Assembly (NCBI RefSeq): GCF_026646375.1
Contig: NZ_JAIPPU010000014.1
Location: forward strand, 11,873 to 75,872
Direction of reading: 5' to 3'
DNA from: Acetobacterium wieringae
Lineage (GTDB): Bacteria; Bacillota; Clostridia; Eubacteriales; Eubacteriaceae
Length of the DNA stretch: 64,000 bases
A model generated the notes under the pieces. It worked only from the letters and a program-made list of their open reading frames with translations. It was not told the origin of the DNA and did not search any database. The translations under genes were made by a program, and so were the position numbers. Below, in pieces: positions 1-64,000 of the stretch. Position 1 is the stretch's first letter. Each line of letters begins with the position of its first letter.

Positions 1-717
1 ATAACTTCGTTTTTGCAGATCATACCAAACCGCCCCGTTCATCATGATAATGGGAACCTTCATTTCTACGCCTTCCAACAAGGGCAGCAGGGTTTCTGCA
101 CTTCTGGTCGTGGCAATGGTAATCAAAGCGCCCTGGCGGATCATGGTGTTTAGTTTTATTCTGGAGTAACTGCTGATTTCACCGTGAGAATTCAACAACG
201 AACCATCCAGATTGGTGACAAAGAGCGTTTTTCGATTTTTGCGCCGGGGCAAGTGAAAAGCATTGACTCCCAATGAAACAAAGATTCCGATGAGGGTGTC
301 CACGATCCGGTCAATGGTAAAGATCAGCGGATTCACATCGGCCCCATGGGTCACTGTAATGCTTAAAAAAACCACACAGGTAATATACGATGCCGTTGGT
401 TTTTTGATGGTCACCGTAAAATAAATCAGCGGAATAATGCACAAGGATACAATCAGATATTGCAGCATCGGCATATCCACCGGGATAAAGCTCCGCTCAA
501 AAATAAGCAGCCCCAACCCCATCGCCCCACCGATAAATGTTCCCAGGGTTCGATTCATGGCCACCTTGAAGCTATTGGAAACATAGGGCTGCATGCATAA
601 AATCGCCGCAATCGCCGAATAGAAGGGGGATCCTTGCTCGCCTCTTAATAAATAGATTAAGAAGCAGAGATAAACCGCTATAAATGTTTTAAAAATTCGC
701 ATTCCTACTTTTGGCAT
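1..717 (-). CDS. Partial CDS (3' end beyond window start): ArAE/FUSC-like membrane domain fused to a Cof-type HAD-like domain
   Basis: Not in the ORF track because it runs off the window. Reverse complement from ATG (717-715) reads MPKVGMRIFKTFIAVYLCFLIYLL...NRTLGTFIGGAMGLGLL (aromatic-acid-exporter-like TM N-terminus). It continues ...KTLFVTNLDGSLLNSHGEIS...LITIATTRS (HAD motif I/II-like). Confidence 0.7.
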   Translation of the reverse strand, partial: MPKVGMRIFKTFIAVYLCFLIYLLRGEQGSPFYSAIAAILCMQPYVSNSFKVAMNRTLGTFIGGAMGLGLLIFERSFIPVDMPMLQYLIVSLCIIPLIYFTVTIKKPTASYITCVVFLSITVTHGADVNPLIFTIDRIVDTLIGIFVSLGVNAFHLPRRKNRKTLFVTNLDGSLLNSHGEISSYSRIKLNTMIRQGALITIATTRSAETLLPLLEGVEMKVPIIMMNGAVWYDLQKRSY

Positions 718-853
718 GACCTTCTCCTCTTTCTAATGCCTATCTATAATAACATAAATTTGAAATTTTCTGCCGCTTAAATTTCTGCAAACCCTTTCAA
801 ATACAGATACCCCTTAACTTTTTTCAGAAACAGATTTATTTTGCCTAAAAGTA

Positions 854-882
854 TTGACAGGCAAAAAAAGGTAATGTATTAT
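854..882 (+). promoter_or_regulatory. Sigma-A-type promoter candidate for the MarR operon
   Basis: TTGACA (854-859), 17-nt spacer, TATTAT (877-882), about 45 nt upstream of the MarR start. Confidence 0.5.
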
Positions 883-914
883 CAATTAAGGTAATATATT
901 ACCTTAATTGATAA
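879..914. promoter_or_regulatory. 36-bp perfect palindrome, likely MarR operator
   Basis: TTATCAATTAAGGTAATA|TATTACCTTAATTGATAA is its own reverse complement. It overlaps the -10 hexamer and ends at the SD of the adjacent MarR gene. Confidence 0.6.
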
Positions 915-928
915 GTGGAGGTTATATT

Positions 929-1393
929 TTGGACAATATGGATTCAATGCCCGATCAAAAATTCATCTTTGGCGGCGTCCAAGTCGCTGCCAACCAGATG
1001 GATACCCTATTGGAACGGGAGCTGAAAGAATACAATTTGACAACGAAGCAATGGTTATTGACCATTGTGGTACAGAATGTTTTTGATCACGATCCAACCA
1101 TAAAGGAAGTAGCAAAAAGCATGGGCAGTTCCCATCAGAATGTCAAACAGGTGGCACTCAAGTTAGCACAAAAGGGTTTCATTGTGATGGAAAAAGATAC
1201 TCATGATGCCCGGATCACCCGGATCAGACTAACCGATGCGGTTGATTCGTTTGGCCAGGCAAGTCAGCAGAAATCAGAAATCTTTACCGAAAAATTATTT
1301 GAAGGCATATCTGACGAAGAACTGGCGATGACCCGGTCAGCCTTTGAAAAATTACTGGCCAACCTGGAAAAAATGGACCAGGAATCAAAATAA
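929..1393 (+). CDS. MarR family transcriptional regulator
   Basis: Winged-helix MarR-like sequence (LTTKQWLLTIVV...SHQNVKQVALKLAQKGFIVMEKDTHDARITRIRLT). GGAGG at 917-921 sits 7 nt before TTG 929, whereas ATG 938 is 16 nt away, so TTG 929 is preferred over the track start 908. Confidence 0.85.
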   Translation: MDNMDSMPDQKFIFGGVQVAANQMDTLLERELKEYNLTTKQWLLTIVVQNVFDHDPTIKEVAKSMGSSHQNVKQVALKLAQKGFIVMEKDTHDARITRIRLTDAVDSFGQASQQKSEIFTEKLFEGISDEELAMTRSAFEKLLANLEKMDQESK

Positions 1394-1407
1394 CAGGAGG
1401 AAAACAG

Positions 1408-1794
1408 ATGAAAAAAGCAATAATTATTATTCTCAGTATTCTGGGGGTGTTGGTACTGGTTGGGGCTGGTGGCGTTTTTTACATCACCAACGGCCTGGAA
1501 TCCGGAGAAAATCTGGCGATTAACCCCGTCGATCTAAAGGGAATTGAAAACGGCACCTATACCGGTGTCTATAAGGCTGGACGCTGGAGCAATGAGGTCG
1601 CCGTTAGCGTGGCCGATCACCAGATTTCAAACATTGCAGTGGTCAAAACCGTCAGTCTGGAAACGCCTGATGTGACCAACACCATTATAAGCAGTGTCAT
1701 CGAAAAACAGAACACCACCGTCGACACCGTCACCGGCGCCACGGTTACCAGTAAGGCGTATCTCAAATCCATTGAAAACGCATTATCAAATTAA
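1408..1794 (+). CDS. Membrane-anchored FMN-binding domain protein
   Basis: N-terminal TM helix (AIIIILSILGVLVLVGAGGVFYI) and FMN_bind-type motif DTVTGATVTSKAY. AGGAGG precedes the ATG. Confidence 0.8.
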   Translation: MKKAIIIILSILGVLVLVGAGGVFYITNGLESGENLAINPVDLKGIENGTYTGVYKAGRWSNEVAVSVADHQISNIAVVKTVSLETPDVTNTIISSVIEKQNTTVDTVTGATVTSKAYLKSIENALSN

Positions 1795-1815
1795 GCAAAA
1801 GAAAGGAATAAATTG

Positions 1816-2307
1816 ATGAAAACCCTGATACTTTATGCCAGCACCTATGGGTTTACAAAAGATTGTGTGCAAATGCTAAAGAAGAATGTAAATGGTGACG
1901 TTCAGATCGTCAACATCACTAAAGAGAATATCCCCACCCTTGATGACTATGATACGATTTTAATTGGCGGTTCCATCTATATGGGCCAAATACAGAAGCC
2001 GATTAAAAACTACTGTCTCAAAAATCTGGAAGCATTAAAGAATAAAAAGATTGGCTTTTTTATTTCCTGTGGATCAGCCGAGCATTCTGACGACTATTTT
2101 AAAACCGCCTTCCCTGAGAATCTTTTGAATCAAGCTGTTTCGATTGAGAATTTCGGCGGCGAAATGCGGCCCGACAAAATGAATTTTTTTCATAAATTCG
2201 TTTCAAATATGGTCGAAAAATCGTCTGACAAAAATAATACGCCGCCAATGAAACCATTGCCGGAAAATATTTTAAATATGGCCACGATTATTAATAACCT
2301 TTCTTAA
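1816..2307 (+). CDS. Flavodoxin-domain protein (HemG-like long flavodoxin fold)
   Basis: MKTLILYASTYGFTKDC... is a typical flavodoxin N-terminal phosphate-binding loop. AAAGGAA lies 7 nt upstream of ATG 1816 (track start 1813 is a TTG one codon earlier). Confidence 0.8.
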   Translation: MKTLILYASTYGFTKDCVQMLKKNVNGDVQIVNITKENIPTLDDYDTILIGGSIYMGQIQKPIKNYCLKNLEALKNKKIGFFISCGSAEHSDDYFKTAFPENLLNQAVSIENFGGEMRPDKMNFFHKFVSNMVEKSSDKNNTPPMKPLPENILNMATIINNLS

Positions 2308-2342
2308 TGGTTTATTTTTCAAAGAAAATCTGCATTTAAAAC

Positions 2343-2382
2343 TGCCTGTGACCGAATAAACGATCACAGGCAGTCCTTTTTT
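2343..2382. terminator. Bidirectional intrinsic terminator between convergent flavodoxin and MFS genes
   Basis: Stem CTGCCTGTGAcCG / CGATCACAGGCAG with loop AATAAA, followed by TTTTTT. Confidence 0.7.
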
Positions 2383-2407
2383 ATCTTGAATTATAAATCA
2401 TTTATAA

Positions 2408-3754
2408 CTACATCCCGGGCCTATTGATCTCTTCCAGGCTTTTCCCCATCGTTTCCTTCCCAAACACCGCTACCACAATGGCCACCACTGCAAACACCAG
2501 CATCAGCGTAATAAACACATTGGTATAGCCCACTTCGGTGCCATAATAATTATAGATCACCGGCACAATAAAGGGGGCCGAAAAAGCACCAATCCGGCCA
2601 AAGGCTGCTGCCCAACCGGAACCAGTGGCCCTAAAAAAGGTAGGGTAGACTTCCGGTGTATAGGCGTAAACACAACCCCAGGCGCCCAGACTGAAGAAAT
2701 AGAGCATTGAACCATAAATCAGAATCTGCTCCACACTGCCAGCATGGCCAAACAGCCAGGCCGCCAGAGCCGTTCCGGCAAAATAAATAGCCAATACTTT
2801 TTTTCGCCCGACCTTTTCGATCAGATAAGCGGCACTGAAGTAACCCGGCAGCTGGGCCAGACACATAATCAGGGTAAACTCAAAACTCTTGGTCAGGGTA
2901 AAACCCTTGGCTACCAATAGCGATGGTGTCCATAATACAAAGCCATAGTAGCCAAAATTGATTCCAAACCAGATCACCCATAACACAATTGTCGAACGGA
3001 TGTATTCTTTGCCCCATAAATCCAGAAACGATGCCTTGATCTGGGTTAGTTTCTCAGTGGTTGATTCAGCTGCTTTGATCGGACAGGTGATATTGGCCTG
3101 CTTTTCCATGGTTACCAGCAATGCTTCCGCTTCGCTGGTTTTACCAACTGATTCCAGATACCGGGGCGATTCCGGCACAGCCATCCGAAAGAAAGCCGCA
3201 AACAGGGCTGGTACGCCACCCACAAAAAAGGCCATCCGCCAACCATAAACGGGAATAAACAAATACGCTACAAAAGCCGCAATCAGCCATCCCCAGGCCC
3301 AGAAGCTCTCTAGAATAATAACATTACGACCCCGCATCCGGGTCGGCGAAAACTCACTGACCAGAGTTGATGCCGCTGGCAACTCCCCACCCAGTCCAAA
3401 ACCGGTACAAAACCGTAACACCAACAGCATCGTAAAGTTCACGGCAAAACCAGACAGCGCACTGGAGACACCATAAATAATCAGGGTCCACATAATCACC
3501 GCTCGGCGACCCCACTTATCAGCGGCCATCCCGGACAATCCGGCACCCAAGGCCATCCCCAGCATTCCGATGCTGCCCAACAACCCCAGCTGACTGGGAT
3601 CCAAAGCCCATTCTTTGCCGATGGCTGCCATCACACCGGAAACCATCCCCTGATCCATCGCATCAAACATCCAGCCGATTCCGGTTAAAAGCAAGACCTT
3701 CTTTAACATCGGGGTCATCGGCAGCTGATCAATCCGTGACGCAATATTTAACAT
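2408..3754 (-). CDS. MFS transporter (sugar-porter / NiaP-like subfamily)
   Basis: 12-TM-like hydrophobic profile, with MFS signatures DKWGRR and PESPRYL. GAGGAGGG SD precedes the ATG at 3754 (MLNIASRIDQ...). The 15 extra track codons lack an SD. Confidence 0.9.
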   Translation of the reverse strand: MLNIASRIDQLPMTPMLKKVLLLTGIGWMFDAMDQGMVSGVMAAIGKEWALDPSQLGLLGSIGMLGMALGAGLSGMAADKWGRRAVIMWTLIIYGVSSALSGFAVNFTMLLVLRFCTGFGLGGELPAASTLVSEFSPTRMRGRNVIILESFWAWGWLIAAFVAYLFIPVYGWRMAFFVGGVPALFAAFFRMAVPESPRYLESVGKTSEAEALLVTMEKQANITCPIKAAESTTEKLTQIKASFLDLWGKEYIRSTIVLWVIWFGINFGYYGFVLWTPSLLVAKGFTLTKSFEFTLIMCLAQLPGYFSAAYLIEKVGRKKVLAIYFAGTALAAWLFGHAGSVEQILIYGSMLYFFSLGAWGCVYAYTPEVYPTFFRATGSGWAAAFGRIGAFSAPFIVPVIYNYYGTEVGYTNVFITLMLVFAVVAIVVAVFGKETMGKSLEEINRPGM

Positions 3755-3897
3755 TGTTACCCTCCTCATCATACTTACATTGTGATTATTATAGCACAAC
3801 TATTGGTTTTTGCTACAAAATCCCGGCATGAATTGGACAAAATTGTTTATCCATAACCCTTATCGTTCCTGCGATTCATTCTTTAACCACATTGTTC

Positions 3898-6804
3898 CTA
3901 ACCGCTTTTTATGGTTGTCAATAGTTGTTTCATGGCCTCAGAAAATAGCGGATGAAGGCTGGCTATTTCCTTTTCATCACCGGTTTCCAGAGCTTTTTGC
4001 AACACCTTGGCCACTTCAAAAAGTTTCTTGGCGCCGATACTGCCAGAACTGCTTTTAACCTTATGAACCGTCTGGGCAGCTTCCTGATAGCGCCGATTTT
4101 TAATAGTGAGCGCCAGTTTTTCAACCACATCCTGATTTTCAGTGAAGTAGGCCGCCAGAACCTCCTGATAGAGCGCCTGATTGTTCCCCATATATCGGAG
4201 TCCCTCTGCCCGATCAAGAACCATAACCGCCATTTCGCTATTCTGATCACTACCCGGGTGTTCGGACTCTTTTTTTGTCGCTGTTTCGACACTGACAATT
4301 TTACTGATGGTTTCCACAAATTGCTCAGGATCAAAGGGTTTGCTGATGTAGTGATGAATTCCACAGGATTCACATTTTTCCTTGACTCCCTCAATCACAT
4401 CAGCCGTCATGGCGACAATTGGAATATCCGCCGAGAGCGTTCTGATTTGCTCCGCCGCTTCATAGCCATTAAGCACCGGCATGTGCAAATCCATCAGGAT
4501 TAAATCAATCTCACTGCGGTGCGCCGTAAACAGATCGATCCCCTCCTGTCCGTCATTGCCCAGCCAAACCCGGAAACCCACTGGTTCCAACAGGGATTTC
4601 GCAATCAGCTGATTGGTTTTATTGTCTTCCACCACCAGGATTCCATAATTACTATCCAGGATAGCCTTATTCAACGTTTCCTGCTTAAACGCCTGATTGG
4701 CGACAATTGCTTTCGTTCTAAAAATCTCCAGAATCCCATTGTATAAAACTGAGGGGATGATCGGTTTACCAATGCCAATGTCCACCCCCTGGGTATCAAG
4801 TTGGTCAAACAAGTCCTCCCGCATCATTGGCAACAGCATAATGACCTTCGGCTTTTTGAGGATTTTCTTGTTTTCCTGAATCATTTCGACAAATTTAAAA
4901 CCCCCACCACTTGGCGTATCGTAATCCAGAATCAGCAGATCAAAGGGCTCCGTAAATTTGCCATTTTCCAGTTCCAGCATGTTGATGGCACTGACCGACG
5001 AGGTGGTCAGCTCGCAGTGCATTCCAAAAGCCCCGAGATAACTGTCAATAATATTCATATTTGACCCGGTTTTTTCCAGTACTAGAGTCTTGATATCATT
5101 AAAATAAAGTGCGGATACCTGCTGCTGATATTCCTGTTCGTTCTGCTGATCTTTTTCCAGTGACAATTCGACAATAAAGGTTGATCCTTCGCCTGCAGTG
5201 CTGTAAACTTCAATCTTGCCCTTCATCATTTCCACCAGACTTTTGACAATCGAAAGTCCCAGTCCGGTCCCACCAAAGCGGCGGTTAATGCTGGCATCAC
5301 CCTGAGCAAAGGGTTCGAAAAGATTTTTTATCTGCTCATCGGTCATCCCGATGCCGGTATCCCTGACAGTAAAAGCCAGATGATAGTAATTTGATTCCCG
5401 GGCCACCAGCCGGATATCAAGGGAGACTTCTCCAGCGGTGGTAAATTTGGTGGCATTATTTATCAGGTTCAGTAAAATCTGCTCAATCCGTTTAGCATCA
5501 CCGAAATAGCAATTTGGGATTTTGGGATCCTTGGTCAGTTTAAAACCGATCCGCTGTTCTTCGATTTTATAGGATACGATGTTAATTACCTCCTGAATCA
5601 CCTGATCCAGATTAAAAGAAACCCGCTCCAACTCGATTTTTCCGGCTTCAATTTTAGAAAAATCAAGAATGTCGTTAATAATGCTCAGCATCGTATTCGC
5701 CGACTGAGTGATCCGATCCAGGTACATCTTCTGAGTCAGGGTTACCTGAGTTTTTTTAACCAGATAGGCCATCCCGGTAATGGCATTAAGGGGCGTCCGG
5801 ATTTCATGGGACATTCGGGCCAAAAAACTGGATTTAATCGTGTTGGCGGCCTCAGCTTCCTGCCGGGCGATTTCCAGATCACTCTGAATTTTCTTGCGCG
5901 TGTCAATCTCCTTTCGGAGCCGTAAAATCCAGTAAATAGACACCAGCCAGATCAGAATAATCCCCCCACTGATCACCATAACCACCTGATAAACCGGACC
6001 ATAATCCAGCTCCACATCGGCCCCAACCCACTTGCTGTTAATTTCAATCCGCTCTTCCGGGGTGATCGTAGCCAGGGTTTTATTAATAATGCCAATCAAA
6101 ACCGGCCAATCGTTGCGTACCGCAAAATACAGGCCCTGCTGTTTTTCGGCTTCAAAGGCAACATACTTCAGATTGGTCAGGCCCGTTGAATTGATCAGAT
6201 AATTGGTGGTCGCCAGATTTCCCACAAAAGCCGTTTCGCTGCCATTGGCAACAGCCGTTAAGGCGGCTTCCACTGAGTCATACAAACTCAGGTTAATCTG
6301 CGGATAGTCCGCAAGATAACTGTGATGGGAACTGTTTTTTTGAACCGCCACGGTTTGGCCGAACAGATCTTCGATACTGCTGATTCCCTGGGTGGAATCC
6401 CGTACCACAATGACCCGCTTAAAATAATAGTAGGGTTCTGAAAATAAAAAATATTGTTCCCGGGCCGGGGTTTTGGAAACCGCCGGAAGCATATCGACCT
6501 CGCCACGAAGGGCTTTTTCATACGCTTCGGTCCAGGTCAGCCCGGGGGTTACCACCATCTCCAAGCCGGTTTTTTCACTGATTATTTCCAGATAGTCCGA
6601 GGTAATGCCCTGATAGGTGCCATCTTTATCAAAAAACTCAAAGGGAACAAACTTGGGATCGACCCCCAGACGAATCACCGGGTGCTCTTCCATAAACGCC
6701 AGTTCTTCGGGGGTCCAGTTAATGGTGTCATCTCGGGCATAACAAAAAGAGGGCCACCCCAGAATTATGATCACTATCACGATTACCCTGGCCGATCGCT
6801 TCAT
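3898..6804 (-). CDS. Hybrid sensor histidine kinase: periplasmic SBP_bac_3-like domain, TM, HisKA/HATPase, degenerate REC, REC, Hpt
   Basis: H-box SHEIRTPLNAITG. ATPase boxes NLINNATKFT, DTGIGM and GGTGLGLSI. Canonical receiver ILVVEDNKTNQ...LILMDLHMP...VAMTAD. Hpt HKVKSSSGSIGA. The N-terminal solute-binding-like region is followed by a TM helix. Confidence 0.9.
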   Translation of the reverse strand: MKRSARVIVIVIIILGWPSFCYARDDTINWTPEELAFMEEHPVIRLGVDPKFVPFEFFDKDGTYQGITSDYLEIISEKTGLEMVVTPGLTWTEAYEKALRGEVDMLPAVSKTPAREQYFLFSEPYYYFKRVIVVRDSTQGISSIEDLFGQTVAVQKNSSHHSYLADYPQINLSLYDSVEAALTAVANGSETAFVGNLATTNYLINSTGLTNLKYVAFEAEKQQGLYFAVRNDWPVLIGIINKTLATITPEERIEINSKWVGADVELDYGPVYQVVMVISGGIILIWLVSIYWILRLRKEIDTRKKIQSDLEIARQEAEAANTIKSSFLARMSHEIRTPLNAITGMAYLVKKTQVTLTQKMYLDRITQSANTMLSIINDILDFSKIEAGKIELERVSFNLDQVIQEVINIVSYKIEEQRIGFKLTKDPKIPNCYFGDAKRIEQILLNLINNATKFTTAGEVSLDIRLVARESNYYHLAFTVRDTGIGMTDEQIKNLFEPFAQGDASINRRFGGTGLGLSIVKSLVEMMKGKIEVYSTAGEGSTFIVELSLEKDQQNEQEYQQQVSALYFNDIKTLVLEKTGSNMNIIDSYLGAFGMHCELTTSSVSAINMLELENGKFTEPFDLLILDYDTPSGGGFKFVEMIQENKKILKKPKVIMLLPMMREDLFDQLDTQGVDIGIGKPIIPSVLYNGILEIFRTKAIVANQAFKQETLNKAILDSNYGILVVEDNKTNQLIAKSLLEPVGFRVWLGNDGQEGIDLFTAHRSEIDLILMDLHMPVLNGYEAAEQIRTLSADIPIVAMTADVIEGVKEKCESCGIHHYISKPFDPEQFVETISKIVSVETATKKESEHPGSDQNSEMAVMVLDRAEGLRYMGNNQALYQEVLAAYFTENQDVVEKLALTIKNRRYQEAAQTVHKVKSSSGSIGAKKLFEVAKVLQKALETGDEKEIASLHPLFSEAMKQLLTTIKSG

Positions 6805-7901
6805 GACCAGACCGCCGTATCATCGGAGTCCTGAATGAATTTACGGGAAATCTCAATTACTTTTTCCTGGATTTCCAGGAACCCCGTCACAATATCCGGA
6901 TCAAAATGTTTGCCGCTTTCGCTTCTGATCAGATTGATGCTATAGTCATAGTCATAGGCCGGTTTATAAACCCGTTTGCTGGTCAGCGCATCATAAACAT
7001 CGATGATCGCCATCAGACGTCCCGGCAACGGAATTTCTGTTCCCGCTAACCCCCGGGGATAACCGCTGCCATCAAATTTTTCATGATGGGCACCGACAAT
7101 TTCCATGGCCGTTTTGATAAAGCTGGGGACATCCTCATCACAGTAAATTTCATTTTGCAGCGCATTGACCCCATAATCCACATGTTTTTTCATGATTGTG
7201 AATTCATCCTCCGTGAGTCTTCCCGGTTTTAATAAAATATTATCGGGAATGCCTACCTTGCCAATATCATGAAGCGGGGTGGTGGTCACCAGCTCTTTGA
7301 CATAGTTATCACGAAGGATATCCTGATATTTAGGCTTTTCCCTTAAATGGTCACAAAGAATTTTCATAATTAATTGGGTGCGGATGGTATGTTTGGACGA
7401 TTCGACATTGCGAACTTCCAACAGCCCGACCAACGCCTGGATGGTGATATCCCGGGTGGCTGCCACCTCTCTGGTTTTCTTTAACACCATGGCATCCAAC
7501 CGTTCATTATCCAGTTCGATCATTTTCTGAATCCGCTTTAATTTGATATGAATATTAATCCGGATCAACAACGATTGAAGATTTAGGGGCTTTCGGATAT
7601 AATCCACCGCTCCTAATTCCAGGCCTTTGACCTCATTGTCAATTTCATCATAATTGGTCAAAATAATAGTACGAATCTTGCGGTATTCCGGATCCTTCTG
7701 CAGTGCTTCCAACACTTCAAATCCATTCATTCTGGGCATGTTCAAATCAAGAATGACCAAATCAATATCTGGATTTTTGGCAATTAATTCCATGGCATCC
7801 AACCCATCACAGGCTGTCAGCGTCTGATAATCCGCTAACATGGTACTGATAATCAACCGATCTGTGGTCGAATCATCCACAATCAATATCTTTGTGCTCA
7901 T
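6801..7901 (-). CDS. Response regulator with HD-GYP domain (c-di-GMP phosphodiesterase type)
   Basis: REC (ILIVDDSTTD...VILDLNMP) plus HDIGKVGIPDNILLKPGRLT and HHEKFDGSGYPRGL motifs. The stop overlaps the kinase start (ATGA at 6801-6804). Confidence 0.9.
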   Translation of the reverse strand: MSTKILIVDDSTTDRLIISTMLADYQTLTACDGLDAMELIAKNPDIDLVILDLNMPRMNGFEVLEALQKDPEYRKIRTIILTNYDEIDNEVKGLELGAVDYIRKPLNLQSLLIRINIHIKLKRIQKMIELDNERLDAMVLKKTREVAATRDITIQALVGLLEVRNVESSKHTIRTQLIMKILCDHLREKPKYQDILRDNYVKELVTTTPLHDIGKVGIPDNILLKPGRLTEDEFTIMKKHVDYGVNALQNEIYCDEDVPSFIKTAMEIVGAHHEKFDGSGYPRGLAGTEIPLPGRLMAIIDVYDALTSKRVYKPAYDYDYSINLIRSESGKHFDPDIVTGFLEIQEKVIEISRKFIQDSDDTAVWS

Positions 7902-8141
7902 TATTCCCCCTAAGCTTTTATTATTGATTTCTTAGCAACTATTTTATTCGTTCACGCTTCGCTTACTTTTCAGCGTTAAATTCAGCTCAAACTAACAATG
8001 TTATTTTACCCTTAACACCACATTTTAAACAACCGTACAAAAATAGTATAAACCCCGTCGAAATACCAGAACTCATGGGACGTCTCCCTTTATCAATTTA
8101 CAGAAAAATGATCGCTTTGATAAGGTCTTCTCCCGTTTATC

Positions 8142-9092
8142 TCACTTTCTATGGTCTTGGTCAAAGGCTTCCATCATAGCTTCTTTGGTTTCATGACCGG
8201 AATAAAGCAGTTCCGGGGTTTTTATACTGACTTTTGTTCCTTCCGGTACTGATTTTGTGATAAATACATTACTACCAATGACAACGCCCTTTCCGACAAC
8301 CGTATCGCCACCTAAAATTGAAGCCCCGGAATAAACGGTAACCTCATCTTCCAGACACGGGTGTCGCCGCACGCCTCGGAGTTTCTGACCACCCCGGGTG
8401 GACAAAGCCCCCAACGTAACACCCTGATAAATTTTTACGTGTTCCCCAATGATCGCAGTCTCTCCAATAACTACGCCAGTACCATGATCGATGAAGAAAT
8501 ATTTACCAATGGTCGCACCAGGATGAATATCGATCCCGGTAATGTTATGGGCATATTCGCTCATAATTCGGGGGATCAATGGAACTGAAAGTTTGTATAA
8601 CTCGTGTGCCAGGCGGTGAATGCTGATCGCAAAAACACCGGGATAACAAAAAATAATTTCATCCTTACTCTTTGCCGCAGGATCGCCGTCAAAGGCAGCA
8701 ATGACATCGGTCGCTAAAAACTCCCGGATCTGAGGAATTCGGTTCATGAATTCATAGCAGATTCGTAACGCTTCCTGATGATAATATTCCTCACCCAAAT
8801 TTTCCTTGCGGCTGGCCTGATGTTTCAAAGCCAGGGTAATCTGTTTGGTTAAGGTCTCAATAATACAGACCAATAACTCGCCGATATGATAATCCTGAAT
8901 TTCTCTGCGAAAATTGGTTTTCCCGAAATAGCTGGGGAAAACAAGCTGGCGCAAAGCTTTAGTGGTATCAATGATGACGGTACGGTTTGGTAAAAATCCT
9001 AAATCATGCGGTGCAATATAGCACTCCTTTCGATAACTTTCTGAAATGTTATCAACCAAATTGCCTATTTTTGCTTTATACTCGTTACTCAT
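8142..9092 (-). CDS. cysE: Serine O-acetyltransferase
   Basis: Hexapeptide-repeat core IHPGATIGKYFFIDHGTGVVIGETAIIGEHVKIYQGVTLG with a SATase-type N-terminal helical domain. ATG 9092 is preceded by AAAGGAAA. Confidence 0.85.
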   Translation of the reverse strand: MSNEYKAKIGNLVDNISESYRKECYIAPHDLGFLPNRTVIIDTTKALRQLVFPSYFGKTNFRREIQDYHIGELLVCIIETLTKQITLALKHQASRKENLGEEYYHQEALRICYEFMNRIPQIREFLATDVIAAFDGDPAAKSKDEIIFCYPGVFAISIHRLAHELYKLSVPLIPRIMSEYAHNITGIDIHPGATIGKYFFIDHGTGVVIGETAIIGEHVKIYQGVTLGALSTRGGQKLRGVRRHPCLEDEVTVYSGASILGGDTVVGKGVVIGSNVFITKSVPEGTKVSIKTPELLYSGHETKEAMMEAFDQDHRK

Positions 9093-9193
9093 GGTATTTC
9101 CTTTCACTTTCGCTTATTTTTACACATCAACCATTTAATTTCTGTTCTTACAAAAGTTTTTTCTATTATACTACAAAATCCAACTTAATCCGG

Positions 9194-9239
9194 AAAAATA
9201 ATAAGGATTAACCCCTTTAAATACTAGGAGTTAATCCTT
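9194..9239 (-). terminator. Intrinsic terminator downstream of the 9267-10403 gene
   Basis: Stem AAGGATTAAC / GTTAATCCTT (9203-9212 / 9230-9239). On the minus strand it is followed by AUUAUUUUU. Confidence 0.6.
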
Positions 9240-9266
9240 CATTTATTTGTTGTTATAATCAGGCTA

Positions 9267-10403
9267 TCAGTATCGATACACAGCTGCCAGATCCCTTTCG
9301 GTGGGCATCTCATCTTTTTTAAGAATCAGCACCTCACCACCCCGGCTCAGCACCACCTCAGCCATATCATCATAGACATCACCGACTCGTGGGTCGGTAA
9401 TTTCACCTTGCACAACGATACCCATCTGGGGATCAAAGCGGCCAGGATGAACCGTATTTTCTTCCAGATAGAGACTGGCGACCTTGCCTTCGGCAATGGC
9501 TCGGCCAATTTGTACCACATCATCCGAGCCTAAATCCTTGGCGTGGGCTTCAGAAAAGGTGGCCATCCGGTCTTTCAATTCTTTTTTAAACAGTTCCTCC
9601 ATCACATCCTGAACCTTTTCATAAAGGCTCTTCTTATCCAAAGCGTCACCATCAATTTTGATCCCATCATCGATCAGGAAATTATTTTTTGACAGTTTTC
9701 GAAATTCACCCTGGTGTTCGTCGGGACTGACGAGAATCAAAGGTATTTTTTGTTTTTTGGAATACTTTTCCAGCACAAAGGTATCAACATGACGGAAGAA
9801 CTTTTCCTGATCCACCTTCTTCTCATCCTTGGCACCACCATGACCGTGATACATCGATTGATCACCACCAATGCTGGCCACGGACAGATGGGGGGCGGTT
9901 TTTTCAGTTCCCAGCACGCCTTCCATGGTGGCATCACTGGCATCCACCGGAATTTCTGTAAGGCCGCAACGGTCAGCTTCAAACAAAATAAAATTATCCC
10001 GATTCAACCCCAGTACATGATAGTGGCCGTTGGACTGAAAACTTCGTAGCAGGGGTTTTATATAAAAACTGTCTGACACAATCGCCAGACTTTTGACGTT
10101 CACCGGCAGCTTATAAACAATGCATTCTTCCTCATCCCCCAGAATGGCCATACTTTCGGTGGCACCCTCCCAGAATAAAGCATCTTCCTCCATTTCTTTA
10201 AACAGCGAAAACAGATCTTTAAAACCTTTGAATTCTTTGTCTTTTAAAGAAGCCTGGGCTTCTTTGACGAGATTCTTAAAACGGATGGGATTTTCCAGAC
10301 GATCCGGTTTCTTGATATGAGTATCCACATAAATGGAGATCACCGGCCTCTTTCCTTTTTCCATCATCGGATGGGGAAATTCTTTAACGATTTGATAATT
10401 CAT
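9267..10403 (-). CDS. Hypothetical protein, possibly baeRF3-type (eRF1-related) domain protein
   Basis: Good SD (GGAGGA) and a 378-aa ORF. The N-terminal pattern RPVISIYVDTH...ENPIRFKNLVKEAQ resembles what I remember of bacterial eRF1-like 'baeRF' families. This is recognition from memory only. Confidence 0.55.
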   Translation of the reverse strand: MNYQIVKEFPHPMMEKGKRPVISIYVDTHIKKPDRLENPIRFKNLVKEAQASLKDKEFKGFKDLFSLFKEMEEDALFWEGATESMAILGDEEECIVYKLPVNVKSLAIVSDSFYIKPLLRSFQSNGHYHVLGLNRDNFILFEADRCGLTEIPVDASDATMEGVLGTEKTAPHLSVASIGGDQSMYHGHGGAKDEKKVDQEKFFRHVDTFVLEKYSKKQKIPLILVSPDEHQGEFRKLSKNNFLIDDGIKIDGDALDKKSLYEKVQDVMEELFKKELKDRMATFSEAHAKDLGSDDVVQIGRAIAEGKVASLYLEENTVHPGRFDPQMGIVVQGEITDPRVGDVYDDMAEVVLSRGGEVLILKKDEMPTERDLAAVYRY

Positions 10404-10509
10404 CTACAAATCCTCCTCTCTGGTTTATGGAGTATTTACCCGTTTTTTTTATAAAATCACATCGTTTCAATTATCCTGTCATAGAACCGCTTCCGAAATA
10501 ATAATTTTG

Positions 10510-11307
10510 TTATAAATTAAAAAAATAGTTATGATCAATAATAAAGACCGGTGTTTGATCTTTCGAGCGTTTTCCCAGACCAAGGCTCTCATGGGACTTA
10601 TGCGTTACTGAATCGAGGGAATTTTCCCGATCTTCCAGGATCGGTTCTATCGCAATAACCCGATCCACCGTAAGGCCAATTTCCAGATTTTGTTTTGGAT
10701 CTTCCAATACAATCGCCAATTCCCGCTTGAATTCCGTAAAATCGTTCACCAATGTATCAAACAGTTTGATCATTTGAATTAACTCGTTATTTTTTGCTTT
10801 ACTAATTACCGCAAATGCCTTTTCCCGATCACCCTGGTCAACTAGTTTTCTAACCTCAACGCCGACAGCATGAATCCGCTTGTGGGGCGCATCAAATTTT
10901 CGCAAAAGATATTCCAGCGTGTGATCATTGGTTTCAAAATTATCATACCATTTTCCAAAGGCACAGGCGTGGGGATCTGTTGTTAGTTTAAACTCCCGGT
11001 TTTCGACGACCGAGTCTTCCAGTTCTCTGATCCAATTGATATGATCCTGTTTTCGCTGTTCCAACAGTTTTGTTAATTCGTTAATTTCCTCTGCTACCGA
11101 CTGAAACCCATAAAATTTTCGGGTATCGATAATCGGCACAATTTTTCCCCGCATATTCACTGCACCCCGCATATAGGTGGGCATTCCTGGCATCTTTATT
11201 AAATTTTCGATTTTAAAAATGGATTTAATGGACTGACTGCAAACACCATAGACACCTTGCTCCAGATTAAACAATGCCCATGGGTATGCGGTTTCTAATT
11301 CACTCAT
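10510..11307 (-). CDS. CheW-like domain fused to a chemoreceptor zinc-binding (CZB) domain
   Basis: The N-terminal half is CheW-like (IKMPGMPTYMRGAVNMRGKIVPIIDTRKF). The C-terminal half carries the full CZB spacing HINW-22 aa-CAFGKW-21 aa-HKRIH. Confidence 0.8.
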   Translation of the reverse strand: MSELETAYPWALFNLEQGVYGVCSQSIKSIFKIENLIKMPGMPTYMRGAVNMRGKIVPIIDTRKFYGFQSVAEEINELTKLLEQRKQDHINWIRELEDSVVENREFKLTTDPHACAFGKWYDNFETNDHTLEYLLRKFDAPHKRIHAVGVEVRKLVDQGDREKAFAVISKAKNNELIQMIKLFDTLVNDFTEFKRELAIVLEDPKQNLEIGLTVDRVIAIEPILEDRENSLDSVTHKSHESLGLGKRSKDQTPVFIIDHNYFFNL

Positions 11308-11546
11308 TGCTGACCTCCTGATTTTTTGTATGCTTTATTCTTTTTTATCAAATAATCATTATAAACTAATTAAATTCTATGTTAATTAAACCGGTTTAAT
11401 TAGTCAAGAAAAAAGTTTGTTAATTCACATATATAATTCCCGTTAATTCTTCTGCTTTTATTTTCTTATTACTCTATTATCATCCCATCTGGTTGAATTA
11501 ACAATCAAATCAGACCATTTTGGCAAAATAATATCCTAACCCAACT

Positions 11547-11575
11547 TTGACAAACCCATCAAACAATGCTAAGAT
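11547..11575 (+). promoter_or_regulatory. Candidate promoter for aspA leader
   Basis: TTGACA (11547-11552), 17 nt, TAAGAT (11570-11575). This would give a roughly 200-nt leader. Confidence 0.35.
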
Positions 11576-11716
11576 TGCCTTATTAAACTGAAAACGTTAA
11601 AGTGTTGCTATTATCCTGACCGAAAAGATTTTTTCTGACCGGAAAGGTGCGAAATTGGCAAGTTTATTGATAATGCACGTGTTTGCTTTATTTTTAAAAC
11701 ATCCTGATGCAATTGC

Positions 11717-11755
11717 GCTCTCTTTCCGCCTATTTTTCGGAAGGAGAGCTTTTTT
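11717..11755 (+). terminator. Terminator-like hairpin inside the aspA leader (possible attenuator)
   Basis: GCTCTCTTTCCG (11717-11728), loop CCTATTTTT, CGGAAGGAGAGC (11738-11749) with one G-U pair, then TTTTTT (11750-11755). It ends 27 nt before the aspA ATG. Confidence 0.55.
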
Positions 11756-11781
11756 GTATTGTAGTGGAAAAGAGGGAAAAC

Positions 11782-13176
11782 ATGCGAATTGAACATGATT
11801 TATTAGGATCACGGGAAGTACCGACGAATGCCTATTATGGTATTCATACGGTGCGGGCCCGTGAAAATTTTTATTTGACTGGCACACCCATTCACAACGA
11901 ATTGGTGGCCGCCCTGGTGGTTATCAAGAAAGCGGCAGCGCTGACCAATCTAAGCATTGGCGCCCTGGCTCCAGACAAAGGCGAAGCCATCATCGCCGCC
12001 TGTGATGAGATCCTGGCAGGATCCCTGAGTAACCAGTTTGTGGTGGATTGTCTTCAGGGCGGCGCCGGTACCTCGGCCAATATGAATGTCAACGAGGTGA
12101 TTGCCAACCGGGCCATTGAACGCCTGGGCGGACAAAAAGGGGATTACCACCTGATTCATCCGCTTGATCACGTCAATCTCCACCAGTCAACCAATGATGT
12201 CTTTCCGACAGCGGTGCGGATTGCTGCCATCCGGCTGTTAAAACCGGTGACCGAGTCCTTTGCCAATCTGCAGTCGGCCCTCCAGGAACAGGAAGAAGCC
12301 TTTTCCCGGATCATCAAAGCCGGGCGAACCCAGCTTCAGGATGCCGTACCGGTAACCCTGGGCCAGGAGTTTGGCGCCTGGGCTCAGGCTATTTCCCGGG
12401 ATCGCTGGCGGCTTTACAAGGCTGAAGAACGGCTCCGGCAGGTCAACATCGGCGGCACTGCGGTGGGCACCGGCCTCAATGCCCCCCGGGCCTATATCTT
12501 TACAATGATTGAAAAACTCCGGGATCTCACCGGCATCAGCCTGGCCCGAACCGATTACATGATGGATCCGACCCAGAACTGCGATGTCTTTGTGGAAGTC
12601 TCCGGACTGTTAAAAACAGCCGCCGTCAATCTCTCCAAGATCGCCAATGATCTGCGGCTGCTTTCTTCCGGGCCCTACACCGGACTAGGCGAAATCACCC
12701 TGCCGGGGGTTCAGGCCGGATCTTCAATTATGCCTGGCAAGGTCAATCCGGTGATCCCTGAGGCGGTCAATCAGGTCGCCTTTCAGATTATTGCCAATGA
12801 CACCGCCATCACCCTGGCGGCCATGTCCGGACAGTTGGAACTGAATGCCTTTTTACCGGTAATTGCGAAAAACCTGTTTGAAGAACTGGATCTCCTCCGT
12901 CATGCGCTTCCGTTGTTTAGCAAGCGCTGTATTGAGGGAATCACCGCCAACGAACAGACCTGTCGGGAACATCTGGAAAATAGCACCGTCATGCTCACCG
13001 CTCTGACTGCCATCATCGGCTATGATAAGGGCACCGAAGCGGCTCTGATTTTAAAAGAAACCGGAAAGCCGATCCGGGATATCATTCTCGAAAAAAAATG
13101 GATGACCGTTTCGGAGCTCGATGCGGTATTAAAACCGGAACGGCTGACCTCACCCAGCATGGATAAAAAACACTGA
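11782..13176 (+). CDS. aspA: Aspartate ammonia-lyase
   Basis: Fumarate-lyase signature GSSIMPGKVNPVIPE, which is the AspA-type VIPE rather than the FumC-type TQCE. MRIEHDLLGSREVP N-terminus, with AGAGGGAAAA SD before ATG 11782. Confidence 0.9.
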   Translation: MRIEHDLLGSREVPTNAYYGIHTVRARENFYLTGTPIHNELVAALVVIKKAAALTNLSIGALAPDKGEAIIAACDEILAGSLSNQFVVDCLQGGAGTSANMNVNEVIANRAIERLGGQKGDYHLIHPLDHVNLHQSTNDVFPTAVRIAAIRLLKPVTESFANLQSALQEQEEAFSRIIKAGRTQLQDAVPVTLGQEFGAWAQAISRDRWRLYKAEERLRQVNIGGTAVGTGLNAPRAYIFTMIEKLRDLTGISLARTDYMMDPTQNCDVFVEVSGLLKTAAVNLSKIANDLRLLSSGPYTGLGEITLPGVQAGSSIMPGKVNPVIPEAVNQVAFQIIANDTAITLAAMSGQLELNAFLPVIAKNLFEELDLLRHALPLFSKRCIEGITANEQTCREHLENSTVMLTALTAIIGYDKGTEAALILKETGKPIRDIILEKKWMTVSELDAVLKPERLTSPSMDKKH

Positions 13177-13191
13177 TCAAAATCTCTTAGC

Positions 13192-13328
13192 TAATTGCAA
13201 AACTGCCGTGAGCTTTGCGCCCAGTTTCGCACGAAAAACCAGAAGAAATTCGCATCGCGATTTCTTCTTGTTGTGGAAACTGCACTCAAAGCAATCATTG
13301 GTCGATGTTTTTCATGACGCAATTACCT
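13192..13328. repeat. Compound palindromic intergenic element (related to 53317-53378)
   Basis: Ends TAATTGC...GCAATTA are inverted. The core GAAACTGCACTCAAAGC (13276-13292) and its imperfect inverted copy (13211-13233) flank the hairpin AGAAGAAATTCGC-ATC-GCGATTTCTTCT. Segment 13276-13328 aligns by eye with 53325-53378 at about 80% identity. Confidence 0.5.
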
Positions 13329-13359
13329 AAAAAACTCTCCGATCGAAAGGAAGGAAATT

Positions 13360-14610
13360 ATGAATCTCAATAGTATGAATGAAACCCCGATGTCCAGCCG
13401 GATGGCGATTGGACTCTTTGGCAAACGAAATGCCGGTAAATCTTCTTTGATTAACGCACTGACCGATCAGTCAGTGGCAGTTATTTCGGATGTCGCCGGA
13501 ACCACCACCGATCCGGTTTATAAAACCATGGAGCTGCTGCCCATCGGCCCGGTGGTCTTTATTGACACCGCCGGTCTGGATGATACCGGTGAACTGGGAC
13601 TACTGCGGATCGAAAAAACCTATGAGGTGCTAAGAAAATGTCATTTTGCCATTGTCGTGGCAGATATTGAAACCGGCATCACTGACTTTGAAGAAGAATT
13701 CATCGATCAACTGATCAAACGCAAGATTCCCAGCGTTTTTGTACTCAACAAGGCCGACAAGGGCTGTCCGGCGCCGGAAGAGATCGAAGCGCTAAAGAAA
13801 TCGCTTAAAATCCCCTTATCCTTTACCAGTGTTTATAATGGCACCGGGATTAAAGCCGTTAAGCAAATGATCATTGACCACGCCAATTACGAAGATGTCG
13901 AACCAGCCCTGGTCGGTGATCTGATCGATTCCGGAGATATGGTGGTACTGGTGACCCCGATCGACAAATCGGCCCCCAAGGGCCGGTTGATTCTGCCCCA
14001 GCAGCAAACCATCCGGGACATCCTCGAAAAGGATGCGGTGGCGATGATCACCAAAGAGCATGAACTGAAACACACGCTGGAAAGCCTGAACAAACCGCCC
14101 GCCATTGTCATCACCGACTCCCAGGCCTTCCTGAAGGTCTCGGCCGACACCCCTGCTGATATTCCGCTGACCTCCTTTTCGATCCTGTTTGCCCGACAAA
14201 AAACTGATCTGGCCGAAATGGTTCGGGGGATTAAACGGATTGAGCAGCTGGCCCCCGGTGACAAGGTGCTGATTGTTGAAGGCTGTACCCATCACCGCCA
14301 GGCCGATGATATCGGCAAGGTTAAAATCCCCCGTTGGATCCGCCAGATCGCCGGTTGCGATATTGACTTTCACTGGGCTTCCGGAGCGCATTATCCCAAG
14401 GATATTGGCGAGTATGCGGTGATTGTCCATTGTGGCGGCTGTATGCTCAACCGCCGGGAAATGCAGTACCGGGTTCACACCGCCCGACAAAAAGGGGTTT
14501 ACATCACCAACTACGGGATGCTGATCGCCTATGTCCAGGGGATCTTAAGCCGAGCCCTGGAACCCTTCCCAGCGGCCAAGCTGGCTTTGGAAGAAAATCA
14601 ACTGAATTAA
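13360..14610 (+). CDS. hydF: [FeFe]-hydrogenase H-cluster maturation GTPase HydF
   Basis: P-loop GKRNAGKSSLINAL, then VAGTTTDPV, DTAGLDD, NKAD, and the C-terminal cluster motif CTHH...HCGGC. Confidence 0.9.
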   Translation: MNLNSMNETPMSSRMAIGLFGKRNAGKSSLINALTDQSVAVISDVAGTTTDPVYKTMELLPIGPVVFIDTAGLDDTGELGLLRIEKTYEVLRKCHFAIVVADIETGITDFEEEFIDQLIKRKIPSVFVLNKADKGCPAPEEIEALKKSLKIPLSFTSVYNGTGIKAVKQMIIDHANYEDVEPALVGDLIDSGDMVVLVTPIDKSAPKGRLILPQQQTIRDILEKDAVAMITKEHELKHTLESLNKPPAIVITDSQAFLKVSADTPADIPLTSFSILFARQKTDLAEMVRGIKRIEQLAPGDKVLIVEGCTHHRQADDIGKVKIPRWIRQIAGCDIDFHWASGAHYPKDIGEYAVIVHCGGCMLNRREMQYRVHTARQKGVYITNYGMLIAYVQGILSRALEPFPAAKLALEENQLN

Positions 14611-14633
14611 CGCCCTAAAATATCTTTTGTAAA

Positions 14634-14660
14634 TAGATCCGTTAGCGGGTCTATTTTTTT
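14634..14660 (+). terminator. Intrinsic terminator after hydF
   Basis: TAGATCCG-TTAG-CGGGTCTA (one G-U pair) followed by seven T. Confidence 0.7.
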
Positions 14661-14859
14661 GCTTTCCTGGCCGTTCTCACCGATTTATTTAAATGATCAC
14701 ATTAACTTGGATCAATAAAGATTCGTTCTTTTTGCGACTTGAATATTCGGAAAGTCCGTTTGACACCGAGTAGGACTTTATTGTACAATAAACAAAAATG
14801 ATCAAACATAATAAAAAAAGACTAAACAAAATAAATCAAAACTTATCAAGGAGCCGGTA

Positions 14860-15873
14860 TTGAAACAGTTTAACCGAAATACTTTAATCATCCTCAGTCT
14901 GGGCATCATTCTGATTCTTACAATTATCGTTTCCTTCTGGATTGGTCGTTACCCGATTTATACCAATGAGCTGATGGGCATTCTCTTTTCAAAGCTTATT
15001 CCCATTGAACCCTTTTGGGCTGCAAAAATTGAAACCGTCCTATTCAATGTCCGCTTACCCCGAATCGCATTGGCCTGTCTGGTCGGTTGTTGTCTCTCGG
15101 CTGCTGGTGCCGCTTATCAGGGCGTTTTTCAGAATCCAATGGCTGCTCCCGATATTCTCGGGGCCTCTGCTGGCGCCGCTTTTGGTGCTGCTCTGGCAAT
15201 CCTTCATTACAGCAGCAGCTTCATGATCACAATCTCAGCCTTTGGATTCAGTCTGCTAACCGTAGCCCTGGTCTATCTAATCAGCAAAAAAGCCAAGGGC
15301 AAAAATATTTTAGCGCTCATTTTGTCCGGTATTATGATCAGTTCGCTGTTCTCGGCTGGCACCTCCTTTATCAAACTCATTGCCGATCCCAACGATCAAC
15401 TCCCTGCCATCACCTACTGGCTGATGGGTAGCTTAAACGGTGCCAAAATCAGTGAAGTCACCTTTGTCCTGATTCCCATGGCACTTGGCCTAATCCCGTT
15501 ATTATTGTTAAGATGGCGAATGAATGTCCTGACCATGGGGGATGATGAAGCCCGCACCATGGGGGTTAATTCAAACCAGATTCGTTTAATCGTCATTATC
15601 TGCGCCACTCTTGTTACTGCTGCCAGCGTATCGGTCAGCGGTATGATTGGATGGGTTGGTTTAGTCATTCCCCACTTGACCAGAAAACTGGTGGGGAATA
15701 ATTTTAATCATCTGATGCCTGCCACGATGCTGTTTGGTGCCATCTTTCTGTTGCTTGTGGATGATGTATCCCGAAATCTGTTCACCACCGAGATCCCCCT
15801 GGGGATCTTAACCGCTTTTATAGGTGCGCCCTTTTTCATCTATCTAATTACCAGAACGGAGGAAATCTATTGA
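14860..15873 (+). CDS. FecCD/BtuC-family ABC importer permease
   Basis: Typical FecCD sequence (RLPRIALACLVGCCLSAAGAAYQGVFQNPMAAPDILG...GMIGWVGLVIPHLTR). AAGGAG sits 6 nt before the TTG start. Confidence 0.9.
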   Translation: MKQFNRNTLIILSLGIILILTIIVSFWIGRYPIYTNELMGILFSKLIPIEPFWAAKIETVLFNVRLPRIALACLVGCCLSAAGAAYQGVFQNPMAAPDILGASAGAAFGAALAILHYSSSFMITISAFGFSLLTVALVYLISKKAKGKNILALILSGIMISSLFSAGTSFIKLIADPNDQLPAITYWLMGSLNGAKISEVTFVLIPMALGLIPLLLLRWRMNVLTMGDDEARTMGVNSNQIRLIVIICATLVTAASVSVSGMIGWVGLVIPHLTRKLVGNNFNHLMPATMLFGAIFLLLVDDVSRNLFTTEIPLGILTAFIGAPFFIYLITRTEEIY

Positions 15874-16646
15874 GTATTGAAGTAGCAAATCTCAGCTTCA
15901 GTTATGGCGACCGCCTGATTCTCAAGCACGTCAGTTTTTCCGCACAAAAGAATCAGTTGTTGTCGATTCTGGGTGCCAACGGCGTCGGCAAAAGCACCCT
16001 TTTTCGCTGCATGCTGGGGTTACAAAAAGGGTATTCCGGCCAAATACGCCTTCATGGTAAAAACCTCAATACCATGAGCATTATGGATATTGCCAAATCT
16101 GTTGCCTATATCCCCCAATCTCATTATCCGTCCTTTAACTACAGTGTCTTTGATATGGTCTTGATGGGCACCACCCATCAGGTCTCAGTGATTTCAAGGC
16201 CAGGAAAAAAACAGCTGCAACTGGTGGAACAGGCTCTGGAACGGCTGGGGATCAGTCACTTAAAAAAGCGGGGCTATACCCAAATAAGCGGCGGCGAGCG
16301 CCAGCTGGTGTTGATGGCCCGGGCACTGGTGCAGAAAGCAAAAATTCTGATTCTGGATGAACCAACCGCCAATTTGGATTATGGCAACCAGATCCGTGTT
16401 CTGAACCAGATGAAATCGCTGGCACAAGAGGGTTATACGATCATCCAATCGACCCATAACCCGGATCAGACCTTTTTATTCTCCGACACGGTGATGGCCA
16501 TGAAAGATGGTGAAATCACCGCCTGGGGTCAACCCGGCGATATTTTTACCGAAGAGCTGATTCGCAACCTCTACGCTGCCGAGGTAACCATCAACAGTCT
16601 TTATGATGACCGTGTCAGAGTCTGTATTCCAAAATGCGCCATCTGA
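15870..16646 (+). CDS. ABC importer ATP-binding protein (FecE/BtuD type)
   Basis: Walker A GANGVGKST, signature ISGGERQ, Walker B ILILDEP. The start overlaps the permease stop. Confidence 0.9.
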   Translation: MSIEVANLSFSYGDRLILKHVSFSAQKNQLLSILGANGVGKSTLFRCMLGLQKGYSGQIRLHGKNLNTMSIMDIAKSVAYIPQSHYPSFNYSVFDMVLMGTTHQVSVISRPGKKQLQLVEQALERLGISHLKKRGYTQISGGERQLVLMARALVQKAKILILDEPTANLDYGNQIRVLNQMKSLAQEGYTIIQSTHNPDQTFLFSDTVMAMKDGEITAWGQPGDIFTEELIRNLYAAEVTINSLYDDRVRVCIPKCAI

Positions 16647-16759
16647 TTGGCTGACAAGCCCCTCCCGGGTTATCCCCAGGAGTTGATTAACACTGACTTT
16701 AAACCATTATCAATGGTTTTGATATAAAGAACATAAACGTCTAAAGAGGAGAAAATGAA

Positions 16760-17842
16760 ATGAAGAAAAAACTTGTAGCACTACTACTGGTGGTTTGTCT
16801 GGTGATGACACTGACCACTGCCTGTGGCAGTAGCGGATCAGGCACGGCATCAGCGAATGCCACCACCAGTTTTACCGACTCTGCTGGCCGGGTGGTTGAG
16901 GTTCCGGCCAAAATCACCCGAATTGTCCCTTCTGGGGCGCTGGCGCAGATCGCCCTTTTTGCTTTAGCTCCAGAAATGTTTGTGGGTCTTTCCAGTAAAT
17001 GGGATGCCACTGCCGCCGAGTACATTGACACCCAATACCTGGATCTGCCGGTTTTAGGCCAGTTTTATGGCCAGGGTGATTTGAATCTTGAAGAAATTGC
17101 CAAGGTCGACCCCCAGATTATCATTGATATTGGCGAATCCAAATCCACCATCGTTGAAGATATGGATGGCATTCAGGAACAGGTCGGCATTCCCACCGTT
17201 CACATTGAAGCAACCATCGATACCATGGCCGATGCCTATCGAACATTAGGGAAACTGCTTGGTAAAGAAGAAGAAGCCGAAGTCCTGGCAAAATACTGCG
17301 AAACAGTCAATGCCGATACCCAAAAAATACTTGACAAAGTTGGCGAGAACGGCAAAACAAAGCTGGTCTACTGTACCGGTGAAGATGGTCTGAGTGTGCT
17401 GGCCAAAGGATCTTTCCATGCCGAAGTGATTGACAAACTCAGCAACAATGTGGCGGTTGTCAATGATATTTCCAGTAAAGGCACCGGCAACCCGGTGGAT
17501 ATGGAACAACTGATGCTATGGGATCCGGATGTTATTATTTTTGCTCCCGGCAGTGCTTATAGTACGGTGGCAACAAACGAAGCCTGGCAGAATCTTAAAG
17601 CGATTAAAAACGGAACGTATTATGAAGTCCCCAATGGCCCCTATAACTGGATGGGTAGCCCACCATCCGTTAACCGTTTGATGGGAATGATCTGGATGAC
17701 TCAGTTATTATATCCAGATCAGGCTCAATACGATGGCTATAAAAAAGCCGCTGAATATTACAAATTGTTCTATCACACCGATTTAACCCAGGATCAGTAT
17801 AACAAACTGGTTGCTAATTCGCTGGGTAAAACAGCTAAATAA
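16760..17842 (+). CDS. ABC importer substrate-binding lipoprotein (siderophore/corrinoid-binding class, Peripla_BP_2-like)
   Basis: Lipobox LTTAC|GSSG. Sequence is typical of cluster A/BtuF-FhuD-type binding proteins (PERIVPSG..., WDPDVIIF). Confidence 0.85.
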   Translation: MKKKLVALLLVVCLVMTLTTACGSSGSGTASANATTSFTDSAGRVVEVPAKITRIVPSGALAQIALFALAPEMFVGLSSKWDATAAEYIDTQYLDLPVLGQFYGQGDLNLEEIAKVDPQIIIDIGESKSTIVEDMDGIQEQVGIPTVHIEATIDTMADAYRTLGKLLGKEEEAEVLAKYCETVNADTQKILDKVGENGKTKLVYCTGEDGLSVLAKGSFHAEVIDKLSNNVAVVNDISSKGTGNPVDMEQLMLWDPDVIIFAPGSAYSTVATNEAWQNLKAIKNGTYYEVPNGPYNWMGSPPSVNRLMGMIWMTQLLYPDQAQYDGYKKAAEYYKLFYHTDLTQDQYNKLVANSLGKTAK

Positions 17843-17856
17843 TTCCACCACCAATA

Positions 17857-17890
17857 CGGCAAAGCAGCCAACCCGCTGCTTTGCCGTTTT
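17857..17890 (+). terminator. Intrinsic terminator after the binding-protein gene
   Basis: CGGCAAAGCAGC-CAACCC-GCTGCTTTGCCG (perfect 12-bp stem) followed by TTTT. Confidence 0.75.
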
Positions 17891-17950
17891 AAAAATTTAG
17901 CGTCTAAACCCTCACAAATCATGATAACCAAAGGTAAGGAAGGTAACAAA

Positions 17951-18640
17951 ATGAAATTAATCACCATCGCCGGGCCCCCATCCTCCGGCAAGACCGCTGT
18001 TATTTTAAAACTGATTGAAACCCTTAAGATGCCTCTGGGCAGCATTGGTGTGGTCAAATTTGATTGTCTCACTTCCTTCGACAATCTCAGCTATGAGGCC
18101 GCCCAAGTTCCCGTTCAAATGGGATTTTCCGGGAAAACATGTCCTGATCACTATTTTGTCAGCAATATTGAAGATGCTGTTCAATGGGGTATTGAGTCCG
18201 GTTTTAAACTGTTGATCACTGAAAGTGCCGGTCTCTGTAACCGCTGCTCCCCCTATATTAATAGCATTGCTTCGATCTGCGTCATTGATAATTTATCCGG
18301 GGTCAATACGCCCCGCAAAATTGGTCCGATGTTAAAGTTCGCTGACATTGTTGTTGTCACCAAGGGAGACATTGTTTCTCAGGCCGAGCGGGAAGTCTTT
18401 GCCTTTAACATCAAACAGGTTAATTTAACCGCCCGGATTATTTTTATCAATGGTATCACCGGACAAGGGACTTTTATGCTGGCCAAATATCTGAAAAACA
18501 CTCTGGAAATTGACACCATCCGGGACATGCGGCTCCGCTTTACCACCCCGGCGGCGGTTTGTTCCTATTGCACCGGTGAAACCCGAATTGGGGAACCCCA
18601 CCAACGGGGAATGCTCAAAAAAATGGAGTTTAAAAAATGA
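17951..18640 (+). CDS. P-loop GTPase of the G3E (HypB/UreG/CobW-like) type
   Basis: MKLITIAGPPSSGKTAV (Walker A), ESAGLCNRC, TKGD (NKxD-like) and Cys-rich segments CPDH / CSYCTGE. AAGGAAGG SD precedes ATG 17951. Confidence 0.7.
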   Translation: MKLITIAGPPSSGKTAVILKLIETLKMPLGSIGVVKFDCLTSFDNLSYEAAQVPVQMGFSGKTCPDHYFVSNIEDAVQWGIESGFKLLITESAGLCNRCSPYINSIASICVIDNLSGVNTPRKIGPMLKFADIVVVTKGDIVSQAEREVFAFNIKQVNLTARIIFINGITGQGTFMLAKYLKNTLEIDTIRDMRLRFTTPAAVCSYCTGETRIGEPHQRGMLKKMEFKK

Positions 18641-19662
18641 TGACTGCTTCTGATTTTATGACCCTTCTCAATAACGAAGATCTGTCCCTTGTGATCGAAC
18701 GCTATCCGATCACCCTGGATTTTCTGGCTAACTATCGGTTAAGCGATATCGCCACTGATCGACTGCTGCTTGATGCCCTGATGGGCGTTGAAGACGAAAT
18801 TCTGGAGGAATTTGGGTTTGAACCTTATGATCTCTTGTACAATCTGGCCATCTTTCTTAAAACATTTTCCGAAACCCGCACCACTATTGATGGGGTCACC
18901 TCGATTACCATTAATGGCGGCATCAATAAATTAAAACAACCGGAAAATATCAGTCTGACCATTTCTGCCGGGGAAGTTATCAGCGTTGTCGGCCCCACCG
19001 GATCGGGGAAAAGCCGATTACTCAATGACATTGAGTGTCTGGCGCAGCGGGATACCCCAACCCGGCGCCAGATAATGATTAATAATCGTTCTCTGGATGA
19101 TACCCAACGTTTTGAAATGGATGGCAAACTGGTGGCCCAGCTTTCCCAGAACATGAATTTCGTGATGGATCTGACAGTTCGGGAATTTCTGGAAATGCAC
19201 GCTAAATGCCGGTTGTCTCCCAATGTAAATGAAGTGGTAGAAACGTGTTTTTCCTGCGCCAATGATCTGGCTGGCGAAAAGTTTTCTGATGATACCAAGG
19301 TCACCCAGCTCAGCGGTGGGCAGTCCCGGGCGCTGATGATTGCTGACACCGCGTTCATGAGTGATTCTCCCATCGTTTTAATCGATGAGATTGAAAACGC
19401 CGGGATCGATCGCCGTGAGGCCATTTTGCTGCTGGCAAAGCGTGAAAAAATTATTTTCGTATCAACCCATGATCCGCTATTGGCACTCAATGCTGACAAA
19501 CGAATTATTATCAAAAACGGTGGTATTGACAGAATTATTGAAACGTCAACGGAAGAACGGCAAAGTTTGGTTCTGATCGAAAAACTGGATAATCAACTGC
19601 TCAAACTGCGCAATCATTTACGCAGTGGTGATTTGATCACCAAAGAACTAATAAATCTGTAA
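18637..19662 (+). CDS. Soluble ABC-type ATPase with about 100-aa N-terminal extension (no cognate TMD)
   Basis: Walker A GPTGSGKS, signature LSGGQSR, Walker B VLIDEIENAG. ATGATG start overlaps the preceding stop. Confidence 0.8.
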   Translation: MMTASDFMTLLNNEDLSLVIERYPITLDFLANYRLSDIATDRLLLDALMGVEDEILEEFGFEPYDLLYNLAIFLKTFSETRTTIDGVTSITINGGINKLKQPENISLTISAGEVISVVGPTGSGKSRLLNDIECLAQRDTPTRRQIMINNRSLDDTQRFEMDGKLVAQLSQNMNFVMDLTVREFLEMHAKCRLSPNVNEVVETCFSCANDLAGEKFSDDTKVTQLSGGQSRALMIADTAFMSDSPIVLIDEIENAGIDRREAILLLAKREKIIFVSTHDPLLALNADKRIIIKNGGIDRIIETSTEERQSLVLIEKLDNQLLKLRNHLRSGDLITKELINL

Positions 19663-19674
19663 GGAGAATCGCTT

Positions 19675-20451
19675 ATGTGGGAATTATATGATGCCCTGAT
19701 TGATGGCATCCCAGAAAATTATGGCGTTGATGAGTTGATCTGCGGTAAAAAACGCGCCTATGTCCGCAGCGGTGACGGTGTCGGAATCGCCTCGCCCCGG
19801 CTTTGCGAAACCCGGCTGCCGATGTTGACAAAAAACATGCTCGACCTGCCCTTACGGGAGGTTGCCAGTTGTGCAAAATCCTGGAATTTCGTCGAGGCAG
19901 CCGTGGGAATTGCGGCGATCAATGCCTATTACAACAACCCTCAAATTGCCCGAGCCAATGGCATCGAATTCTCGGATAAGCAGCGGGTGGAGGATCGTAA
20001 CTTTGATCCTTTTATTATGTGCCAAAACGATATCAAGGATAAAAAAGTCGCTGTGATTGGACATTTTCCCTATATTGAAAAGCTGATGGCACCAGTCTGT
20101 GATTTTTCAATTATCGAGTGGAACCCGGAATCCGGTGATTACCCCATCTCTGCCAGCGAGTATATTCTACCAGACTGCGACTATGTCTATATCACCTGCG
20201 CATCACTGCTGGACAAAACGCTGCCACGCTTTCTGGAACTGTCAAAAAATGCCCGGCGCATTACCATTGTTGGACCCGGGACGCCCCTGGCACCAGCATT
20301 GTTTAACTTTGGCGTCGATGAGTTATCCGGATTTATGGTTAAAGACAATGTACGAGCCGCCCGGATTGCCGCCGGCGCTGAAAATGTCAAGATTTCTGTC
20401 ACTGGTCAAAAGGTTGCTTTTAAAAAAGCATCTGAGGTGAGCGCGCGATGA
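19675..20451 (+). CDS. DUF4213/DUF364 ('putative heavy-metal chelation', Rossmann-like) protein
   Basis: MWELYDALIDGIP...AYVRSGDGVGIA...KKVAVIGHFPYIEKL...DYVYITCASLLDKTL resembles the DUF364 family as I remember it. Confidence 0.7.
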   Translation: MWELYDALIDGIPENYGVDELICGKKRAYVRSGDGVGIASPRLCETRLPMLTKNMLDLPLREVASCAKSWNFVEAAVGIAAINAYYNNPQIARANGIEFSDKQRVEDRNFDPFIMCQNDIKDKKVAVIGHFPYIEKLMAPVCDFSIIEWNPESGDYPISASEYILPDCDYVYITCASLLDKTLPRFLELSKNARRITIVGPGTPLAPALFNFGVDELSGFMVKDNVRAARIAAGAENVKISVTGQKVAFKKASEVSAR

Positions 20452-21149
20452 ATTTCAGCTGGGATCCAACAACAATTAAATGGTATCAGGAAGCCAATGC
20501 GTATTCGCAATTTTTCAAAAACATTGCCGACTTTATTGCCCCCAGTTTAAACGGCTATACCACTTTATGCGATATTGGTTGTGGACTGGGCCTGATCGAT
20601 CTGGAATTAAGCAAACATATCGATCATATCACCTGCATTGATATTAATGAATTCGCCCTCAATTCTCTAAAGACAAGCATTGCCAAACAAGGAATTACCA
20701 ATATCGAGCCCCAGCTGCTAAACTGTGATGACATTGAGAGCACTTGGGATGTCATCTATACCAGCTTTTTTGGCAGTCGCGAACCCGAAAAATTCCTGCC
20801 CTACTGTCGTAAGCAAATTTCTGTCGTCAGCCAAAAGACCGTCAACCATTCATCAATCGAAAAATACAAATCCTTTCATAAAAATACCTGTGATCAGGTT
20901 GCCGCTGTTTTAAATAAGAAAAGCATCCCCTATTCCGTTACTGAACTCACGTTTGAATTTGGCCAGCCACTTGCTTCCTTTGAAGAGGGAGCGCAGTTTG
21001 TCCGCAAAAACTATCCCAAAGTCAATGAGGCCGATCTGCAACATTTTCTGGCAGAAAATCTGATCCAAACCAATCAAACCGATTACCCCTTCTATCTTCC
21101 CAAAAAGAAATCATTGGGAATTTTTGAAATCGAAGGGCGGTGTCACTAA
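20448..21149 (+). CDS. Class I SAM-dependent methyltransferase
   Basis: Motif I LCDIGCGLGLIDLEL. The start overlaps the upstream stop (ATGA). Confidence 0.8.
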   Translation: MNFSWDPTTIKWYQEANAYSQFFKNIADFIAPSLNGYTTLCDIGCGLGLIDLELSKHIDHITCIDINEFALNSLKTSIAKQGITNIEPQLLNCDDIESTWDVIYTSFFGSREPEKFLPYCRKQISVVSQKTVNHSSIEKYKSFHKNTCDQVAAVLNKKSIPYSVTELTFEFGQPLASFEEGAQFVRKNYPKVNEADLQHFLAENLIQTNQTDYPFYLPKKKSLGIFEIEGRCH

Positions 21150-21701
21150 ATGCACGTCTTTTTAACCGGGCCAATACAAATCGGAAAAAGCACCATTATC
21201 AAGCGAACCCTGGGTCAGCTAAATCGGACTTACGGTGGTTTTAAAACTTATTTTGGACCCGATCGGAGTTCTGACGATCGGTTACTCTATCTGAATGAGG
21301 CTGCCGAGCCCAAATTTTTCACCACCGATCACGGCATTGCTGTTTTTAAAAAAGATTGTTTGCCGCAAGTTGATGACGCCCGATTCAATACCGATGGTGT
21401 TACATTGATCCAGCAAGCCAAAGCCAACGCTGCGATGATTGTCATGGATGAGTGCGGAAATCTTGAACGCAATGCCCTTACCTTTCAGCGTGAAATTTTA
21501 AATACCCTGGATGGCGACACGCCTGTTTTAGGGGTGATTAAATATGACAGCAACGGCTGGACGGATATGATTCGATGCCATAAAAAAGTAAAACTGATCA
21601 CCGTTACCAGCCAAAACCGTAATGAGCTCCCCGCTCGTCTTGTCAATTATTACCTCCAAAGTGGCTGTTTAAAAATCTCTGATGGTTATTTGCTGTCGTA
21701 G
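21150..21701 (+). CDS. THEP1-like P-loop nucleoside-triphosphatase
   Basis: MHVFLTGPIQIGKSTII Walker A and IVMDECG Walker B. It starts immediately after the upstream TAA. Confidence 0.65.
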   Translation: MHVFLTGPIQIGKSTIIKRTLGQLNRTYGGFKTYFGPDRSSDDRLLYLNEAAEPKFFTTDHGIAVFKKDCLPQVDDARFNTDGVTLIQQAKANAAMIVMDECGNLERNALTFQREILNTLDGDTPVLGVIKYDSNGWTDMIRCHKKVKLITVTSQNRNELPARLVNYYLQSGCLKISDGYLLS

Positions 21702-24700
21702 TACAGCCTCGATTTCCTCTGCCTGCATTGGCTTGTGGTAGTAAAAACCCTGAACAGTATCACACCGGTTTTCTTTTAGAAAATTGACTTGTTCGATGGT
21801 TTCCGCACCTTCAGCAATTACAGAGATACCCAAATTTTTAGCCAGCTGGATGATTGTATTAATAATGGCCTGATCTTTTTCATCGCCAACAATCCCATCA
21901 ATAAACTGCTTATCGATTTTCAGCTGATCTATGGGCAGCAGTTTCAGACGACTCAGAGACGAATATTCAGTGCCAAAGTCATCGATCGAAATATAGACTC
22001 CTATTTTTTTTAGTTGCTTCAATACACTAACAATATAGTTGGCTCTGTTGATGGCAATACTCTCAGTCAACTCCAGTTCCAGATATTTGGATTTTAGCTC
22101 TGTTTCTTTGATTAATTTTTGAATCTGATTGATTAACAGCGGATTTCGAAATTGGGTGGCCGAGACATTTACAGCTATGCGAACATGGGATAGTCCTTTA
22201 TCCTGCCAACTTTTATTTTGAAGACAGGCTGTTTTTAACACCCATTCCCCAATGGGGTTGATCAGCCCGGTTTGTTCAGCAAGGGGAATAATTATCTTCG
22301 GCGGAATCTGCCCCAGTTCCGGATGCTGCCATCTCAACAACGCCTCAACAGCAACAATTTTGCCGGTTTCCAGAGAAATCTGGGGTTGATAATAGACCCG
22401 TAATTCATCATTGTCCAATGCATGATACAAATGACTGATGAGTTTGTTCTTAAACTCAACTTCCTCATATATGGCACTTGAACACAGTACGTAATTATTC
22501 TTGCCCTTATCCTTAGCCTTATACATGGCAATGTCGGCATTCTTAAGCAGTTCCTCAGCGGTTCCCCCATCTTTGGGAAAAATAGCAATACCAGCATTGG
22601 CCGCCATATAAAATTCCTGGCCGCTGACGATAAAAGGATACTTAAATACACCAATGATTCGGTTTGCAACCTTCAATAGCTCTTTTTCCCGGGCGATGTT
22701 ATTGATCATAATGACAAATTCATCCCCTTCAAAGCGGCAAACGGTATCGGTTTTTTTGATCGATTGAGCTAACTTCTGACTGACCTGGATCAGCAATTTG
22801 TCCCCACCTTCATGCCCCATCATATCGTTAACGGTTCTAAAACTGTCAATGTCAAGATAGATAAAACCAATCATCTTTTCATCGGCTCGGGATGCCTCAA
22901 TTTGTTTTGCCGCCCGTTCGCTAAACAATAGTCGATTTGGCAATCCGGTCAATTGGTCATAATATGCCCGATATCGGATTTCCTGTTCAGACTGAATCTT
23001 TGACATCGCATCGGCCAGAAGATTGGCGATGATCTCCAACATATCCGCATAACGTTCATCAATGACTGCAACTTCTCGGAAAAAAGAAAATACTAAAAAG
23101 CCCTGAACATCGTCCCCCCGACAAGAAATCGGAATGGCCATGATTACATTGCTATTGCCGCATATTTTTTGATCTTCCTGTTGTTCTTCTGATTGATTCG
23201 CTTGCTCTAAACAATGCACCACCTGATTGGCAAGAATCCGCTCAATCCAGGCTGGTGCATTTGCCACCGGCATCTCCTGATGACAATTTTTTTGTGGTTC
23301 TAGCCCTTCTCGGTACCATTCATCAGTACAACTGAAGTTAGTTTTATCCAGACTGAAAAAAAACAGACACGTCCGATCGATATCAAATATTTCGCCGCTT
23401 TTTTTTAGCCATTTACCCGTGATGGCTTCAAAATTCTCACTATTAACGGTCAGAAAGTCTGCGGAAACCTGAGCAATCATTTTCTGAATCTTAATCTGTT
23501 CGGTATTCTCTTTGAGTCGCTGAACATACAATGCGTTGACAAAAAAGGCCACCCAGATACCGATGCCAAACAATCCGATTCTAGCCACGTGCTCACTGCT
23601 GTCAATTACCACAATCGTCTGCGGCATAATGATAAACGCCAGAATCTGGGTCAAAAAAATCGACACCGTGATCCCCACGATAGCAATCCGATTATTGAAC
23701 ACAAGGGTCATAATAATCAAAATAAACGGAAATGCCCATACTGTCAGACTGGCAGAGCTGATAAACCGGAGGGTAATCACCGGAATAGCGGCTACCAGAA
23801 TCACCATAATGATCATATTTTGATACTTTCTTAGAAGGTTGCTCCGTTGCGTAATCTGAATCACTAGCCCAACCAGCAGCAGCAGGCTGCTAAAACGGAG
23901 AACGGCGGTGATCTCATCGGAACTTGCCGTAAAATACTGGGAAATAATATTCAGTAGACTTCCGGCAACAAAGACCACCGTCAGGTAATCAAAAATCTGC
24001 TTTCGGGTATGATTATTTAAAATCATTTCGTAGGTGCTGATGCGCTTCATCTTCACCAAGCCGTATTTTTTGATTGAAAAAAAGATACACACCGTCACAA
24101 TGTACATAATGTTTGGCAGTATTTGAAGGATTGAAGTAAATAAAAACAATTGACTGAGCACCTTAAAACTAACTGCCACTGCCAATGATACAAAAAAGCA
24201 CAGCAAAATATAGCGGCCCTGCTTTTTATGTTGTTGATTTTGTGTGTTTCTGATCCAATCAATCAATAACACCAGCCCCAATATAATGCCGCCAAAATAG
24301 TATAAATCATACAGTCGATCCCAGCCGTTATTCCCTGGGGTATTGATCCAGCCAAAGATGGTGTTCTCCAAATTATACTGAATAACTGCTAAGTCATGCG
24401 ACAGTGAAAACACATAAATTAAAACTGCTGCCGGGATGTAGATCAAAAAATAAAGCCACCACTGTTTTAACAGCTTGTTACGCTGGGTTAGTGCCAAAAA
24501 ATAATGAAACAGCAACCCCGGAAATGTAGCCCACCCCAATGCCGATACCCGACGCCAGAATAAACAGGTTTCCATATCCGGTGCCGAAACCGACAGGGCA
24601 AATGCGAAAGCCCAAACGCTTAAGAAGATACACAACACAAAAAAAAGGCGATTGCTCTTCTCTTTTGAGTTCGTCAAAACGATATTGCTACCAAAAAAAA

Positions 24701-24758
24701 CATAGCTACCACTAATCACAACAAATATAAATGAAACCAGATATGGTATTATCTCCAC
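21669..24758 (-). CDS. Multi-TM sensor with GAF-like region, degenerate GGDEF and intact EAL domain
   Basis: About 400 aa of TM helices. The GGDEF site reads RFEGDEF. EAL motifs are EALLRW, DDFGTEYSSL, KIDKQFI, AEGAET and QGFYYHKP. GTG start with AAAGGAG SD. Confidence 0.9.
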   Translation of the reverse strand: MEIIPYLVSFIFVVISGSYVFFGSNIVLTNSKEKSNRLFFVLCIFLSVWAFAFALSVSAPDMETCLFWRRVSALGWATFPGLLFHYFLALTQRNKLLKQWWLYFLIYIPAAVLIYVFSLSHDLAVIQYNLENTIFGWINTPGNNGWDRLYDLYYFGGIILGLVLLIDWIRNTQNQQHKKQGRYILLCFFVSLAVAVSFKVLSQLFLFTSILQILPNIMYIVTVCIFFSIKKYGLVKMKRISTYEMILNNHTRKQIFDYLTVVFVAGSLLNIISQYFTASSDEITAVLRFSSLLLLVGLVIQITQRSNLLRKYQNMIIMVILVAAIPVITLRFISSASLTVWAFPFILIIMTLVFNNRIAIVGITVSIFLTQILAFIIMPQTIVVIDSSEHVARIGLFGIGIWVAFFVNALYVQRLKENTEQIKIQKMIAQVSADFLTVNSENFEAITGKWLKKSGEIFDIDRTCLFFFSLDKTNFSCTDEWYREGLEPQKNCHQEMPVANAPAWIERILANQVVHCLEQANQSEEQQEDQKICGNSNVIMAIPISCRGDDVQGFLVFSFFREVAVIDERYADMLEIIANLLADAMSKIQSEQEIRYRAYYDQLTGLPNRLLFSERAAKQIEASRADEKMIGFIYLDIDSFRTVNDMMGHEGGDKLLIQVSQKLAQSIKKTDTVCRFEGDEFVIMINNIAREKELLKVANRIIGVFKYPFIVSGQEFYMAANAGIAIFPKDGGTAEELLKNADIAMYKAKDKGKNNYVLCSSAIYEEVEFKNKLISHLYHALDNDELRVYYQPQISLETGKIVAVEALLRWQHPELGQIPPKIIIPLAEQTGLINPIGEWVLKTACLQNKSWQDKGLSHVRIAVNVSATQFRNPLLINQIQKLIKETELKSKYLELELTESIAINRANYIVSVLKQLKKIGVYISIDDFGTEYSSLSRLKLLPIDQLKIDKQFIDGIVGDEKDQAIINTIIQLAKNLGISVIAEGAETIEQVNFLKENRCDTVQGFYYHKPMQAEEIEAVLRQQITIRDF

Positions 24759-24978
24759 AATTGCTCCTTTCCCATGATTTGTATTGGATCACAAGAAACT
24801 AAGACCTTGATTATTACTTTACTGTAGTTTATACCCATTAAATTTCAAATATTTCATAATCTGATTGTGATTTAATTATTTAACATATTCCAAGCCTTTT
24901 ATGCTCTTTTTTGGTGTACACTCAACAGCTCACTCCCATGAGTCTTTGAGGCCCCAACAAATATAAATAATCCAAATA

Positions 24979-25016
24979 TAAAAAAGGTGGGCTAGTCATT
25001 ACTTAACTGGCCCACC
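24979..25016 (-). terminator. Intrinsic terminator after the rhodanese gene
   Basis: GGTGGGCTAG / CTGGCCCACC stem (one mismatch), followed on the minus strand by UUUUUU. Confidence 0.65.
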
Positions 25017-25125
25017 TCACCTCTTTATCGATTATCATCTTTAACAATCTTCAAACCTGCAATTACTGACAAATCCCAATCCATCAGTATTTCATTAAGA
25101 ATTCAGCAATTAGTTACTTCACCAC

Positions 25126-25509
25126 TTAATAAGGCCAATCCACAATGCCACCAAAATCATAGACATTGGTATAACCACTGTCCACCAGTTTTTTAGCCGC
25201 CGCGGCGCTTCGACGGCCGGTGCGACAATAAACAAGAATGGTCTGGTTCTGATCGGCTAAAACTGTGGGTGCCTTAGTGCTGATCTCCGTATCTGGAATC
25301 AGCACAGCATTTTCAATATGACCTTCGTTATATTCCTCCTGAGTTCGGACATCCAAAACGACCAGGTCATCATTCCCATCAATCATGACTTTTGCCTCTT
25401 CCGCTGTAATTTTTTTAGCTGACACCACATTCTCCTTTGCTTTTTCCTGACTTGAACATCCAGCCACCAAAATGACCACCACCAGCATCAGTATTCCTAA
25501 CTTTTTCAT
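25126..25509 (-). CDS. Rhodanese-domain lipoprotein
   Basis: Lipobox LVAGC|SS. Rhodanese active-site loop YCRTGRRS. Confidence 0.85.
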   Translation of the reverse strand: MKKLGILMLVVVILVAGCSSQEKAKENVVSAKKITAEEAKVMIDGNDDLVVLDVRTQEEYNEGHIENAVLIPDTEISTKAPTVLADQNQTILVYCRTGRRSAAAAKKLVDSGYTNVYDFGGIVDWPY

Positions 25510-25546
25510 CGCTTTGCCTTTCAAGAAAACCAGCTCATCCGCTCAG

Positions 25547-27187
25547 TTAGTATATTCCATAAAATTCTTCCATCGTTTTACCGCTGCTGTAAATAGCAGT
25601 AGCCACCGGAACCCCCAGGTACCGCAGATGCCAAGGTTCATAGGCATAGCCAGTGATATTGGTTTTACCCTGGGGATAGCGAACAATAAAGCCATATTCA
25701 TGGGCATGATCCCGAATAAACTGTCCTTCCGCCGTTAAGCCAAAGTTTTCCACCAGATCAAAATCAACGGTGGCGGATGTGACATCCATGGCCAATCCCA
25801 ATTGATGTTCGCTCATCCCCGGTCGGGCACTGACCAGCTCCGCCCCGGCGACTCCATACATTTCGACATTCCATTGATACAACGCCGACTGAGTTGCATA
25901 GGAACGATACCCGGAATTGCAGTAGAGAATCAAGCCCTGAGCACTGGCACCATTAAACAGCTCAATGAGATGTTCGGCGGCATCGGCCCGCAATTGCGTA
26001 TCCCGGGTGGAAGGTAGATTTACCCAAACCAGATCTCCCGGCACATAATCCGCTGGAATATGATGGTTTTTATTGACCAGCTGGGCCAGTGAGCCCAATT
26101 CATTGGCGGTATTGTCGGGTATCGGCAAGCCTTTTAGTTGAACAATTATTTTGATACCTTCCAGCCGCAACCCTAAACCTTCTGTCCCTGCACTTTCACC
26201 ATTCATCACCCAGGGCATCCAGCCAAAGCCTTCCACATAAGCTTCATAATACACATCGAACAGATTGGCATTGGCTCCCGTCAATCGGATCTTTATCCCT
26301 TCCAATCGCAACCCCTGACTTGAAGTACCACTCAGTTCGCCATCCTCTTTCCAATCCTGCCAACCAAGATTCTGGACATGGGTCTGGTATTCAAAGCCAA
26401 CATTACTTTCCCGATTTTCATTTTTTATTTCGATGGCTTCCAGACGCAGATTCTGTTCGGTGGTACCACTCATTTCGCCGTTTTTCTGCCATCCTTGCCA
26501 GCCGATATTCTGGATATGCGTCCGATAGGTCGATTGGATGTTGGTAGTGACAAAGGGCCGCTCGGTCGCTCCCGGTGCCGACTCGCCCTTAGGCAGCACC
26601 ATGATTCTGATCCCCTCCAGCCTTAAACCAAACCCTTCGGTTCCGGCACTGGCATCATTCTTAGCCCAATCCAGCCAGCCAAAATTCTGGGCGTGAACCT
26701 GATAGTAAACGTCATAATTCTCTGCATCAGCCCCGCTTAGCCGGATTTTGATGGCTTCCAGCCGGAGTGACTGGCCCGATGTTCCGCTCATGGCACCATT
26801 CTTTACGTAATTCTGCCAGCCAATATTTTCCACGTGGGTGGTATATTCAACCCCCACATCGCCGCTGACATTTTCCAGGTTGATTTCAATCCCCTCCAAC
26901 CGCAGCCCCTGGCCTTCCGTGCCACTCATAGCTCCGTTGCTGACAAAACTCTGCCAGCCGACATTCTGAACATGAGTTCGGTACGAACACCCCATCATCG
27001 CATTCACAGTACGCTCTGAGGTCACAACCCGATCCACTGAATCGGCTGTGACAGCGTTTTCAGTTTGTGTCGAATTCTCCTCTGCGCTAACCCTGCTGAT
27101 CAGCGGCATCATCGCCAACAACAAAACCAGACCAAATAAACCAATCAGAGTGATCCTCACTGCCCTTAATCTTAACATTTCACTCAT
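25547..27187 (-). CDS. Secreted VanY/M15B-type D-Ala-D-Ala carboxypeptidase with six ChW repeats
   Basis: Six repeats of Y.(T/V)H.QN.GWQ.W...G..SGT.G..LRLE(G/A)I.I (Clostridial hydrophobic-W). The C-terminal VanY-like part contains SGYRSY...SEHQLGLAMD...EPWHLRY. Confidence 0.85.
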   Translation of the reverse strand: MSEMLRLRAVRITLIGLFGLVLLLAMMPLISRVSAEENSTQTENAVTADSVDRVVTSERTVNAMMGCSYRTHVQNVGWQSFVSNGAMSGTEGQGLRLEGIEINLENVSGDVGVEYTTHVENIGWQNYVKNGAMSGTSGQSLRLEAIKIRLSGADAENYDVYYQVHAQNFGWLDWAKNDASAGTEGFGLRLEGIRIMVLPKGESAPGATERPFVTTNIQSTYRTHIQNIGWQGWQKNGEMSGTTEQNLRLEAIEIKNENRESNVGFEYQTHVQNLGWQDWKEDGELSGTSSQGLRLEGIKIRLTGANANLFDVYYEAYVEGFGWMPWVMNGESAGTEGLGLRLEGIKIIVQLKGLPIPDNTANELGSLAQLVNKNHHIPADYVPGDLVWVNLPSTRDTQLRADAAEHLIELFNGASAQGLILYCNSGYRSYATQSALYQWNVEMYGVAGAELVSARPGMSEHQLGLAMDVTSATVDFDLVENFGLTAEGQFIRDHAHEYGFIVRYPQGKTNITGYAYEPWHLRYLGVPVATAIYSSGKTMEEFYGIY

Positions 27188-27291
27188 CCCTTCCTTTTAT
27201 ACATTTATTATCTCAAAAAATTAATTCCCATGATTTATTTTATCATAAATCATGGGAATGGTCAGATAATTTGTATACATTTGCTATAAAA

Positions 27292-28239
27292 TCATGTCTG
27301 ATTGCATTTTCGTTTCGCTGTTTTTTCGGTTTGTTTGGTCATCGTATTTTTTTCAGGAGCGCTCTGCTTTTCAGAAATGATCAACCCCAGCAGGGTTAGC
27401 CCAATTCCCAGTACTGCCAGCCCGGTTAATCTTTCCTTAAGAATCAGTACCGATGTTGCCACAGTGATGACTGGCACCAGATAAATATAAACCGTGGTTT
27501 TGGTAGCCCCCAGCCGTTTGACCGCCAGACTCCAGGTGACAAAGCAGATCGCTGAAGCCAGCAATCCCAAAAACAACAAATTAAAGAGATAAACCGGCTG
27601 GGCCAATGGTATAAGACTCCAATTGACATCAAAAAAGGGCAGGGCCGGCATCATAAAGAGAAGCCCGTAAAAAAAGATCCGCCTCGTGGTTTGAATACTA
27701 TGATAACCCAAGCCACTAATTTTGCGGGTCAGCACCGAATAAACCGCCCATACTCCGGCCGCCAGCAGCGCCAGTAAATCACCAATGGGGTTGAGTTGCA
27801 ACACCATGATCCCGTTAAAGCTGATCAGAAAAATCCCGATGATGGCAGCGACAAAACCGATGAAAAAATTCAGACTCAGTTTTTCACCGTCCAGAAAGAA
27901 ATGGGCTAGAATCGCCGTGAAAAAAGGTGCAACGGAAATAATCACACCGACGTTGGAGGCATAAGTATAAGTGAGGGCAATATTTTCCAGTAAAAAATAG
28001 AGCGTTACTCCACACAAACCGGCCGCCATCATCATCATTTCTGCGGCTTTACTGCAAAGACCCATGCGCCGGGGATAGACCAGGGTCAGAGCGAGATAGC
28101 CAATCACAAAGCGAAAGACCAGAATCTCAATTGGTGTGAAAACATCCAGAAGAATTTTTGTCGAAACAAAGGTGATTCCCCAGATAAAAATCGTAAACGC
28201 TGCGGCCAGATGGCCGGTCAGCCGATGCTCGCCGTTCAA
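27292..28239 (-). CDS. DMT (EamA) family transporter
   Basis: Ten-TM pattern with two EamA-like halves. The TTG start overlaps the AraC stop (TTGA) and has a GAGGGGAG SD. Confidence 0.9.
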   Translation of the reverse strand: MNGEHRLTGHLAAAFTIFIWGITFVSTKILLDVFTPIEILVFRFVIGYLALTLVYPRRMGLCSKAAEMMMMAAGLCGVTLYFLLENIALTYTYASNVGVIISVAPFFTAILAHFFLDGEKLSLNFFIGFVAAIIGIFLISFNGIMVLQLNPIGDLLALLAAGVWAVYSVLTRKISGLGYHSIQTTRRIFFYGLLFMMPALPFFDVNWSLIPLAQPVYLFNLLFLGLLASAICFVTWSLAVKRLGATKTTVYIYLVPVITVATSVLILKERLTGLAVLGIGLTLLGLIISEKQSAPEKNTMTKQTEKTAKRKCNQT

Positions 28240-29105
28240 TTTTTACTCCCCTCATCCCCGCTCCTGGATCCCCGAGGTTTCGAATCAGTTGAGATAAATA
28301 TTTTCTGGTATTGTTTGGGCGTAATCCCAATGAATTGCTTAAAAAAATTAGTAAAGTGACTTTGATCTGAAAATCCGGTCTGGTAAGCTATTTCAAGCGG
28401 TTCCAGCCCTTTTTCCAGCAACCGCTTGGCCTGATTGATGCGCACCGTCTCCAGATAACGGTAGGGGGTGATTCCCTTTGTTCTGGTAAAGGCTCGAACC
28501 AGATAATACTTGCCGCAGCCACTTAAGGCACATAAGTCTGCCAGTGTGATCCGCTCCTGGTAATGCGCTTCCAGATAAGCACAGATCATCTCAATATCAC
28601 TATCAACCTCCGGCTGATCCCTATCGGTTTCCCAGGTTCCGTATTCTTCAACCAACTGCTCGATTAAAAACAGAAATACTTCTTCTTTGTTAAATTCGCA
28701 TGCTTCCTGCATCACCATCTGATGCAGTTCCTGAAGGGCCTTCACCTGTTCGCACCGGGATACTACCGGCTGTTTAAATATCAGCTTGTCCGGCTTTCCG
28801 GTGATTTCAAAAACCAGTTCCCGCATTATTTCCGGTTTGATGTTAAGACACCGGTAATCCAGCGGTTTTTCATCAATTTGTTCGCAAAAATGAGTATCGT
28901 AAGGATTAAAAAGCAGCAAATCCCCCGGTTCCACCCGGTATTCACTGTTCTTACAGGACAATTTTCGCTGTCCGCTTTCAATAAAACCAATCACATAATG
29001 CTCATGAAAGTGATTCGGAAACTTTTGAATAATGCCTTTTAAGCACAAGGCTTCGATTTTCAGTTCACTATCATAACGGACGATCCGTTCTTCGTGGTGT
29101 TTCAT
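28236..29105 (-). CDS. AraC family transcriptional regulator (cupin + HTH)
   Basis: The N-terminus is cupin-like (FPNHFHEHYVIGFIESG). The C-terminal HTH_18 part reads ITLADLCALSGCGKYYLVRAFTRTKGITPYRYL...IAYQTGFSDQSHFTNFFK. Confidence 0.9.
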   Translation of the reverse strand: MKHHEERIVRYDSELKIEALCLKGIIQKFPNHFHEHYVIGFIESGQRKLSCKNSEYRVEPGDLLLFNPYDTHFCEQIDEKPLDYRCLNIKPEIMRELVFEITGKPDKLIFKQPVVSRCEQVKALQELHQMVMQEACEFNKEEVFLFLIEQLVEEYGTWETDRDQPEVDSDIEMICAYLEAHYQERITLADLCALSGCGKYYLVRAFTRTKGITPYRYLETVRINQAKRLLEKGLEPLEIAYQTGFSDQSHFTNFFKQFIGITPKQYQKIFISTDSKPRGSRSGDEGSKN

Positions 29106-29192
29106 TTAACTACCTCCGCTTCCATCCCAGTGTAGCATTAATCTGGCTTTATCTCTTGGATGATATTGCAGTTCCGAAAAAAAAGCAGGAAA

Positions 29193-29999
29193 TTACTTTC
29201 CTGCATAAAGATTCATTCGTTTACCTCTGACAAAGCCAATCAGGGTGAGATTAAACTGACGGGCCAGTAAAACCGCTTCATCAGTGGGCGCTGAATGGGA
29301 GGCAATCACCGGGATACGGCTTCTGATCGCTTTGATGACCATATCCGAGGGAATTCGGCCGGTGGTAAACAGGATTGCCTCAGCGATATTTTCTTCTTCC
29401 ATCAAGGCCTGACCAATGGCTTTATCCACCGCATTGTGGCGGCCTATATCTTCGCAAACAAACGCCAGATTATCACGAATGCTCATGGCACAGCAGTGGG
29501 TTCCGCCGGTCTCGGCAAACAGCCCGGCATTCCGGTTGCAGGCATTGGCCAGCATCAACACGGTTTCCGGGGACCAGTCATGAATCGGTAAGGGCATCAG
29601 GTTTTTAGCGTAAGTAGCCTGACGGATTTTTCGGTTGTTACCACAGGAAATCGAGTTGCTGCCGGTATCATGGTCAATTTCCGGCAATGCCAGCGGTTTA
29701 TTCAGCTGAACCTTAGCCCGCTCCCCGCTTTCACAGACATAAATAAATTCAATTTCATCGGAGTTTTTAATATAGCCCTCGCTAAGAAGAAATCCCAGCA
29801 CCAGGGCATCTAATTTTTCGGGGGTGCAGACCAGCTTAAAGGCCAGTTGATCATTAATATAGGCATTCAAGTGATGTTCAACAATAACCATATCGGTCAT
29901 TTTCTCTTCAGTCAAGCGATGGTCTTCCGACTGCCGGATACGTTCGATTGCAAAATTCTCTTTTAAACTTAAGTTGTGGGTTTCATTGATTATCTTCAT
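29193..29999 (-). CDS. fdhD: Formate dehydrogenase accessory sulfurtransferase FdhD
   Basis: FdhD-type motifs DIGRHNAVDKAIG and SGRIPSDMVIKA. Length 268 aa. Confidence 0.8.
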   Translation of the reverse strand: MKIINETHNLSLKENFAIERIRQSEDHRLTEEKMTDMVIVEHHLNAYINDQLAFKLVCTPEKLDALVLGFLLSEGYIKNSDEIEFIYVCESGERAKVQLNKPLALPEIDHDTGSNSISCGNNRKIRQATYAKNLMPLPIHDWSPETVLMLANACNRNAGLFAETGGTHCCAMSIRDNLAFVCEDIGRHNAVDKAIGQALMEEENIAEAILFTTGRIPSDMVIKAIRSRIPVIASHSAPTDEAVLLARQFNLTLIGFVRGKRMNLYAGK

Positions 30000-30021
30000 T
30001 GCGCTTTTCTCCGCTTTTTTG

Positions 30022-31006
30022 CTATAAACAGGCTAAAATATCATTCACCTTCACTGAGAGCTGAATGTTGAACAAGGTTTCGCTATCGGATAAATCAAGC
30101 TCGGTTAGTTCAATGATTTGATTAATCCGGTATTTGAGGGTATTGTAGTGAACATGCAAACTTTTAGCGGTCAGCATAGTATCCTGATTATGATTAATAT
30201 AGGCTACCAGGGTTTCCAGAAAATTACTGCCCTTTTTCTCATCCAGGTCTTTCAATGTTTTCACCACCGGATGGATTAAATTTTTAATATTGGTTTCCCC
30301 TCTAAAGCTTAAGATCATATGGGAAATAATCAGATCATCATAGTTGCGAATCCGCCCTGTTTTTTTCAGCTGATCGCCTAAGGTTAGCGCATTGTGCGCC
30401 TGTTTATAGTGCTCACAAAAATCATACAGATGATAAAATATTTTGCTGATGCCAGCGGTGCAGTCATTTTCTTCCAGCAGGTTTTCAAATGATGCCATTT
30501 CCCGCTCATTCTGAATTTCTGCGGTAATGGCGTCCAGCAAAATCACCAATTGGCCATTATAAATAATCACCGTTTGCTGATTAAAAAAATTCTGATAAAT
30601 CCGTTTCAAGTAATACAACCGATCATTGGTATTCTAGCGATTATCGATGCGGATGACCAGGGCGAAGAGATTTTTGTAGAGCTTTAATCCATAAATTCTT
30701 TCCCGTTCTTCAATGGCTGTGTGATCATACATTTTTTGATTCAGCAGGGCAATTAAAAAGGTGTCACTCAGTGAACTGGCAGTCTGGCTGATCCTCGATG
30801 ATAATAAAACAGTTTTTGTGATCCAGCCGTCGCTGGATGTCAGACGCCTTTATGACATAAGCGTAGTCCGGCGACAGGTCTTGTTCAGTAAAATAGTCAA
30901 TGCCTTTAATTTCAATTGCGTCGTCATTTTCATTGATGCTCATCCTAATGGGTCTCCCATTCAATACCGATCTCATTTTTTTAAGTGTTACCACCGTCAA
31001 AACCAC
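30022..31006 (-). pseudogene. Disrupted PucR-family transcriptional regulator
   Basis: The N-terminal ORF (30764-31006) and the C-terminal HTH ORF (30022-30618, ...HVHYNTLKYRINQIIELTELDL) belong to one gene. The middle segment reads LSDTFLIALLNQKMYDHTAIEEREIYGLKLYKNLFALVIRIDNR-TAG-NTNDRLYYLKRIY in the C-terminal frame. That implies one frameshift near 30765-30785 and one in-frame TAG (30634-30636). Confidence 0.6.
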
Positions 31007-31286
31007 CTTATTATCTTATCGAATTTGACTCATTATATCATGGGGTGATCCCCCTGTACATCAGGGTATTAAATAAAAACGACTGACCGTTTGCGGATCT
31101 CATTTTTAGGAATCGTTTACCAATTTCGCTTCCTCATTTTGTTACTTTTTACAAGCCTGCTTTGTTAACGGGCTTCTTTTTAATCACTAAAATCTCAAGC
31201 CATCACAAAGACGGCGCCACCTCCAACTGTTATACTGATGCCAGCTAGATATGACAACACTTTAACAAAACCAAGGAGGATTTGAG

Positions 31287-31526
31287 ATGGTACAACGATA
31301 CTCACAATTATGTCCGATGGCTTTCGGTGCTGGCGCTGTTAACACCACCGGAGATGTTGCCAAAGAATTAGGATTTAACAGAATATTAATCGTCACTGAT
31401 GAAAACGTTGAAAAAATCGGTACCTGCATGGGCCTAACCATCAGTGCCACTTATCCCCAGGAAATTGGGATCGAAGTCGCCAATGCCGTCGAAACCGGTT
31501 TTGTCGCCGCTTATCAGTTGGTTTAA
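31287..31526 (+). pseudogene. 79-codon remnant of an iron-containing alcohol dehydrogenase
   Basis: The N-terminus MAFGAGAVNTTGDVAKELGFNRILIVTDENVEKIG matches the start of Fe-ADH family proteins, which are normally about 380 aa. The ORF stops after 79 codons directly in front of a strong terminator. Confidence 0.55.
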
Positions 31527-31560
31527 ATTTAATTTCATCATATTTTTAAATTTTTCGATA

Positions 31561-31595
31561 AAAATTGGCGAAGCCTGAAGCTTCGCCAATTTTTT
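31561..31595. terminator. Bidirectional intrinsic terminator
   Basis: AAAATTGGCGAAGC-CTGAA-GCTTCGCCAATTTT is a 14-bp perfect stem with A/T runs on both sides. Confidence 0.75.
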
Positions 31596-31617
31596 CATGT
31601 TTTTATCCGTATTTTTC

Positions 31618-33081
31618 TCATATCTCAAGCGCGTCTTCCCAAACCACAGCGTTTCTACCTGCATTTTTAGCCTGATACAAAAGCTTATCGACCAGATTCA
31701 TGGTTTTGCTGTAATCTTCCTTATTATACCAGCATAAGCCAATCGACACCGTACAGGGAAAATCCGTCTGTCGGGATTGAAAAGCCGCCCTGAACGTTTC
31801 GCCCTGGTTTCTGGCATTTTCAAGGCTTTCTCCTTCAATCAGCACCGCAAACTCTTCCCCACCGTAGCGACAAATCACGCCATCGTAAAAATGCTCACTC
31901 AAGCAATCGGCAAGTTCACAGAGTACGGTATCTCCAGCCTGATGTCCATATTGGTCGTTCACCAGCTTAAAGTGGTCAATATCCAGCAACATAACCACGC
32001 CCGCCTTCTCCAGCTGATTGAATCGCTGGACAAAATGATGCCGATTATAGAGTTGGGTTAAGTGATCAGTAATAGCCAAAATCTCAACCTGTTTTTTTGC
32101 CTCAGTAATTTCGGTCACATCGGTAAAAACAACGATGGTTCCATGGTGTTTTCCAATCGCATTCAAACGAATCTGATAATGTTTATCACCCATGGCAACG
32201 GTCTGTGAAGCATTAGACTCCAAAATATGCGCCAAGACCATATAACGGTTTATGGGCTCTCCGATCTTTAATTGACCGAGGATTCCAAACAGGCTTTGCA
32301 TCGCCCGATTCATTTTCAGAATATAGCCTTCGCTGTCAACCACAATAACCCCCTCACCAATGGTATTAAAGATCATTTCATGGGTGACTTCACTCAAAAA
32401 AAGAATATCATAGCGATAAATACCACTGGCTACCAACACACTTAAAAAGATAAATGAAAAAGGTATCAGATCAATTTCACCAATTCCCCAGCCCAATAAA
32501 TAACAGGTGCTGGCAATCATTGGAACCAACATCCCGGTAAAAACCAGAATGGCTCGCCTTCGGGTTACCCCTCTGGTATTTATGATCTGTCCAGTCAAAA
32601 CAACCAGGGCATAAATCATCGCAAAGTACAAGGCCCCTACCTGAACCATATACCATTGACCTTTTTGTGTCACCACAATGGGGAAGCCAATGCTCCCATC
32701 CACCCCCATTTGGGCATAATATAAACCATGCATCGCATTTGTCTGAACTAAAAACAAGGTAGCTGTACAGATGGCCAGCACAATCCCCATCACATAATTG
32801 TTGGCAAAACGCCGCTCACCGGCATACTCTCTGGCAAACCAGAGAATGAGAATGGGATAAAAAGACACACCCAGATACTCAACTCGAATCCATTGATACA
32901 TGGTTTCCCAATCTGAACTCATTAATTCCATCCCATAGGCAAAACTGTGAATAGCCATGGCAAACATTAACAGCGTAATCGCTTTAACCCCAGAAATTCC
33001 CCGATGCCGAAAGCCAACGATCCCCAAAACAATCAAGACCATTGATGAAACCACCAATATTGTGCTTAAAATTATATTCAT
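31618..33081 (-). CDS. Membrane-bound PAS-GGDEF diguanylate cyclase
   Basis: 7-TM N-terminal region, a PAS-like segment, and an intact RYGGEEF active site with DHFKLVNDQYGHQAGD. Confidence 0.9.
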   Translation of the reverse strand: MNIILSTILVVSSMVLIVLGIVGFRHRGISGVKAITLLMFAMAIHSFAYGMELMSSDWETMYQWIRVEYLGVSFYPILILWFAREYAGERRFANNYVMGIVLAICTATLFLVQTNAMHGLYYAQMGVDGSIGFPIVVTQKGQWYMVQVGALYFAMIYALVVLTGQIINTRGVTRRRAILVFTGMLVPMIASTCYLLGWGIGEIDLIPFSFIFLSVLVASGIYRYDILFLSEVTHEMIFNTIGEGVIVVDSEGYILKMNRAMQSLFGILGQLKIGEPINRYMVLAHILESNASQTVAMGDKHYQIRLNAIGKHHGTIVVFTDVTEITEAKKQVEILAITDHLTQLYNRHHFVQRFNQLEKAGVVMLLDIDHFKLVNDQYGHQAGDTVLCELADCLSEHFYDGVICRYGGEEFAVLIEGESLENARNQGETFRAAFQSRQTDFPCTVSIGLCWYNKEDYSKTMNLVDKLLYQAKNAGRNAVVWEDALEI

Positions 33082-33157
33082 CTAACTAGCCTCATTCAAA
33101 ATTATCGTTGTCAAAAAAACACCCTTATTAACCGAACTTATCGCCACGCTGATTTTT

Positions 33158-34561
33158 TTATTCGGCCTTTTTTATCGTTGGCGGTTGCCAGCTGCCATCA
33201 AACACTGATTCCTGAGGCAGATAAATTCGCAGGTACAGATGAAAGTTATCCGCTGAGATCGGCAACCAGTTATTCGCCATTGTGGCATCGGCCGGGGCCT
33301 GAGTTTGCAGCAATAAATCCAGCGAACCGTCCTGATTATAGGTAACGGCACTGCGGTCATTGATGCTATAACGATTAATCGGATTATCGATTAAAAAATT
33401 ATCACTGTCATAGGCGGTGATTGACCAGAAACCGGTGTCTTTGGTTGGTGGGAGCTGATCTTTGTTAAAATGGATCACATAATTGTTGGTGCCATCAAAG
33501 GTGACGCCATCACTAGTGGTGCTGGCATTGGGATAAATGGCAACGGAAACCGGATTGGCGGCCAAACCGTTTAAAGCAATCAATGCCCGATAATCATATT
33601 CGGTGCCAAATTCGGCCACCGGTTCACCAAAAAACCGCCAGTTATTCATCTGAACCAGAAAATCCTGAGAATCGTTGAACAAGGTGGTCGACAGATCATT
33701 GATCATCGTAGTCCACTCGTCCTGGCCAGAATCCCCCAATACCGCCGGGTCAAACTCAAGGCCCGGGCCGACACCCACCGCACTGATTTTTTCAATCATG
33801 GCCTGATCGGCGCTGGCAGGAGGATTGGCAACCATTAACGCATTGGCAGTATTAAAAAACTCCGCCGGAGTCATCTGCAAAACATGTTCGATGGGAATAA
33901 AATTATTACTTTCACTATAACTGCCCTTAGCCGGAATATAGGCTTCTCCTGATAAATAATTCGTCAACGGCAGCAATTGGATGTTATTTTGAATGGCATA
34001 GACATTGTCAAGATCGGCTTCGCCATAGCTGAGCACCCGACACAAAATCCAGGCCATATTGGTAGGCATGGCAACATGAACCAGCTCTTTGGGAATTTCA
34101 CCACTGTAATCGGGCCCGGTAATCAAAAAAGCCGTCTGATCGGGATTATCGCTGCCGGAACCAGTGATTTTGACGGCATTGGTATAGGCGTCCATAATCT
34201 CCCCAGAGCAGAACCGATCCGCTTTGGGCATCACAAAAACCATTGCCGTTTCCGAAAGATCCAAAAACGCCTGCGAATACAGGGTATCCGTATTGAGGGT
34301 GACCACATCCCTGGCACTGGCATTGGCCAGATTATGGCTGTGGAACAACTGATTGGGCGGTGCCTGGGTCGTCGTTGGCTCCACCGTATTGGTCATCTTT
34401 TCCATGGTGGCATTCACCAGCACCAACGGAAAGGCATAAACGTAGGCATCGTAGATGGTCTCTTTGATACTCTCTGTTTTTGGTTCATTCTGGCTGGCGG
34501 TACAACCGGTTAAAAACAGCAATGAAAGAAATAGACAGATAATTTGAGTTAGCTTCTTCAT
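33158..34561 (-). CDS. DUF1254/DUF1214 lipoprotein
   Basis: Lipobox LTGC|TAS. DUF1254-like YDAYVYAFPLVLV and DUF1214-like GFWSITAYD. ATG 34561 follows AGAAGGGAAA. Confidence 0.8.
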   Translation of the reverse strand: MKKLTQIICLFLSLLFLTGCTASQNEPKTESIKETIYDAYVYAFPLVLVNATMEKMTNTVEPTTTQAPPNQLFHSHNLANASARDVVTLNTDTLYSQAFLDLSETAMVFVMPKADRFCSGEIMDAYTNAVKITGSGSDNPDQTAFLITGPDYSGEIPKELVHVAMPTNMAWILCRVLSYGEADLDNVYAIQNNIQLLPLTNYLSGEAYIPAKGSYSESNNFIPIEHVLQMTPAEFFNTANALMVANPPASADQAMIEKISAVGVGPGLEFDPAVLGDSGQDEWTTMINDLSTTLFNDSQDFLVQMNNWRFFGEPVAEFGTEYDYRALIALNGLAANPVSVAIYPNASTTSDGVTFDGTNNYVIHFNKDQLPPTKDTGFWSITAYDSDNFLIDNPINRYSINDRSAVTYNQDGSLDLLLQTQAPADATMANNWLPISADNFHLYLRIYLPQESVFDGSWQPPTIKKAE

Positions 34562-34704
34562 AACAAATTTCCCTTCTTTTTCAACTAATCGAATCGGCAA
34601 TCATCCTCAAATATTCGGCCGATGCTCAACTCATTGTACCCCAATTCCGGCAAAAAAATAAGACTCAAAATATTAATTTTGAGCCTTACTTCGGTATTGA
34701 TTAC

Positions 34705-36699
34705 TTAAAAGCTGTACTGATAGACAAATTCATCGCCTTCGTTGCCGATAAACATGAGATAAGCACCCGCTGGCACCGGCACGTCTTCGATTGCGGCATA
34801 CATGGTATCAGCCAACACCGTCAGTGCCGGGTCATAGATCACCAGGCGGCCGCCCTCTGGTAGGGTGACACTAAAGCTACCGTCAGCGTTCAGCTTCCTG
34901 ATGACATTTTCGCCTGCCGTATCAATCCTGATTTTTTCATCGCTGACCAGAACGGGGATATCAGCCACATCCATAAAAACATAACCCATCGCAGTCATCG
35001 TGGTGGTTCCGTTTGCTTCGGTAAGGGTTGGCTCAACCAGATCCCGGGCATAAGGCAGGTTGTTATAGGCGGTATTTTCATCCTTTAGGGGATAGGGTGT
35101 AAAGCTGCCGTCACTGCCAAAATAAATAGTTCCCGGAAGCTCCGGCAGACTGCCAGTCACAGCAGAAAATGCATATAAATCAATGGCACTGAGATTTTTG
35201 GGAATCCAGGCTTTACCGGCAAAACGGCTGGTATCCACGGGATTATTGGCCGTAATACCCTGGCCGATGACAATCGAATAATCGGCCGTATTCATCGACT
35301 GCAGCACCAGTTTTTTGCCAAAACTATCGGAAAAAGACATCCGATATCCGTTTTGCATATCAAAATACCCATCCCCGCTGTAGGGATAACTGCCGGCGGT
35401 GGTAAAGCCATTGCCATCAAAGCGTTTGTATTCCAGCGTGTTGTTCTGCTGATTAAACTCAATTTTGATGACACTACCGCTGGCTCCATAATATCCGGCA
35501 AAACTGAGCATTTCGCCTGGTATCGCTGCGGTAGCGGTTGTTTGCTCGGCTGCTGCCGGGGTGGGAACAATCCCCTTTTCTTCCAGCAGTGTCTGGGTGA
35601 TGGTTTCGGCAATTCCCGAAGCATCCCCGGTGCCGGCAAAGATCAGCGCCACAGAAAGTTTCTCCTCAGGAATGACATACAACTGAGAATTAAACTGCAG
35701 CGTTCCACCATTTTTGCTCAGCACATGAACGCCCTGTTCGGCAAAACTGGCAACGTCCACCATATCCCAGCCCAGACCATAATTGGTAATCGGGGTACCC
35801 GTCGGCACCGTTTCTTTTCCATACTGAGGACTGGTATACTCGGTAAAGGATTCGGCACTCATCAGCTTGTTTTCCAGCAGCGCGTTGCCAAAATGGCATA
35901 GATCCACTGCTGTCGCGGAAATTCCCCCGGTACCCATCAGATTAATGATTTCTGCTGGCAGAGCGGTGCCATCCTCGTTGTTATACTTCAGGGCAATATT
36001 GGGGTTTTCAGCCTTAAAGGAACAGCTGCTGTCGTTCATCCCGGCTTTTTTAAAAATGTTCTTCTGTAGATAGTCGGAATACGTCTGGCCGGACACTTTT
36101 TCAATTAACACCTCGGCCAGAGTGAAGCCATCATTGCAGTAAACACTGACTACCCCTGGATCACCCTTGAGACGGCTACCCGCCAGATAATTCATAAATT
36201 CCACCAAGAACTGGGGATCTTTCGCTGTTGCAAAGCCATTATACATCATTGTTCCCGGCAATCCCGAAGTATGGTTAAGCAGCATCCGAACCGTGATGTC
36301 TTGATAGCGGTTGTCTGCCATGGTAAAATCCGGTAGGTAGTTAACCACCGGTTTATCGAGCTCCAGCTGACCCGCCTCCACCAGCTGCATCACGGCCGCA
36401 GCTGTAAACACCTTACTGACCGAACCAATATTAAACTGAGTGCTGGTATTTACCCCCAACGCCTCAGTTCGGTTAGCCATGGCAAAGCCTTCTTCATAAA
36501 CAATTTTACCATCGTCCATAATGGCCACGGTGGCACTGGAGGCCCCACCGCCGGCGATGGCTTTCCAGATTTCGGTGCGTGCCGTGGTGATGGTTTTTTC
36601 ATAGCTCTGACTCTGGGATGGGGCGGTCGTACATCCCGCCAAAGGAACAAGAATCAACAACAAACCAAGCATCACAACTGTTAATCGTTTTTTTAACAT
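34705..36699 (-). CDS. Beta-lactamase-fold serine hydrolase lipoprotein with about 300-aa C-terminal extension
   Basis: Lipobox LAGC|TT. SxxK motif SVSKVF and YxN motif YCND. Paralogue of 36790-38778. Confidence 0.85.
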   Translation of the reverse strand: MLKKRLTVVMLGLLLILVPLAGCTTAPSQSQSYEKTITTARTEIWKAIAGGGASSATVAIMDDGKIVYEEGFAMANRTEALGVNTSTQFNIGSVSKVFTAAAVMQLVEAGQLELDKPVVNYLPDFTMADNRYQDITVRMLLNHTSGLPGTMMYNGFATAKDPQFLVEFMNYLAGSRLKGDPGVVSVYCNDGFTLAEVLIEKVSGQTYSDYLQKNIFKKAGMNDSSCSFKAENPNIALKYNNEDGTALPAEIINLMGTGGISATAVDLCHFGNALLENKLMSAESFTEYTSPQYGKETVPTGTPITNYGLGWDMVDVASFAEQGVHVLSKNGGTLQFNSQLYVIPEEKLSVALIFAGTGDASGIAETITQTLLEEKGIVPTPAAAEQTTATAAIPGEMLSFAGYYGASGSVIKIEFNQQNNTLEYKRFDGNGFTTAGSYPYSGDGYFDMQNGYRMSFSDSFGKKLVLQSMNTADYSIVIGQGITANNPVDTSRFAGKAWIPKNLSAIDLYAFSAVTGSLPELPGTIYFGSDGSFTPYPLKDENTAYNNLPYARDLVEPTLTEANGTTTMTAMGYVFMDVADIPVLVSDEKIRIDTAGENVIRKLNADGSFSVTLPEGGRLVIYDPALTVLADTMYAAIEDVPVPAGAYLMFIGNEGDEFVYQYSF

Positions 36700-36789
36700 T
36701 TTCTTTATCCTTTCGTTTTTTTTATAAATTGTTCCCTCTTTTAAAACCAGTCTTTAACCGCTTTTATAATTCCTGTCGATGTTGCCCCA

Positions 36790-38778
36790 CTAAACGGTAT
36801 ACGCATAAGCGAATGTCGCTCCCGGCGCACCGATAAAGACCAGATAAGAACCGGCTGTCACTGGGATTTCTTCGGCGATGCCACTGATGCTGTCGTAGTC
36901 TGGCTGCAGATCGGAACCATAAATCACAATTCGGCCACCTTCTGGCATAACTGCACTGAAGGTTCCATCATTATCCAGCTTGCGGCAGACATTGAGCCCA
37001 TCGCTGCCAATCACAATCGCTTCATCTTTTTGCAGCGACGCCACGGAAGCGGTATCGACCAACTGATAATCCATGATGGTTAAGATCATTTGGCCGTTGT
37101 TTTCGGCAATCGTCGCCTGGGCCAGATCCCTGCCGTATGGCAGCACCATTTGGGTTGTGGTCGCATCTTTTAAGCCATAGAGGGTGTAGCCGCCATTGGC
37201 CGTGTGATAAAGATAACCCGGCAGCTCTGTCACAACCCCGGTTTTTACGCCCATCGCATTGGCGTCAATGGCCGAAAGATTGGTGGGAATCCATGATTTT
37301 CCGCTAAACTGGCTGGTATCCAGGACTGCCGCTGCTGCCGCCATTTTCTGCCCGGAGACAAAACCAGCATCACTGCTTTGATCATAGATCATAAAAAATT
37401 CCTGGCCGAAATTTTTGGCAAAACCACCCCGGTAGCCCACCGGTAAATGAAAATAACCATCGCTGAGATAGGGATAGGTGTCCTGGGTTTCAAAAGCCTT
37501 TCCGTTATACTTTTTATAAATCATGGCATTTTTTTCGTTATTGAATTCGATCTTGACAGTCGCTTCACCATCGCCGTAAATCCCAGCATAAGCCAGAAGC
37601 TCATCAGGGATGGTGGCCGCCGTTGGCACCGCTGTCGCAATTTCCAGAACCTCACTGAGGCCATTTTCATTAATCAACGCCTGGACAATATCATTGGCAA
37701 CGCCAGTGACATCGGCATTTCCGGCAAAAACAATGGCCACCGAGATATTTTCCTGCGGCAGCAGATATAACTGCGAATTATATTGAGGCGAGCCGCCGTT
37801 TTTACCAATCACCGTCACCCCCTGGCGCTCAAAATCGGCCACTGCCACACTGTCCCAGCCCAACCCATACGGATACAGGGGTGTTCCAGCAGGCACGGTT
37901 TGGTCCCCATATTGGGGACTGGTATATTCGGTGACCATCGCTTCACTTAAAATTTTGCCCTGGAACAGTGCCTGGCCATAACGACATAGATCAACGGCGG
38001 TGGCGGCAATACCCCCAGAACCGAGGCTATTGATGTATTCCACTGGAGCAGCGCTGCCATCTTCGTTATATTTCCGGGCAATGTTGATGTTATCGGCTTT
38101 AAAATAACAGCTGCTGTTTTTCATTCCGGCTTTTGTAAAAATATTCGCTGCCAGATAATCAGAAAAAGATTGTCCGGAACTCTTTTCAACCAAAATTTGG
38201 GCCAGCGTGAAACCATCATTGCAGTAGACACTAACCTTCCCGGGATCGCCCTTTAACTCCGTACCGACCAGGTAGGTCAGAAATTTTTGAGTATAGTCGG
38301 GATCCGGCTCCGTTGTTTCAGCATTAAAGGTATAGGTTCCGGGCAAGGCCGCGGTATGATTGAGCAGCATCCGAACCGTGATATCTTTATAACGGCTATC
38401 AGCCATGGTGAACTCTGGCAGGTAATCAACTACCGGTTGATCCAGCGCCAGTTTTCCATCTTCACACAGTTGCAAGATGGCGGCAGCGGTAAACACCTTG
38501 CTGACTGAACAGATATTAAACTGGGTGTCTTCGGTTACTGCAAGCCCGGCCTCCCGGTCGGCCATCGCAAAACCTTCTTGATAGACCAGATTCCCATTGT
38601 CCATAATCGCCACGGTGGCACTGGAGGCCCCGCCCGCTGAGATGGCATTCCAGATCTCGGTTCGAGCCGTTTCAATGGTCTTTTCATAGCTTTTTGGTTC
38701 AGCCTTGGGGATACACCCCGAAAACGTCAATCCCAGCACTATCAAACAACATACCCAGATCAAACTTTTTCTTTTCAT
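36790..38778 (-). CDS. Beta-lactamase-fold serine hydrolase lipoprotein (tandem paralogue)
   Basis: Lipobox FSGC|IP. Carries the same SVSKVF / YCND motifs and the same C-terminal extension. About 60-70% identical to the neighbour by eye over the N-terminal 150 aa. Confidence 0.85.
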   Translation of the reverse strand: MKRKSLIWVCCLIVLGLTFSGCIPKAEPKSYEKTIETARTEIWNAISAGGASSATVAIMDNGNLVYQEGFAMADREAGLAVTEDTQFNICSVSKVFTAAAILQLCEDGKLALDQPVVDYLPEFTMADSRYKDITVRMLLNHTAALPGTYTFNAETTEPDPDYTQKFLTYLVGTELKGDPGKVSVYCNDGFTLAQILVEKSSGQSFSDYLAANIFTKAGMKNSSCYFKADNINIARKYNEDGSAAPVEYINSLGSGGIAATAVDLCRYGQALFQGKILSEAMVTEYTSPQYGDQTVPAGTPLYPYGLGWDSVAVADFERQGVTVIGKNGGSPQYNSQLYLLPQENISVAIVFAGNADVTGVANDIVQALINENGLSEVLEIATAVPTAATIPDELLAYAGIYGDGEATVKIEFNNEKNAMIYKKYNGKAFETQDTYPYLSDGYFHLPVGYRGGFAKNFGQEFFMIYDQSSDAGFVSGQKMAAAAAVLDTSQFSGKSWIPTNLSAIDANAMGVKTGVVTELPGYLYHTANGGYTLYGLKDATTTQMVLPYGRDLAQATIAENNGQMILTIMDYQLVDTASVASLQKDEAIVIGSDGLNVCRKLDNDGTFSAVMPEGGRIVIYGSDLQPDYDSISGIAEEIPVTAGSYLVFIGAPGATFAYAYTV

Positions 38779-38915
38779 TACCATTCCTTTCAAAAATAAG
38801 CTCCACTTTTCGCTATTTCTTTCTTACCCCGACGCGTTGCATTTATCAATGTTTTTTTGTATAAAAAAACAGATAATTAGTCGCATATCTGTTTTTGAGA
38901 TCTTAATATTCTTAA

Positions 38916-39135
38916 TTATAAAGTAAAAAATGAAACCGCCATAATCAGGTAAACTGCCAGCAGCTGAACCCCTTCCAGCCAATTGGATTCACCGTCACTG
39001 GCCATCCGATTGGCAATCAGTACCGATAATACCAAAGTCACCAGTTAAAAATCGTTAAAAACGATGCTCATCGGCGTAAACAGCAGACTCAAAAAAATCA
39101 GCACCGGTATGACAAACGGGCATTGAGGCAATTGG
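38916..39135 (-). pseudogene. 3' remnant of a Ca2+/H+ antiporter (CAX/ChaA family) gene
   Basis: Minus-strand reading gives FVIPVLIFLSLLFTPMSIVFNDF-TAA-LVTLVLSVLIANRMASDGESNWLEGVQLLAVYLIMAVSFFTL-stop. This is a typical CAX C-terminus with an in-frame TAA at 39045-39047. A frame break lies further upstream and no N-terminal part is present. Confidence 0.5.
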
Positions 39136-39348
39136 TGATTACGGTATGAGCAAAAATCTCAGTATCTTCATTGTCGCTCACATCTTTCTCTGTTATTAAT
39201 TTCTGATCCGGTGTCGCTGGTAAAAGAATACCACAAATCTTAAGGAAAATAAATCTAAAAAGCACTGAATTTGCTTTGTTTATTTTTTTATTTGCATTCT
39301 GCAATTAATTATGGTAAACTGTTTGCATATCGCAAATAAACGAGGTGA

Positions 39349-39801
39349 ATGATGGACAAACAACAGATCAATGCAGCGCTTTTTGCATTTTTACAGGCTA
39401 TCTATAAATTTGAACAAATGGAGTTGGCAAAATTTTCAATTTCCTGGCAGGAAATGCTGCTGCTAAAACAGCTCTTGAACAACAATGACTTCAGTATGGG
39501 CCATGCCACCGAGCTACTGGGTATCAAACCCTTCCAGTCCACCCGACTGGTCGATGGACTGGTCAAAAAAGAGTTGCTGTTACGGTTTGAAAAAGAGTCC
39601 GATCGACGAATCAAGTCACTTCAGATTACCGCCAAAGGAAAAGCAGTGCTTGCAGAAATTGATGATTTTCACTATCAGGTCATTGAAAAAGCCAGCAAAA
39701 ATCTTGGTTCCGAGCGGACCCATTCAATTTTGTCAATGATGTTCCAGCTCGAAGAATTGCTAAACCTTGAAGAACCATCGCAGAAAGGAAATGATAACTG
39801 A
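39349..39801 (+). CDS. MarR family transcriptional regulator
   Basis: MarR winged-helix pattern (ISWQEMLLLKQL...ATELLGIKPFQSTRLVDGLVKKELLLRFEKESDRRIKSLQIT). First gene of a tightly overlapped 3-gene operon. Confidence 0.85.
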   Translation: MMDKQQINAALFAFLQAIYKFEQMELAKFSISWQEMLLLKQLLNNNDFSMGHATELLGIKPFQSTRLVDGLVKKELLLRFEKESDRRIKSLQITAKGKAVLAEIDDFHYQVIEKASKNLGSERTHSILSMMFQLEELLNLEEPSQKGNDN

Positions 39802-40544
39802 TGAATTTAAACGGTAAACGGATTATTTTAACCGGAGCATCCTCGGGCATTGGACTGGCGCTGCAACCACTCCTCCATCAGAAAGGGTCCCGGGTTTTGG
39901 CTGTGGGGCGCCAGGCGTTTACGCCGGACTTTTCTACCATTACTTATATCCAAGCCGATATTTCGACTCCATCCGGGGTCGATTCGGTTTTTGCCAAAGC
40001 CGAAACCATTCTCGGTGGGGTTGATATCGTTATTGCCAATGCCGGATTTTCTTTTTATGAAGGGGCCGAACAGGGAGACTGGGATCATATAAAAGCCATT
40101 TTTGACACCAATGTCACTTCTCCCATCTATGCTTTTCAGAAACTCAAAAAAATAAAGGGCAACCAGCCCTTTCAGTTTGCCGTGACCGCCAGCGCCATGA
40201 GTTTTTTACCGCTTCCCGGCTATTCCCTGTACTCGGCCACCAAACACAGTCTGCAGGGGTTTTTCGAAGCCGCCCGGTATGAACTTCCCAGCCATCAGGT
40301 GATTTCGCTGATCCACCCGATTGCTACCAGAACGGCATTTTTTAAGAATGACAATCCCGAGCTTTTTCCCACACAGACTCCCGAGGCCGTGGCAAAACAG
40401 TATATCTCTGGACTCGAAAAAAACAAGGCTCACATTTATCCATCAAAAACATTCCAGCTGATTAAACCACTCAGCCTGGTTCACCCACTGATAAAAAAGC
40501 AGGAAGCACAAAAACTTTCTAACTGGAGGTCTACTCATGATTAA
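39801..40544 (+). CDS. SDR family oxidoreductase
   Basis: TGASSGIG cofactor motif, NAG, and the catalytic YSATK. Confidence 0.9.
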   Translation: MNLNGKRIILTGASSGIGLALQPLLHQKGSRVLAVGRQAFTPDFSTITYIQADISTPSGVDSVFAKAETILGGVDIVIANAGFSFYEGAEQGDWDHIKAIFDTNVTSPIYAFQKLKKIKGNQPFQFAVTASAMSFLPLPGYSLYSATKHSLQGFFEAARYELPSHQVISLIHPIATRTAFFKNDNPELFPTQTPEAVAKQYISGLEKNKAHIYPSKTFQLIKPLSLVHPLIKKQEAQKLSNWRSTHD

Positions 40545-41193
40545 TTATCCCGCCCCCTGGAAATTGCAGGGCTATGGCTATATTCTTCTTTATCGTTTCG
40601 GAACCGACTTTGCCAATCTACAAGCGCCGGAGTTTCTCGCCAACAAGGCCATCCCCGGTTTTGGCAGTGTAATGCTGGTAAATTATCAAACCTCAAACTG
40701 CGGCCCTTACGGTGAGTTGCTTGTGATCCCCGGCAAATATCAGTATGACCAGAAAAACATACATACCATCAGCAAAATTTATGTATCATCCCAGGCTTCG
40801 GTGGATAATGGCCGAATCAACTGGGGGATTCCCAAAGAACTGGCCCAATTCCGTTTTGAATCGCTATCAGATAAAATCGAAAAAGTCACCGTCACGAGCG
40901 AAAATAAAGGTAAGTCCTCACCAATTTTTGAGGCCCGCTTAAAATGCGGATCAGTTCCATTTCCGGTCAGTACCCGACTGCTCCCCTTTCCATTGATTCA
41001 GCATTTGGACGGGAAGGCCTTCCAGACGACCTTTTCCGGAAAAGGAACCGGCCGATTTGCATCGATGACCGATTTAAGCATTGACGAAAACGCATTTCCT
41101 GATCTATCTCACTTTAAGCCCCTGGTAATTATTAAGGTTGATCCCTTTGAAATCACTTTCCCGGTGGCAAAAATAAGTAACTTAACTTGTTAA
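40537..41193 (+). CDS. Acetoacetate decarboxylase (ADC)-like family protein
   Basis: N-terminus YPAPWKLQGYGY and overall beta-rich composition resemble the ADC-like family. 8-nt overlap with the SDR gene. Confidence 0.6.
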   Translation: MINYPAPWKLQGYGYILLYRFGTDFANLQAPEFLANKAIPGFGSVMLVNYQTSNCGPYGELLVIPGKYQYDQKNIHTISKIYVSSQASVDNGRINWGIPKELAQFRFESLSDKIEKVTVTSENKGKSSPIFEARLKCGSVPFPVSTRLLPFPLIQHLDGKAFQTTFSGKGTGRFASMTDLSIDENAFPDLSHFKPLVIIKVDPFEITFPVAKISNLTC

Positions 41194-41278
41194 AATTTTA
41201 CTGCAAAGATACCCAACTCAGGCTATAATAAGTATTAACTCTAAACCGTTAATGTTTAATTTTTCTGGAGGTATTTCT

Positions 41279-42160
41279 ATGAAACTGGATAATGACCAGT
41301 ACCGGATCATTGTTGAGTCCTCACCCAATATGATCTGGCGGGCTGGTACCGATACATTGTGTAACTACTTTAACACCACCTGGTTGAAATTTACCGGCCG
41401 GACAATAACTCAGGAAATGGGAAATGGATGGGCAGAAGGTGTCCACCCCGAAGATTTTGACATGTGCCTGAAAATATATTTAGAAGCCTTCGCCAAACAG
41501 GAATCTTTTGAAATGGAATACCGGCTTAAACGCCGGGATGGTGTTTATCGCTGGATCAATGACCGGGGCGTTCCCTACTATATCAACGACCATGAATTTG
41601 CCGGCTATATTGGCAGCTGCATGGACGTGACCGATAAAGTGGAAGGCCAGAAGCTGCGGGATCTGGCCCAGCGGGACAGTCTGACCCAGATCTTTAATCG
41701 CCAGTATTTTGAACAATTGGCCAATGTTGAATTTTCCAAAGCCAAACGATTTGACGCTGATCTTTGTGTTGCCATGATTGATATTGATCGATTCAAGACA
41801 ATCAATGACACTTATGGTCACCATGCTGGGGATCTGGTTTTAAAAACGGTGGCTAAAACCATCAATGAAAGCATCCGGGCCTTTGATCTGTTTGGTCGCT
41901 ATGGTGGTGATGAATTTGTTTTGCTGATGTCCAATACCAATTATGCTGAAGCTTCGATCCTGATTGCCCGATTAAAGCATGTCCTTAATACCATTGAAAT
42001 AAAGTACGATGATTCCCTGATCCACATCAGTGCCAGTTTTGGATTATACCAAATGCATCATGAGGTGCTCCTGGAAAAGGTCATCATTGAAGCCGACAAA
42101 AAGTTGTATGAGATCAAAAACAGCCGACCCAATCAACTCCCACATTCATTTAAACAGTGA
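41279..42160 (+). CDS. PAS-GGDEF diguanylate cyclase
   Basis: PAS (MIWRAGTDTLCNYFNTTWLKFTGR...EYRLKRRDGVYRWI) plus RYGGDEF. GGAGG SD precedes ATG 41279. Confidence 0.9.
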   Translation: MKLDNDQYRIIVESSPNMIWRAGTDTLCNYFNTTWLKFTGRTITQEMGNGWAEGVHPEDFDMCLKIYLEAFAKQESFEMEYRLKRRDGVYRWINDRGVPYYINDHEFAGYIGSCMDVTDKVEGQKLRDLAQRDSLTQIFNRQYFEQLANVEFSKAKRFDADLCVAMIDIDRFKTINDTYGHHAGDLVLKTVAKTINESIRAFDLFGRYGGDEFVLLMSNTNYAEASILIARLKHVLNTIEIKYDDSLIHISASFGLYQMHHEVLLEKVIIEADKKLYEIKNSRPNQLPHSFKQ

Positions 42161-42231
42161 CCTGATTTGTGATCGATAACCGCTTTTTTTACCCATTTAT
42201 TCAATTTCATGCTGACTCCTGCCCGTATACC

Positions 42232-42276
42232 AAAAAAAGCAAGTGAGATTTTAAAAAATGCTCTCACTTGCTTTTT
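42232..42276. terminator. Bidirectional intrinsic terminator
   Basis: A-run, GCAAGTGAGA...TCTCACTTGC, then TTTTT. It lies between convergent genes. Confidence 0.7.
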
Positions 42277-42306
42277 CTGTTGCTGCTATTATTCTAAATA
42301 TTCACC

Positions 42307-42783
42307 TTATTCATGGATGAACGTCTCTTCAGTTTTTTTCATTCTTTTTCCAGCCTTTAAAAACCGCTGGTTTGAAACTACCAGAAACCCAAATACTACC
42401 AATCCGATTCCAACTGCTACCCAACCCAGGAAGAAAAAAATGATCAGATATGGGGAATTCGTACCGGCAATTTCCAGAATCCCTTTAAGAAAACTCCCCA
42501 CCGTCAGAGCGGCCAGCCCTGAATTGAAGCTATTATACCCAATGCGATAAACAACAAACCGGGTAATAAAGACCATGTAGCGATCAATCAATAAATACCC
42601 CAGTGCCCCACCCAATAACGGGTATAAGAACATTCCGGTCATGGCCGCTGAATGAACCCCGTGGCCAAACAAACCATAGATGAGATTAACAGCAATGGCT
42701 AAAACCGTCATCAGCAAATAAACAGCAATGGTTTTTCCAAGCTTTTTAGAATTGTTTTGTAATTTAATACCCGAAATAAACAA
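42307..42783 (-). CDS. Small integral membrane protein of unknown function
   Basis: Four predicted TM helices. GGGAGG lies 9 nt upstream of TTG 42783. The longer track ORF (to 42966) overlaps the upstream gene in another frame and is rejected. Confidence 0.7.
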   Translation of the reverse strand: MFISGIKLQNNSKKLGKTIAVYLLMTVLAIAVNLIYGLFGHGVHSAAMTGMFLYPLLGGALGYLLIDRYMVFITRFVVYRIGYNSFNSGLAALTVGSFLKGILEIAGTNSPYLIIFFFLGWVAVGIGLVVFGFLVVSNQRFLKAGKRMKKTEETFIHE

Positions 42784-43651
42784 TGTCGCTAACCTCCCGT
42801 TCTGAATTACTGCGGCCGTCGGTGGGATTATTGACCACTTCGCCATTAAAAACCATGGTGGATGATCCGCCACCATCCAGATTATAGGCAATGGTGCAGC
42901 CTCGTTCTTTAAATTCCTGGGCCAACTGAAGCAATGAAAGACCTTCACTTTCATCCGTCCGGCCATCCGAAACGATCACCAGATAATGTCCCTCTGAAAT
43001 CTGTCCGATGGCCGTGCGGGGATTACTTTCTTTTGCCTGACCAACCTCACTGCTATTGTCCACCATCACTTCGCCGTTTTCAACCAGAGCTGGCCCAAAT
43101 GACAGCACCTGCCAATTCTCGCTTAGTGATGCCATGCTGACTTCATTTTCATCGACAATTGAAAAATTGCCGTCCTGATCAATAACCAAAGCCTCATTCT
43201 CACTGGCACTATCCCGATAAACAATGCCATTACGCAATACATAGCCGTCGTCCCGGAAGCCATAATAATCACCATTGATGGCAAAGATCGCATTTTGAGC
43301 AGCGGCGATATCTGACGTTTTGGCCTTGACATTTCGCCCATAGGTATTGTTGGCAAAGGCGGTTTTCAGATAGGCCGCATCCGAAACCTGAATATCCGCC
43401 ACATAAATGGTCGAATCATATTTCGAAATAGTTTCAATGCTAATCTGGATATTTTCATCACTATAAGATGTTGCGGTAATCACCGGTTCGGTTTCTGCCG
43501 CTGCAGCCGTTTCGGCACTTGTTTCTGAAGCCACGATCACCATTGATTTCTGAATCACAAAAGCATCCAGCAACACAAAGATAAACAACCCCACCAGCAG
43601 CAGCGAAAATACCCCTGCCCAGCGATACGGTTTTGAAAAAAACGTGATCAT
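42764..43651 (-). CDS. Phosphodiester glycosidase family (DUF2233/NAGPA-like) protein, membrane anchored
   Basis: N-terminal TM helix. The C-terminal motif is RTAIGQISEGHYLVIVSDGR...GLSLLQLAQEFKERGCTIAYNLDGGGSS. Confidence 0.8.
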   Translation of the reverse strand: MITFFSKPYRWAGVFSLLLVGLFIFVLLDAFVIQKSMVIVASETSAETAAAAETEPVITATSYSDENIQISIETISKYDSTIYVADIQVSDAAYLKTAFANNTYGRNVKAKTSDIAAAQNAIFAINGDYYGFRDDGYVLRNGIVYRDSASENEALVIDQDGNFSIVDENEVSMASLSENWQVLSFGPALVENGEVMVDNSSEVGQAKESNPRTAIGQISEGHYLVIVSDGRTDESEGLSLLQLAQEFKERGCTIAYNLDGGGSSTMVFNGEVVNNPTDGRSNSEREVSDIVYFGY

Positions 43652-44706
43652 TTAAGACGATACTCCTTTCTGTGTTCCCCGAAAATAAAGTTTTTCTGAA
43701 TCAGGTAACTGCCGATAAATAATCCTGTGTCGACGCATACTTTTAACACCGTCAGGTGAATCGGTAGACTGCTTAAACTGGAGACAAAGAACCAGCTCAA
43801 CAGCATCTGACTGATAAACAAAATGGCGTACTGCAATGCCGCCTTCCCTTGCTGATCGGTATTTTGAAAAACCCAGTGCTTATTAAGCAGATAGTTGACC
43901 CCACCGGACATCACCCGGGCGATAATAGTTGCCTCCAGAATTCCCAACGAGGTTGCTCCAAAAGCAATTTGCATCAGTAGCGTAAAGACCGAGTTATCCA
44001 CAATCGCCGAGACAAAGGATGATAAACTGAATTTTAAAATATTCAGGTAGATCCGGGCCGAATCTTTAATGGCATGAAAATGAGATGCTTTGTTTTCATT
44101 TAAATAAATGGTCTCAATCGGTATTTCCACAAACGGAATCCGACTTTTACCCGCTTCCAGTAGCACATTCATTTCATACTCATAGCGGTCACCGGGAATT
44201 TTTAGTAATTCTCTTGTCCAACTCATCGGAATTCCCCGCAGTCCGGTTTGGGTATCCGGACACCGCGCTCCAGTACTCAATAAATAAGCCAACGATGTGA
44301 TGCGGTTACCCCACTTGCTTTTAAAGGGGGTTTTCGTATTATTGAAATCACGGGTTCCCAGAATAAGGCTGCCCGGATTTTGTTCCAGCATCCTGGCTAC
44401 GTTTAAGATATCCTCCGGTGCATGCTGCCCATCGGCATCCGCCGTAACATAGCCCGGCGCATCCGGATAAATATTGGCAGCATAGGCCATTCCCGTTTTT
44501 AATGCAACCCCTTTGCCCATATTTTTATGGTGAACCCGAACCACACAGTCGAGCTTTTCTCTTAAGATATCAAAGATGATTTCATACCCGGGGGCACTGC
44601 CATCATTTATAATAATTGTTGTTAAATCATCGTGTTTTAGTTTTTCAACTAAGGTGATTAGTTTTTCGTCCGGATTCAGAGCCGGAATAATCACAACAGG
44701 TTTCAT
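43648..44706 (-). CDS. Glycosyltransferase family 2 fused to a GtrA-like membrane domain
   Basis: GT2 N-terminus (VVIIPALNPDEKL...ADADGQH) and a C-terminal 4-TM GtrA-like part (VSAIVDNSVFTLLM...KHWVF). Confidence 0.85.
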   Translation of the reverse strand: MKPVVIIPALNPDEKLITLVEKLKHDDLTTIIINDGSAPGYEIIFDILREKLDCVVRVHHKNMGKGVALKTGMAYAANIYPDAPGYVTADADGQHAPEDILNVARMLEQNPGSLILGTRDFNNTKTPFKSKWGNRITSLAYLLSTGARCPDTQTGLRGIPMSWTRELLKIPGDRYEYEMNVLLEAGKSRIPFVEIPIETIYLNENKASHFHAIKDSARIYLNILKFSLSSFVSAIVDNSVFTLLMQIAFGATSLGILEATIIARVMSGGVNYLLNKHWVFQNTDQQGKAALQYAILFISQMLLSWFFVSSLSSLPIHLTVLKVCVDTGLFIGSYLIQKNFIFGEHRKEYRLK

Positions 44707-44834
44707 ATGCTGACCTCCTTTATGTTCTTGTCAGCATTCTATCGTCCTAAAGTGATAGTTCTGTGATTGGGCGCTGAATTTTAACGTTTTGTTTCAAAAA
44801 CTTCTCGATTTTGACACGATTTTTAGCCAAATAC

Positions 44835-44875
44835 AAAAAAGTCGGGAAGGAGATAAACCGCATCTCCTTTCCGAC
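44835..44875 (-). terminator. Intrinsic terminator after the YmgE-like gene
   Basis: 14-bp stem GTCGGGAAGGAGAT / ATCTCCTTTCCGAC (one mismatch), followed on the minus strand by UUUUUU. Confidence 0.7.
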
Positions 44876-44900
44876 CACATTAAACATCGCGTTGACAATT

Positions 44901-45149
44901 TTATTTTGTGAACAAATTAATAATCACCAGGAGAATTACTGCTCCTACTGAGGCAACAAAAATACTCCAAAGATTAAATCCGGTTACTCCCGTGGTGCCG
45001 AAAAAGCCAAATACAAAACCACCAATCATGGCGCCCAGTATTCCAACGACAATATTTTTAATAAGTCCCATTTTTTCATTGTTTTTTGTCAGCATGCTGG
45101 CCAGCCAACCGGCTAAACCACCAAGGAAAATCCAGCTAAAAAATCCCAT
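44901..45149 (-). CDS. GlsB/YeaQ/YmgE family (transglycosylase-associated) membrane protein
   Basis: 82 aa, beginning MGFFSWIFLGGLAGWLAS, with Gly-rich TM helices typical of the family. Confidence 0.85.
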   Translation of the reverse strand: MGFFSWIFLGGLAGWLASMLTKNNEKMGLIKNIVVGILGAMIGGFVFGFFGTTGVTGFNLWSIFVASVGAVILLVIINLFTK

Positions 45150-45494
45150 GTTATCACCTCCTTTCTTAATTTTTAGGTACTTGCGACCCTTCCTTCAGTC
45201 TTGGGTTTCGTTTTTCAATCACCTAATTTTCTTCTGTTTATTATTATACCCGCTTATCTTTAAACAAACCTTCCAACTTCATCGTTTTAATCAGCCCCGC
45301 TTTCTCTCCACCTTATTATTTAAATTTTTTATTAGTCAGTCAAAGCTTAAATTGCATCTAAGCTTTTAGCGTTAAAATAATTAGTTGTAGCCTCTATTGA
45401 GATTACCACGTTTTTCGATTCACTATTTTCCATATCCACGATTAATTATAGAAAGGCACTTTCAACTCTTAACTGATAAAAGTGAAATACAATC

Positions 45495-46160
45495 ATGCAG
45501 ATTAATTCGACTGAGCTCCCCTTTTCTGAAGACCTGGACATGAATGGTAGTTTAAAGGAGTTTCTCCTACAGCAGCAGATTTACCGGGCTGCCATCAAAG
45601 AAATTAAAACCAAGCTGGAAATTCTGGATGAAGAATTCCAGGCCAGATATGACCATAACCCGATCCATCACATGGAGTACCGGCTAAAATCCCCCCAGAG
45701 CATCGCCGGAAAGATGCAGAAAAAAGGGCTGGAAATTACGGCTGAAAACATCCGTAAAAACCTGACGGATATTGCTGGAGTTCGCGTCATCTGTAACTAT
45801 TTACATGACATTGATCGGATTGCCAACCTGTTGCTGCGCCATGATGATATTACCCTGATCCGTAAAAATGACTATATCAATGAGCCCAAGAAAAATGGCT
45901 ACCGCAGCCTTCATCTGATTGTGCTGGTACCCATCTTTCTGGCTGAGCGAACCGAATCCGTTCCGGTGGAAATCCAAATTCGTACCATCGCCATGGATTT
46001 CTGGGCCAGTCTTGAACATCAACTCAAATACAAAGGTCATAGCGATATCTCCGAAGGGCTTCGGGAGCGGCTCAAATACTGTGCCGAGTCAATTACCCGA
46101 CTGGATGAAGAAATGCAGATGATCTACGAAGAAATTACTACAAACGACTGCGACCAATAA
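45495..46160 (+). CDS. Small alarmone synthetase (RelQ/RelP-type GTP pyrophosphokinase)
   Basis: DIAGVRVICNY, YRSLHLIV and EIQIRTIAMDFWASLEH match the RelA/SpoT synthetase fold in a 221-aa stand-alone protein. Confidence 0.85.
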   Translation: MQINSTELPFSEDLDMNGSLKEFLLQQQIYRAAIKEIKTKLEILDEEFQARYDHNPIHHMEYRLKSPQSIAGKMQKKGLEITAENIRKNLTDIAGVRVICNYLHDIDRIANLLLRHDDITLIRKNDYINEPKKNGYRSLHLIVLVPIFLAERTESVPVEIQIRTIAMDFWASLEHQLKYKGHSDISEGLRERLKYCAESITRLDEEMQMIYEEITTNDCDQ

Positions 46161-46168
46161 TAATCGAT

Positions 46169-46194
46169 ACCGAGGCAATCACCTCGGTTTTTTT
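46169..46194 (+). terminator. Intrinsic terminator after the alarmone synthetase gene
   Basis: ACCGAGG-CAATCA-CCTCGGT followed by a T-run. Confidence 0.75.
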
Positions 46195-46215
46195 ATGCTT
46201 TTTTTACATATCTTA

Positions 46216-46244
46216 TTGACACTCTGATTATTCCATGTTATCTT
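46216..46244 (+). promoter_or_regulatory. Candidate promoter of the rubrerythrin gene
   Basis: TTGACA (46216-46221), 17 nt, TATCTT (46239-46244). Confidence 0.4.
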
Positions 46245-46380
46245 ATTTATATTCATTACTGTTTAGTAATAATTACCTTTAGCGAAGGTTCACACTCAAG
46301 ACTCTGGAACGTTCCCCTTTCTTTCCTGACTCTTGCTAAGTCGAACTAACTATTTAAACTATTGATATGGAGGAAAACAA

Positions 46381-46875
46381 ATGTCAGAATCAAAAACATT
46401 AAACAATCTTATGGAGGCGTTTGCCGGGGAGTCTCAGGCAAACAGAAAGTACACTACCTATGCAAAGAAAGCTGAAGCTGATGGAAAAATCAATGCGGCT
46501 AAATTATTTAAAGCGGCAGCCGATGCTGAAACCCTACATGCCTTAAAACATTTTGAAGTCGCTGGTAAGATCCACAGCACTACTGACAACTTAAAAGACG
46601 CCGTGGCTGGAGAAACACACGAGTTTACCGAGATGTATCCGGATTTCATTAAAGCAGCTGAAGCTGAAGGCAATCAGGCTGCCATTAAAACCTTTACCTT
46701 TGCAATGAAAGCTGAAGCCGTTCATGCCCGGCTGTATCAGGAAGCCCTGGAAAACCTCGATCAAACTGAAGAAATCTTCTACTACCTCTGCCCCCTCTGC
46801 GGAAATATTGAAAAAGCCGTGCCTGACAAATGCCCGATCTGTGGCGTTCCCGGAACCAGCTTTATTAAATACTAA
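46381..46875 (+). CDS. Rubrerythrin
   Basis: Di-iron four-helix motifs (E..A...Y, E..H) and a C-terminal rubredoxin-like CPLCG...CPICG. Confidence 0.9.
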   Translation: MSESKTLNNLMEAFAGESQANRKYTTYAKKAEADGKINAAKLFKAAADAETLHALKHFEVAGKIHSTTDNLKDAVAGETHEFTEMYPDFIKAAEAEGNQAAIKTFTFAMKAEAVHARLYQEALENLDQTEEIFYYLCPLCGNIEKAVPDKCPICGVPGTSFIKY

Positions 46876-46906
46876 ACCCTGCATCTTTCTTATCTCCTAA
46901 CTTGAT

Positions 46907-46957
46907 AAAACCAGAAGAATTCCACTGCCGTCTGGCAAGCATTCTTCTGGTTTTCTG
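46907..46957. terminator. Bidirectional intrinsic terminator at the 3' end of the RiPP cluster
   Basis: AAAACCAGAAGAAT (46907-46920) pairs with ATTCTTCTGGTTTT (46941-46954). Confidence 0.7.
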
Positions 46958-46962
46958 TGTTC

Positions 46963-49104
46963 TTAGACCAGCTGCCTCTTGGCATACTTATAGAAATACG
47001 CTTCTTTTTTCATCAGTTCATCATAGGTGCCGGATTCAACGATGCTGCCTTTTTCCAGCACCAGAATCCGGTCGCAATCCATAATCGTACTGAGCCGATG
47101 GGCAATCACAATTCGGGTGGCGTCGAGATTTTTCAAGCTTTCAGAAACAGTCTTCTGGGAACGGTTATCCAAGGCACTGGTGGCTTCATCAAAAAAGAGT
47201 ATTGCCGGATTGGCCGCAATCGCTCTGGCAATCAGCAGCTTCTGCCGCTGGCCTCCAGACAGGGTACCGGCACCCTCTGCCACCATGGTCTTGAGACCCA
47301 TCGGCATTTCCCGGATTTCTTCATCCATCCCGACTTTTTTAAGTAATTCCCAGATTTCATCTTCCGATAGTTCTTTTTTTGAACCGGCAATGTTTGATAA
47401 AATATCCCCGGGAATCAGTTGACTGTCCTGGAGAACTACCCCCATTTGCTTTCTGATTTCCCGGATATCGACACTTTCCAGATCAAAGCCGCCACAGTAA
47501 ATACTGCCACTGGTGGGTTTTTCAAAGCCCAATAGCAGCCGCAACAATGTTGATTTACCGCTACCAGAGGCCCCAACAACGGCCACATATTCGCCATGTT
47601 TAATATGGAGAGAAATATTATCCAGAATCGTCGCCCCCCCGGGATAATAGGAAAAGTACAGGTGCTTAATTTCAATCTCTCCCTGAATCTTGCCCGGGGT
47701 CGTTTTAAAGCTATCCACTTCGGGCACTCCGTCAATGATCGGCTTGGTGTTTTCATACTGGGGCACCACGCTATTGATGGAAATCAGGGTTTGCACCAGC
47801 CCCAGCAGCGACGAGATAAAAATGACAAAGGCCGAATTGATGGCTACAAAGCCCCCGGAGGAAATGCTATTGACACTGACATAATAGTAGATCACACACA
47901 TCGACAGAGTCGGCAGGGCAATGGTCATCAGCCGCAGTAAGGCCATCAGCTGGCCGCGTTTATACTCCACCTTCCGCTGTTTGGCATATTCCCTAACCCA
48001 TTTCAGATAAGAACGGCTTTCGGCGCCAGCCACTCGTAGCCGTGAAACCGAGGTGATGAGCTCAAAAACCATGCCCGAAATATCATTGGACATTTCCAGT
48101 GATATCCGTTGGCATTTCATTTGCGCTTTTCCGATGACCAGGGTGATGGCCACACTGACCGCCGTTAAAGCCATGGCAATGAAACCAATAGTGGTGTTGA
48201 TGGTAAAAATATACAATCCGTTGATTAGTGAAAATGAGCTGGTGATAATCATTGTGATAACATTCACCGATAGAATTTTCTGGATCATTGCAAAGCCAGT
48301 GGCCCGCATCGCCAGCGCACCCGATGAATACTGTTTAAAAAATGAGGCCGGCAGGGATAACAATTTGTCCAGCAGAGAATTCTGCAAAATTGACAATTTT
48401 CCCTGAATGCGAAGCACACAGATGTTCTGCACCATTGCAAACAAACCCCGACTGATGGCCACCGCCACCAGAATAAAACCGACGACCAAAATTGTCACCG
48501 ACTGATTCTGAGGAATCCAGACGTTGAAGGCCTCCTGCATCGCCATCGCCGGTAACAACGAGAGCAGCGCCGCCGCCAGTGCCAGCACCAGCGTTAAGAC
48601 CAGATCCAGTCGCCGAAACAGCTTTAAGCCCAGTTTCACCATTTCTAAGAAAGAAACGGGTTCCTTGGGAAGAGGTGGGTAAAAAACATAAGCCCGGTCG
48701 AATTCCGACTGAGCATCCACTTCCTGAGCTCCCCCATCACCATGCCAGCACCGATAGCGACTGGGGGATTTTGGAATCAGGGCGACCGGCTCCCCGTCTT
48801 TTGTAAACGCCAGCATCGGGCCGTTATCATGCTGATACCAATTGGCTTTAAGTTCCACCTGGCGGATTCGAAATCCCGATTCATCGGCAATCAGTTTAAA
48901 GGGATCACCACCACTAAGCTTTCTAAGCGGGGGTATTTTAACGTCAATACCCATCGCCTCAGCGACTCTGGCCACAGCGGCAATCAGGGGATTATCATCC
49001 AGAGCGGCCGATTTTTTAGGCGACAACACACTGTCGAAGGCTTTTTGGGCACTATTATCGTATTTTTTATTGAGCTGTCGGATTTCTTCTAATTTTTTTG
49101 CCAT
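46963..49104 (-). CDS. NHLP/Nif11-type bacteriocin export ABC transporter, permease/ATPase subunit without peptidase domain
   Basis: About 150-aa non-peptidase N-terminal domain, a 6-TM region, Walker A GASGSGKST, LSGGQRQ and ILFFDEATSALD. It sits 1 nt after the C39-ABC gene. Confidence 0.9.
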   Translation of the reverse strand: MAKKLEEIRQLNKKYDNSAQKAFDSVLSPKKSAALDDNPLIAAVARVAEAMGIDVKIPPLRKLSGGDPFKLIADESGFRIRQVELKANWYQHDNGPMLAFTKDGEPVALIPKSPSRYRCWHGDGGAQEVDAQSEFDRAYVFYPPLPKEPVSFLEMVKLGLKLFRRLDLVLTLVLALAAALLSLLPAMAMQEAFNVWIPQNQSVTILVVGFILVAVAISRGLFAMVQNICVLRIQGKLSILQNSLLDKLLSLPASFFKQYSSGALAMRATGFAMIQKILSVNVITMIITSSFSLINGLYIFTINTTIGFIAMALTAVSVAITLVIGKAQMKCQRISLEMSNDISGMVFELITSVSRLRVAGAESRSYLKWVREYAKQRKVEYKRGQLMALLRLMTIALPTLSMCVIYYYVSVNSISSGGFVAINSAFVIFISSLLGLVQTLISINSVVPQYENTKPIIDGVPEVDSFKTTPGKIQGEIEIKHLYFSYYPGGATILDNISLHIKHGEYVAVVGASGSGKSTLLRLLLGFEKPTSGSIYCGGFDLESVDIREIRKQMGVVLQDSQLIPGDILSNIAGSKKELSEDEIWELLKKVGMDEEIREMPMGLKTMVAEGAGTLSGGQRQKLLIARAIAANPAILFFDEATSALDNRSQKTVSESLKNLDATRIVIAHRLSTIMDCDRILVLEKGSIVESGTYDELMKKEAYFYKYAKRQLV

Positions 49105-49105
49105 C

Positions 49106-51307
49106 TTATCCCTCAGTTCTGATCAGACTTGCATACTCGCCACCTAAAGCCATTAAATCTTTATGGGTTCCCCGTTCAACCACAACGCCACAGCTTAACA
49201 CGATGATTTCATCACAATCCCGAATCGTCGACAACCGATGGGCAACCAGGATGGTGCTGATGCCCCGGCGCCGGATGTTTTCACTGACCGCAGCTTCGGT
49301 GGCCGTATCCAGAGCACTGGTAGCCTCATCCATGATCAGTATTTTGGGATTTTTGCAGAGTGCCCGGGCGATTTCCAGGCGTTGCCGTTGACCACCACTT
49401 AAGTTTTTGCCACCCTCGGTTAAGATATGGTCAAAGGCATTGGGCAGCGCCAGAATATCCTCATAAATACAGGCATCTTTGGTGGCCTGGATGACATCCT
49501 CGACGGCAATGGTCTCATCCCACATCGTAATATTATCCAGTACCGAAGCTGAATACATGACGATTTCCTGATCGACCGAACTCATTGTATTGACGCGCAG
49601 TTCAGTTGGTATTGCCTTAATATCAATGCCATCGATACGGATTTCACCACTCCATGGCTGATAAAGGGTGGTTATCATTTTGGCAATGGTCGATTTACCG
49701 CTGCCCGACGAACCCACCAGCGCAATCGAGCCACCCGCCCGGAGTGTCAGGTTCAAGCCCTGAATAATCGGAGCCGATAAGCGGTTATAACCAAAGGTCA
49801 GATCCCGGATCTCAATCTCACCTTCTAATTGATCGCAGTCAAACCCATCCAATGAAAGTTTTTCGGCTTCCAGGGCGACATCTTCGGGATACTTTTCAAC
49901 ATCATCGAGACGTGAAATATCGGCGATCATCCCCTGCAGAGCGGCGCTGGTACTGACCAGTTCGCTCATTGGCTGAGTAAAACCAGTCATCAGAGTGTTA
50001 AAGGCCACAAAGGTACCGATGGTCATCGCTCCCATTAAGACATACTCACTGCCAATGGTAAAGATCAGGGCCGTTAAAATACTGGTCATCAGAGTCGGCA
50101 GCACCGAAATAATGGCTTCCATCCGGCCCATTTTCTGTTCCACCGCCAGGGTTTCGGCACTGAGTCCAGCGATCCGGGTAAAGAAATTATCTTCTTCCCC
50201 AATCGATTTAATGGTTTCGATGGATTTTAGATTAACCATGATCCAGCCAATTGATTTTCCCTGATACTGGAGCAGTACCCGGTTGTTATCGGCATTTTTC
50301 TTGGCGGTGTACTGCAGCAGAAAAATATTGATTGCGGTGATAACAATCCCGATCAGGGTCAAGATGACATTATATTGAAACAGCAAAATCAGGTATAAAA
50401 AGGCCGTGACCAGATTGACCAGAATCCGGGCCAGATTGCTTGACAATGCGGTGGCTACCGTATTGATGCTTTGCATCCGGCTGTTGATATCCCCGGATTG
50501 GCGCTGATTAAAAAACTCCACCGGCAGCCGCAGCACGTGCCGCAGATAGGCACCGGCACTGTCAATGGCAATATAGTTCTCCATCCGCACCAGCGCGTTT
50601 TCCTTTAGCCAGTTAAGAATCGCCTGGAGTACCACCGTGTTTAACAGGATAAAAATAAAGATCAGAATATCGAATCTTTCGGTATTATTCAGGAAATAAT
50701 CGACAAAAATTTTAGCATAATTTGCGATGATCAGCCCAGGAATGACTAGTAGCACACCCAATACCAGGGCATAGAGTAGCGGTGACACGCCGGTTTGGGA
50801 AAGTCGTTTATAGAGCGCCTTCCAAACATTGGGTTTTTCTCCAGCTGGCGTGAAATCGGGTCCCGGTCGGGATTCAATGACGACTCCGGTAAACATCTGC
50901 CCCAGTTCCTCTGTGGTGATCACCCGTTGTCCCGAAGCCGGATCGCACAGATATACCTTGTCGTTTTTAAACCCTTCCAGCACTACAAAATGACTAAAAT
51001 CCCAGTGAATGATCACAGGCATTACCATTTCTTTTAACTTATCAACGGTGCAGACAAAGCCCTGGGATTCCAGACCATAAAGCCGAGCCGTTCTGGCAAT
51101 GTTCCCGGCCTTAACACCATCCCGGGATACCCCACAATCGATCCGTAGCGTTTCCAGGGTTTCGTAGCGCCCATAATAGGCCAAAATCATCGACAGTGAA
51201 GCAACCCCACATTCCACCGCTTCCATTTGCAATACAACCGGAACCTTGGCTATCTTAGGCAGTTTTTCGTGCTCATCCCAACTTTTTTCGGATTGTGATT
51301 TCGTCAT
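49106..51307 (-). CDS. NHLP/Nif11-type bacteriocin export ABC transporter with N-terminal C39 peptidase domain
   Basis: C39 catalytic region VLQMEAVECGVASLSMILAYYG and HFVVLEG. ABC motifs GSSGSGKST, LSGGQRQ and ILIMDEATSALD. Confidence 0.9.
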   Translation of the reverse strand: MTKSQSEKSWDEHEKLPKIAKVPVVLQMEAVECGVASLSMILAYYGRYETLETLRIDCGVSRDGVKAGNIARTARLYGLESQGFVCTVDKLKEMVMPVIIHWDFSHFVVLEGFKNDKVYLCDPASGQRVITTEELGQMFTGVVIESRPGPDFTPAGEKPNVWKALYKRLSQTGVSPLLYALVLGVLLVIPGLIIANYAKIFVDYFLNNTERFDILIFIFILLNTVVLQAILNWLKENALVRMENYIAIDSAGAYLRHVLRLPVEFFNQRQSGDINSRMQSINTVATALSSNLARILVNLVTAFLYLILLFQYNVILTLIGIVITAINIFLLQYTAKKNADNNRVLLQYQGKSIGWIMVNLKSIETIKSIGEEDNFFTRIAGLSAETLAVEQKMGRMEAIISVLPTLMTSILTALIFTIGSEYVLMGAMTIGTFVAFNTLMTGFTQPMSELVSTSAALQGMIADISRLDDVEKYPEDVALEAEKLSLDGFDCDQLEGEIEIRDLTFGYNRLSAPIIQGLNLTLRAGGSIALVGSSGSGKSTIAKMITTLYQPWSGEIRIDGIDIKAIPTELRVNTMSSVDQEIVMYSASVLDNITMWDETIAVEDVIQATKDACIYEDILALPNAFDHILTEGGKNLSGGQRQRLEIARALCKNPKILIMDEATSALDTATEAAVSENIRRRGISTILVAHRLSTIRDCDEIIVLSCGVVVERGTHKDLMALGGEYASLIRTEG

Positions 51308-51322
51308 GCGTTGGCCGCCTTT

Positions 51323-52147
51323 CTAGGAAATAATCAGATCAATGAGATAAAGCTGATCGGTAAAAATCGTCGCCGTGCCGGAGGTTCCTGCGATAATTTC
51401 ACCGTTAAAGCCATTGTTTTCTTTGGTCCAGATATAATTTCCCTGATCGTCCACCTTGGGATCGATAATAATCAGCATTTCGATGGGGCTCCCTTCATCC
51501 TGGGACAAGCCGCTGAGCGAAACACTACGGACAATCCCTCTTAAATAGCCATATTTATCACTGTTGACCGATTCCAGATTGATAAAAACTTTATCACCTT
51601 GCTTGACATTAATGGCCCCTTCATAGCTGGAATAGGCCTGAACCACCACCGTGGTGTCTTCGTTTTCCCGTTTGACAATTTTACCGAGCGTCGAGTTTTT
51701 GGGAATGTATGCCCCATCCTGAAAACTCAAGTCGGCGATCACACCACTTTCCATGGCCACAATCATGGTTTGCCGTTTCACCAGACTTTTTAGCTGATCG
51801 GTCAAGACAGTTCCGTTACTGATCGATGTTGCCGTTGCTTCGGTGGTCAAAACCCCCAGCAAATCACCCCGTTTGACATAGTCGCCATTGGAGACGGCCA
51901 ACTGCGACAGGATTCCTTCATTTTCAACCACCACATCCACCGTGCCTTCACCATAGGCTACCACCGCATCGGTGGTGGTGGTAATATTAATGGGAACGGT
52001 CACGGCGTAAATCATCACGCCCACCAGAAAAATAATAATACCCAATAAAATCAGCAGATTTCCCGGACCGATGACTGTCATCAGGGCCGCATGTTCACTT
52101 TTGGGAGTGCCTTTATCCTCTTTATTCCGAAATATCGATTTATTCAC
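51323..52147 (-). CDS. HlyD-like secretion/adaptor protein of the NHLP/Nif11 export system (short form)
   Basis: Single N-terminal TM helix and a lipoyl-like hairpin (VSNGDYVKRGDLLGVL ... INVKQGDKVFI). GTG start with GGGGGAGG SD, overlapping the upstream gene by 8 nt. Confidence 0.75.
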   Translation of the reverse strand: MNKSIFRNKEDKGTPKSEHAALMTVIGPGNLLILLGIIIFLVGVMIYAVTVPINITTTTDAVVAYGEGTVDVVVENEGILSQLAVSNGDYVKRGDLLGVLTTEATATSISNGTVLTDQLKSLVKRQTMIVAMESGVIADLSFQDGAYIPKNSTLGKIVKRENEDTTVVVQAYSSYEGAINVKQGDKVFINLESVNSDKYGYLRGIVRSVSLSGLSQDEGSPIEMLIIIDPKVDDQGNYIWTKENNGFNGEIIAGTSGTATIFTDQLYLIDLIIS

Positions 52148-53291
52148 CGCTGTTGCCTCCCCCTGTTATATTATTTTTGGGCACCAATTGATCATTTAAA
52201 TAGATCTTCTGAAATACCGGTATCCCAGTGATCAACCGTTTATTAAAGCTTAAGCCGCCATAGACGGTCTCAAAACTGTTTTCCTCCAGCACTTTTCTGA
52301 TCGCCTCAATTTTCAGACTTTGGGCCTGGTTGGCCGCATCAGCTGCCAGATGCATCGCCATGTAGGCCTGGGCGGCCGGCAGATCCGGTGTCAAACCATA
52401 AGCCTGCTGATAGGCCTGAATAAATGCGGCCTCGGCACCAGTGGTAGCGGTATTGTTAAAATAACTGGTGACCTGGATCAGGTTTTTCATACTTTGAGGA
52501 ATTGTATACGCTTGAATCTCAATGTCATAACTGGCAAAGATTGGCCGGGTGTTGCCGGTTTTTTCCAAATACTCATAAAGCGCTGTGATATCATTGCCGA
52601 CACAGGCACTAACAATCGCCTGAGCCCCCATACTGTCCCATTTTTTGACATAATAGCGGAAATAATCGAGGTTTGGCAGATACGAAACTGCATCAACAAT
52701 TTCAATGCCCGTCGCATTGGCATGTTCTTCAACCTTTTGAATAAAGTCTTTACCATAAGTATTGCCAGCACTATGAACAACCGCAATCCGGCTGATTCCC
52801 TGAGCCGCGATGCTGCCAACCAGCTCACTGGCCATGGCATCGTCGGACGGCGCACAAAGATAAGCCCCCGGATTTTGGGCTAAATTCAATTTCGAACTGG
52901 CAATAATCGGGGCAAAGAGGAGCTTATTGTTCTGGTGATAAATGCTCCCCACCTTTAGTACATCGTCGGTACTGCGATGGCCAATGACAATCGGGAAATC
53001 CGAATTTTCGGCGATTCGAGTGGCTACCTCTACTGCCGTATTTATGTTGTTACCATCATCATTGTAGTTTACTTCAATGGACTGATTAAGAATTCCGCCC
53101 TGATCGTTGATCTCCTGGGCGGCCAGTTCAATGCCATTTTTGAAGGATTGGCTATAATCTTCCGAGAAAGGGTACACCACATCGACTGACAATTTACCGT
53201 TTTCCTCAGTCTTGCCGGTACAGCCAGCACCGAGCAAGCCGCCGATCATCAGGATGGTCAGGACGGCTAAGATCATCCGTTGTTTTTTCAT
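52140..53291 (-). CDS. Orphan LivJ-type (Peripla_BP_6) substrate-binding lipoprotein
   Basis: Lipobox LGAGC|TGK. The branched-chain-amino-acid-binding-protein-like sequence reads NGIELAAQEINDQGGILNQSIEVNYNDDGNN...PIVIGHRSTD. AAGGAG SD. Confidence 0.85.
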   Translation of the reverse strand: MKKQRMILAVLTILMIGGLLGAGCTGKTEENGKLSVDVVYPFSEDYSQSFKNGIELAAQEINDQGGILNQSIEVNYNDDGNNINTAVEVATRIAENSDFPIVIGHRSTDDVLKVGSIYHQNNKLLFAPIIASSKLNLAQNPGAYLCAPSDDAMASELVGSIAAQGISRIAVVHSAGNTYGKDFIQKVEEHANATGIEIVDAVSYLPNLDYFRYYVKKWDSMGAQAIVSACVGNDITALYEYLEKTGNTRPIFASYDIEIQAYTIPQSMKNLIQVTSYFNNTATTGAEAAFIQAYQQAYGLTPDLPAAQAYMAMHLAADAANQAQSLKIEAIRKVLEENSFETVYGGLSFNKRLITGIPVFQKIYLNDQLVPKNNITGGGNSGE

Positions 53292-53316
53292 GTCCGTCTC
53301 CTTATTATTAGATTAA

Positions 53317-53378
53317 GTAATTGCGAAACTGCACCCAAAGCAATCATTGTTCGATGCCTTTTCATTTCGAAATTACCT
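53317..53378. repeat. Palindromic intergenic element (short copy of 13192-13328)
   Basis: GTAATTGCGAAA...TTTCGAAATTAC terminal inverted repeat (one mismatch). The core is GAAACTGCACCCAAAGCAATCATTGTTCGATG. Confidence 0.5.
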
Positions 53379-53396
53379 ATTGAGATAATTCTTAGT

Positions 53397-55100
53397 CTAA
53401 ATAAACGCCGAAAATAAAATCAGATAGCGGTCACTTAGGCTTTTTAGCGATATGTTCAGATCCACCGGGGCACAATTTAGCCTGGCTGCCGTTTCTGCGA
53501 TGGTAAAGCGGCCAGCGCCAGCCAGAATGTCAAGTTCGACCGGACTGAGACTATTAATATCCAGCAGCGAAAAATCCGGAATCATCTGGATCACTGCGTT
53601 ATTTTTCTCTGGCTCGCTCAGTTCATGCCATTCTTTTAACAGCCCTTGATACTCAGTCAGTTTTTGATAATAGGCTACCATGATCGGGTCTTTGGCATAG
53701 ATAAATTTAAGGTATCCGGCGGCAATGCCATAGTTAAAGGCCAGCTTAAAGTCAGTGTAAATCCGTGCTTTAGGAATCAAACCCTGTTTAAACTGCTGTT
53801 TCATTTTATTTGAAACTGCCGTAATAAACCGGGAACGCGCCATGCAGATTTCCGGCAACGACAGCGCCTCGGTATGGTTGACTGGAAAATCCTCGAGGTT
53901 GGTCAGACATTCCCGATCTTCCAGCGTGATTCCAAATTTTTCGGGATGCTGATAAATTTGAGTGCCGGGCAGGGGCATAATAAAAGTTGTCGATAGATCC
54001 AGCATCCCCGGGGCCAGATCCAACAATTCCAGTACTGTTTTGGTGGTCTCAGCCAGGGTTTCCGCAGTTTCAAAGGCTCCGCCAATAATATAGTTCCCGG
54101 TTAACTGGGGTAAACCCTCGGCGTAGCAAAGCTCAACCACTTTTTTAATATCAGCGGGGCTAGCCTGTTTGCCATAGGCTTTGAGCACATCAGCCACCCC
54201 GGTTTCCATCCCGATCTGCATTCGCACCATGCCGCTGTCAATCATTTCCCGGATCAGCTCGGGGTGTTTGATTAAAAAGCCGGGATGGCCTTCACAAAAC
54301 CAGACAAAATCATATTTTTCCCGTAAAACTTTCAGGCCAGCTAAGATCTGCTTCAGTCTAACCGGATGGGTGGTAAAGGTATCGTCACAAAAAAACAGGT
54401 AGCGGGGGCGGGTGCTTCTTTTTAGTCGTTCTTCAATTTCAGCCAGGACATCTTCGGCCTGACGCAGCCGCAGATTTTTGGAATTCCCGCCCTCAAAACA
54501 AAAGGCACAACGATAAGGACAACCTCTTGCCGTAATAACCGACAACAGCGGCCGCTCCTGAAACTCCAGGACATCTTCGTTGCGGGGCCATTCGTATCTG
54601 GCAAAATCCTCCAGATAAACGTAATCGGCGTTTTGATCGGCTCGAAGCTCGCCCGGAACAAATACATCTTCACCCCGAACCCTGGCACTTAACCAGGCCA
54701 AGAGGGATTCTTCGCCTTCGCCCTTAATAATCGCATCGGCCTGATATGTTTTTAGATCTTTTTTCGTCATATGCAGGGTTTGGGGGCCGCCTACCACCAC
54801 ATAAAAATCATGCTGCTTTTTTAGCTCACTGCAAATCGCCGCCACTGCCGAACGATTGTCAAAATCACAGTAGAAACAGACCGCAAAGAGGCGGTCTGTC
54901 AAATTTTTGATGGTTTTTACCACATCGGTGGTAATGCCGGTGTACGCTTTGGCCTTAAAACCATTGGCATTGAGCTGGGCCGCCAGGGTAAGAATTCCCA
55001 GATTTTCAATCATTTCAAAGGTTCGTCCCCGGATCATCCGTTGGGTATAAATGAGTAAAACTTGGGGTTTGCTGCTTATGGTCTCCGGTATAAAATCCAC
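53397..55100 (-). CDS. B12-binding-domain radical SAM protein (module D) with RRE-like C-terminal tail
   Basis: N-terminal Rossmann-like part with CDFDN, VVGGPQT and KGEGEE. rSAM cluster ARGCPYRCAFCFEG. GGAGGG lies 6 nt before GTG 55100. 25-nt overlap with module C. Confidence 0.85.
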   Translation of the reverse strand: MDFIPETISSKPQVLLIYTQRMIRGRTFEMIENLGILTLAAQLNANGFKAKAYTGITTDVVKTIKNLTDRLFAVCFYCDFDNRSAVAAICSELKKQHDFYVVVGGPQTLHMTKKDLKTYQADAIIKGEGEESLLAWLSARVRGEDVFVPGELRADQNADYVYLEDFARYEWPRNEDVLEFQERPLLSVITARGCPYRCAFCFEGGNSKNLRLRQAEDVLAEIEERLKRSTRPRYLFFCDDTFTTHPVRLKQILAGLKVLREKYDFVWFCEGHPGFLIKHPELIREMIDSGMVRMQIGMETGVADVLKAYGKQASPADIKKVVELCYAEGLPQLTGNYIIGGAFETAETLAETTKTVLELLDLAPGMLDLSTTFIMPLPGTQIYQHPEKFGITLEDRECLTNLEDFPVNHTEALSLPEICMARSRFITAVSNKMKQQFKQGLIPKARIYTDFKLAFNYGIAAGYLKFIYAKDPIMVAYYQKLTEYQGLLKEWHELSEPEKNNAVIQMIPDFSLLDINSLSPVELDILAGAGRFTIAETAARLNCAPVDLNISLKSLSDRYLILFSAFI

Positions 55101-56827
55101 TTATGGCCCTCCATTTTATTCAGGGCCTGCTCTGCCTGATTGTAAAAATCAGGATTGATGCCCTGGGGATCGAGCTTCATTCTGCCCTGCAGCAGCACTT
55201 CTTTTTTTGACAGCTTGCCATTGCATAATTTCAGCAGGGTATAGTCGATTTCATCGAGTACCTGATTAAATATCTGCGGTCTTTCGCCGCTGACATCGGT
55301 GTAAAGCCATAATTCAAAGGTGCGGTGAATGACAGCCTCTTCATCGTTTTTTCCCAATTGAGTATGGAGAACATACTCATCCGAAGCCCGCATTTTCCAG
55401 TAGGCGTCATCAATCGGAATATTTTTATAGACATAATCATTCCAGCGGGTAAAAACGCCGTATTGTCGCCCCAGTCGATACGAATCGAGAATTACCGCTT
55501 CGGGAATTTTGCCGTCAAAATAAATTTTGCGCATTTCATTCTGCAGTCGCTTGTTGGCCTGCAGGCGAATGTTTGTCAGATCGGTAAAATCCAGTGTTTC
55601 GGTGCGAGACAGGGGAATGTCCTCATTACAACAATCAATCAACTCTTCATAGATGGACATCCCGAATTTTTCGGGATGGAGAGTGATTGGCGTTTTGGGA
55701 TAGGGCAGAAATGAAAAATAGGCCGTTTCAAACTGACCCGGGGCATTATAGAGCAGTTCCATAATCAACGACTCCGATTCTTCAATGGTTTCCCGGGTTT
55801 CATGGGGCCCACCCAAAATAATATTGCCAGAGATTCCGTGAATCCCCGATTCAACACAGTGGTTGATGACATCGACGGCCATTTTCCGGGTGATTTTTTT
55901 ATTATAGCTTTTTAACACCTGATCACTGCCTGATTCCAGCCCAAAAAAGATTTTGACAAGACCGGCATCGGCCAGATGCTTAGCCATCTCGCGATGCTTG
56001 TCAATGGTTGAAATATGGGCGCTGGCAAACCAGACAAAATCGTAGTCTGTGCGGATTGTGGTTATTTCTTTGCAAATCTGATCGACCCGATTATGATCAA
56101 GGGTAAAGGTATCATCGAGAAAATTAACATAATTAATGGCCGGGTTGCGTTTAAAGTTGGCTCGGATTTCGTCCATCAGCGATGGCACGGAGTGCCGGCG
56201 AACCCGTTTGGCATTGGCCCCTTCATAGCAGAAGGTGCAGCCAAACGGACAACCCCGACCGGTCAAAATCGGCAGCAGGCCAAAATGTTTGTAATCATTG
56301 GTCAGGGTGATGTCGGGCCAGGGAATCGTATCCAGTTCTTCCGGTGGCTTTCTCGGCTCATTTTCCACCAGGGCACCCGTTTCATCAAGGAACATAATTC
56401 CCTGAATCGTTTCGAGGGAACCCTTCCTGTTTATAAAAAAATCCATCAGCTCCAGGATCGTTTCTTCTCCTTCGCCAATACAGGCGGCTGCAATGGTGGT
56501 ATCTTTTAAAAATTCAGCGTCCATTCCGACTGTCTGTGGACCCCCGGCCAGTAAAATCACCTCAGGATAGCGCCTTTTGACTTCCTTAGCAAAGGTTTTG
56601 ACCCAGTGAATATTGTTAAAATCACAGTAAAAGCCGATAATTTGGGGTTTGTCCTCTGTTTCCATCAATGCGACCACATAATCCAGGGCTTCTTTGGCAT
56701 AGCCTTGAAACATCTCGGCCTGATAGCCCTTATGCCTTAATAGTTGGGTCAGTATATTCATCCCCAGATTACTGCCGGGAATATAACCGCTGACATAGCG
56801 GTGTGATTTGATTAATAATAGTTCCAT
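55076..56827 (-). CDS. B12-binding-domain radical SAM protein (module C) with RRE-like C-terminal tail
   Basis: CDFNN, LAGGPQT, IGEGEE and GRGCPFGCTFCYEG. ATG 56827 lies 8 nt after AAGGGGGAA; the track GTG at 56833 is too close to the SD. Confidence 0.85.
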   Translation of the reverse strand: MELLLIKSHRYVSGYIPGSNLGMNILTQLLRHKGYQAEMFQGYAKEALDYVVALMETEDKPQIIGFYCDFNNIHWVKTFAKEVKRRYPEVILLAGGPQTVGMDAEFLKDTTIAAACIGEGEETILELMDFFINRKGSLETIQGIMFLDETGALVENEPRKPPEELDTIPWPDITLTNDYKHFGLLPILTGRGCPFGCTFCYEGANAKRVRRHSVPSLMDEIRANFKRNPAINYVNFLDDTFTLDHNRVDQICKEITTIRTDYDFVWFASAHISTIDKHREMAKHLADAGLVKIFFGLESGSDQVLKSYNKKITRKMAVDVINHCVESGIHGISGNIILGGPHETRETIEESESLIMELLYNAPGQFETAYFSFLPYPKTPITLHPEKFGMSIYEELIDCCNEDIPLSRTETLDFTDLTNIRLQANKRLQNEMRKIYFDGKIPEAVILDSYRLGRQYGVFTRWNDYVYKNIPIDDAYWKMRASDEYVLHTQLGKNDEEAVIHRTFELWLYTDVSGERPQIFNQVLDEIDYTLLKLCNGKLSKKEVLLQGRMKLDPQGINPDFYNQAEQALNKMEGHKWILYRRP

Positions 56828-56837
56828 CTGCACCGTT

Positions 56838-56897
56838 CCCCCTTTAAACTACTGACGGTTATTCCAATCAGTACTTTGAAGGGGAAATCTCCCCTTC
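56838..56897 (-). promoter_or_regulatory. Two overlapping alternative RNA hairpins downstream of precursor gene 1
   Basis: H1 is GAAGGGGA-AATC-TCCCCTTC (56878-56897). H2 pairs CCCCTTTAAACTACTG (56838-56853) with CAGTACTTTGAAGGGG (56869-56884) with 2 mismatches. The two share the GAAGGGG segment. Confidence 0.5.
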
Positions 56898-56904
56898 AGT
56901 TGTT

Positions 56905-57177
56905 CTAACTCATCGCCGTTTCGGTTGCGACAAATGCATAATCCACACCAACAATACTTAGGCCACCGGCCGCCTGATCCAATTGATCGTCGCTGATTGG
57001 CTGTTTGTCTTTTGCTTCTTTAAATGCTGCTTTAAATTCAGCTGCCGAGCAGGTATAGCCCAATTTGGCAACAATCACATCAAATTCTGCGCCTGTTTTG
57101 GCTTCATTGATCTGTTTTGCCAAAACCTCATCCGTTAATACTTTTGCCGCCAATGCTCTTGCACCATCGATACTCAT
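56905..57177 (-). CDS. Nif11-leader RiPP precursor peptide 1
   Basis: The 72-aa leader MSIDGARALAAKVLTDEVLAKQ...ISDDQLDQAAGG is Nif11-type with a double-Gly site. The core is LSIVGVDYAFVATETAMS. SD is AGGAGGAAGAAC-ATG. Confidence 0.85.
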   Translation of the reverse strand: MSIDGARALAAKVLTDEVLAKQINEAKTGAEFDVIVAKLGYTCSAAEFKAAFKEAKDKQPISDDQLDQAAGGLSIVGVDYAFVATETAMS

Positions 57178-57326
57178 GTTCTTCCTCCTTTCTCTACTAT
57201 TTCAACTGAATCATGAATTGAGTCAGTTAATTTTAAAAACAGGTAGACAATCACACTGCATTAAAAATTTTACTCGTAATCGCGTCTAATTCAGTCACTT
57301 TTTTATTTATCGCTCCTTATTTTACT

Positions 57327-57395
57327 CCCCTTTAAATTACTGACTCTATCTGAATGATCATATGAGTCAGTAATTTGAAGGGGAAAATCCCCTTC
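57327..57395 (-). promoter_or_regulatory. Two overlapping alternative RNA hairpins downstream of precursor gene 2
   Basis: H2 pairs CCCCTTTAAATTACTGACTC (57327-57346) with GAGTCAGTAATTTGAAGGGG (57364-57383), 20 bp with 1 mismatch. H1 is GAAGGGG-AAAAT-CCCCTTC (57377-57395). GAAGGGG is shared, so the two are mutually exclusive. Confidence 0.5.
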
Positions 57396-57407
57396 GTTGT
57401 TTAATGA

Positions 57408-57680
57408 CTAAGCTCGAGCGGTTTGTGTTGCTGTGAATGCGTAGTCTACGCCAACAATACTTAAGCCACCAGCAGCCTGATCCAGTTGATCATCACTGAT
57501 TGGCTGTTTTTCCTGTGCTTCTTTAAAAGCAGCATCAAATTCAGCTGCAGTACAGCTGTAACCCAATTTTGCGACCACTGCATCAAATTCTGCTTCAGTT
57601 TTAGCACCATCAAGTTGTTTTGCCAAGGCCTCATCGGTTAAAACTTTTGCGGCCAATGCTTTTGCACCATCAATACTCAT
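57408..57680 (-). CDS. Nif11-leader RiPP precursor peptide 2
   Basis: The leader is nearly identical to precursor 1 and ends ...DQLDQAAGG. The core is LSIVGVDYAFTATQTARA. Confidence 0.85.
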   Translation of the reverse strand: MSIDGAKALAAKVLTDEALAKQLDGAKTEAEFDAVVAKLGYSCTAAEFDAAFKEAQEKQPISDDQLDQAAGGLSIVGVDYAFTATQTARA

Positions 57681-57693
57681 GTTCTTCCTCCTA

Positions 57694-57780
57694 AAAAGAT
57701 TTTGGCTAAATCACAAAATGTGTCAGCCAATATTTAAAATTAAATTGATCCCATAGATCAACTAATTTTCCATGGAATTC
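57694..57780 (-). repeat. Duplicated, non-functional copy of the 3' end of rSAM gene B (58111-58197)
   Basis: 81 of 87 nt are identical to 58111-58197 in my manual alignment. The minus strand translates as EFHGKLVDLWDQFNFKYWLTHFVI-stop, versus EFHGKLIDLLDQFDFKYWLTHFVI-stop in the intact gene. Confidence 0.8.
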
Positions 57781-57825
57781 TTCCTGGTTGTGAGCTGAAT
57801 CCCCAGGTCTTAAAACCAATTCGAC

Positions 57826-58095
57826 TCAGGGAACGATTGGTGTCATAACAAACGGGTAGTCGATCCCCACCAATGTTATTCCACCAGCAGCATGATCCAA
57901 TTCCTCATCACTAATCGGTTGTTTTGCTTGTGCTTCTTTAAAAGCGGCCATGAATTCAGCAACTGAACAACTATAACCCCATTTTGCAACAACGTCATCA
58001 AATTCTGCTTCTGTTTTTGTGTCGCGAATCTGTTTTTCCAACACTTCATCCGTTAATACTTTTGCGGCTAATGCTCTGGCACTATCAATACTCAT
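57826..58095 (-). CDS. Nif11-leader RiPP precursor peptide 3
   Basis: Leader MSIDSARALAAKVLTDEVLEKQ...ISDEELDHAAGG. Core ITLVGIDYPFVMTPIVP. Confidence 0.85.
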   Translation of the reverse strand: MSIDSARALAAKVLTDEVLEKQIRDTKTEAEFDDVVAKWGYSCSVAEFMAAFKEAQAKQPISDEELDHAAGGITLVGIDYPFVMTPIVP

Positions 58096-58122
58096 GTCGA
58101 TCCTCCTTTTAAAAGATTTTGG

Positions 58123-59835
58123 CTAAATCACAAAATGGGTCAGCCAATATTTAAAATCAAATTGATCCAGCAGATCAATTAATTTTCCATGGAATTCAGC
58201 CGGATCGTGATACGGGCCACCAAAATGTTCATATAATTCGACTTCGATCTCGGCCAGACTTCTTTTCCCGGCACAACGCAGCAGCAGCTCATACTCCAGC
58301 GGTGATAGCGCCATCCCATCGAGTTTGGGGAAGCCTTCGGTAAAGGTCATCGTGCGCCATAATTCAAAGGTGCGTTGGGGATAATCGCTGGAAAAATCCA
58401 TCGATCCTTCAAAGGCCTGCCCTTCCTTTAAATACAGCACGTAAAAGTATTCATAGGCTCTGGGATTGGCAGCAATTTCCTCAAACCAGCGGCTGCGGAT
58501 GCCATATTTCAGGGCGGCGTTAAATTGCTTTTGCACCACCTCATTTTTTAACGCATGGTTTTTGATTTTATTCTGCATACTTTGGCGGATCACCTTGTTG
58601 AGTTCCTGACGCATGTTCATGATCTGATCCTGCCTACATCCCACTGGAGTGACAAAGGGATAATCATCACCGGACAAGCGGCCCGACTGATCATGCAGTA
58701 CTAAATTAAACTTCTCCGGATTATCCATGATTTCGGTACCCGGATACGCTCTTAAAAAGCCGGTGATGATATCAATGATACCCGGAGCCCGATCGATCAG
58801 CGTTTTTATCAGGGTTGCTGTTGCCCCCGGGCGTTCCGCTGGCCCGCCAACAATAAAATTGGTGGCAATCTGGGTCAGCCCACAATCAGCGGCATAGGTG
58901 ACAAATTCAACGATATCATCAATCTTGACATGCTTGTTATAGGCATCAATCACCTGCTGATCGCCCGACTCAATACCAATCTGCAACCGGATCAGTCCGG
59001 CATCGATCATCGTTGGCAGAATGTCCATCCAGTTTTTGATTCGGCCGACATGGCATTCGCAATACCAGACCAGGTCGCGATCTTTGCGGATTTCCTTCAT
59101 CCCCCGGCAGAATTCTTCAATCCGCTCACGGTTGAGGGTAAAGGCATCGTCCATAATAATAATGTATTTCAAATTTGGGTTATTTTGTAAATTCAATCTG
59201 ATTTCATCGAGTACCAGCGGGATGCTGCGCAACCGCACTTGCTGTTTTCCGGGGCTGGGGGCACAATAGGCACATTGGAAGGGACAACCCCGACCAGTAA
59301 AGATCAGCTTGCCGTAGTCGTGATCACTATGCAGGGAAGCGTGGTAGGCGGGCAACGGCAGCGCATCCAGATCTTTGATAATTTCCGGCGGGGTGACCGT
59401 AAAAACCCCATCCCTGATCATCCCCAGTCCGTTAATCGCCCTTAACTCGCCCTCATCGTTTAACACCGCCTTTAAGAGCATCGGCAGCGACACTTCACCC
59501 TCACCGCTTAAAATATAATCGGCCTGGCTTTCTTTTAGAAATTGCCCATCCAGCCCAATGCTCTGAGGGCCGCCGACGATAACGGGGATCTCCCAGCCGT
59601 TTTTAATTTTTCGGGACAAATCAGCAATCAGCGAAACATTATCAAAATCACAGGAAAAGCCCACAGCATCCGGCTGGTTCTGTTTGACTTGTTCCAACAG
59701 CTCTTCCGGTTTACCATGAAAAACCAGGGGTTCAAAGCCGGCTTCTTCCAGAGCTCCGGCCAGATAAAAGAGCCCCAGATAATCGTGAACCCTAGTTTCA
59801 TATTTCTTTGATACATTGCATAGGAGTATCTTCAT
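58123..59835 (-). CDS. B12-binding-domain radical SAM protein (module B) with RRE-like C-terminal tail
   Basis: CDFDN, IVGGPQS, SGEGEV and GRGCPFQCAYCAPS. C-terminal LSPLEYELLLRCAGKRSLAEIEVELYEHFG. Confidence 0.85.
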   Translation of the reverse strand: MKILLCNVSKKYETRVHDYLGLFYLAGALEEAGFEPLVFHGKPEELLEQVKQNQPDAVGFSCDFDNVSLIADLSRKIKNGWEIPVIVGGPQSIGLDGQFLKESQADYILSGEGEVSLPMLLKAVLNDEGELRAINGLGMIRDGVFTVTPPEIIKDLDALPLPAYHASLHSDHDYGKLIFTGRGCPFQCAYCAPSPGKQQVRLRSIPLVLDEIRLNLQNNPNLKYIIIMDDAFTLNRERIEEFCRGMKEIRKDRDLVWYCECHVGRIKNWMDILPTMIDAGLIRLQIGIESGDQQVIDAYNKHVKIDDIVEFVTYAADCGLTQIATNFIVGGPAERPGATATLIKTLIDRAPGIIDIITGFLRAYPGTEIMDNPEKFNLVLHDQSGRLSGDDYPFVTPVGCRQDQIMNMRQELNKVIRQSMQNKIKNHALKNEVVQKQFNAALKYGIRSRWFEEIAANPRAYEYFYVLYLKEGQAFEGSMDFSSDYPQRTFELWRTMTFTEGFPKLDGMALSPLEYELLLRCAGKRSLAEIEVELYEHFGGPYHDPAEFHGKLIDLLDQFDFKYWLTHFVI

Positions 59836-59850
59836 TTTATTACCCTTTTT

Positions 59851-62800
59851 CTAGAACGGAACAACAAGAAGCCAGTATTTTTTATCAAAAACTTTCAGGG
59901 TTTCAATGATCCGTTCCATTAATTCATCCTGCCCTTCGCCAAATGGTTTACCAAAACGCTCATAAAGCAGCTCGGTCATGGTGGCAATGGTGCTTTTACC
60001 GGTTGCATATTTCATGATTTCATATTCAAAGGGTGATAATGCCTCCCCCCACAACAGCGGATAGCCCTGGGAGAAATCGACATCCCGCCACATCTCAATT
60101 AACCGCTGGGGCCGCCAGTGCGGCAATTCCTGGCGATCCACATCGACAATCCGACTGGCGGCCTCCCGGGCCAGCATCGTGTAATAAGCCGTCAATGTCG
60201 GTTTATGATGGGAAATTATGTTAATCCAATATTTGGGGCCGTTGGCAGCCAGTGATGTTTTATAACATCTTAGAATATCTTCATGACTGAGCTCGCCGTT
60301 ATTCAACATGATTTTGACCTCATCGACAAAACTCTGGAGATATTCCTGATAGGCCCCCATGATTTCCCGACGATCCATGGTTTCACTGTCCATTAGCGGG
60401 TAATCCGAAATACTGCCCAATCCCTGCCGGTCATAAATCGTCAGACCGTATTTTTGGGGATACAGGCCAATATCGGTCATCGGGTAAGGCATCACAATGC
60501 TGGGGGCAATTTCCATCATCCCCGGTCCCAATCGCAGCAGCTTCGCCCCAAAGGCCTTGTTCTTTTCAATATGTTCCCGGTTTTCAATGGGCCCGCCCAC
60601 CAGCAGCGCTCCAAAGACCTGTTGCACCCCGGCATCATAGGCTGCTTTTACGACCGTTTCAACCATTTCCGGGGAAATATTTTTGCGGTAAACTTTGAGC
60701 ATCTCCTTATCCACCGTTTCAATACCAATTTGCAGCCGGTTAAGGCCCGCATCCACCATCGCCTTTAATACTTCCGGTCGTCGGCTTAAGGACACGACAT
60801 CGGCCTCACAATAGAACTGGAAGGGCCGGATTGCCTGCAAGACTTTGGCTTCCCGGCAAAACGCATCCAGCCACTTAGGATTGGTGACCAGGGTATCATC
60901 ACAGAATTTAAAATAACTCAGCTCCGGGTATTTTTGCAGAAAGTACTTCATTTCGGCAATGACGTTGTCCACACTGCGCTGTCGCATCGGCCGTTTTAAG
61001 GCCCCTTCATGGCAGAAGACACAGTGGTAGGGGCAACCCCGGCTGCTCATCAGATAGAGACTGCTAAAATCAATCGGGGTAATGCTTTTATCGTAGGCCG
61101 GGAAAGGCAACTCATCAAGGTTTTCCACCACCGGGCCTTCGCCCATGTCAATTGCCTCACCATGCTCATTAAGATAAAAGATACCGGGAATCCCTACCAG
61201 ACTTCGCTGTTCTTTCAAGGCCGACAGCACCGCCACCATCGCCAGTTCGCCTTCGCCTCTGACAATGGCTTTGGCTTGCGATTGCCGCAGATAATCTTCA
61301 TCCAGAGAAATTGCTTCCGGGCCGCCAATCAGCACCGGAAGCTGATAGGTTTCGGTAATGGCCGCACTGACTTTTTTAACCACGTGCTTGTTTTCAAAAT
61401 CCACCGAAAAGCCGATCCCACAAATCTCATGAAACGGGTAGCGTTTCAGGTAATCGATGGTCTGATCCGGGCGACATTCACAGACAATGGCATCATAGCC
61501 ATTGGCATCGAGATAGCTGGCCAGACCATAAATGCCCAGAAAAGCGCCATTTCGGCTGAAGCCGGCAATTTCCATCCCAATTGTTGATAATTTAAAAAGT
61601 ATAAACTTATTTTTCACGCTGTCCTCCCCGGTTGTTTCCCGAACCTGCCACTGCTGATCAGCTGCCTGGGCGGTCAATGGCCCCGACAACACACACATGC
61701 CGACCTGCTCCAATTTTTTAATCGTCTGCAGCAGATGCGCTTTAAAGGCAGTAAAATTTTCAAAGCTGTGCTGGTATGCCGGGAATAGTATTTCTGCCAT
61801 CTCCAGCATCGATAGTTTTCCGGAGCTGTATTTTAATACTTCAAATTCAAAGGGGGAATAGACAAATCCATTTAATACCGGAATCTCGGCCGCCAGCTCG
61901 GGGGTTAGCGACAGCAGTGCAATCCGCTGGGGATGGGTGGCAAATACCGTCTTCTCGTCATAATCTTTCATCAGCTTGTCGCCCCGGATCCGAGCCTTGT
62001 ACTGAGCATCAAAATAGGGGTAGCGGGAGTAGGCCAGGCCCTGCCACATTCCACTGAGGCCGTATTTTTCACTGAGGGCATAGCTTTTTAGAATCACTTC
62101 GTCGGGGATTTCACCATCACTGAGCATTTTTCGCATCAGCCGGGTATTCATTTCGAAAAATTCATTCCGGGCGGCGCAGATTTCCTCAATACTCAAGGTG
62201 GCGGTTTCAATCACCGGAAAATCCCCCACTGATGTCAGGGCTTCTTTGTCCCTGACACAAATGCCAAAAGCTTCGGGATTTTTGGACATCGCCGTTTCCG
62301 GGAAAGGCATATAGAAGGTGCTGACCACCTCCACCATCCCCCGACCGGCTTTAATCATCTGATTGACGGTATCAAAGGTATAGTCCAGACTCTCCCGGGT
62401 TTCCAGAGCGCCGCCAATAATGATGTTGCCGACCAACTGGGGCAGTCCGGCAGCTTGACAGATTTCAATGACCTCAAAGAGGCCTTCCCGTTTGATCTTC
62501 TTGTTATAGATATCAATAATATGTTGATTACAGCTTTCAATGCCGATCTGCATCCGCACCAGCCCGGCATCGACCATCATTTTGACAATTTCCGGGTATT
62601 TAATGACGATGTTGACATGGGCATCGGCAAACCAGACAAAATCATGCTCCTTCCGCAGCTCTTTTAATTGTTCGCAAAAACTTCGCACCCGTTCCTTATC
62701 GAGGGTGAAGGTATCATCACCGAAAAAGATGTACTTCACGTTAGGGTTTTGTTTCAGCCGACAGCGGATTTCCTGCATCACATTTGCGACACTGCGGCGT

Positions 62801-63441
62801 CTTACATTTTTGCTGTTTCCCCCTTCATAACAAAAAGAACAGTGGAAAGGACACCCTCGTCCTGACATGACTGCCATATGATTGATGCCCTGATGTTGGG
62901 CTGATTTAATTGTCCCGGTAATAATTGGCAGTTCATCAAGATTTTCAATGGCCGGATAAATGCCATTATCATAATAACTGCCATCACTTCGGAGTGAACA
63001 GAGTCCCGGAATACGCTCCCAGTTTTCGATTGCTTCATTTTGCAGGGCATGGATGGCCTCATAAAGTGAATATTCCCCTTCACCCCGCATAATTGCGTCT
63101 GCCTGGCTGGCCCGCAAAAAGGCCTCCCCTAAACCAACGGTCTGGGGCCCGCCTACCAGCACAGTGGCACCGTACCGCCTTTTAATTTCCCGGGAAAAAC
63201 TTTCAACCGCTGACTGATTCTCATAGTCACAGTATAAACCGACCACCGTATTACTATCGGAGCCGGTTGCTGCCAGAAACTCCAGCCCTTTTAACAGCTC
63301 CCCTGAAAAAACCGCCACCTCAATCCCTTTACTGGCCATCATTTCCGCCAGCGACATATGACCAATCGGCTCAATTTGGGTAATCGAATGGGTTCGGGTT
63401 CCGCGATGAATCAGCATCAGTTTCAAGTTGATCGTTTTCAC
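59851..63441 (-). CDS. Fusion of two complete B12-binding radical SAM modules (A1 61618-63441, A2 59851-61617)
   Basis: A1 has CDYEN, LVGGPQT, RGEGEY and GRGCPFHCSFCYEG. A2 has VDFEN, LIGGPEA, RGEGEL and SRGCPYHCVFCHEG. GGAGG lies 6 nt before GTG 63441 (VKTINLKLMLIH...). The 29 extra track codons lack an SD. Confidence 0.85.
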   Translation of the reverse strand: MKTINLKLMLIHRGTRTHSITQIEPIGHMSLAEMMASKGIEVAVFSGELLKGLEFLAATGSDSNTVVGLYCDYENQSAVESFSREIKRRYGATVLVGGPQTVGLGEAFLRASQADAIMRGEGEYSLYEAIHALQNEAIENWERIPGLCSLRSDGSYYDNGIYPAIENLDELPIITGTIKSAQHQGINHMAVMSGRGCPFHCSFCYEGGNSKNVRRRSVANVMQEIRCRLKQNPNVKYIFFGDDTFTLDKERVRSFCEQLKELRKEHDFVWFADAHVNIVIKYPEIVKMMVDAGLVRMQIGIESCNQHIIDIYNKKIKREGLFEVIEICQAAGLPQLVGNIIIGGALETRESLDYTFDTVNQMIKAGRGMVEVVSTFYMPFPETAMSKNPEAFGICVRDKEALTSVGDFPVIETATLSIEEICAARNEFFEMNTRLMRKMLSDGEIPDEVILKSYALSEKYGLSGMWQGLAYSRYPYFDAQYKARIRGDKLMKDYDEKTVFATHPQRIALLSLTPELAAEIPVLNGFVYSPFEFEVLKYSSGKLSMLEMAEILFPAYQHSFENFTAFKAHLLQTIKKLEQVGMCVLSGPLTAQAADQQWQVRETTGEDSVKNKFILFKLSTIGMEIAGFSRNGAFLGIYGLASYLDANGYDAIVCECRPDQTIDYLKRYPFHEICGIGFSVDFENKHVVKKVSAAITETYQLPVLIGGPEAISLDEDYLRQSQAKAIVRGEGELAMVAVLSALKEQRSLVGIPGIFYLNEHGEAIDMGEGPVVENLDELPFPAYDKSITPIDFSSLYLMSSRGCPYHCVFCHEGALKRPMRQRSVDNVIAEMKYFLQKYPELSYFKFCDDTLVTNPKWLDAFCREAKVLQAIRPFQFYCEADVVSLSRRPEVLKAMVDAGLNRLQIGIETVDKEMLKVYRKNISPEMVETVVKAAYDAGVQQVFGALLVGGPIENREHIEKNKAFGAKLLRLGPGMMEIAPSIVMPYPMTDIGLYPQKYGLTIYDRQGLGSISDYPLMDSETMDRREIMGAYQEYLQSFVDEVKIMLNNGELSHEDILRCYKTSLAANGPKYWINIISHHKPTLTAYYTMLAREAASRIVDVDRQELPHWRPQRLIEMWRDVDFSQGYPLLWGEALSPFEYEIMKYATGKSTIATMTELLYERFGKPFGEGQDELMERIIETLKVFDKKYWLLVVPF

Positions 63442-63552
63442 TATGTGCCTCCAGTTCAATTTATTCACTTTATTTGTATTGTATCCGCATTTTCGTAATT
63501 TTTTATTCACAGTGTATTCTTTTTTCACGGTTTTGTCTATTGCTTTTTTGTT

Positions 63553-63586
63553 AAAACCGCTGCACTTTTTAGTTTCAGCTGGTTTT
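63553..63586 (-). terminator. Weak terminator-like hairpin between the GNAT gene and the RiPP cluster
   Basis: AAAACCGCTG / CAGCTGGTTTT (one bulge). On the minus strand the stem runs into UUUU. Confidence 0.4.
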
Positions 63587-63601
63587 CAAAATTTCTGACT
63601 T

Positions 63602-64000
63602 TCACTTCTCATTTTTTGTTAAATCCCCGATTCTGATAAACGGTGCTGGCTTTATGCCATGCGGCGCAATCATCTTTTCCATCCAGATCATGTCATACCA
63701 GGTTTCCAGCTTGTAGCCACATTTAGAAAAATGACCAATGGTTTGATAGCCCAGGTGTTCATGAAAACCGATGCTGTCGGGATTGGGATAGGCAATACAG
63801 GCATAGAGATTCGTGATGTTCTGCTTTTCTAAAACTGCCTCAAGGGCCTGATAGAGCTTTTTACCCACCCCACTTTGACGGCTGTGCTGTTTAACATAGA
63901 TGGTGGTTTCTACCGCCCAGTCGTAGGCCGCCCGGTTTTTAAACTCAGAGGCATAGGCATAGCCGAGGATTTCATCTTCCCTGACGGCCACCAGATAGGG
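63602..64000 (-). CDS. GNAT family N-acetyltransferase (phosphinothricin-acetyltransferase-like), 5' end beyond window
   Basis: ...ILGYAYASEFKNRAAYDWAVETTIYVKQHSRQSGVGKKLYQALE...GFHEHLGYQTIGHFSKCGYKLETWYDMIWMEK is typical of PAT/YwnH-type GNATs. The reading frame stays open to the window edge. Confidence 0.8.
   Translation of the reverse strand, partial: PYLVAVREDEILGYAYASEFKNRAAYDWAVETTIYVKQHSRQSGVGKKLYQALEAVLEKQNITNLYACIAYPNPDSIGFHEHLGYQTIGHFSKCGYKLETWYDMIWMEKMIAPHGIKPAPFIRIGDLTKNEK

Follow-up and report, generated by a model that had tools for sequence, protein, structure and literature searches.

A Nif11-leader RiPP operon of Acetobacterium wieringae with five cobalamin-binding-domain radical SAM modules belongs to an uncharacterised family of anaerobic bacteria

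Organization of the operon

All genes of the operon are located on the minus strand between positions 46963 and 63441 of the window, i.e. the whole stretch of 64,000 nucleotides analysed here. The first-pass annotation had described them as one array, and every gene is found at the coordinates it gave. The array starts with the gene of a fused double B12-binding/radical SAM protein (59851-63441), comprising module A1 (61678-63441; motifs CDYEN, GGPQ, GEGE and GRGCPFHCSFC), a member of clade A1, and module A2 (59851-61620; VDFEN, GGPE, GEGE and SRGCPYHCVFC). An upstream start, GTG 63528, is also readable in this frame; the previously annotated GTG 63441 is preceded by a GGAGG ribosome-binding site at a distance of 8 nt and agrees with the start used in relatives. 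It is followed by rSAM_B (58123-59835, 570 aa, GRGCPFQCAYC), a class-B radical SAM protein with Pfam matches.

Downstream lie three precursor genes, each encoding a Nif11 leader, a GG site and a core: precursor 1 (57826-58095, 89 aa) with the type-2 core ITLVGIDYPFVMTPIVP, precursor 2 (57408-57680, 90 aa) with the core LSIVGVDYAFTATQTARA and precursor 3 (56905-57177, 90 aa) with the core LSIVGVDYAFVATETAMS. Between the first two, the segment 57694-57793 is 89% identical to 58111-58210 and represents a duplicated 3' remnant of rSAM_B together with the downstream ribosome-binding site. It marks the tandem duplication from which the extra precursor gene arose. Stable RNA hairpins are predicted directly 3' of precursor 2 (57376-57396, -16.4 kcal/mol, z-score -5.45, without a T-run) and of precursor 3 (56876-56899, -19.0 kcal/mol, z-score -4.59), the former probably being a transcript-stabilising or attenuating element.

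The two remaining radical SAM genes, rSAM_C (55076-56827, 583 aa, GRGCPFGCTFC) and rSAM_D (53397-55100, 567 aa, ARGCPYRCAFC), overlap by 25 nt; the start of rSAM_C is most likely ATG 56827, as annotated before. They are succeeded by a substrate-binding protein (SBP; 52140-53291) of the Peripla_BP_6 fold (PF13458, E 2.5e-44) with a lipoprotein-like signal peptide (…LLGAGC), by a short HlyD-like membrane-fusion/adaptor protein of 274 aa (51323-52147) matching HlyD_3 and Biotin_lipoyl_2, by ABC1 (49106-51307), an exporter combining C39 peptidase (PF03412, E 2.8e-32), permease and ATPase, and by ABC2 (46963-49104), the partner permease/ATPase of an NHLP export pair.

The first-pass annotation had assigned the HlyD-like protein and the two transporters to TIGR03794, TIGR03796 and TIGR03797. 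This holds for ABC1 (TIGR03796, 902.6 bits, cutoff 853.3) and ABC2 (TIGR03797, 774.9 bits, cutoff 709.4), whereas the HlyD-like protein is no scored member of TIGR03794, since it reaches only 60.8 bits against a cutoff of 156.2. With leaders ending in GG and family cutoffs exceeded, the proposed Nif11-leader RiPP operon with an NHLP-type C39-ABC/ABC export pair is thus borne out. The motifs listed earlier (five CxxxCxxC sites, CDF/YxN, GGPQ/GGPE, GEGE and QMEAVECGVASL) are all present in the translations. Pfam and NCBIfam scans of every operon gene and both flanks revealed no lanthipeptide enzyme, YcaO, SPASM/epimerase radical SAM protein or separate protease gene, again as annotated, leaving the five B12-binding radical SAM modules as the sole candidate tailoring enzymes. 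Family scans of all operon genes likewise gave none for the synthesis of a small-molecule substrate.

The radical SAM modules

The five paralogous modules, distributed over one fused double protein and three single proteins, share 25-34% pairwise identity across some 570 aa, together with the Rossmann-part motifs and the cysteine triad; the CxxxCxxC site is intact in each. In the profile search proposed by the first-pass annotation, all four proteins matched both PF04055 (E 1e-17 to 1e-43) and PF02310, the latter above the gathering score of 32.1 except for module D with 26.5 bits. None of the NCBIfam models, including those for RiPP enzymes, reached its cutoff for any module. The ApyD model (NF050148, cutoff 750) is the best NCBIfam match of module B with 110 bits; for the fused A1-A2 protein it ranks second with 218 bits over two stretches, the better one in A2. 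The PoyB/C-type model TIGR03975 gives 30-134 bits against a cutoff of 281.85. Several best matches are HpnJ, the ladderane lipid radical SAM enzyme and BchE, all far under cutoff.

The AlphaFold2 model of rSAM_B, a protein with a 96% identical counterpart in A. wieringae, has a pLDDT of 93.4. Its top Foldseek matches are headed by the peptide C-methylase MgmA and include AprD4, CysS, TsrM, OxsB and TokK. The fold of the five modules is that of class B radical SAM enzymes with a cobalamin-binding domain. The fold alone guarantees neither methylation nor cobalamin use, because AprD4 (a diol dehydratase of the same fold as the model), PbsB, BchE and OxsB perform other chemistry.

The last ~90 residues of the rSAM_B model form three strands followed by three helices. 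Searched in isolation against 350,542 PDB chains, this domain best matches PqqD, leader-bound TbiB1 and a lasso-peptide B1 protein, with TM-scores of 0.52-0.70 and weak Foldseek E-values of 0.07-0.8; Pfam scans and PDB profile searches gave no RRE match at the sequence level. The model therefore suggests a PqqD/RRE-like domain at the end of rSAM_B, and a putative counterpart at the end of every module, with the C-terminal domain of module D being shorter.

Precursor peptides

Each of the precursors scores above cutoff with both PF07862 and TIGR03798, which confirms their leaders as Nif11-type. A leader of about 72 aa ends in GG and is followed by cores of 17, 18 and 18 aa without any cysteine, in line with the 17-18 aa Cys-free cores noted earlier. 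Two core types are present within the one operon, LSIVGVDYAF... and ITLVGIDYPFVMTPIVP, and the type-2 core also occurs in relatives. The family core begins L-S-I-V-G-V-D-Y-A-F-(T/V), and the near-invariant pattern [L/I]-[S/T]-x-V-G-[V/I]-D-Y-x-F is found in 87 of 102 related precursors. Across 71 distinct cores, Asp7 and Tyr8 are invariant, followed by Gly5 (70), Val4 (68) and Phe10 (66 of 71), with Ile at position 10 in four. Across phyla, cores are 53-87% identical and leaders 39-43%, so that the core is the better conserved part.

Distribution of the family

The same arrangement was found in 15 independent loci, so that chance is of no concern. Neighbour-joining trees resolve six orthologous clades, A1, A2, B, X, C and D; the window holds one module in each of five and lacks X. 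Orthologues are 40-45% identical and paralogues 25-34%; the clades are old, and each window module belongs to a separate one. Clusters of 5-8 paralogues from these clades, arranged around a single Nif11 precursor, also occur in Peptococcaceae, Thermoclostridium, Heliomicrobium, Eremiobacterota, Wallbacteria and metagenomes. Heliomicrobium keeps the order A1-A2-B-precursor-(X)-C-D, which is rearranged in Eremiobacterota, Wallbacteria and metagenomes; where a cluster has all six clades, A2 stands as a gene of its own, and clade C is duplicated in other clusters. The combination is that of a conserved family spanning several phyla rather than one confined to this window.

The precursor is placed inside the radical SAM block in all 15 loci, including those without a transporter nearby. 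Exporter genes are absent beside several relatives' clusters, and an extracellular role may therefore not apply to the whole family; the Acetobacterium and Formimonas clusters have a dedicated C39-ABC exporter. The SBP is kept in all Acetobacterium loci, and a homologue with 27% identity adjoins a distant cluster. Immunity, a receptor function or no role at all are candidates for it.

A full-text literature search found no report of the product. The cluster is merely listed as an antiSMASH "bacteriocin" match in an Acetobacterium genome paper (PMC6925170), which, together with the sub-cutoff NCBIfam scores, agrees with the earlier statement that no characterised counterpart is known. The operon thus belongs to an uncharacterised, phylogenetically widespread RiPP family of anaerobic bacteria and is a strong genome-mining target, the spread over several phyla with 5-8 enzymes per cluster raising its interest rather than lowering it.

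Proposed biosynthesis and function

On balance we favour a hypermodified Nif11 RiPP. Each module would dock the precursor via its own C-terminal PqqD/RRE-like domain and introduce one site-specific radical modification into the core, the likeliest reaction being methylcobalamin-dependent C-methylation of unactivated carbons. Val4, Val/Ile6, Asp7, Tyr8 and Phe10 are candidate sites, a mapping of five enzymes onto five conserved side chains that we infer ourselves. The C39 domain of ABC1 is predicted to cleave the hypermodified peptide after GG, and ABC1/ABC2 with the HlyD-like adaptor would export it, the SBP lipoprotein possibly serving as an accessory immunity factor or receptor. C-methylation is inferred by analogy: ApyD, an RRE-fused B12-radical SAM enzyme, β-methylates Tyr of a RiPP precursor, and clavusporins are short peptides rich in β-branched residues that receive 7-8 β-methylations from a B12-radical SAM enzyme (PMC10849626).

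A weaker but serious contender leaves operon and substrate unchanged and has some or all modules catalyze cross-linking, ring formation, cyclisation or rearrangement, e.g. a Tyr8-Phe10 C-C or C-O cross-link (i,i+2) or an Asp7-Tyr8 ring, giving a constrained macrocycle or polycycle instead of a linear hypermethylated peptide. The RiPP B12-radical SAM enzyme PbsB joins two aromatic residues at i,i+2 (PMC12257519), although it depends on prior ortho-hydroxylation by a multinuclear non-heme iron oxidative enzyme (MNIO), which is absent here; class-B enzymes are also known for ring formation, ring contraction, thioether formation and dehydration. The strict invariance of D7/Y8 and near-invariance of G5/F10 fit a defined cross-linked scaffold better than methyl decoration. 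Furthermore, 5-8 enzymes exceed what methylation needs in known cases, one enzyme sufficing for the clavusporin methylations (PMC10849626), and may mean more diverse reactions, since MpcB or PoyC alone installs many methyls. A universal Tyr-Phe biaryl link, however, is excluded by the four cores with Ile at position 10, and C-methylases make up most of the peptide-acting B12-radical SAM enzymes characterised so far, the closest solved structure being that of a peptide C-methylase as well. It is very improbable that the radical SAM enzymes modify a lipid, cofactor or sugar, with the Nif11 peptides being separate bacteriocins that stay unmodified and merely share the operon. Lipid and cofactor enzymes do figure among the best NCBIfam matches, but the precursor is embedded among the radical SAM genes across phyla with or without transporters, a PqqD/RRE-like domain is predicted on every module, and the operon is devoid of genes making any small-molecule substrate.

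Compatible with either peptide chemistry, though rather doubtful, is the view that the modified peptide is no conventional antimicrobial bacteriocin but serves anaerobes as a conserved physiological molecule, for example as a signal, a surfactant or morphogen, a membrane-active factor or a peptide-derived cofactor. Cofactor-type RiPPs such as PQQ and mycofactocin have conserved cores, the opposite of the hypervariable Nif11 prochlorosin cores, and the present core, more conserved than its leader and nearly fixed in 71 variants, follows the cofactor pattern. The exporter does not adjoin the cluster in several relatives, and clavusporin, the nearest chemical analogue, is a developmental surfactant. 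Against this, the dedicated exporter of Acetobacterium and Formimonas has to be set, and the operon shows two traits common among secreted natural-product families, namely two different core types and extra precursor copies from recent duplication. A distribution this patchy, with Acetobacterium and Peptococcaceae enzymes sharing 75% identity, suggests horizontal transfer, not core metabolism.

Comparison with known systems

Proteusins such as polytheonamide resemble the present system in their leader, which is large and protein-like and belongs to the NHLP/Nif11 superfamily, in class-B radical SAM enzymes (PoyB, PoyC) that modify unactivated carbons in a hydrophobic core and in the NHLP-type export system, reportedly described by Haft et al. 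in 2010. Their leader is of the NHLP type instead of Nif11, and the polytheonamide core has about 48 aa compared with 17-18 aa. The PoyD-type epimerase, the dehydratase and the N-methyltransferase are all absent here, and two B12-radical SAM enzymes are replaced by 5-8 separate paralogues, each with its own putative RRE-like C-terminal domain.

The clavusporins (mpc cluster, Streptomyces clavuligerus) share a short hydrophobic β-branched core (KPSVGITITVPFR there, LSIVGVDYAFTATQ here), hypermethylated there at β-carbons through B12-radical SAM chemistry, as well as a widespread operon with a conserved core (PMC10849626). In contrast, they rely on a single MpcB (CX7CX2C) with a DUF5825 partner, a short leader and an S9 peptidase in actinomycete hosts (PMC10849626), whereas 5-8 CX3CX2C enzymes without DUF5825, a Nif11 leader and the candidate C39 protease of the ABC exporter are found here in strict anaerobes. 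ApyD (aminopyruvatide, NF050148) is likewise a B12-radical SAM enzyme acting on a RiPP precursor, with a fused RRE domain where the domain here is RRE-like; in the apy cluster a P450, an MNIO and a methyltransferase are required as well, all of them absent here, and its precursor is devoid of a Nif11 leader.

PbsB of the biphenomycin-like peptides is a B12-radical SAM enzyme for a RiPP core with a conserved aromatic-x-aromatic motif (FHAFRF there, GxDYxF here), and some related clusters contain more than one such enzyme (PMC12257519). PbsB forms a cross-link and depends on ortho-tyrosines made by an MNIO, on an arginase and on a hydroxylase (PMC12257519). The present operon encodes none of these, and methylation is the favoured reaction for its modules. 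Finally, prochlorosin-type Nif11 lanthipeptides (TIGR03798/03796/03797) have the Nif11 leader, the GG cleavage site, paired C39-ABC and ABC exporters and multiple precursors per locus in common with the present operon. Their tailoring is performed by the lanthionine synthetase ProcM, whereas a lanthipeptide enzyme is absent here, and their cores are hypervariable and Cys-rich, in contrast to the nearly invariant, Cys-free cores of the family described here.

Organization of the operon

Between positions 46963 and 63441 the minus strand carries one tightly packed gene array, and all genes which the first-pass annotation had assigned to it were found in place. First in transcription order is a fused double B12-binding/radical-SAM protein comprising modules A1 and A2 (59851-63441), followed by rSAM_B (58123-59835), which lies 5′ of the three genes for precursors 1-3 of 89-90 aa (57826-58095, 57408-57680 and 56905-57177). 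On the 3′ side of the precursors rSAM_C (55076-56827) and, with a 25-nt overlap, rSAM_D (53397-55100) are located, succeeded by a substrate-binding protein (SBP) with a lipoprotein-like signal peptide (52140-53291), a HlyD-like protein of 274 aa (51323-52147) and, as the last two genes, the ABC exporters ABC1 (49106-51307) and ABC2 (46963-49104). All motif strings quoted earlier were located in the translations. The GTG at 63441 is indeed the preferable start of the double protein, having a GGAGG ribosome-binding site upstream and agreeing with the start in relatives, and for rSAM_C the ATG at 56827, preceded by AAAGGGGGAA, is likewise to be preferred.

In Pfam and NCBIfam scans the operon is flanked by a GNAT acetyltransferase gene upstream and a convergent rubrerythrin gene downstream, so that its borders stand as originally set; the same scans found no other tailoring enzyme or protease gene in the operon, as had been proposed. 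The GNAT gene (63602-63991, minus strand) resembles arsinothricin/phosphinothricin N-acetyltransferases (ArsN1b model, 124.9 bits versus a cutoff of 210). Its product was rejected as a tailoring enzyme, since a GNAT gene directly upstream is kept in just three of the five Acetobacterium-type loci (L001, L002 and L005) and in no others. An Rfam scan of the whole window yielded no family at gathering score, and the operon is thus not under a cobalamin or SAM riboswitch. Promoter and terminator consensus scans gave matches no richer than those in shuffled sequence.

Two neighbouring genes for beta-lactamase-family proteins (PF00144) of about 665 aa are situated 8-12 kb from the operon (34705-38793), and two PF00144 genes (385 and 677 aa; locus L011, 6407-9736) lie directly upstream of a Wallbacteria cluster, which may be a coincidence. 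Elsewhere in the window (3898-6804, 13360-14610, 21669-24758, 25547-27187, 31618-33081 and 41252-42160) ordinary Acetobacterium genes are found, including those for a hybrid sensor kinase with an SBP_bac_3 domain, the [FeFe]-hydrogenase maturase HydF, a ChW-repeat VanY carboxypeptidase and three GGDEF or GGDEF-EAL cyclic-di-GMP proteins, two of which possess a 7TM sensor domain.

Family and fold of the radical SAM modules

All four rSAM proteins match PF04055 (E-values 1e-17 to 1e-43) and PF02310, the double protein twice in each case, as expected from the first reading. The PF02310 matches of A (two stretches), B and C are above the gathering score; module D reaches 26.5 bits versus 32.1, and despite this sub-threshold score it can be aligned with its paralogues over its full length. 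The whole-length alignment of the five modules spans about 570 aa at 25-34% identity. In their N-terminal Rossmann part all have the CDF/YxN, GGPQ/E and GEGE motifs, and RGCPxxCxxC with the CxxxCxxC cysteine triad as well as a C-terminal extension are likewise common to them.

The AlphaFold2 model of rSAM_B (pLDDT 93.4) has as its best matches among solved structures MgmA, a C-methylase acting on a glutamine of methyl-coenzyme-M reductase, AprD4, CysS, TsrM, OxsB and TokK, with E-values of 1e-16 to 1e-20 for MgmA, CysS, TsrM, OxsB and TokK, and the same proteins are the nearest solved structures by sequence (E-values 1e-8 to 1e-17). The predicted fold of rSAM_B is thus that of class-B radical SAM enzymes. 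By cysteine site, Rossmann domain and modelled fold the modules are assigned to class B, the cobalamin-dependent type, and may use cobalamin; AprD4, with the same fold, is not known to use it. The best NCBIfam names are ApyD, HpnJ, BchE, PhpK and a ladderane-lipid enzyme, all with scores several-fold below the cutoffs, and consequently the modules fall into no curated subfamily.

Relatives and enzyme clades

The exact sequence of rSAM_B had no entry on record, and its origin was deduced from homologues. It shares 96% identity with an Acetobacterium wieringae protein, and contig NZ_LKEU01000027 of A. wieringae DSM 1911 shows synteny with the operon. In A. malicum, A. woodii, A. bakii, A. paludosum and Candidatus Formimonas warabiya the orthologues are 75-85% identical; others were found in Thermoclostridium (73%), Anoxynatronum (69%) and, as a partial sequence, in Synergistaceae (76% over 94% of the query), and precursors 79-84% identical are present in Sporomusa malonica and Aminivibrio. 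A scan of the genome collection with a single protein retrieved seven close relatives only; the distant clusters were reached via contigs encoding more distant homologues. There, a single Nif11 precursor embedded among B12-rSAM genes is found in Heliomicrobium undosum (six genes), an Eremiobacterota genome (at least five) and Wallbacteria (six). Three more assemblies, of which two are JGI metagenomes and one is an NCBI genome assembly, contain the same unit with eight, at least five and seven genes.

In neighbour-joining trees the modules, all taken together, separate into six clades. The modules of the window fall one each into A1, A2, B, C and D, and no Acetobacterium module belongs to the sixth, X. 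Except in the Acetobacterium/Formimonas/Thermoclostridium group, A1 and A2 are encoded by separate genes; three clusters show a two- or three-fold duplication of clade C, and Heliomicrobium keeps the gene order A1-A2-B-precursor-(X)-C-D.

The C-terminal domain

In the full-length model of rSAM_B the final ~90 residues are folded into three short strands and then three helices, and this segment bears the conserved signature LSPLEYELLxxCxGK. When the five C-terminal domains were scanned against Pfam, no RRE/PqqD match was obtained: four have no match at E ≤ 10, the fifth only a weak winged-helix match (HTH_47, E 0.21). A profile search of PDB sequences with the domain likewise returned noise only and no RRE/PqqD match. 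The model of the isolated domain (pLDDT 77.6) has PqqD, TbiB1 and lasso B1 as its four best PDB matches, with TM-scores of 0.52-0.70 and weak E-values of 0.07-0.8; leader-bound TbiB1 and the lasso-peptide B1 superpose with an rmsd of 2.4-2.9 Å, again at weak E-values. From these models a RiPP recognition element (RRE) on every module is probable rather than proven. ApyD, the nearest named RiPP enzyme, has a fused RRE, too.

A full-length module paralogue in an eight-paralogue cluster (locus L013, 15773-17524, minus strand; 215 bits versus the module profile), in which the CxxxCxxC triad and the GGPQ/GEGE motifs are lost and the RRE-like domain at the C-terminus is kept, may serve as a pseudoenzyme or as a chaperone binding the leader. 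Clade-X enzymes of about 880-910 aa are encoded in two Wallbacteria loci (L011, 19661-21812; L012, 9769-11921) and in an NCBI genome assembly (L015, 11750-14380), the Wallbacteria proteins having the C-terminal RRE-like segment a second time within an insertion.

Precursors and core peptide

The three precursors score 41.1-45.6 bits with TIGR03798 (cutoff 32.3) and 36.8-43.8 bits with PF07862 (cutoff 23.8), which bears out the Nif11 leaders recognized initially. All three have a leader/core site of the double-glycine type (DQAAGG|L or DHAAGG|I), GG being replaced by AG, VG or LG in some distant relatives. Among 102 related precursors collected by profile search the core pattern is present in 87, and core lengths are mostly 17-18 residues. 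Counted over 71 distinct cores, Asp7 and Tyr8 are invariant (71 each), followed by Gly5 (70), Val4 (68), Phe10 (66) and Thr15 (56); position 1 is Leu (60) or Ile (10), position 2 Ser (63) or Thr (8) and position 6 Val (54) or Ile (13). Between the precursors of Acetobacterium and those of Heliomicrobium, Eremiobacterota and Wallbacteria the leaders are 39-43% identical and the first 15 core residues 53-87%. The core is thus conserved above the leader, the reverse of the usual RiPP pattern. A search for a core feature tracking the presence of clade X was negative: the core of Acetobacterium, whose cluster lacks X, and that of Eremiobacterota, whose cluster has it, are identical through residue 12.

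Precursor 1 carries a second core type, ITLVGIDYPFVMTPIVP, in which V4, G5, D7, Y8 and F10 are retained. Downstream of it and just upstream of precursor 2, a 100-nt stretch (57694-57793) is an 89% identical copy of 58111-58210, that is of the rSAM_B 3′ end together with its ribosome-binding site, and this copy shows that the extra gene, precursor 1, was born of a recent tandem duplication. Precursor 1 is missing from the A. wieringae reference locus L001, and a type-2 precursor is present in L003. Precursors 2 and 3 are each followed by a minus-strand hairpin (57376-57396, -16.4 kcal/mol, and 56876-56899, -19.0 kcal/mol; z-score about -5 for each). The two hairpins are near-identical and GC-rich (GAAGGGGA..TCCCCTTC), without a T-run behind them, and may be transcript-stabilising or attenuating elements. 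Possibly they shift the transcript balance from the enzymes towards the precursors.

Export and accessory genes

An NHLP/Nif11 export cassette had been claimed, and for the two exporters this holds: ABC1 is a member of TIGR03796 (902.6 bits versus 853.3) and contains the Peptidase_C39 domain PF03412, and ABC2 belongs to TIGR03797 (774.9 bits versus 709.4). It does not hold for TIGR03794, of which the 274-aa protein matches about a quarter of the 421 model positions with 60.8 bits versus 156.2; judged by sequence, this protein is HlyD-like, though shortened and below family membership. The export genes are arranged downstream as SBP-HlyD-ABC1-ABC2 in Acetobacterium and upstream as HlyD-like-ABC1-ABC2 in Formimonas, and several other clusters have none nearby. 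Given this variability, the conserved unit consists of the precursor and the enzymes. An SBP of the Peripla_BP_5/6 type (L013, 2893-4068), 27% identical to that of the window, adjoins a distant cluster beside an ABC transporter, so that the SBP may be a recurring accessory and not a chance neighbour.

Proposed pathway and chemistry

The gene inventory, the orthology of the modules, the fold and the core conservation are shown directly, and the original interpretation of the operon as a Nif11 RiPP pathway is supported. Each enzyme would dock the Nif11 leader via its own C-terminal domain and alter one core position, the C39 domain of ABC1 would cleave after GG, and the product would be exported by the ABC pair with the HlyD-like protein. 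As enzyme chemistry, C-methylation of unactivated carbons is favoured by analogy, sequence and model. It is the reaction catalysed by most of the class-B enzymes acting on peptides that have been characterised (PoyB/C, the bottromycin enzymes, ApyD, TmoD and MpcB), the closest solved structure is that of a peptide C-methylase, and ApyD, a Tyr beta-methylase, is the best curated hit of B and the second-best of the fused protein via A2. Furthermore, the core resembles that of clavusporin, which receives 7-8 beta-methyl groups (PMC10849626). It is tempting to speculate that V4, V/I6, D7, Y8 and F10 might be matched to the five enzymes, one each.

The main rival to C-methylation is a non-methylating chemistry of the modules. 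PbsB, a B12-rSAM enzyme of a RiPP pathway, cross-links aromatic residues at i,i+2 (PMC12257519), ring making and ring contraction are also within the class-B repertoire, and the 5-8 distinct enzymes kept are more than methylation has needed elsewhere. Going beyond plain methylation, the 5-8 co-evolving paralogues could jointly create a novel peptide scaffold centred on the invariant G-x-D-Y-x-F, for instance by several distinct radical reactions or by iterative alkylation together with ring closure at Asp7, Tyr8 and Phe10. In that case the product would represent a RiPP class of its own and would have a conserved physiological function in anaerobes rich in corrinoids (such as acetogens, heliobacteria, Synergistota, Eremiobacterota and Wallbacteria). 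This scaffold proposal we regard as rather unlikely.

The class-B radical SAM superfamily has more than 220,000 members, of which just a handful acting on peptides are characterised. The family described here is a natural set of 5-8 diverged enzymes all apparently reading one substrate of about 18 residues, and could therefore reveal how site selectivity evolves in C-H functionalising enzymes as well as supply a toolbox for late-stage peptide alkylation. Conservation of the core above the leader across several strict-anaerobe phyla suggests a conserved biological role of the product. Since Acetobacterium is a corrinoid producer and A. woodii is amenable to genetic work, the question is directly testable.

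Comparison with known systems

In the full-text literature searchable without subscription, no characterised product or cluster was found, in keeping with the initial impression that no characterised RiPP family has this combination of Nif11 leader, short core and B12-binding radical SAM modules. Core strings such as VGVDYAF appear in no paper therein, and Nif11 together with B12/cobalamin/radical enzymes or Acetobacterium only in reviews and one genome paper. The sole direct mention found is a 2019 genome paper, where the cluster in Acetobacterium species is listed as an antiSMASH bacteriocin cluster (PMC6925170).

Compared with proteusins such as polytheonamide, which have an NHLP leader, the operon has a Nif11 leader; its modules score 29.9-134.1 bits with the PoyB/PoyC model TIGR03975 (cutoff 281.85), and a PoyD-type radical SAM epimerase is absent, the operon containing no further rSAM. 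With the ApyD family NF050148 the modules reach 43.6-217.6 bits versus an equivalog cutoff of 750. Pathways of the clavusporin (Mpc) type have a DUF5825 partner, which this operon does not contain, and a CX7CX2C radical SAM site, whereas all modules here have CX3CX2C; an MNIO, found in some known pathways, is no feature of the operon either. Differing thus with respect to PoyB/C-type enzymes, ApyD, DUF5825, MNIO and epimerase, the operon resembles pathways of the proteusin and clavusporin type in the way it works and is a member of neither class. It is an operon for NHLP/Nif11 RiPPs with class-B radical SAM enzymes for tailoring, distinct by its high number of co-evolving enzymes per short core, by the probable RRE on each enzyme and by a core conserved above the leader across phyla.
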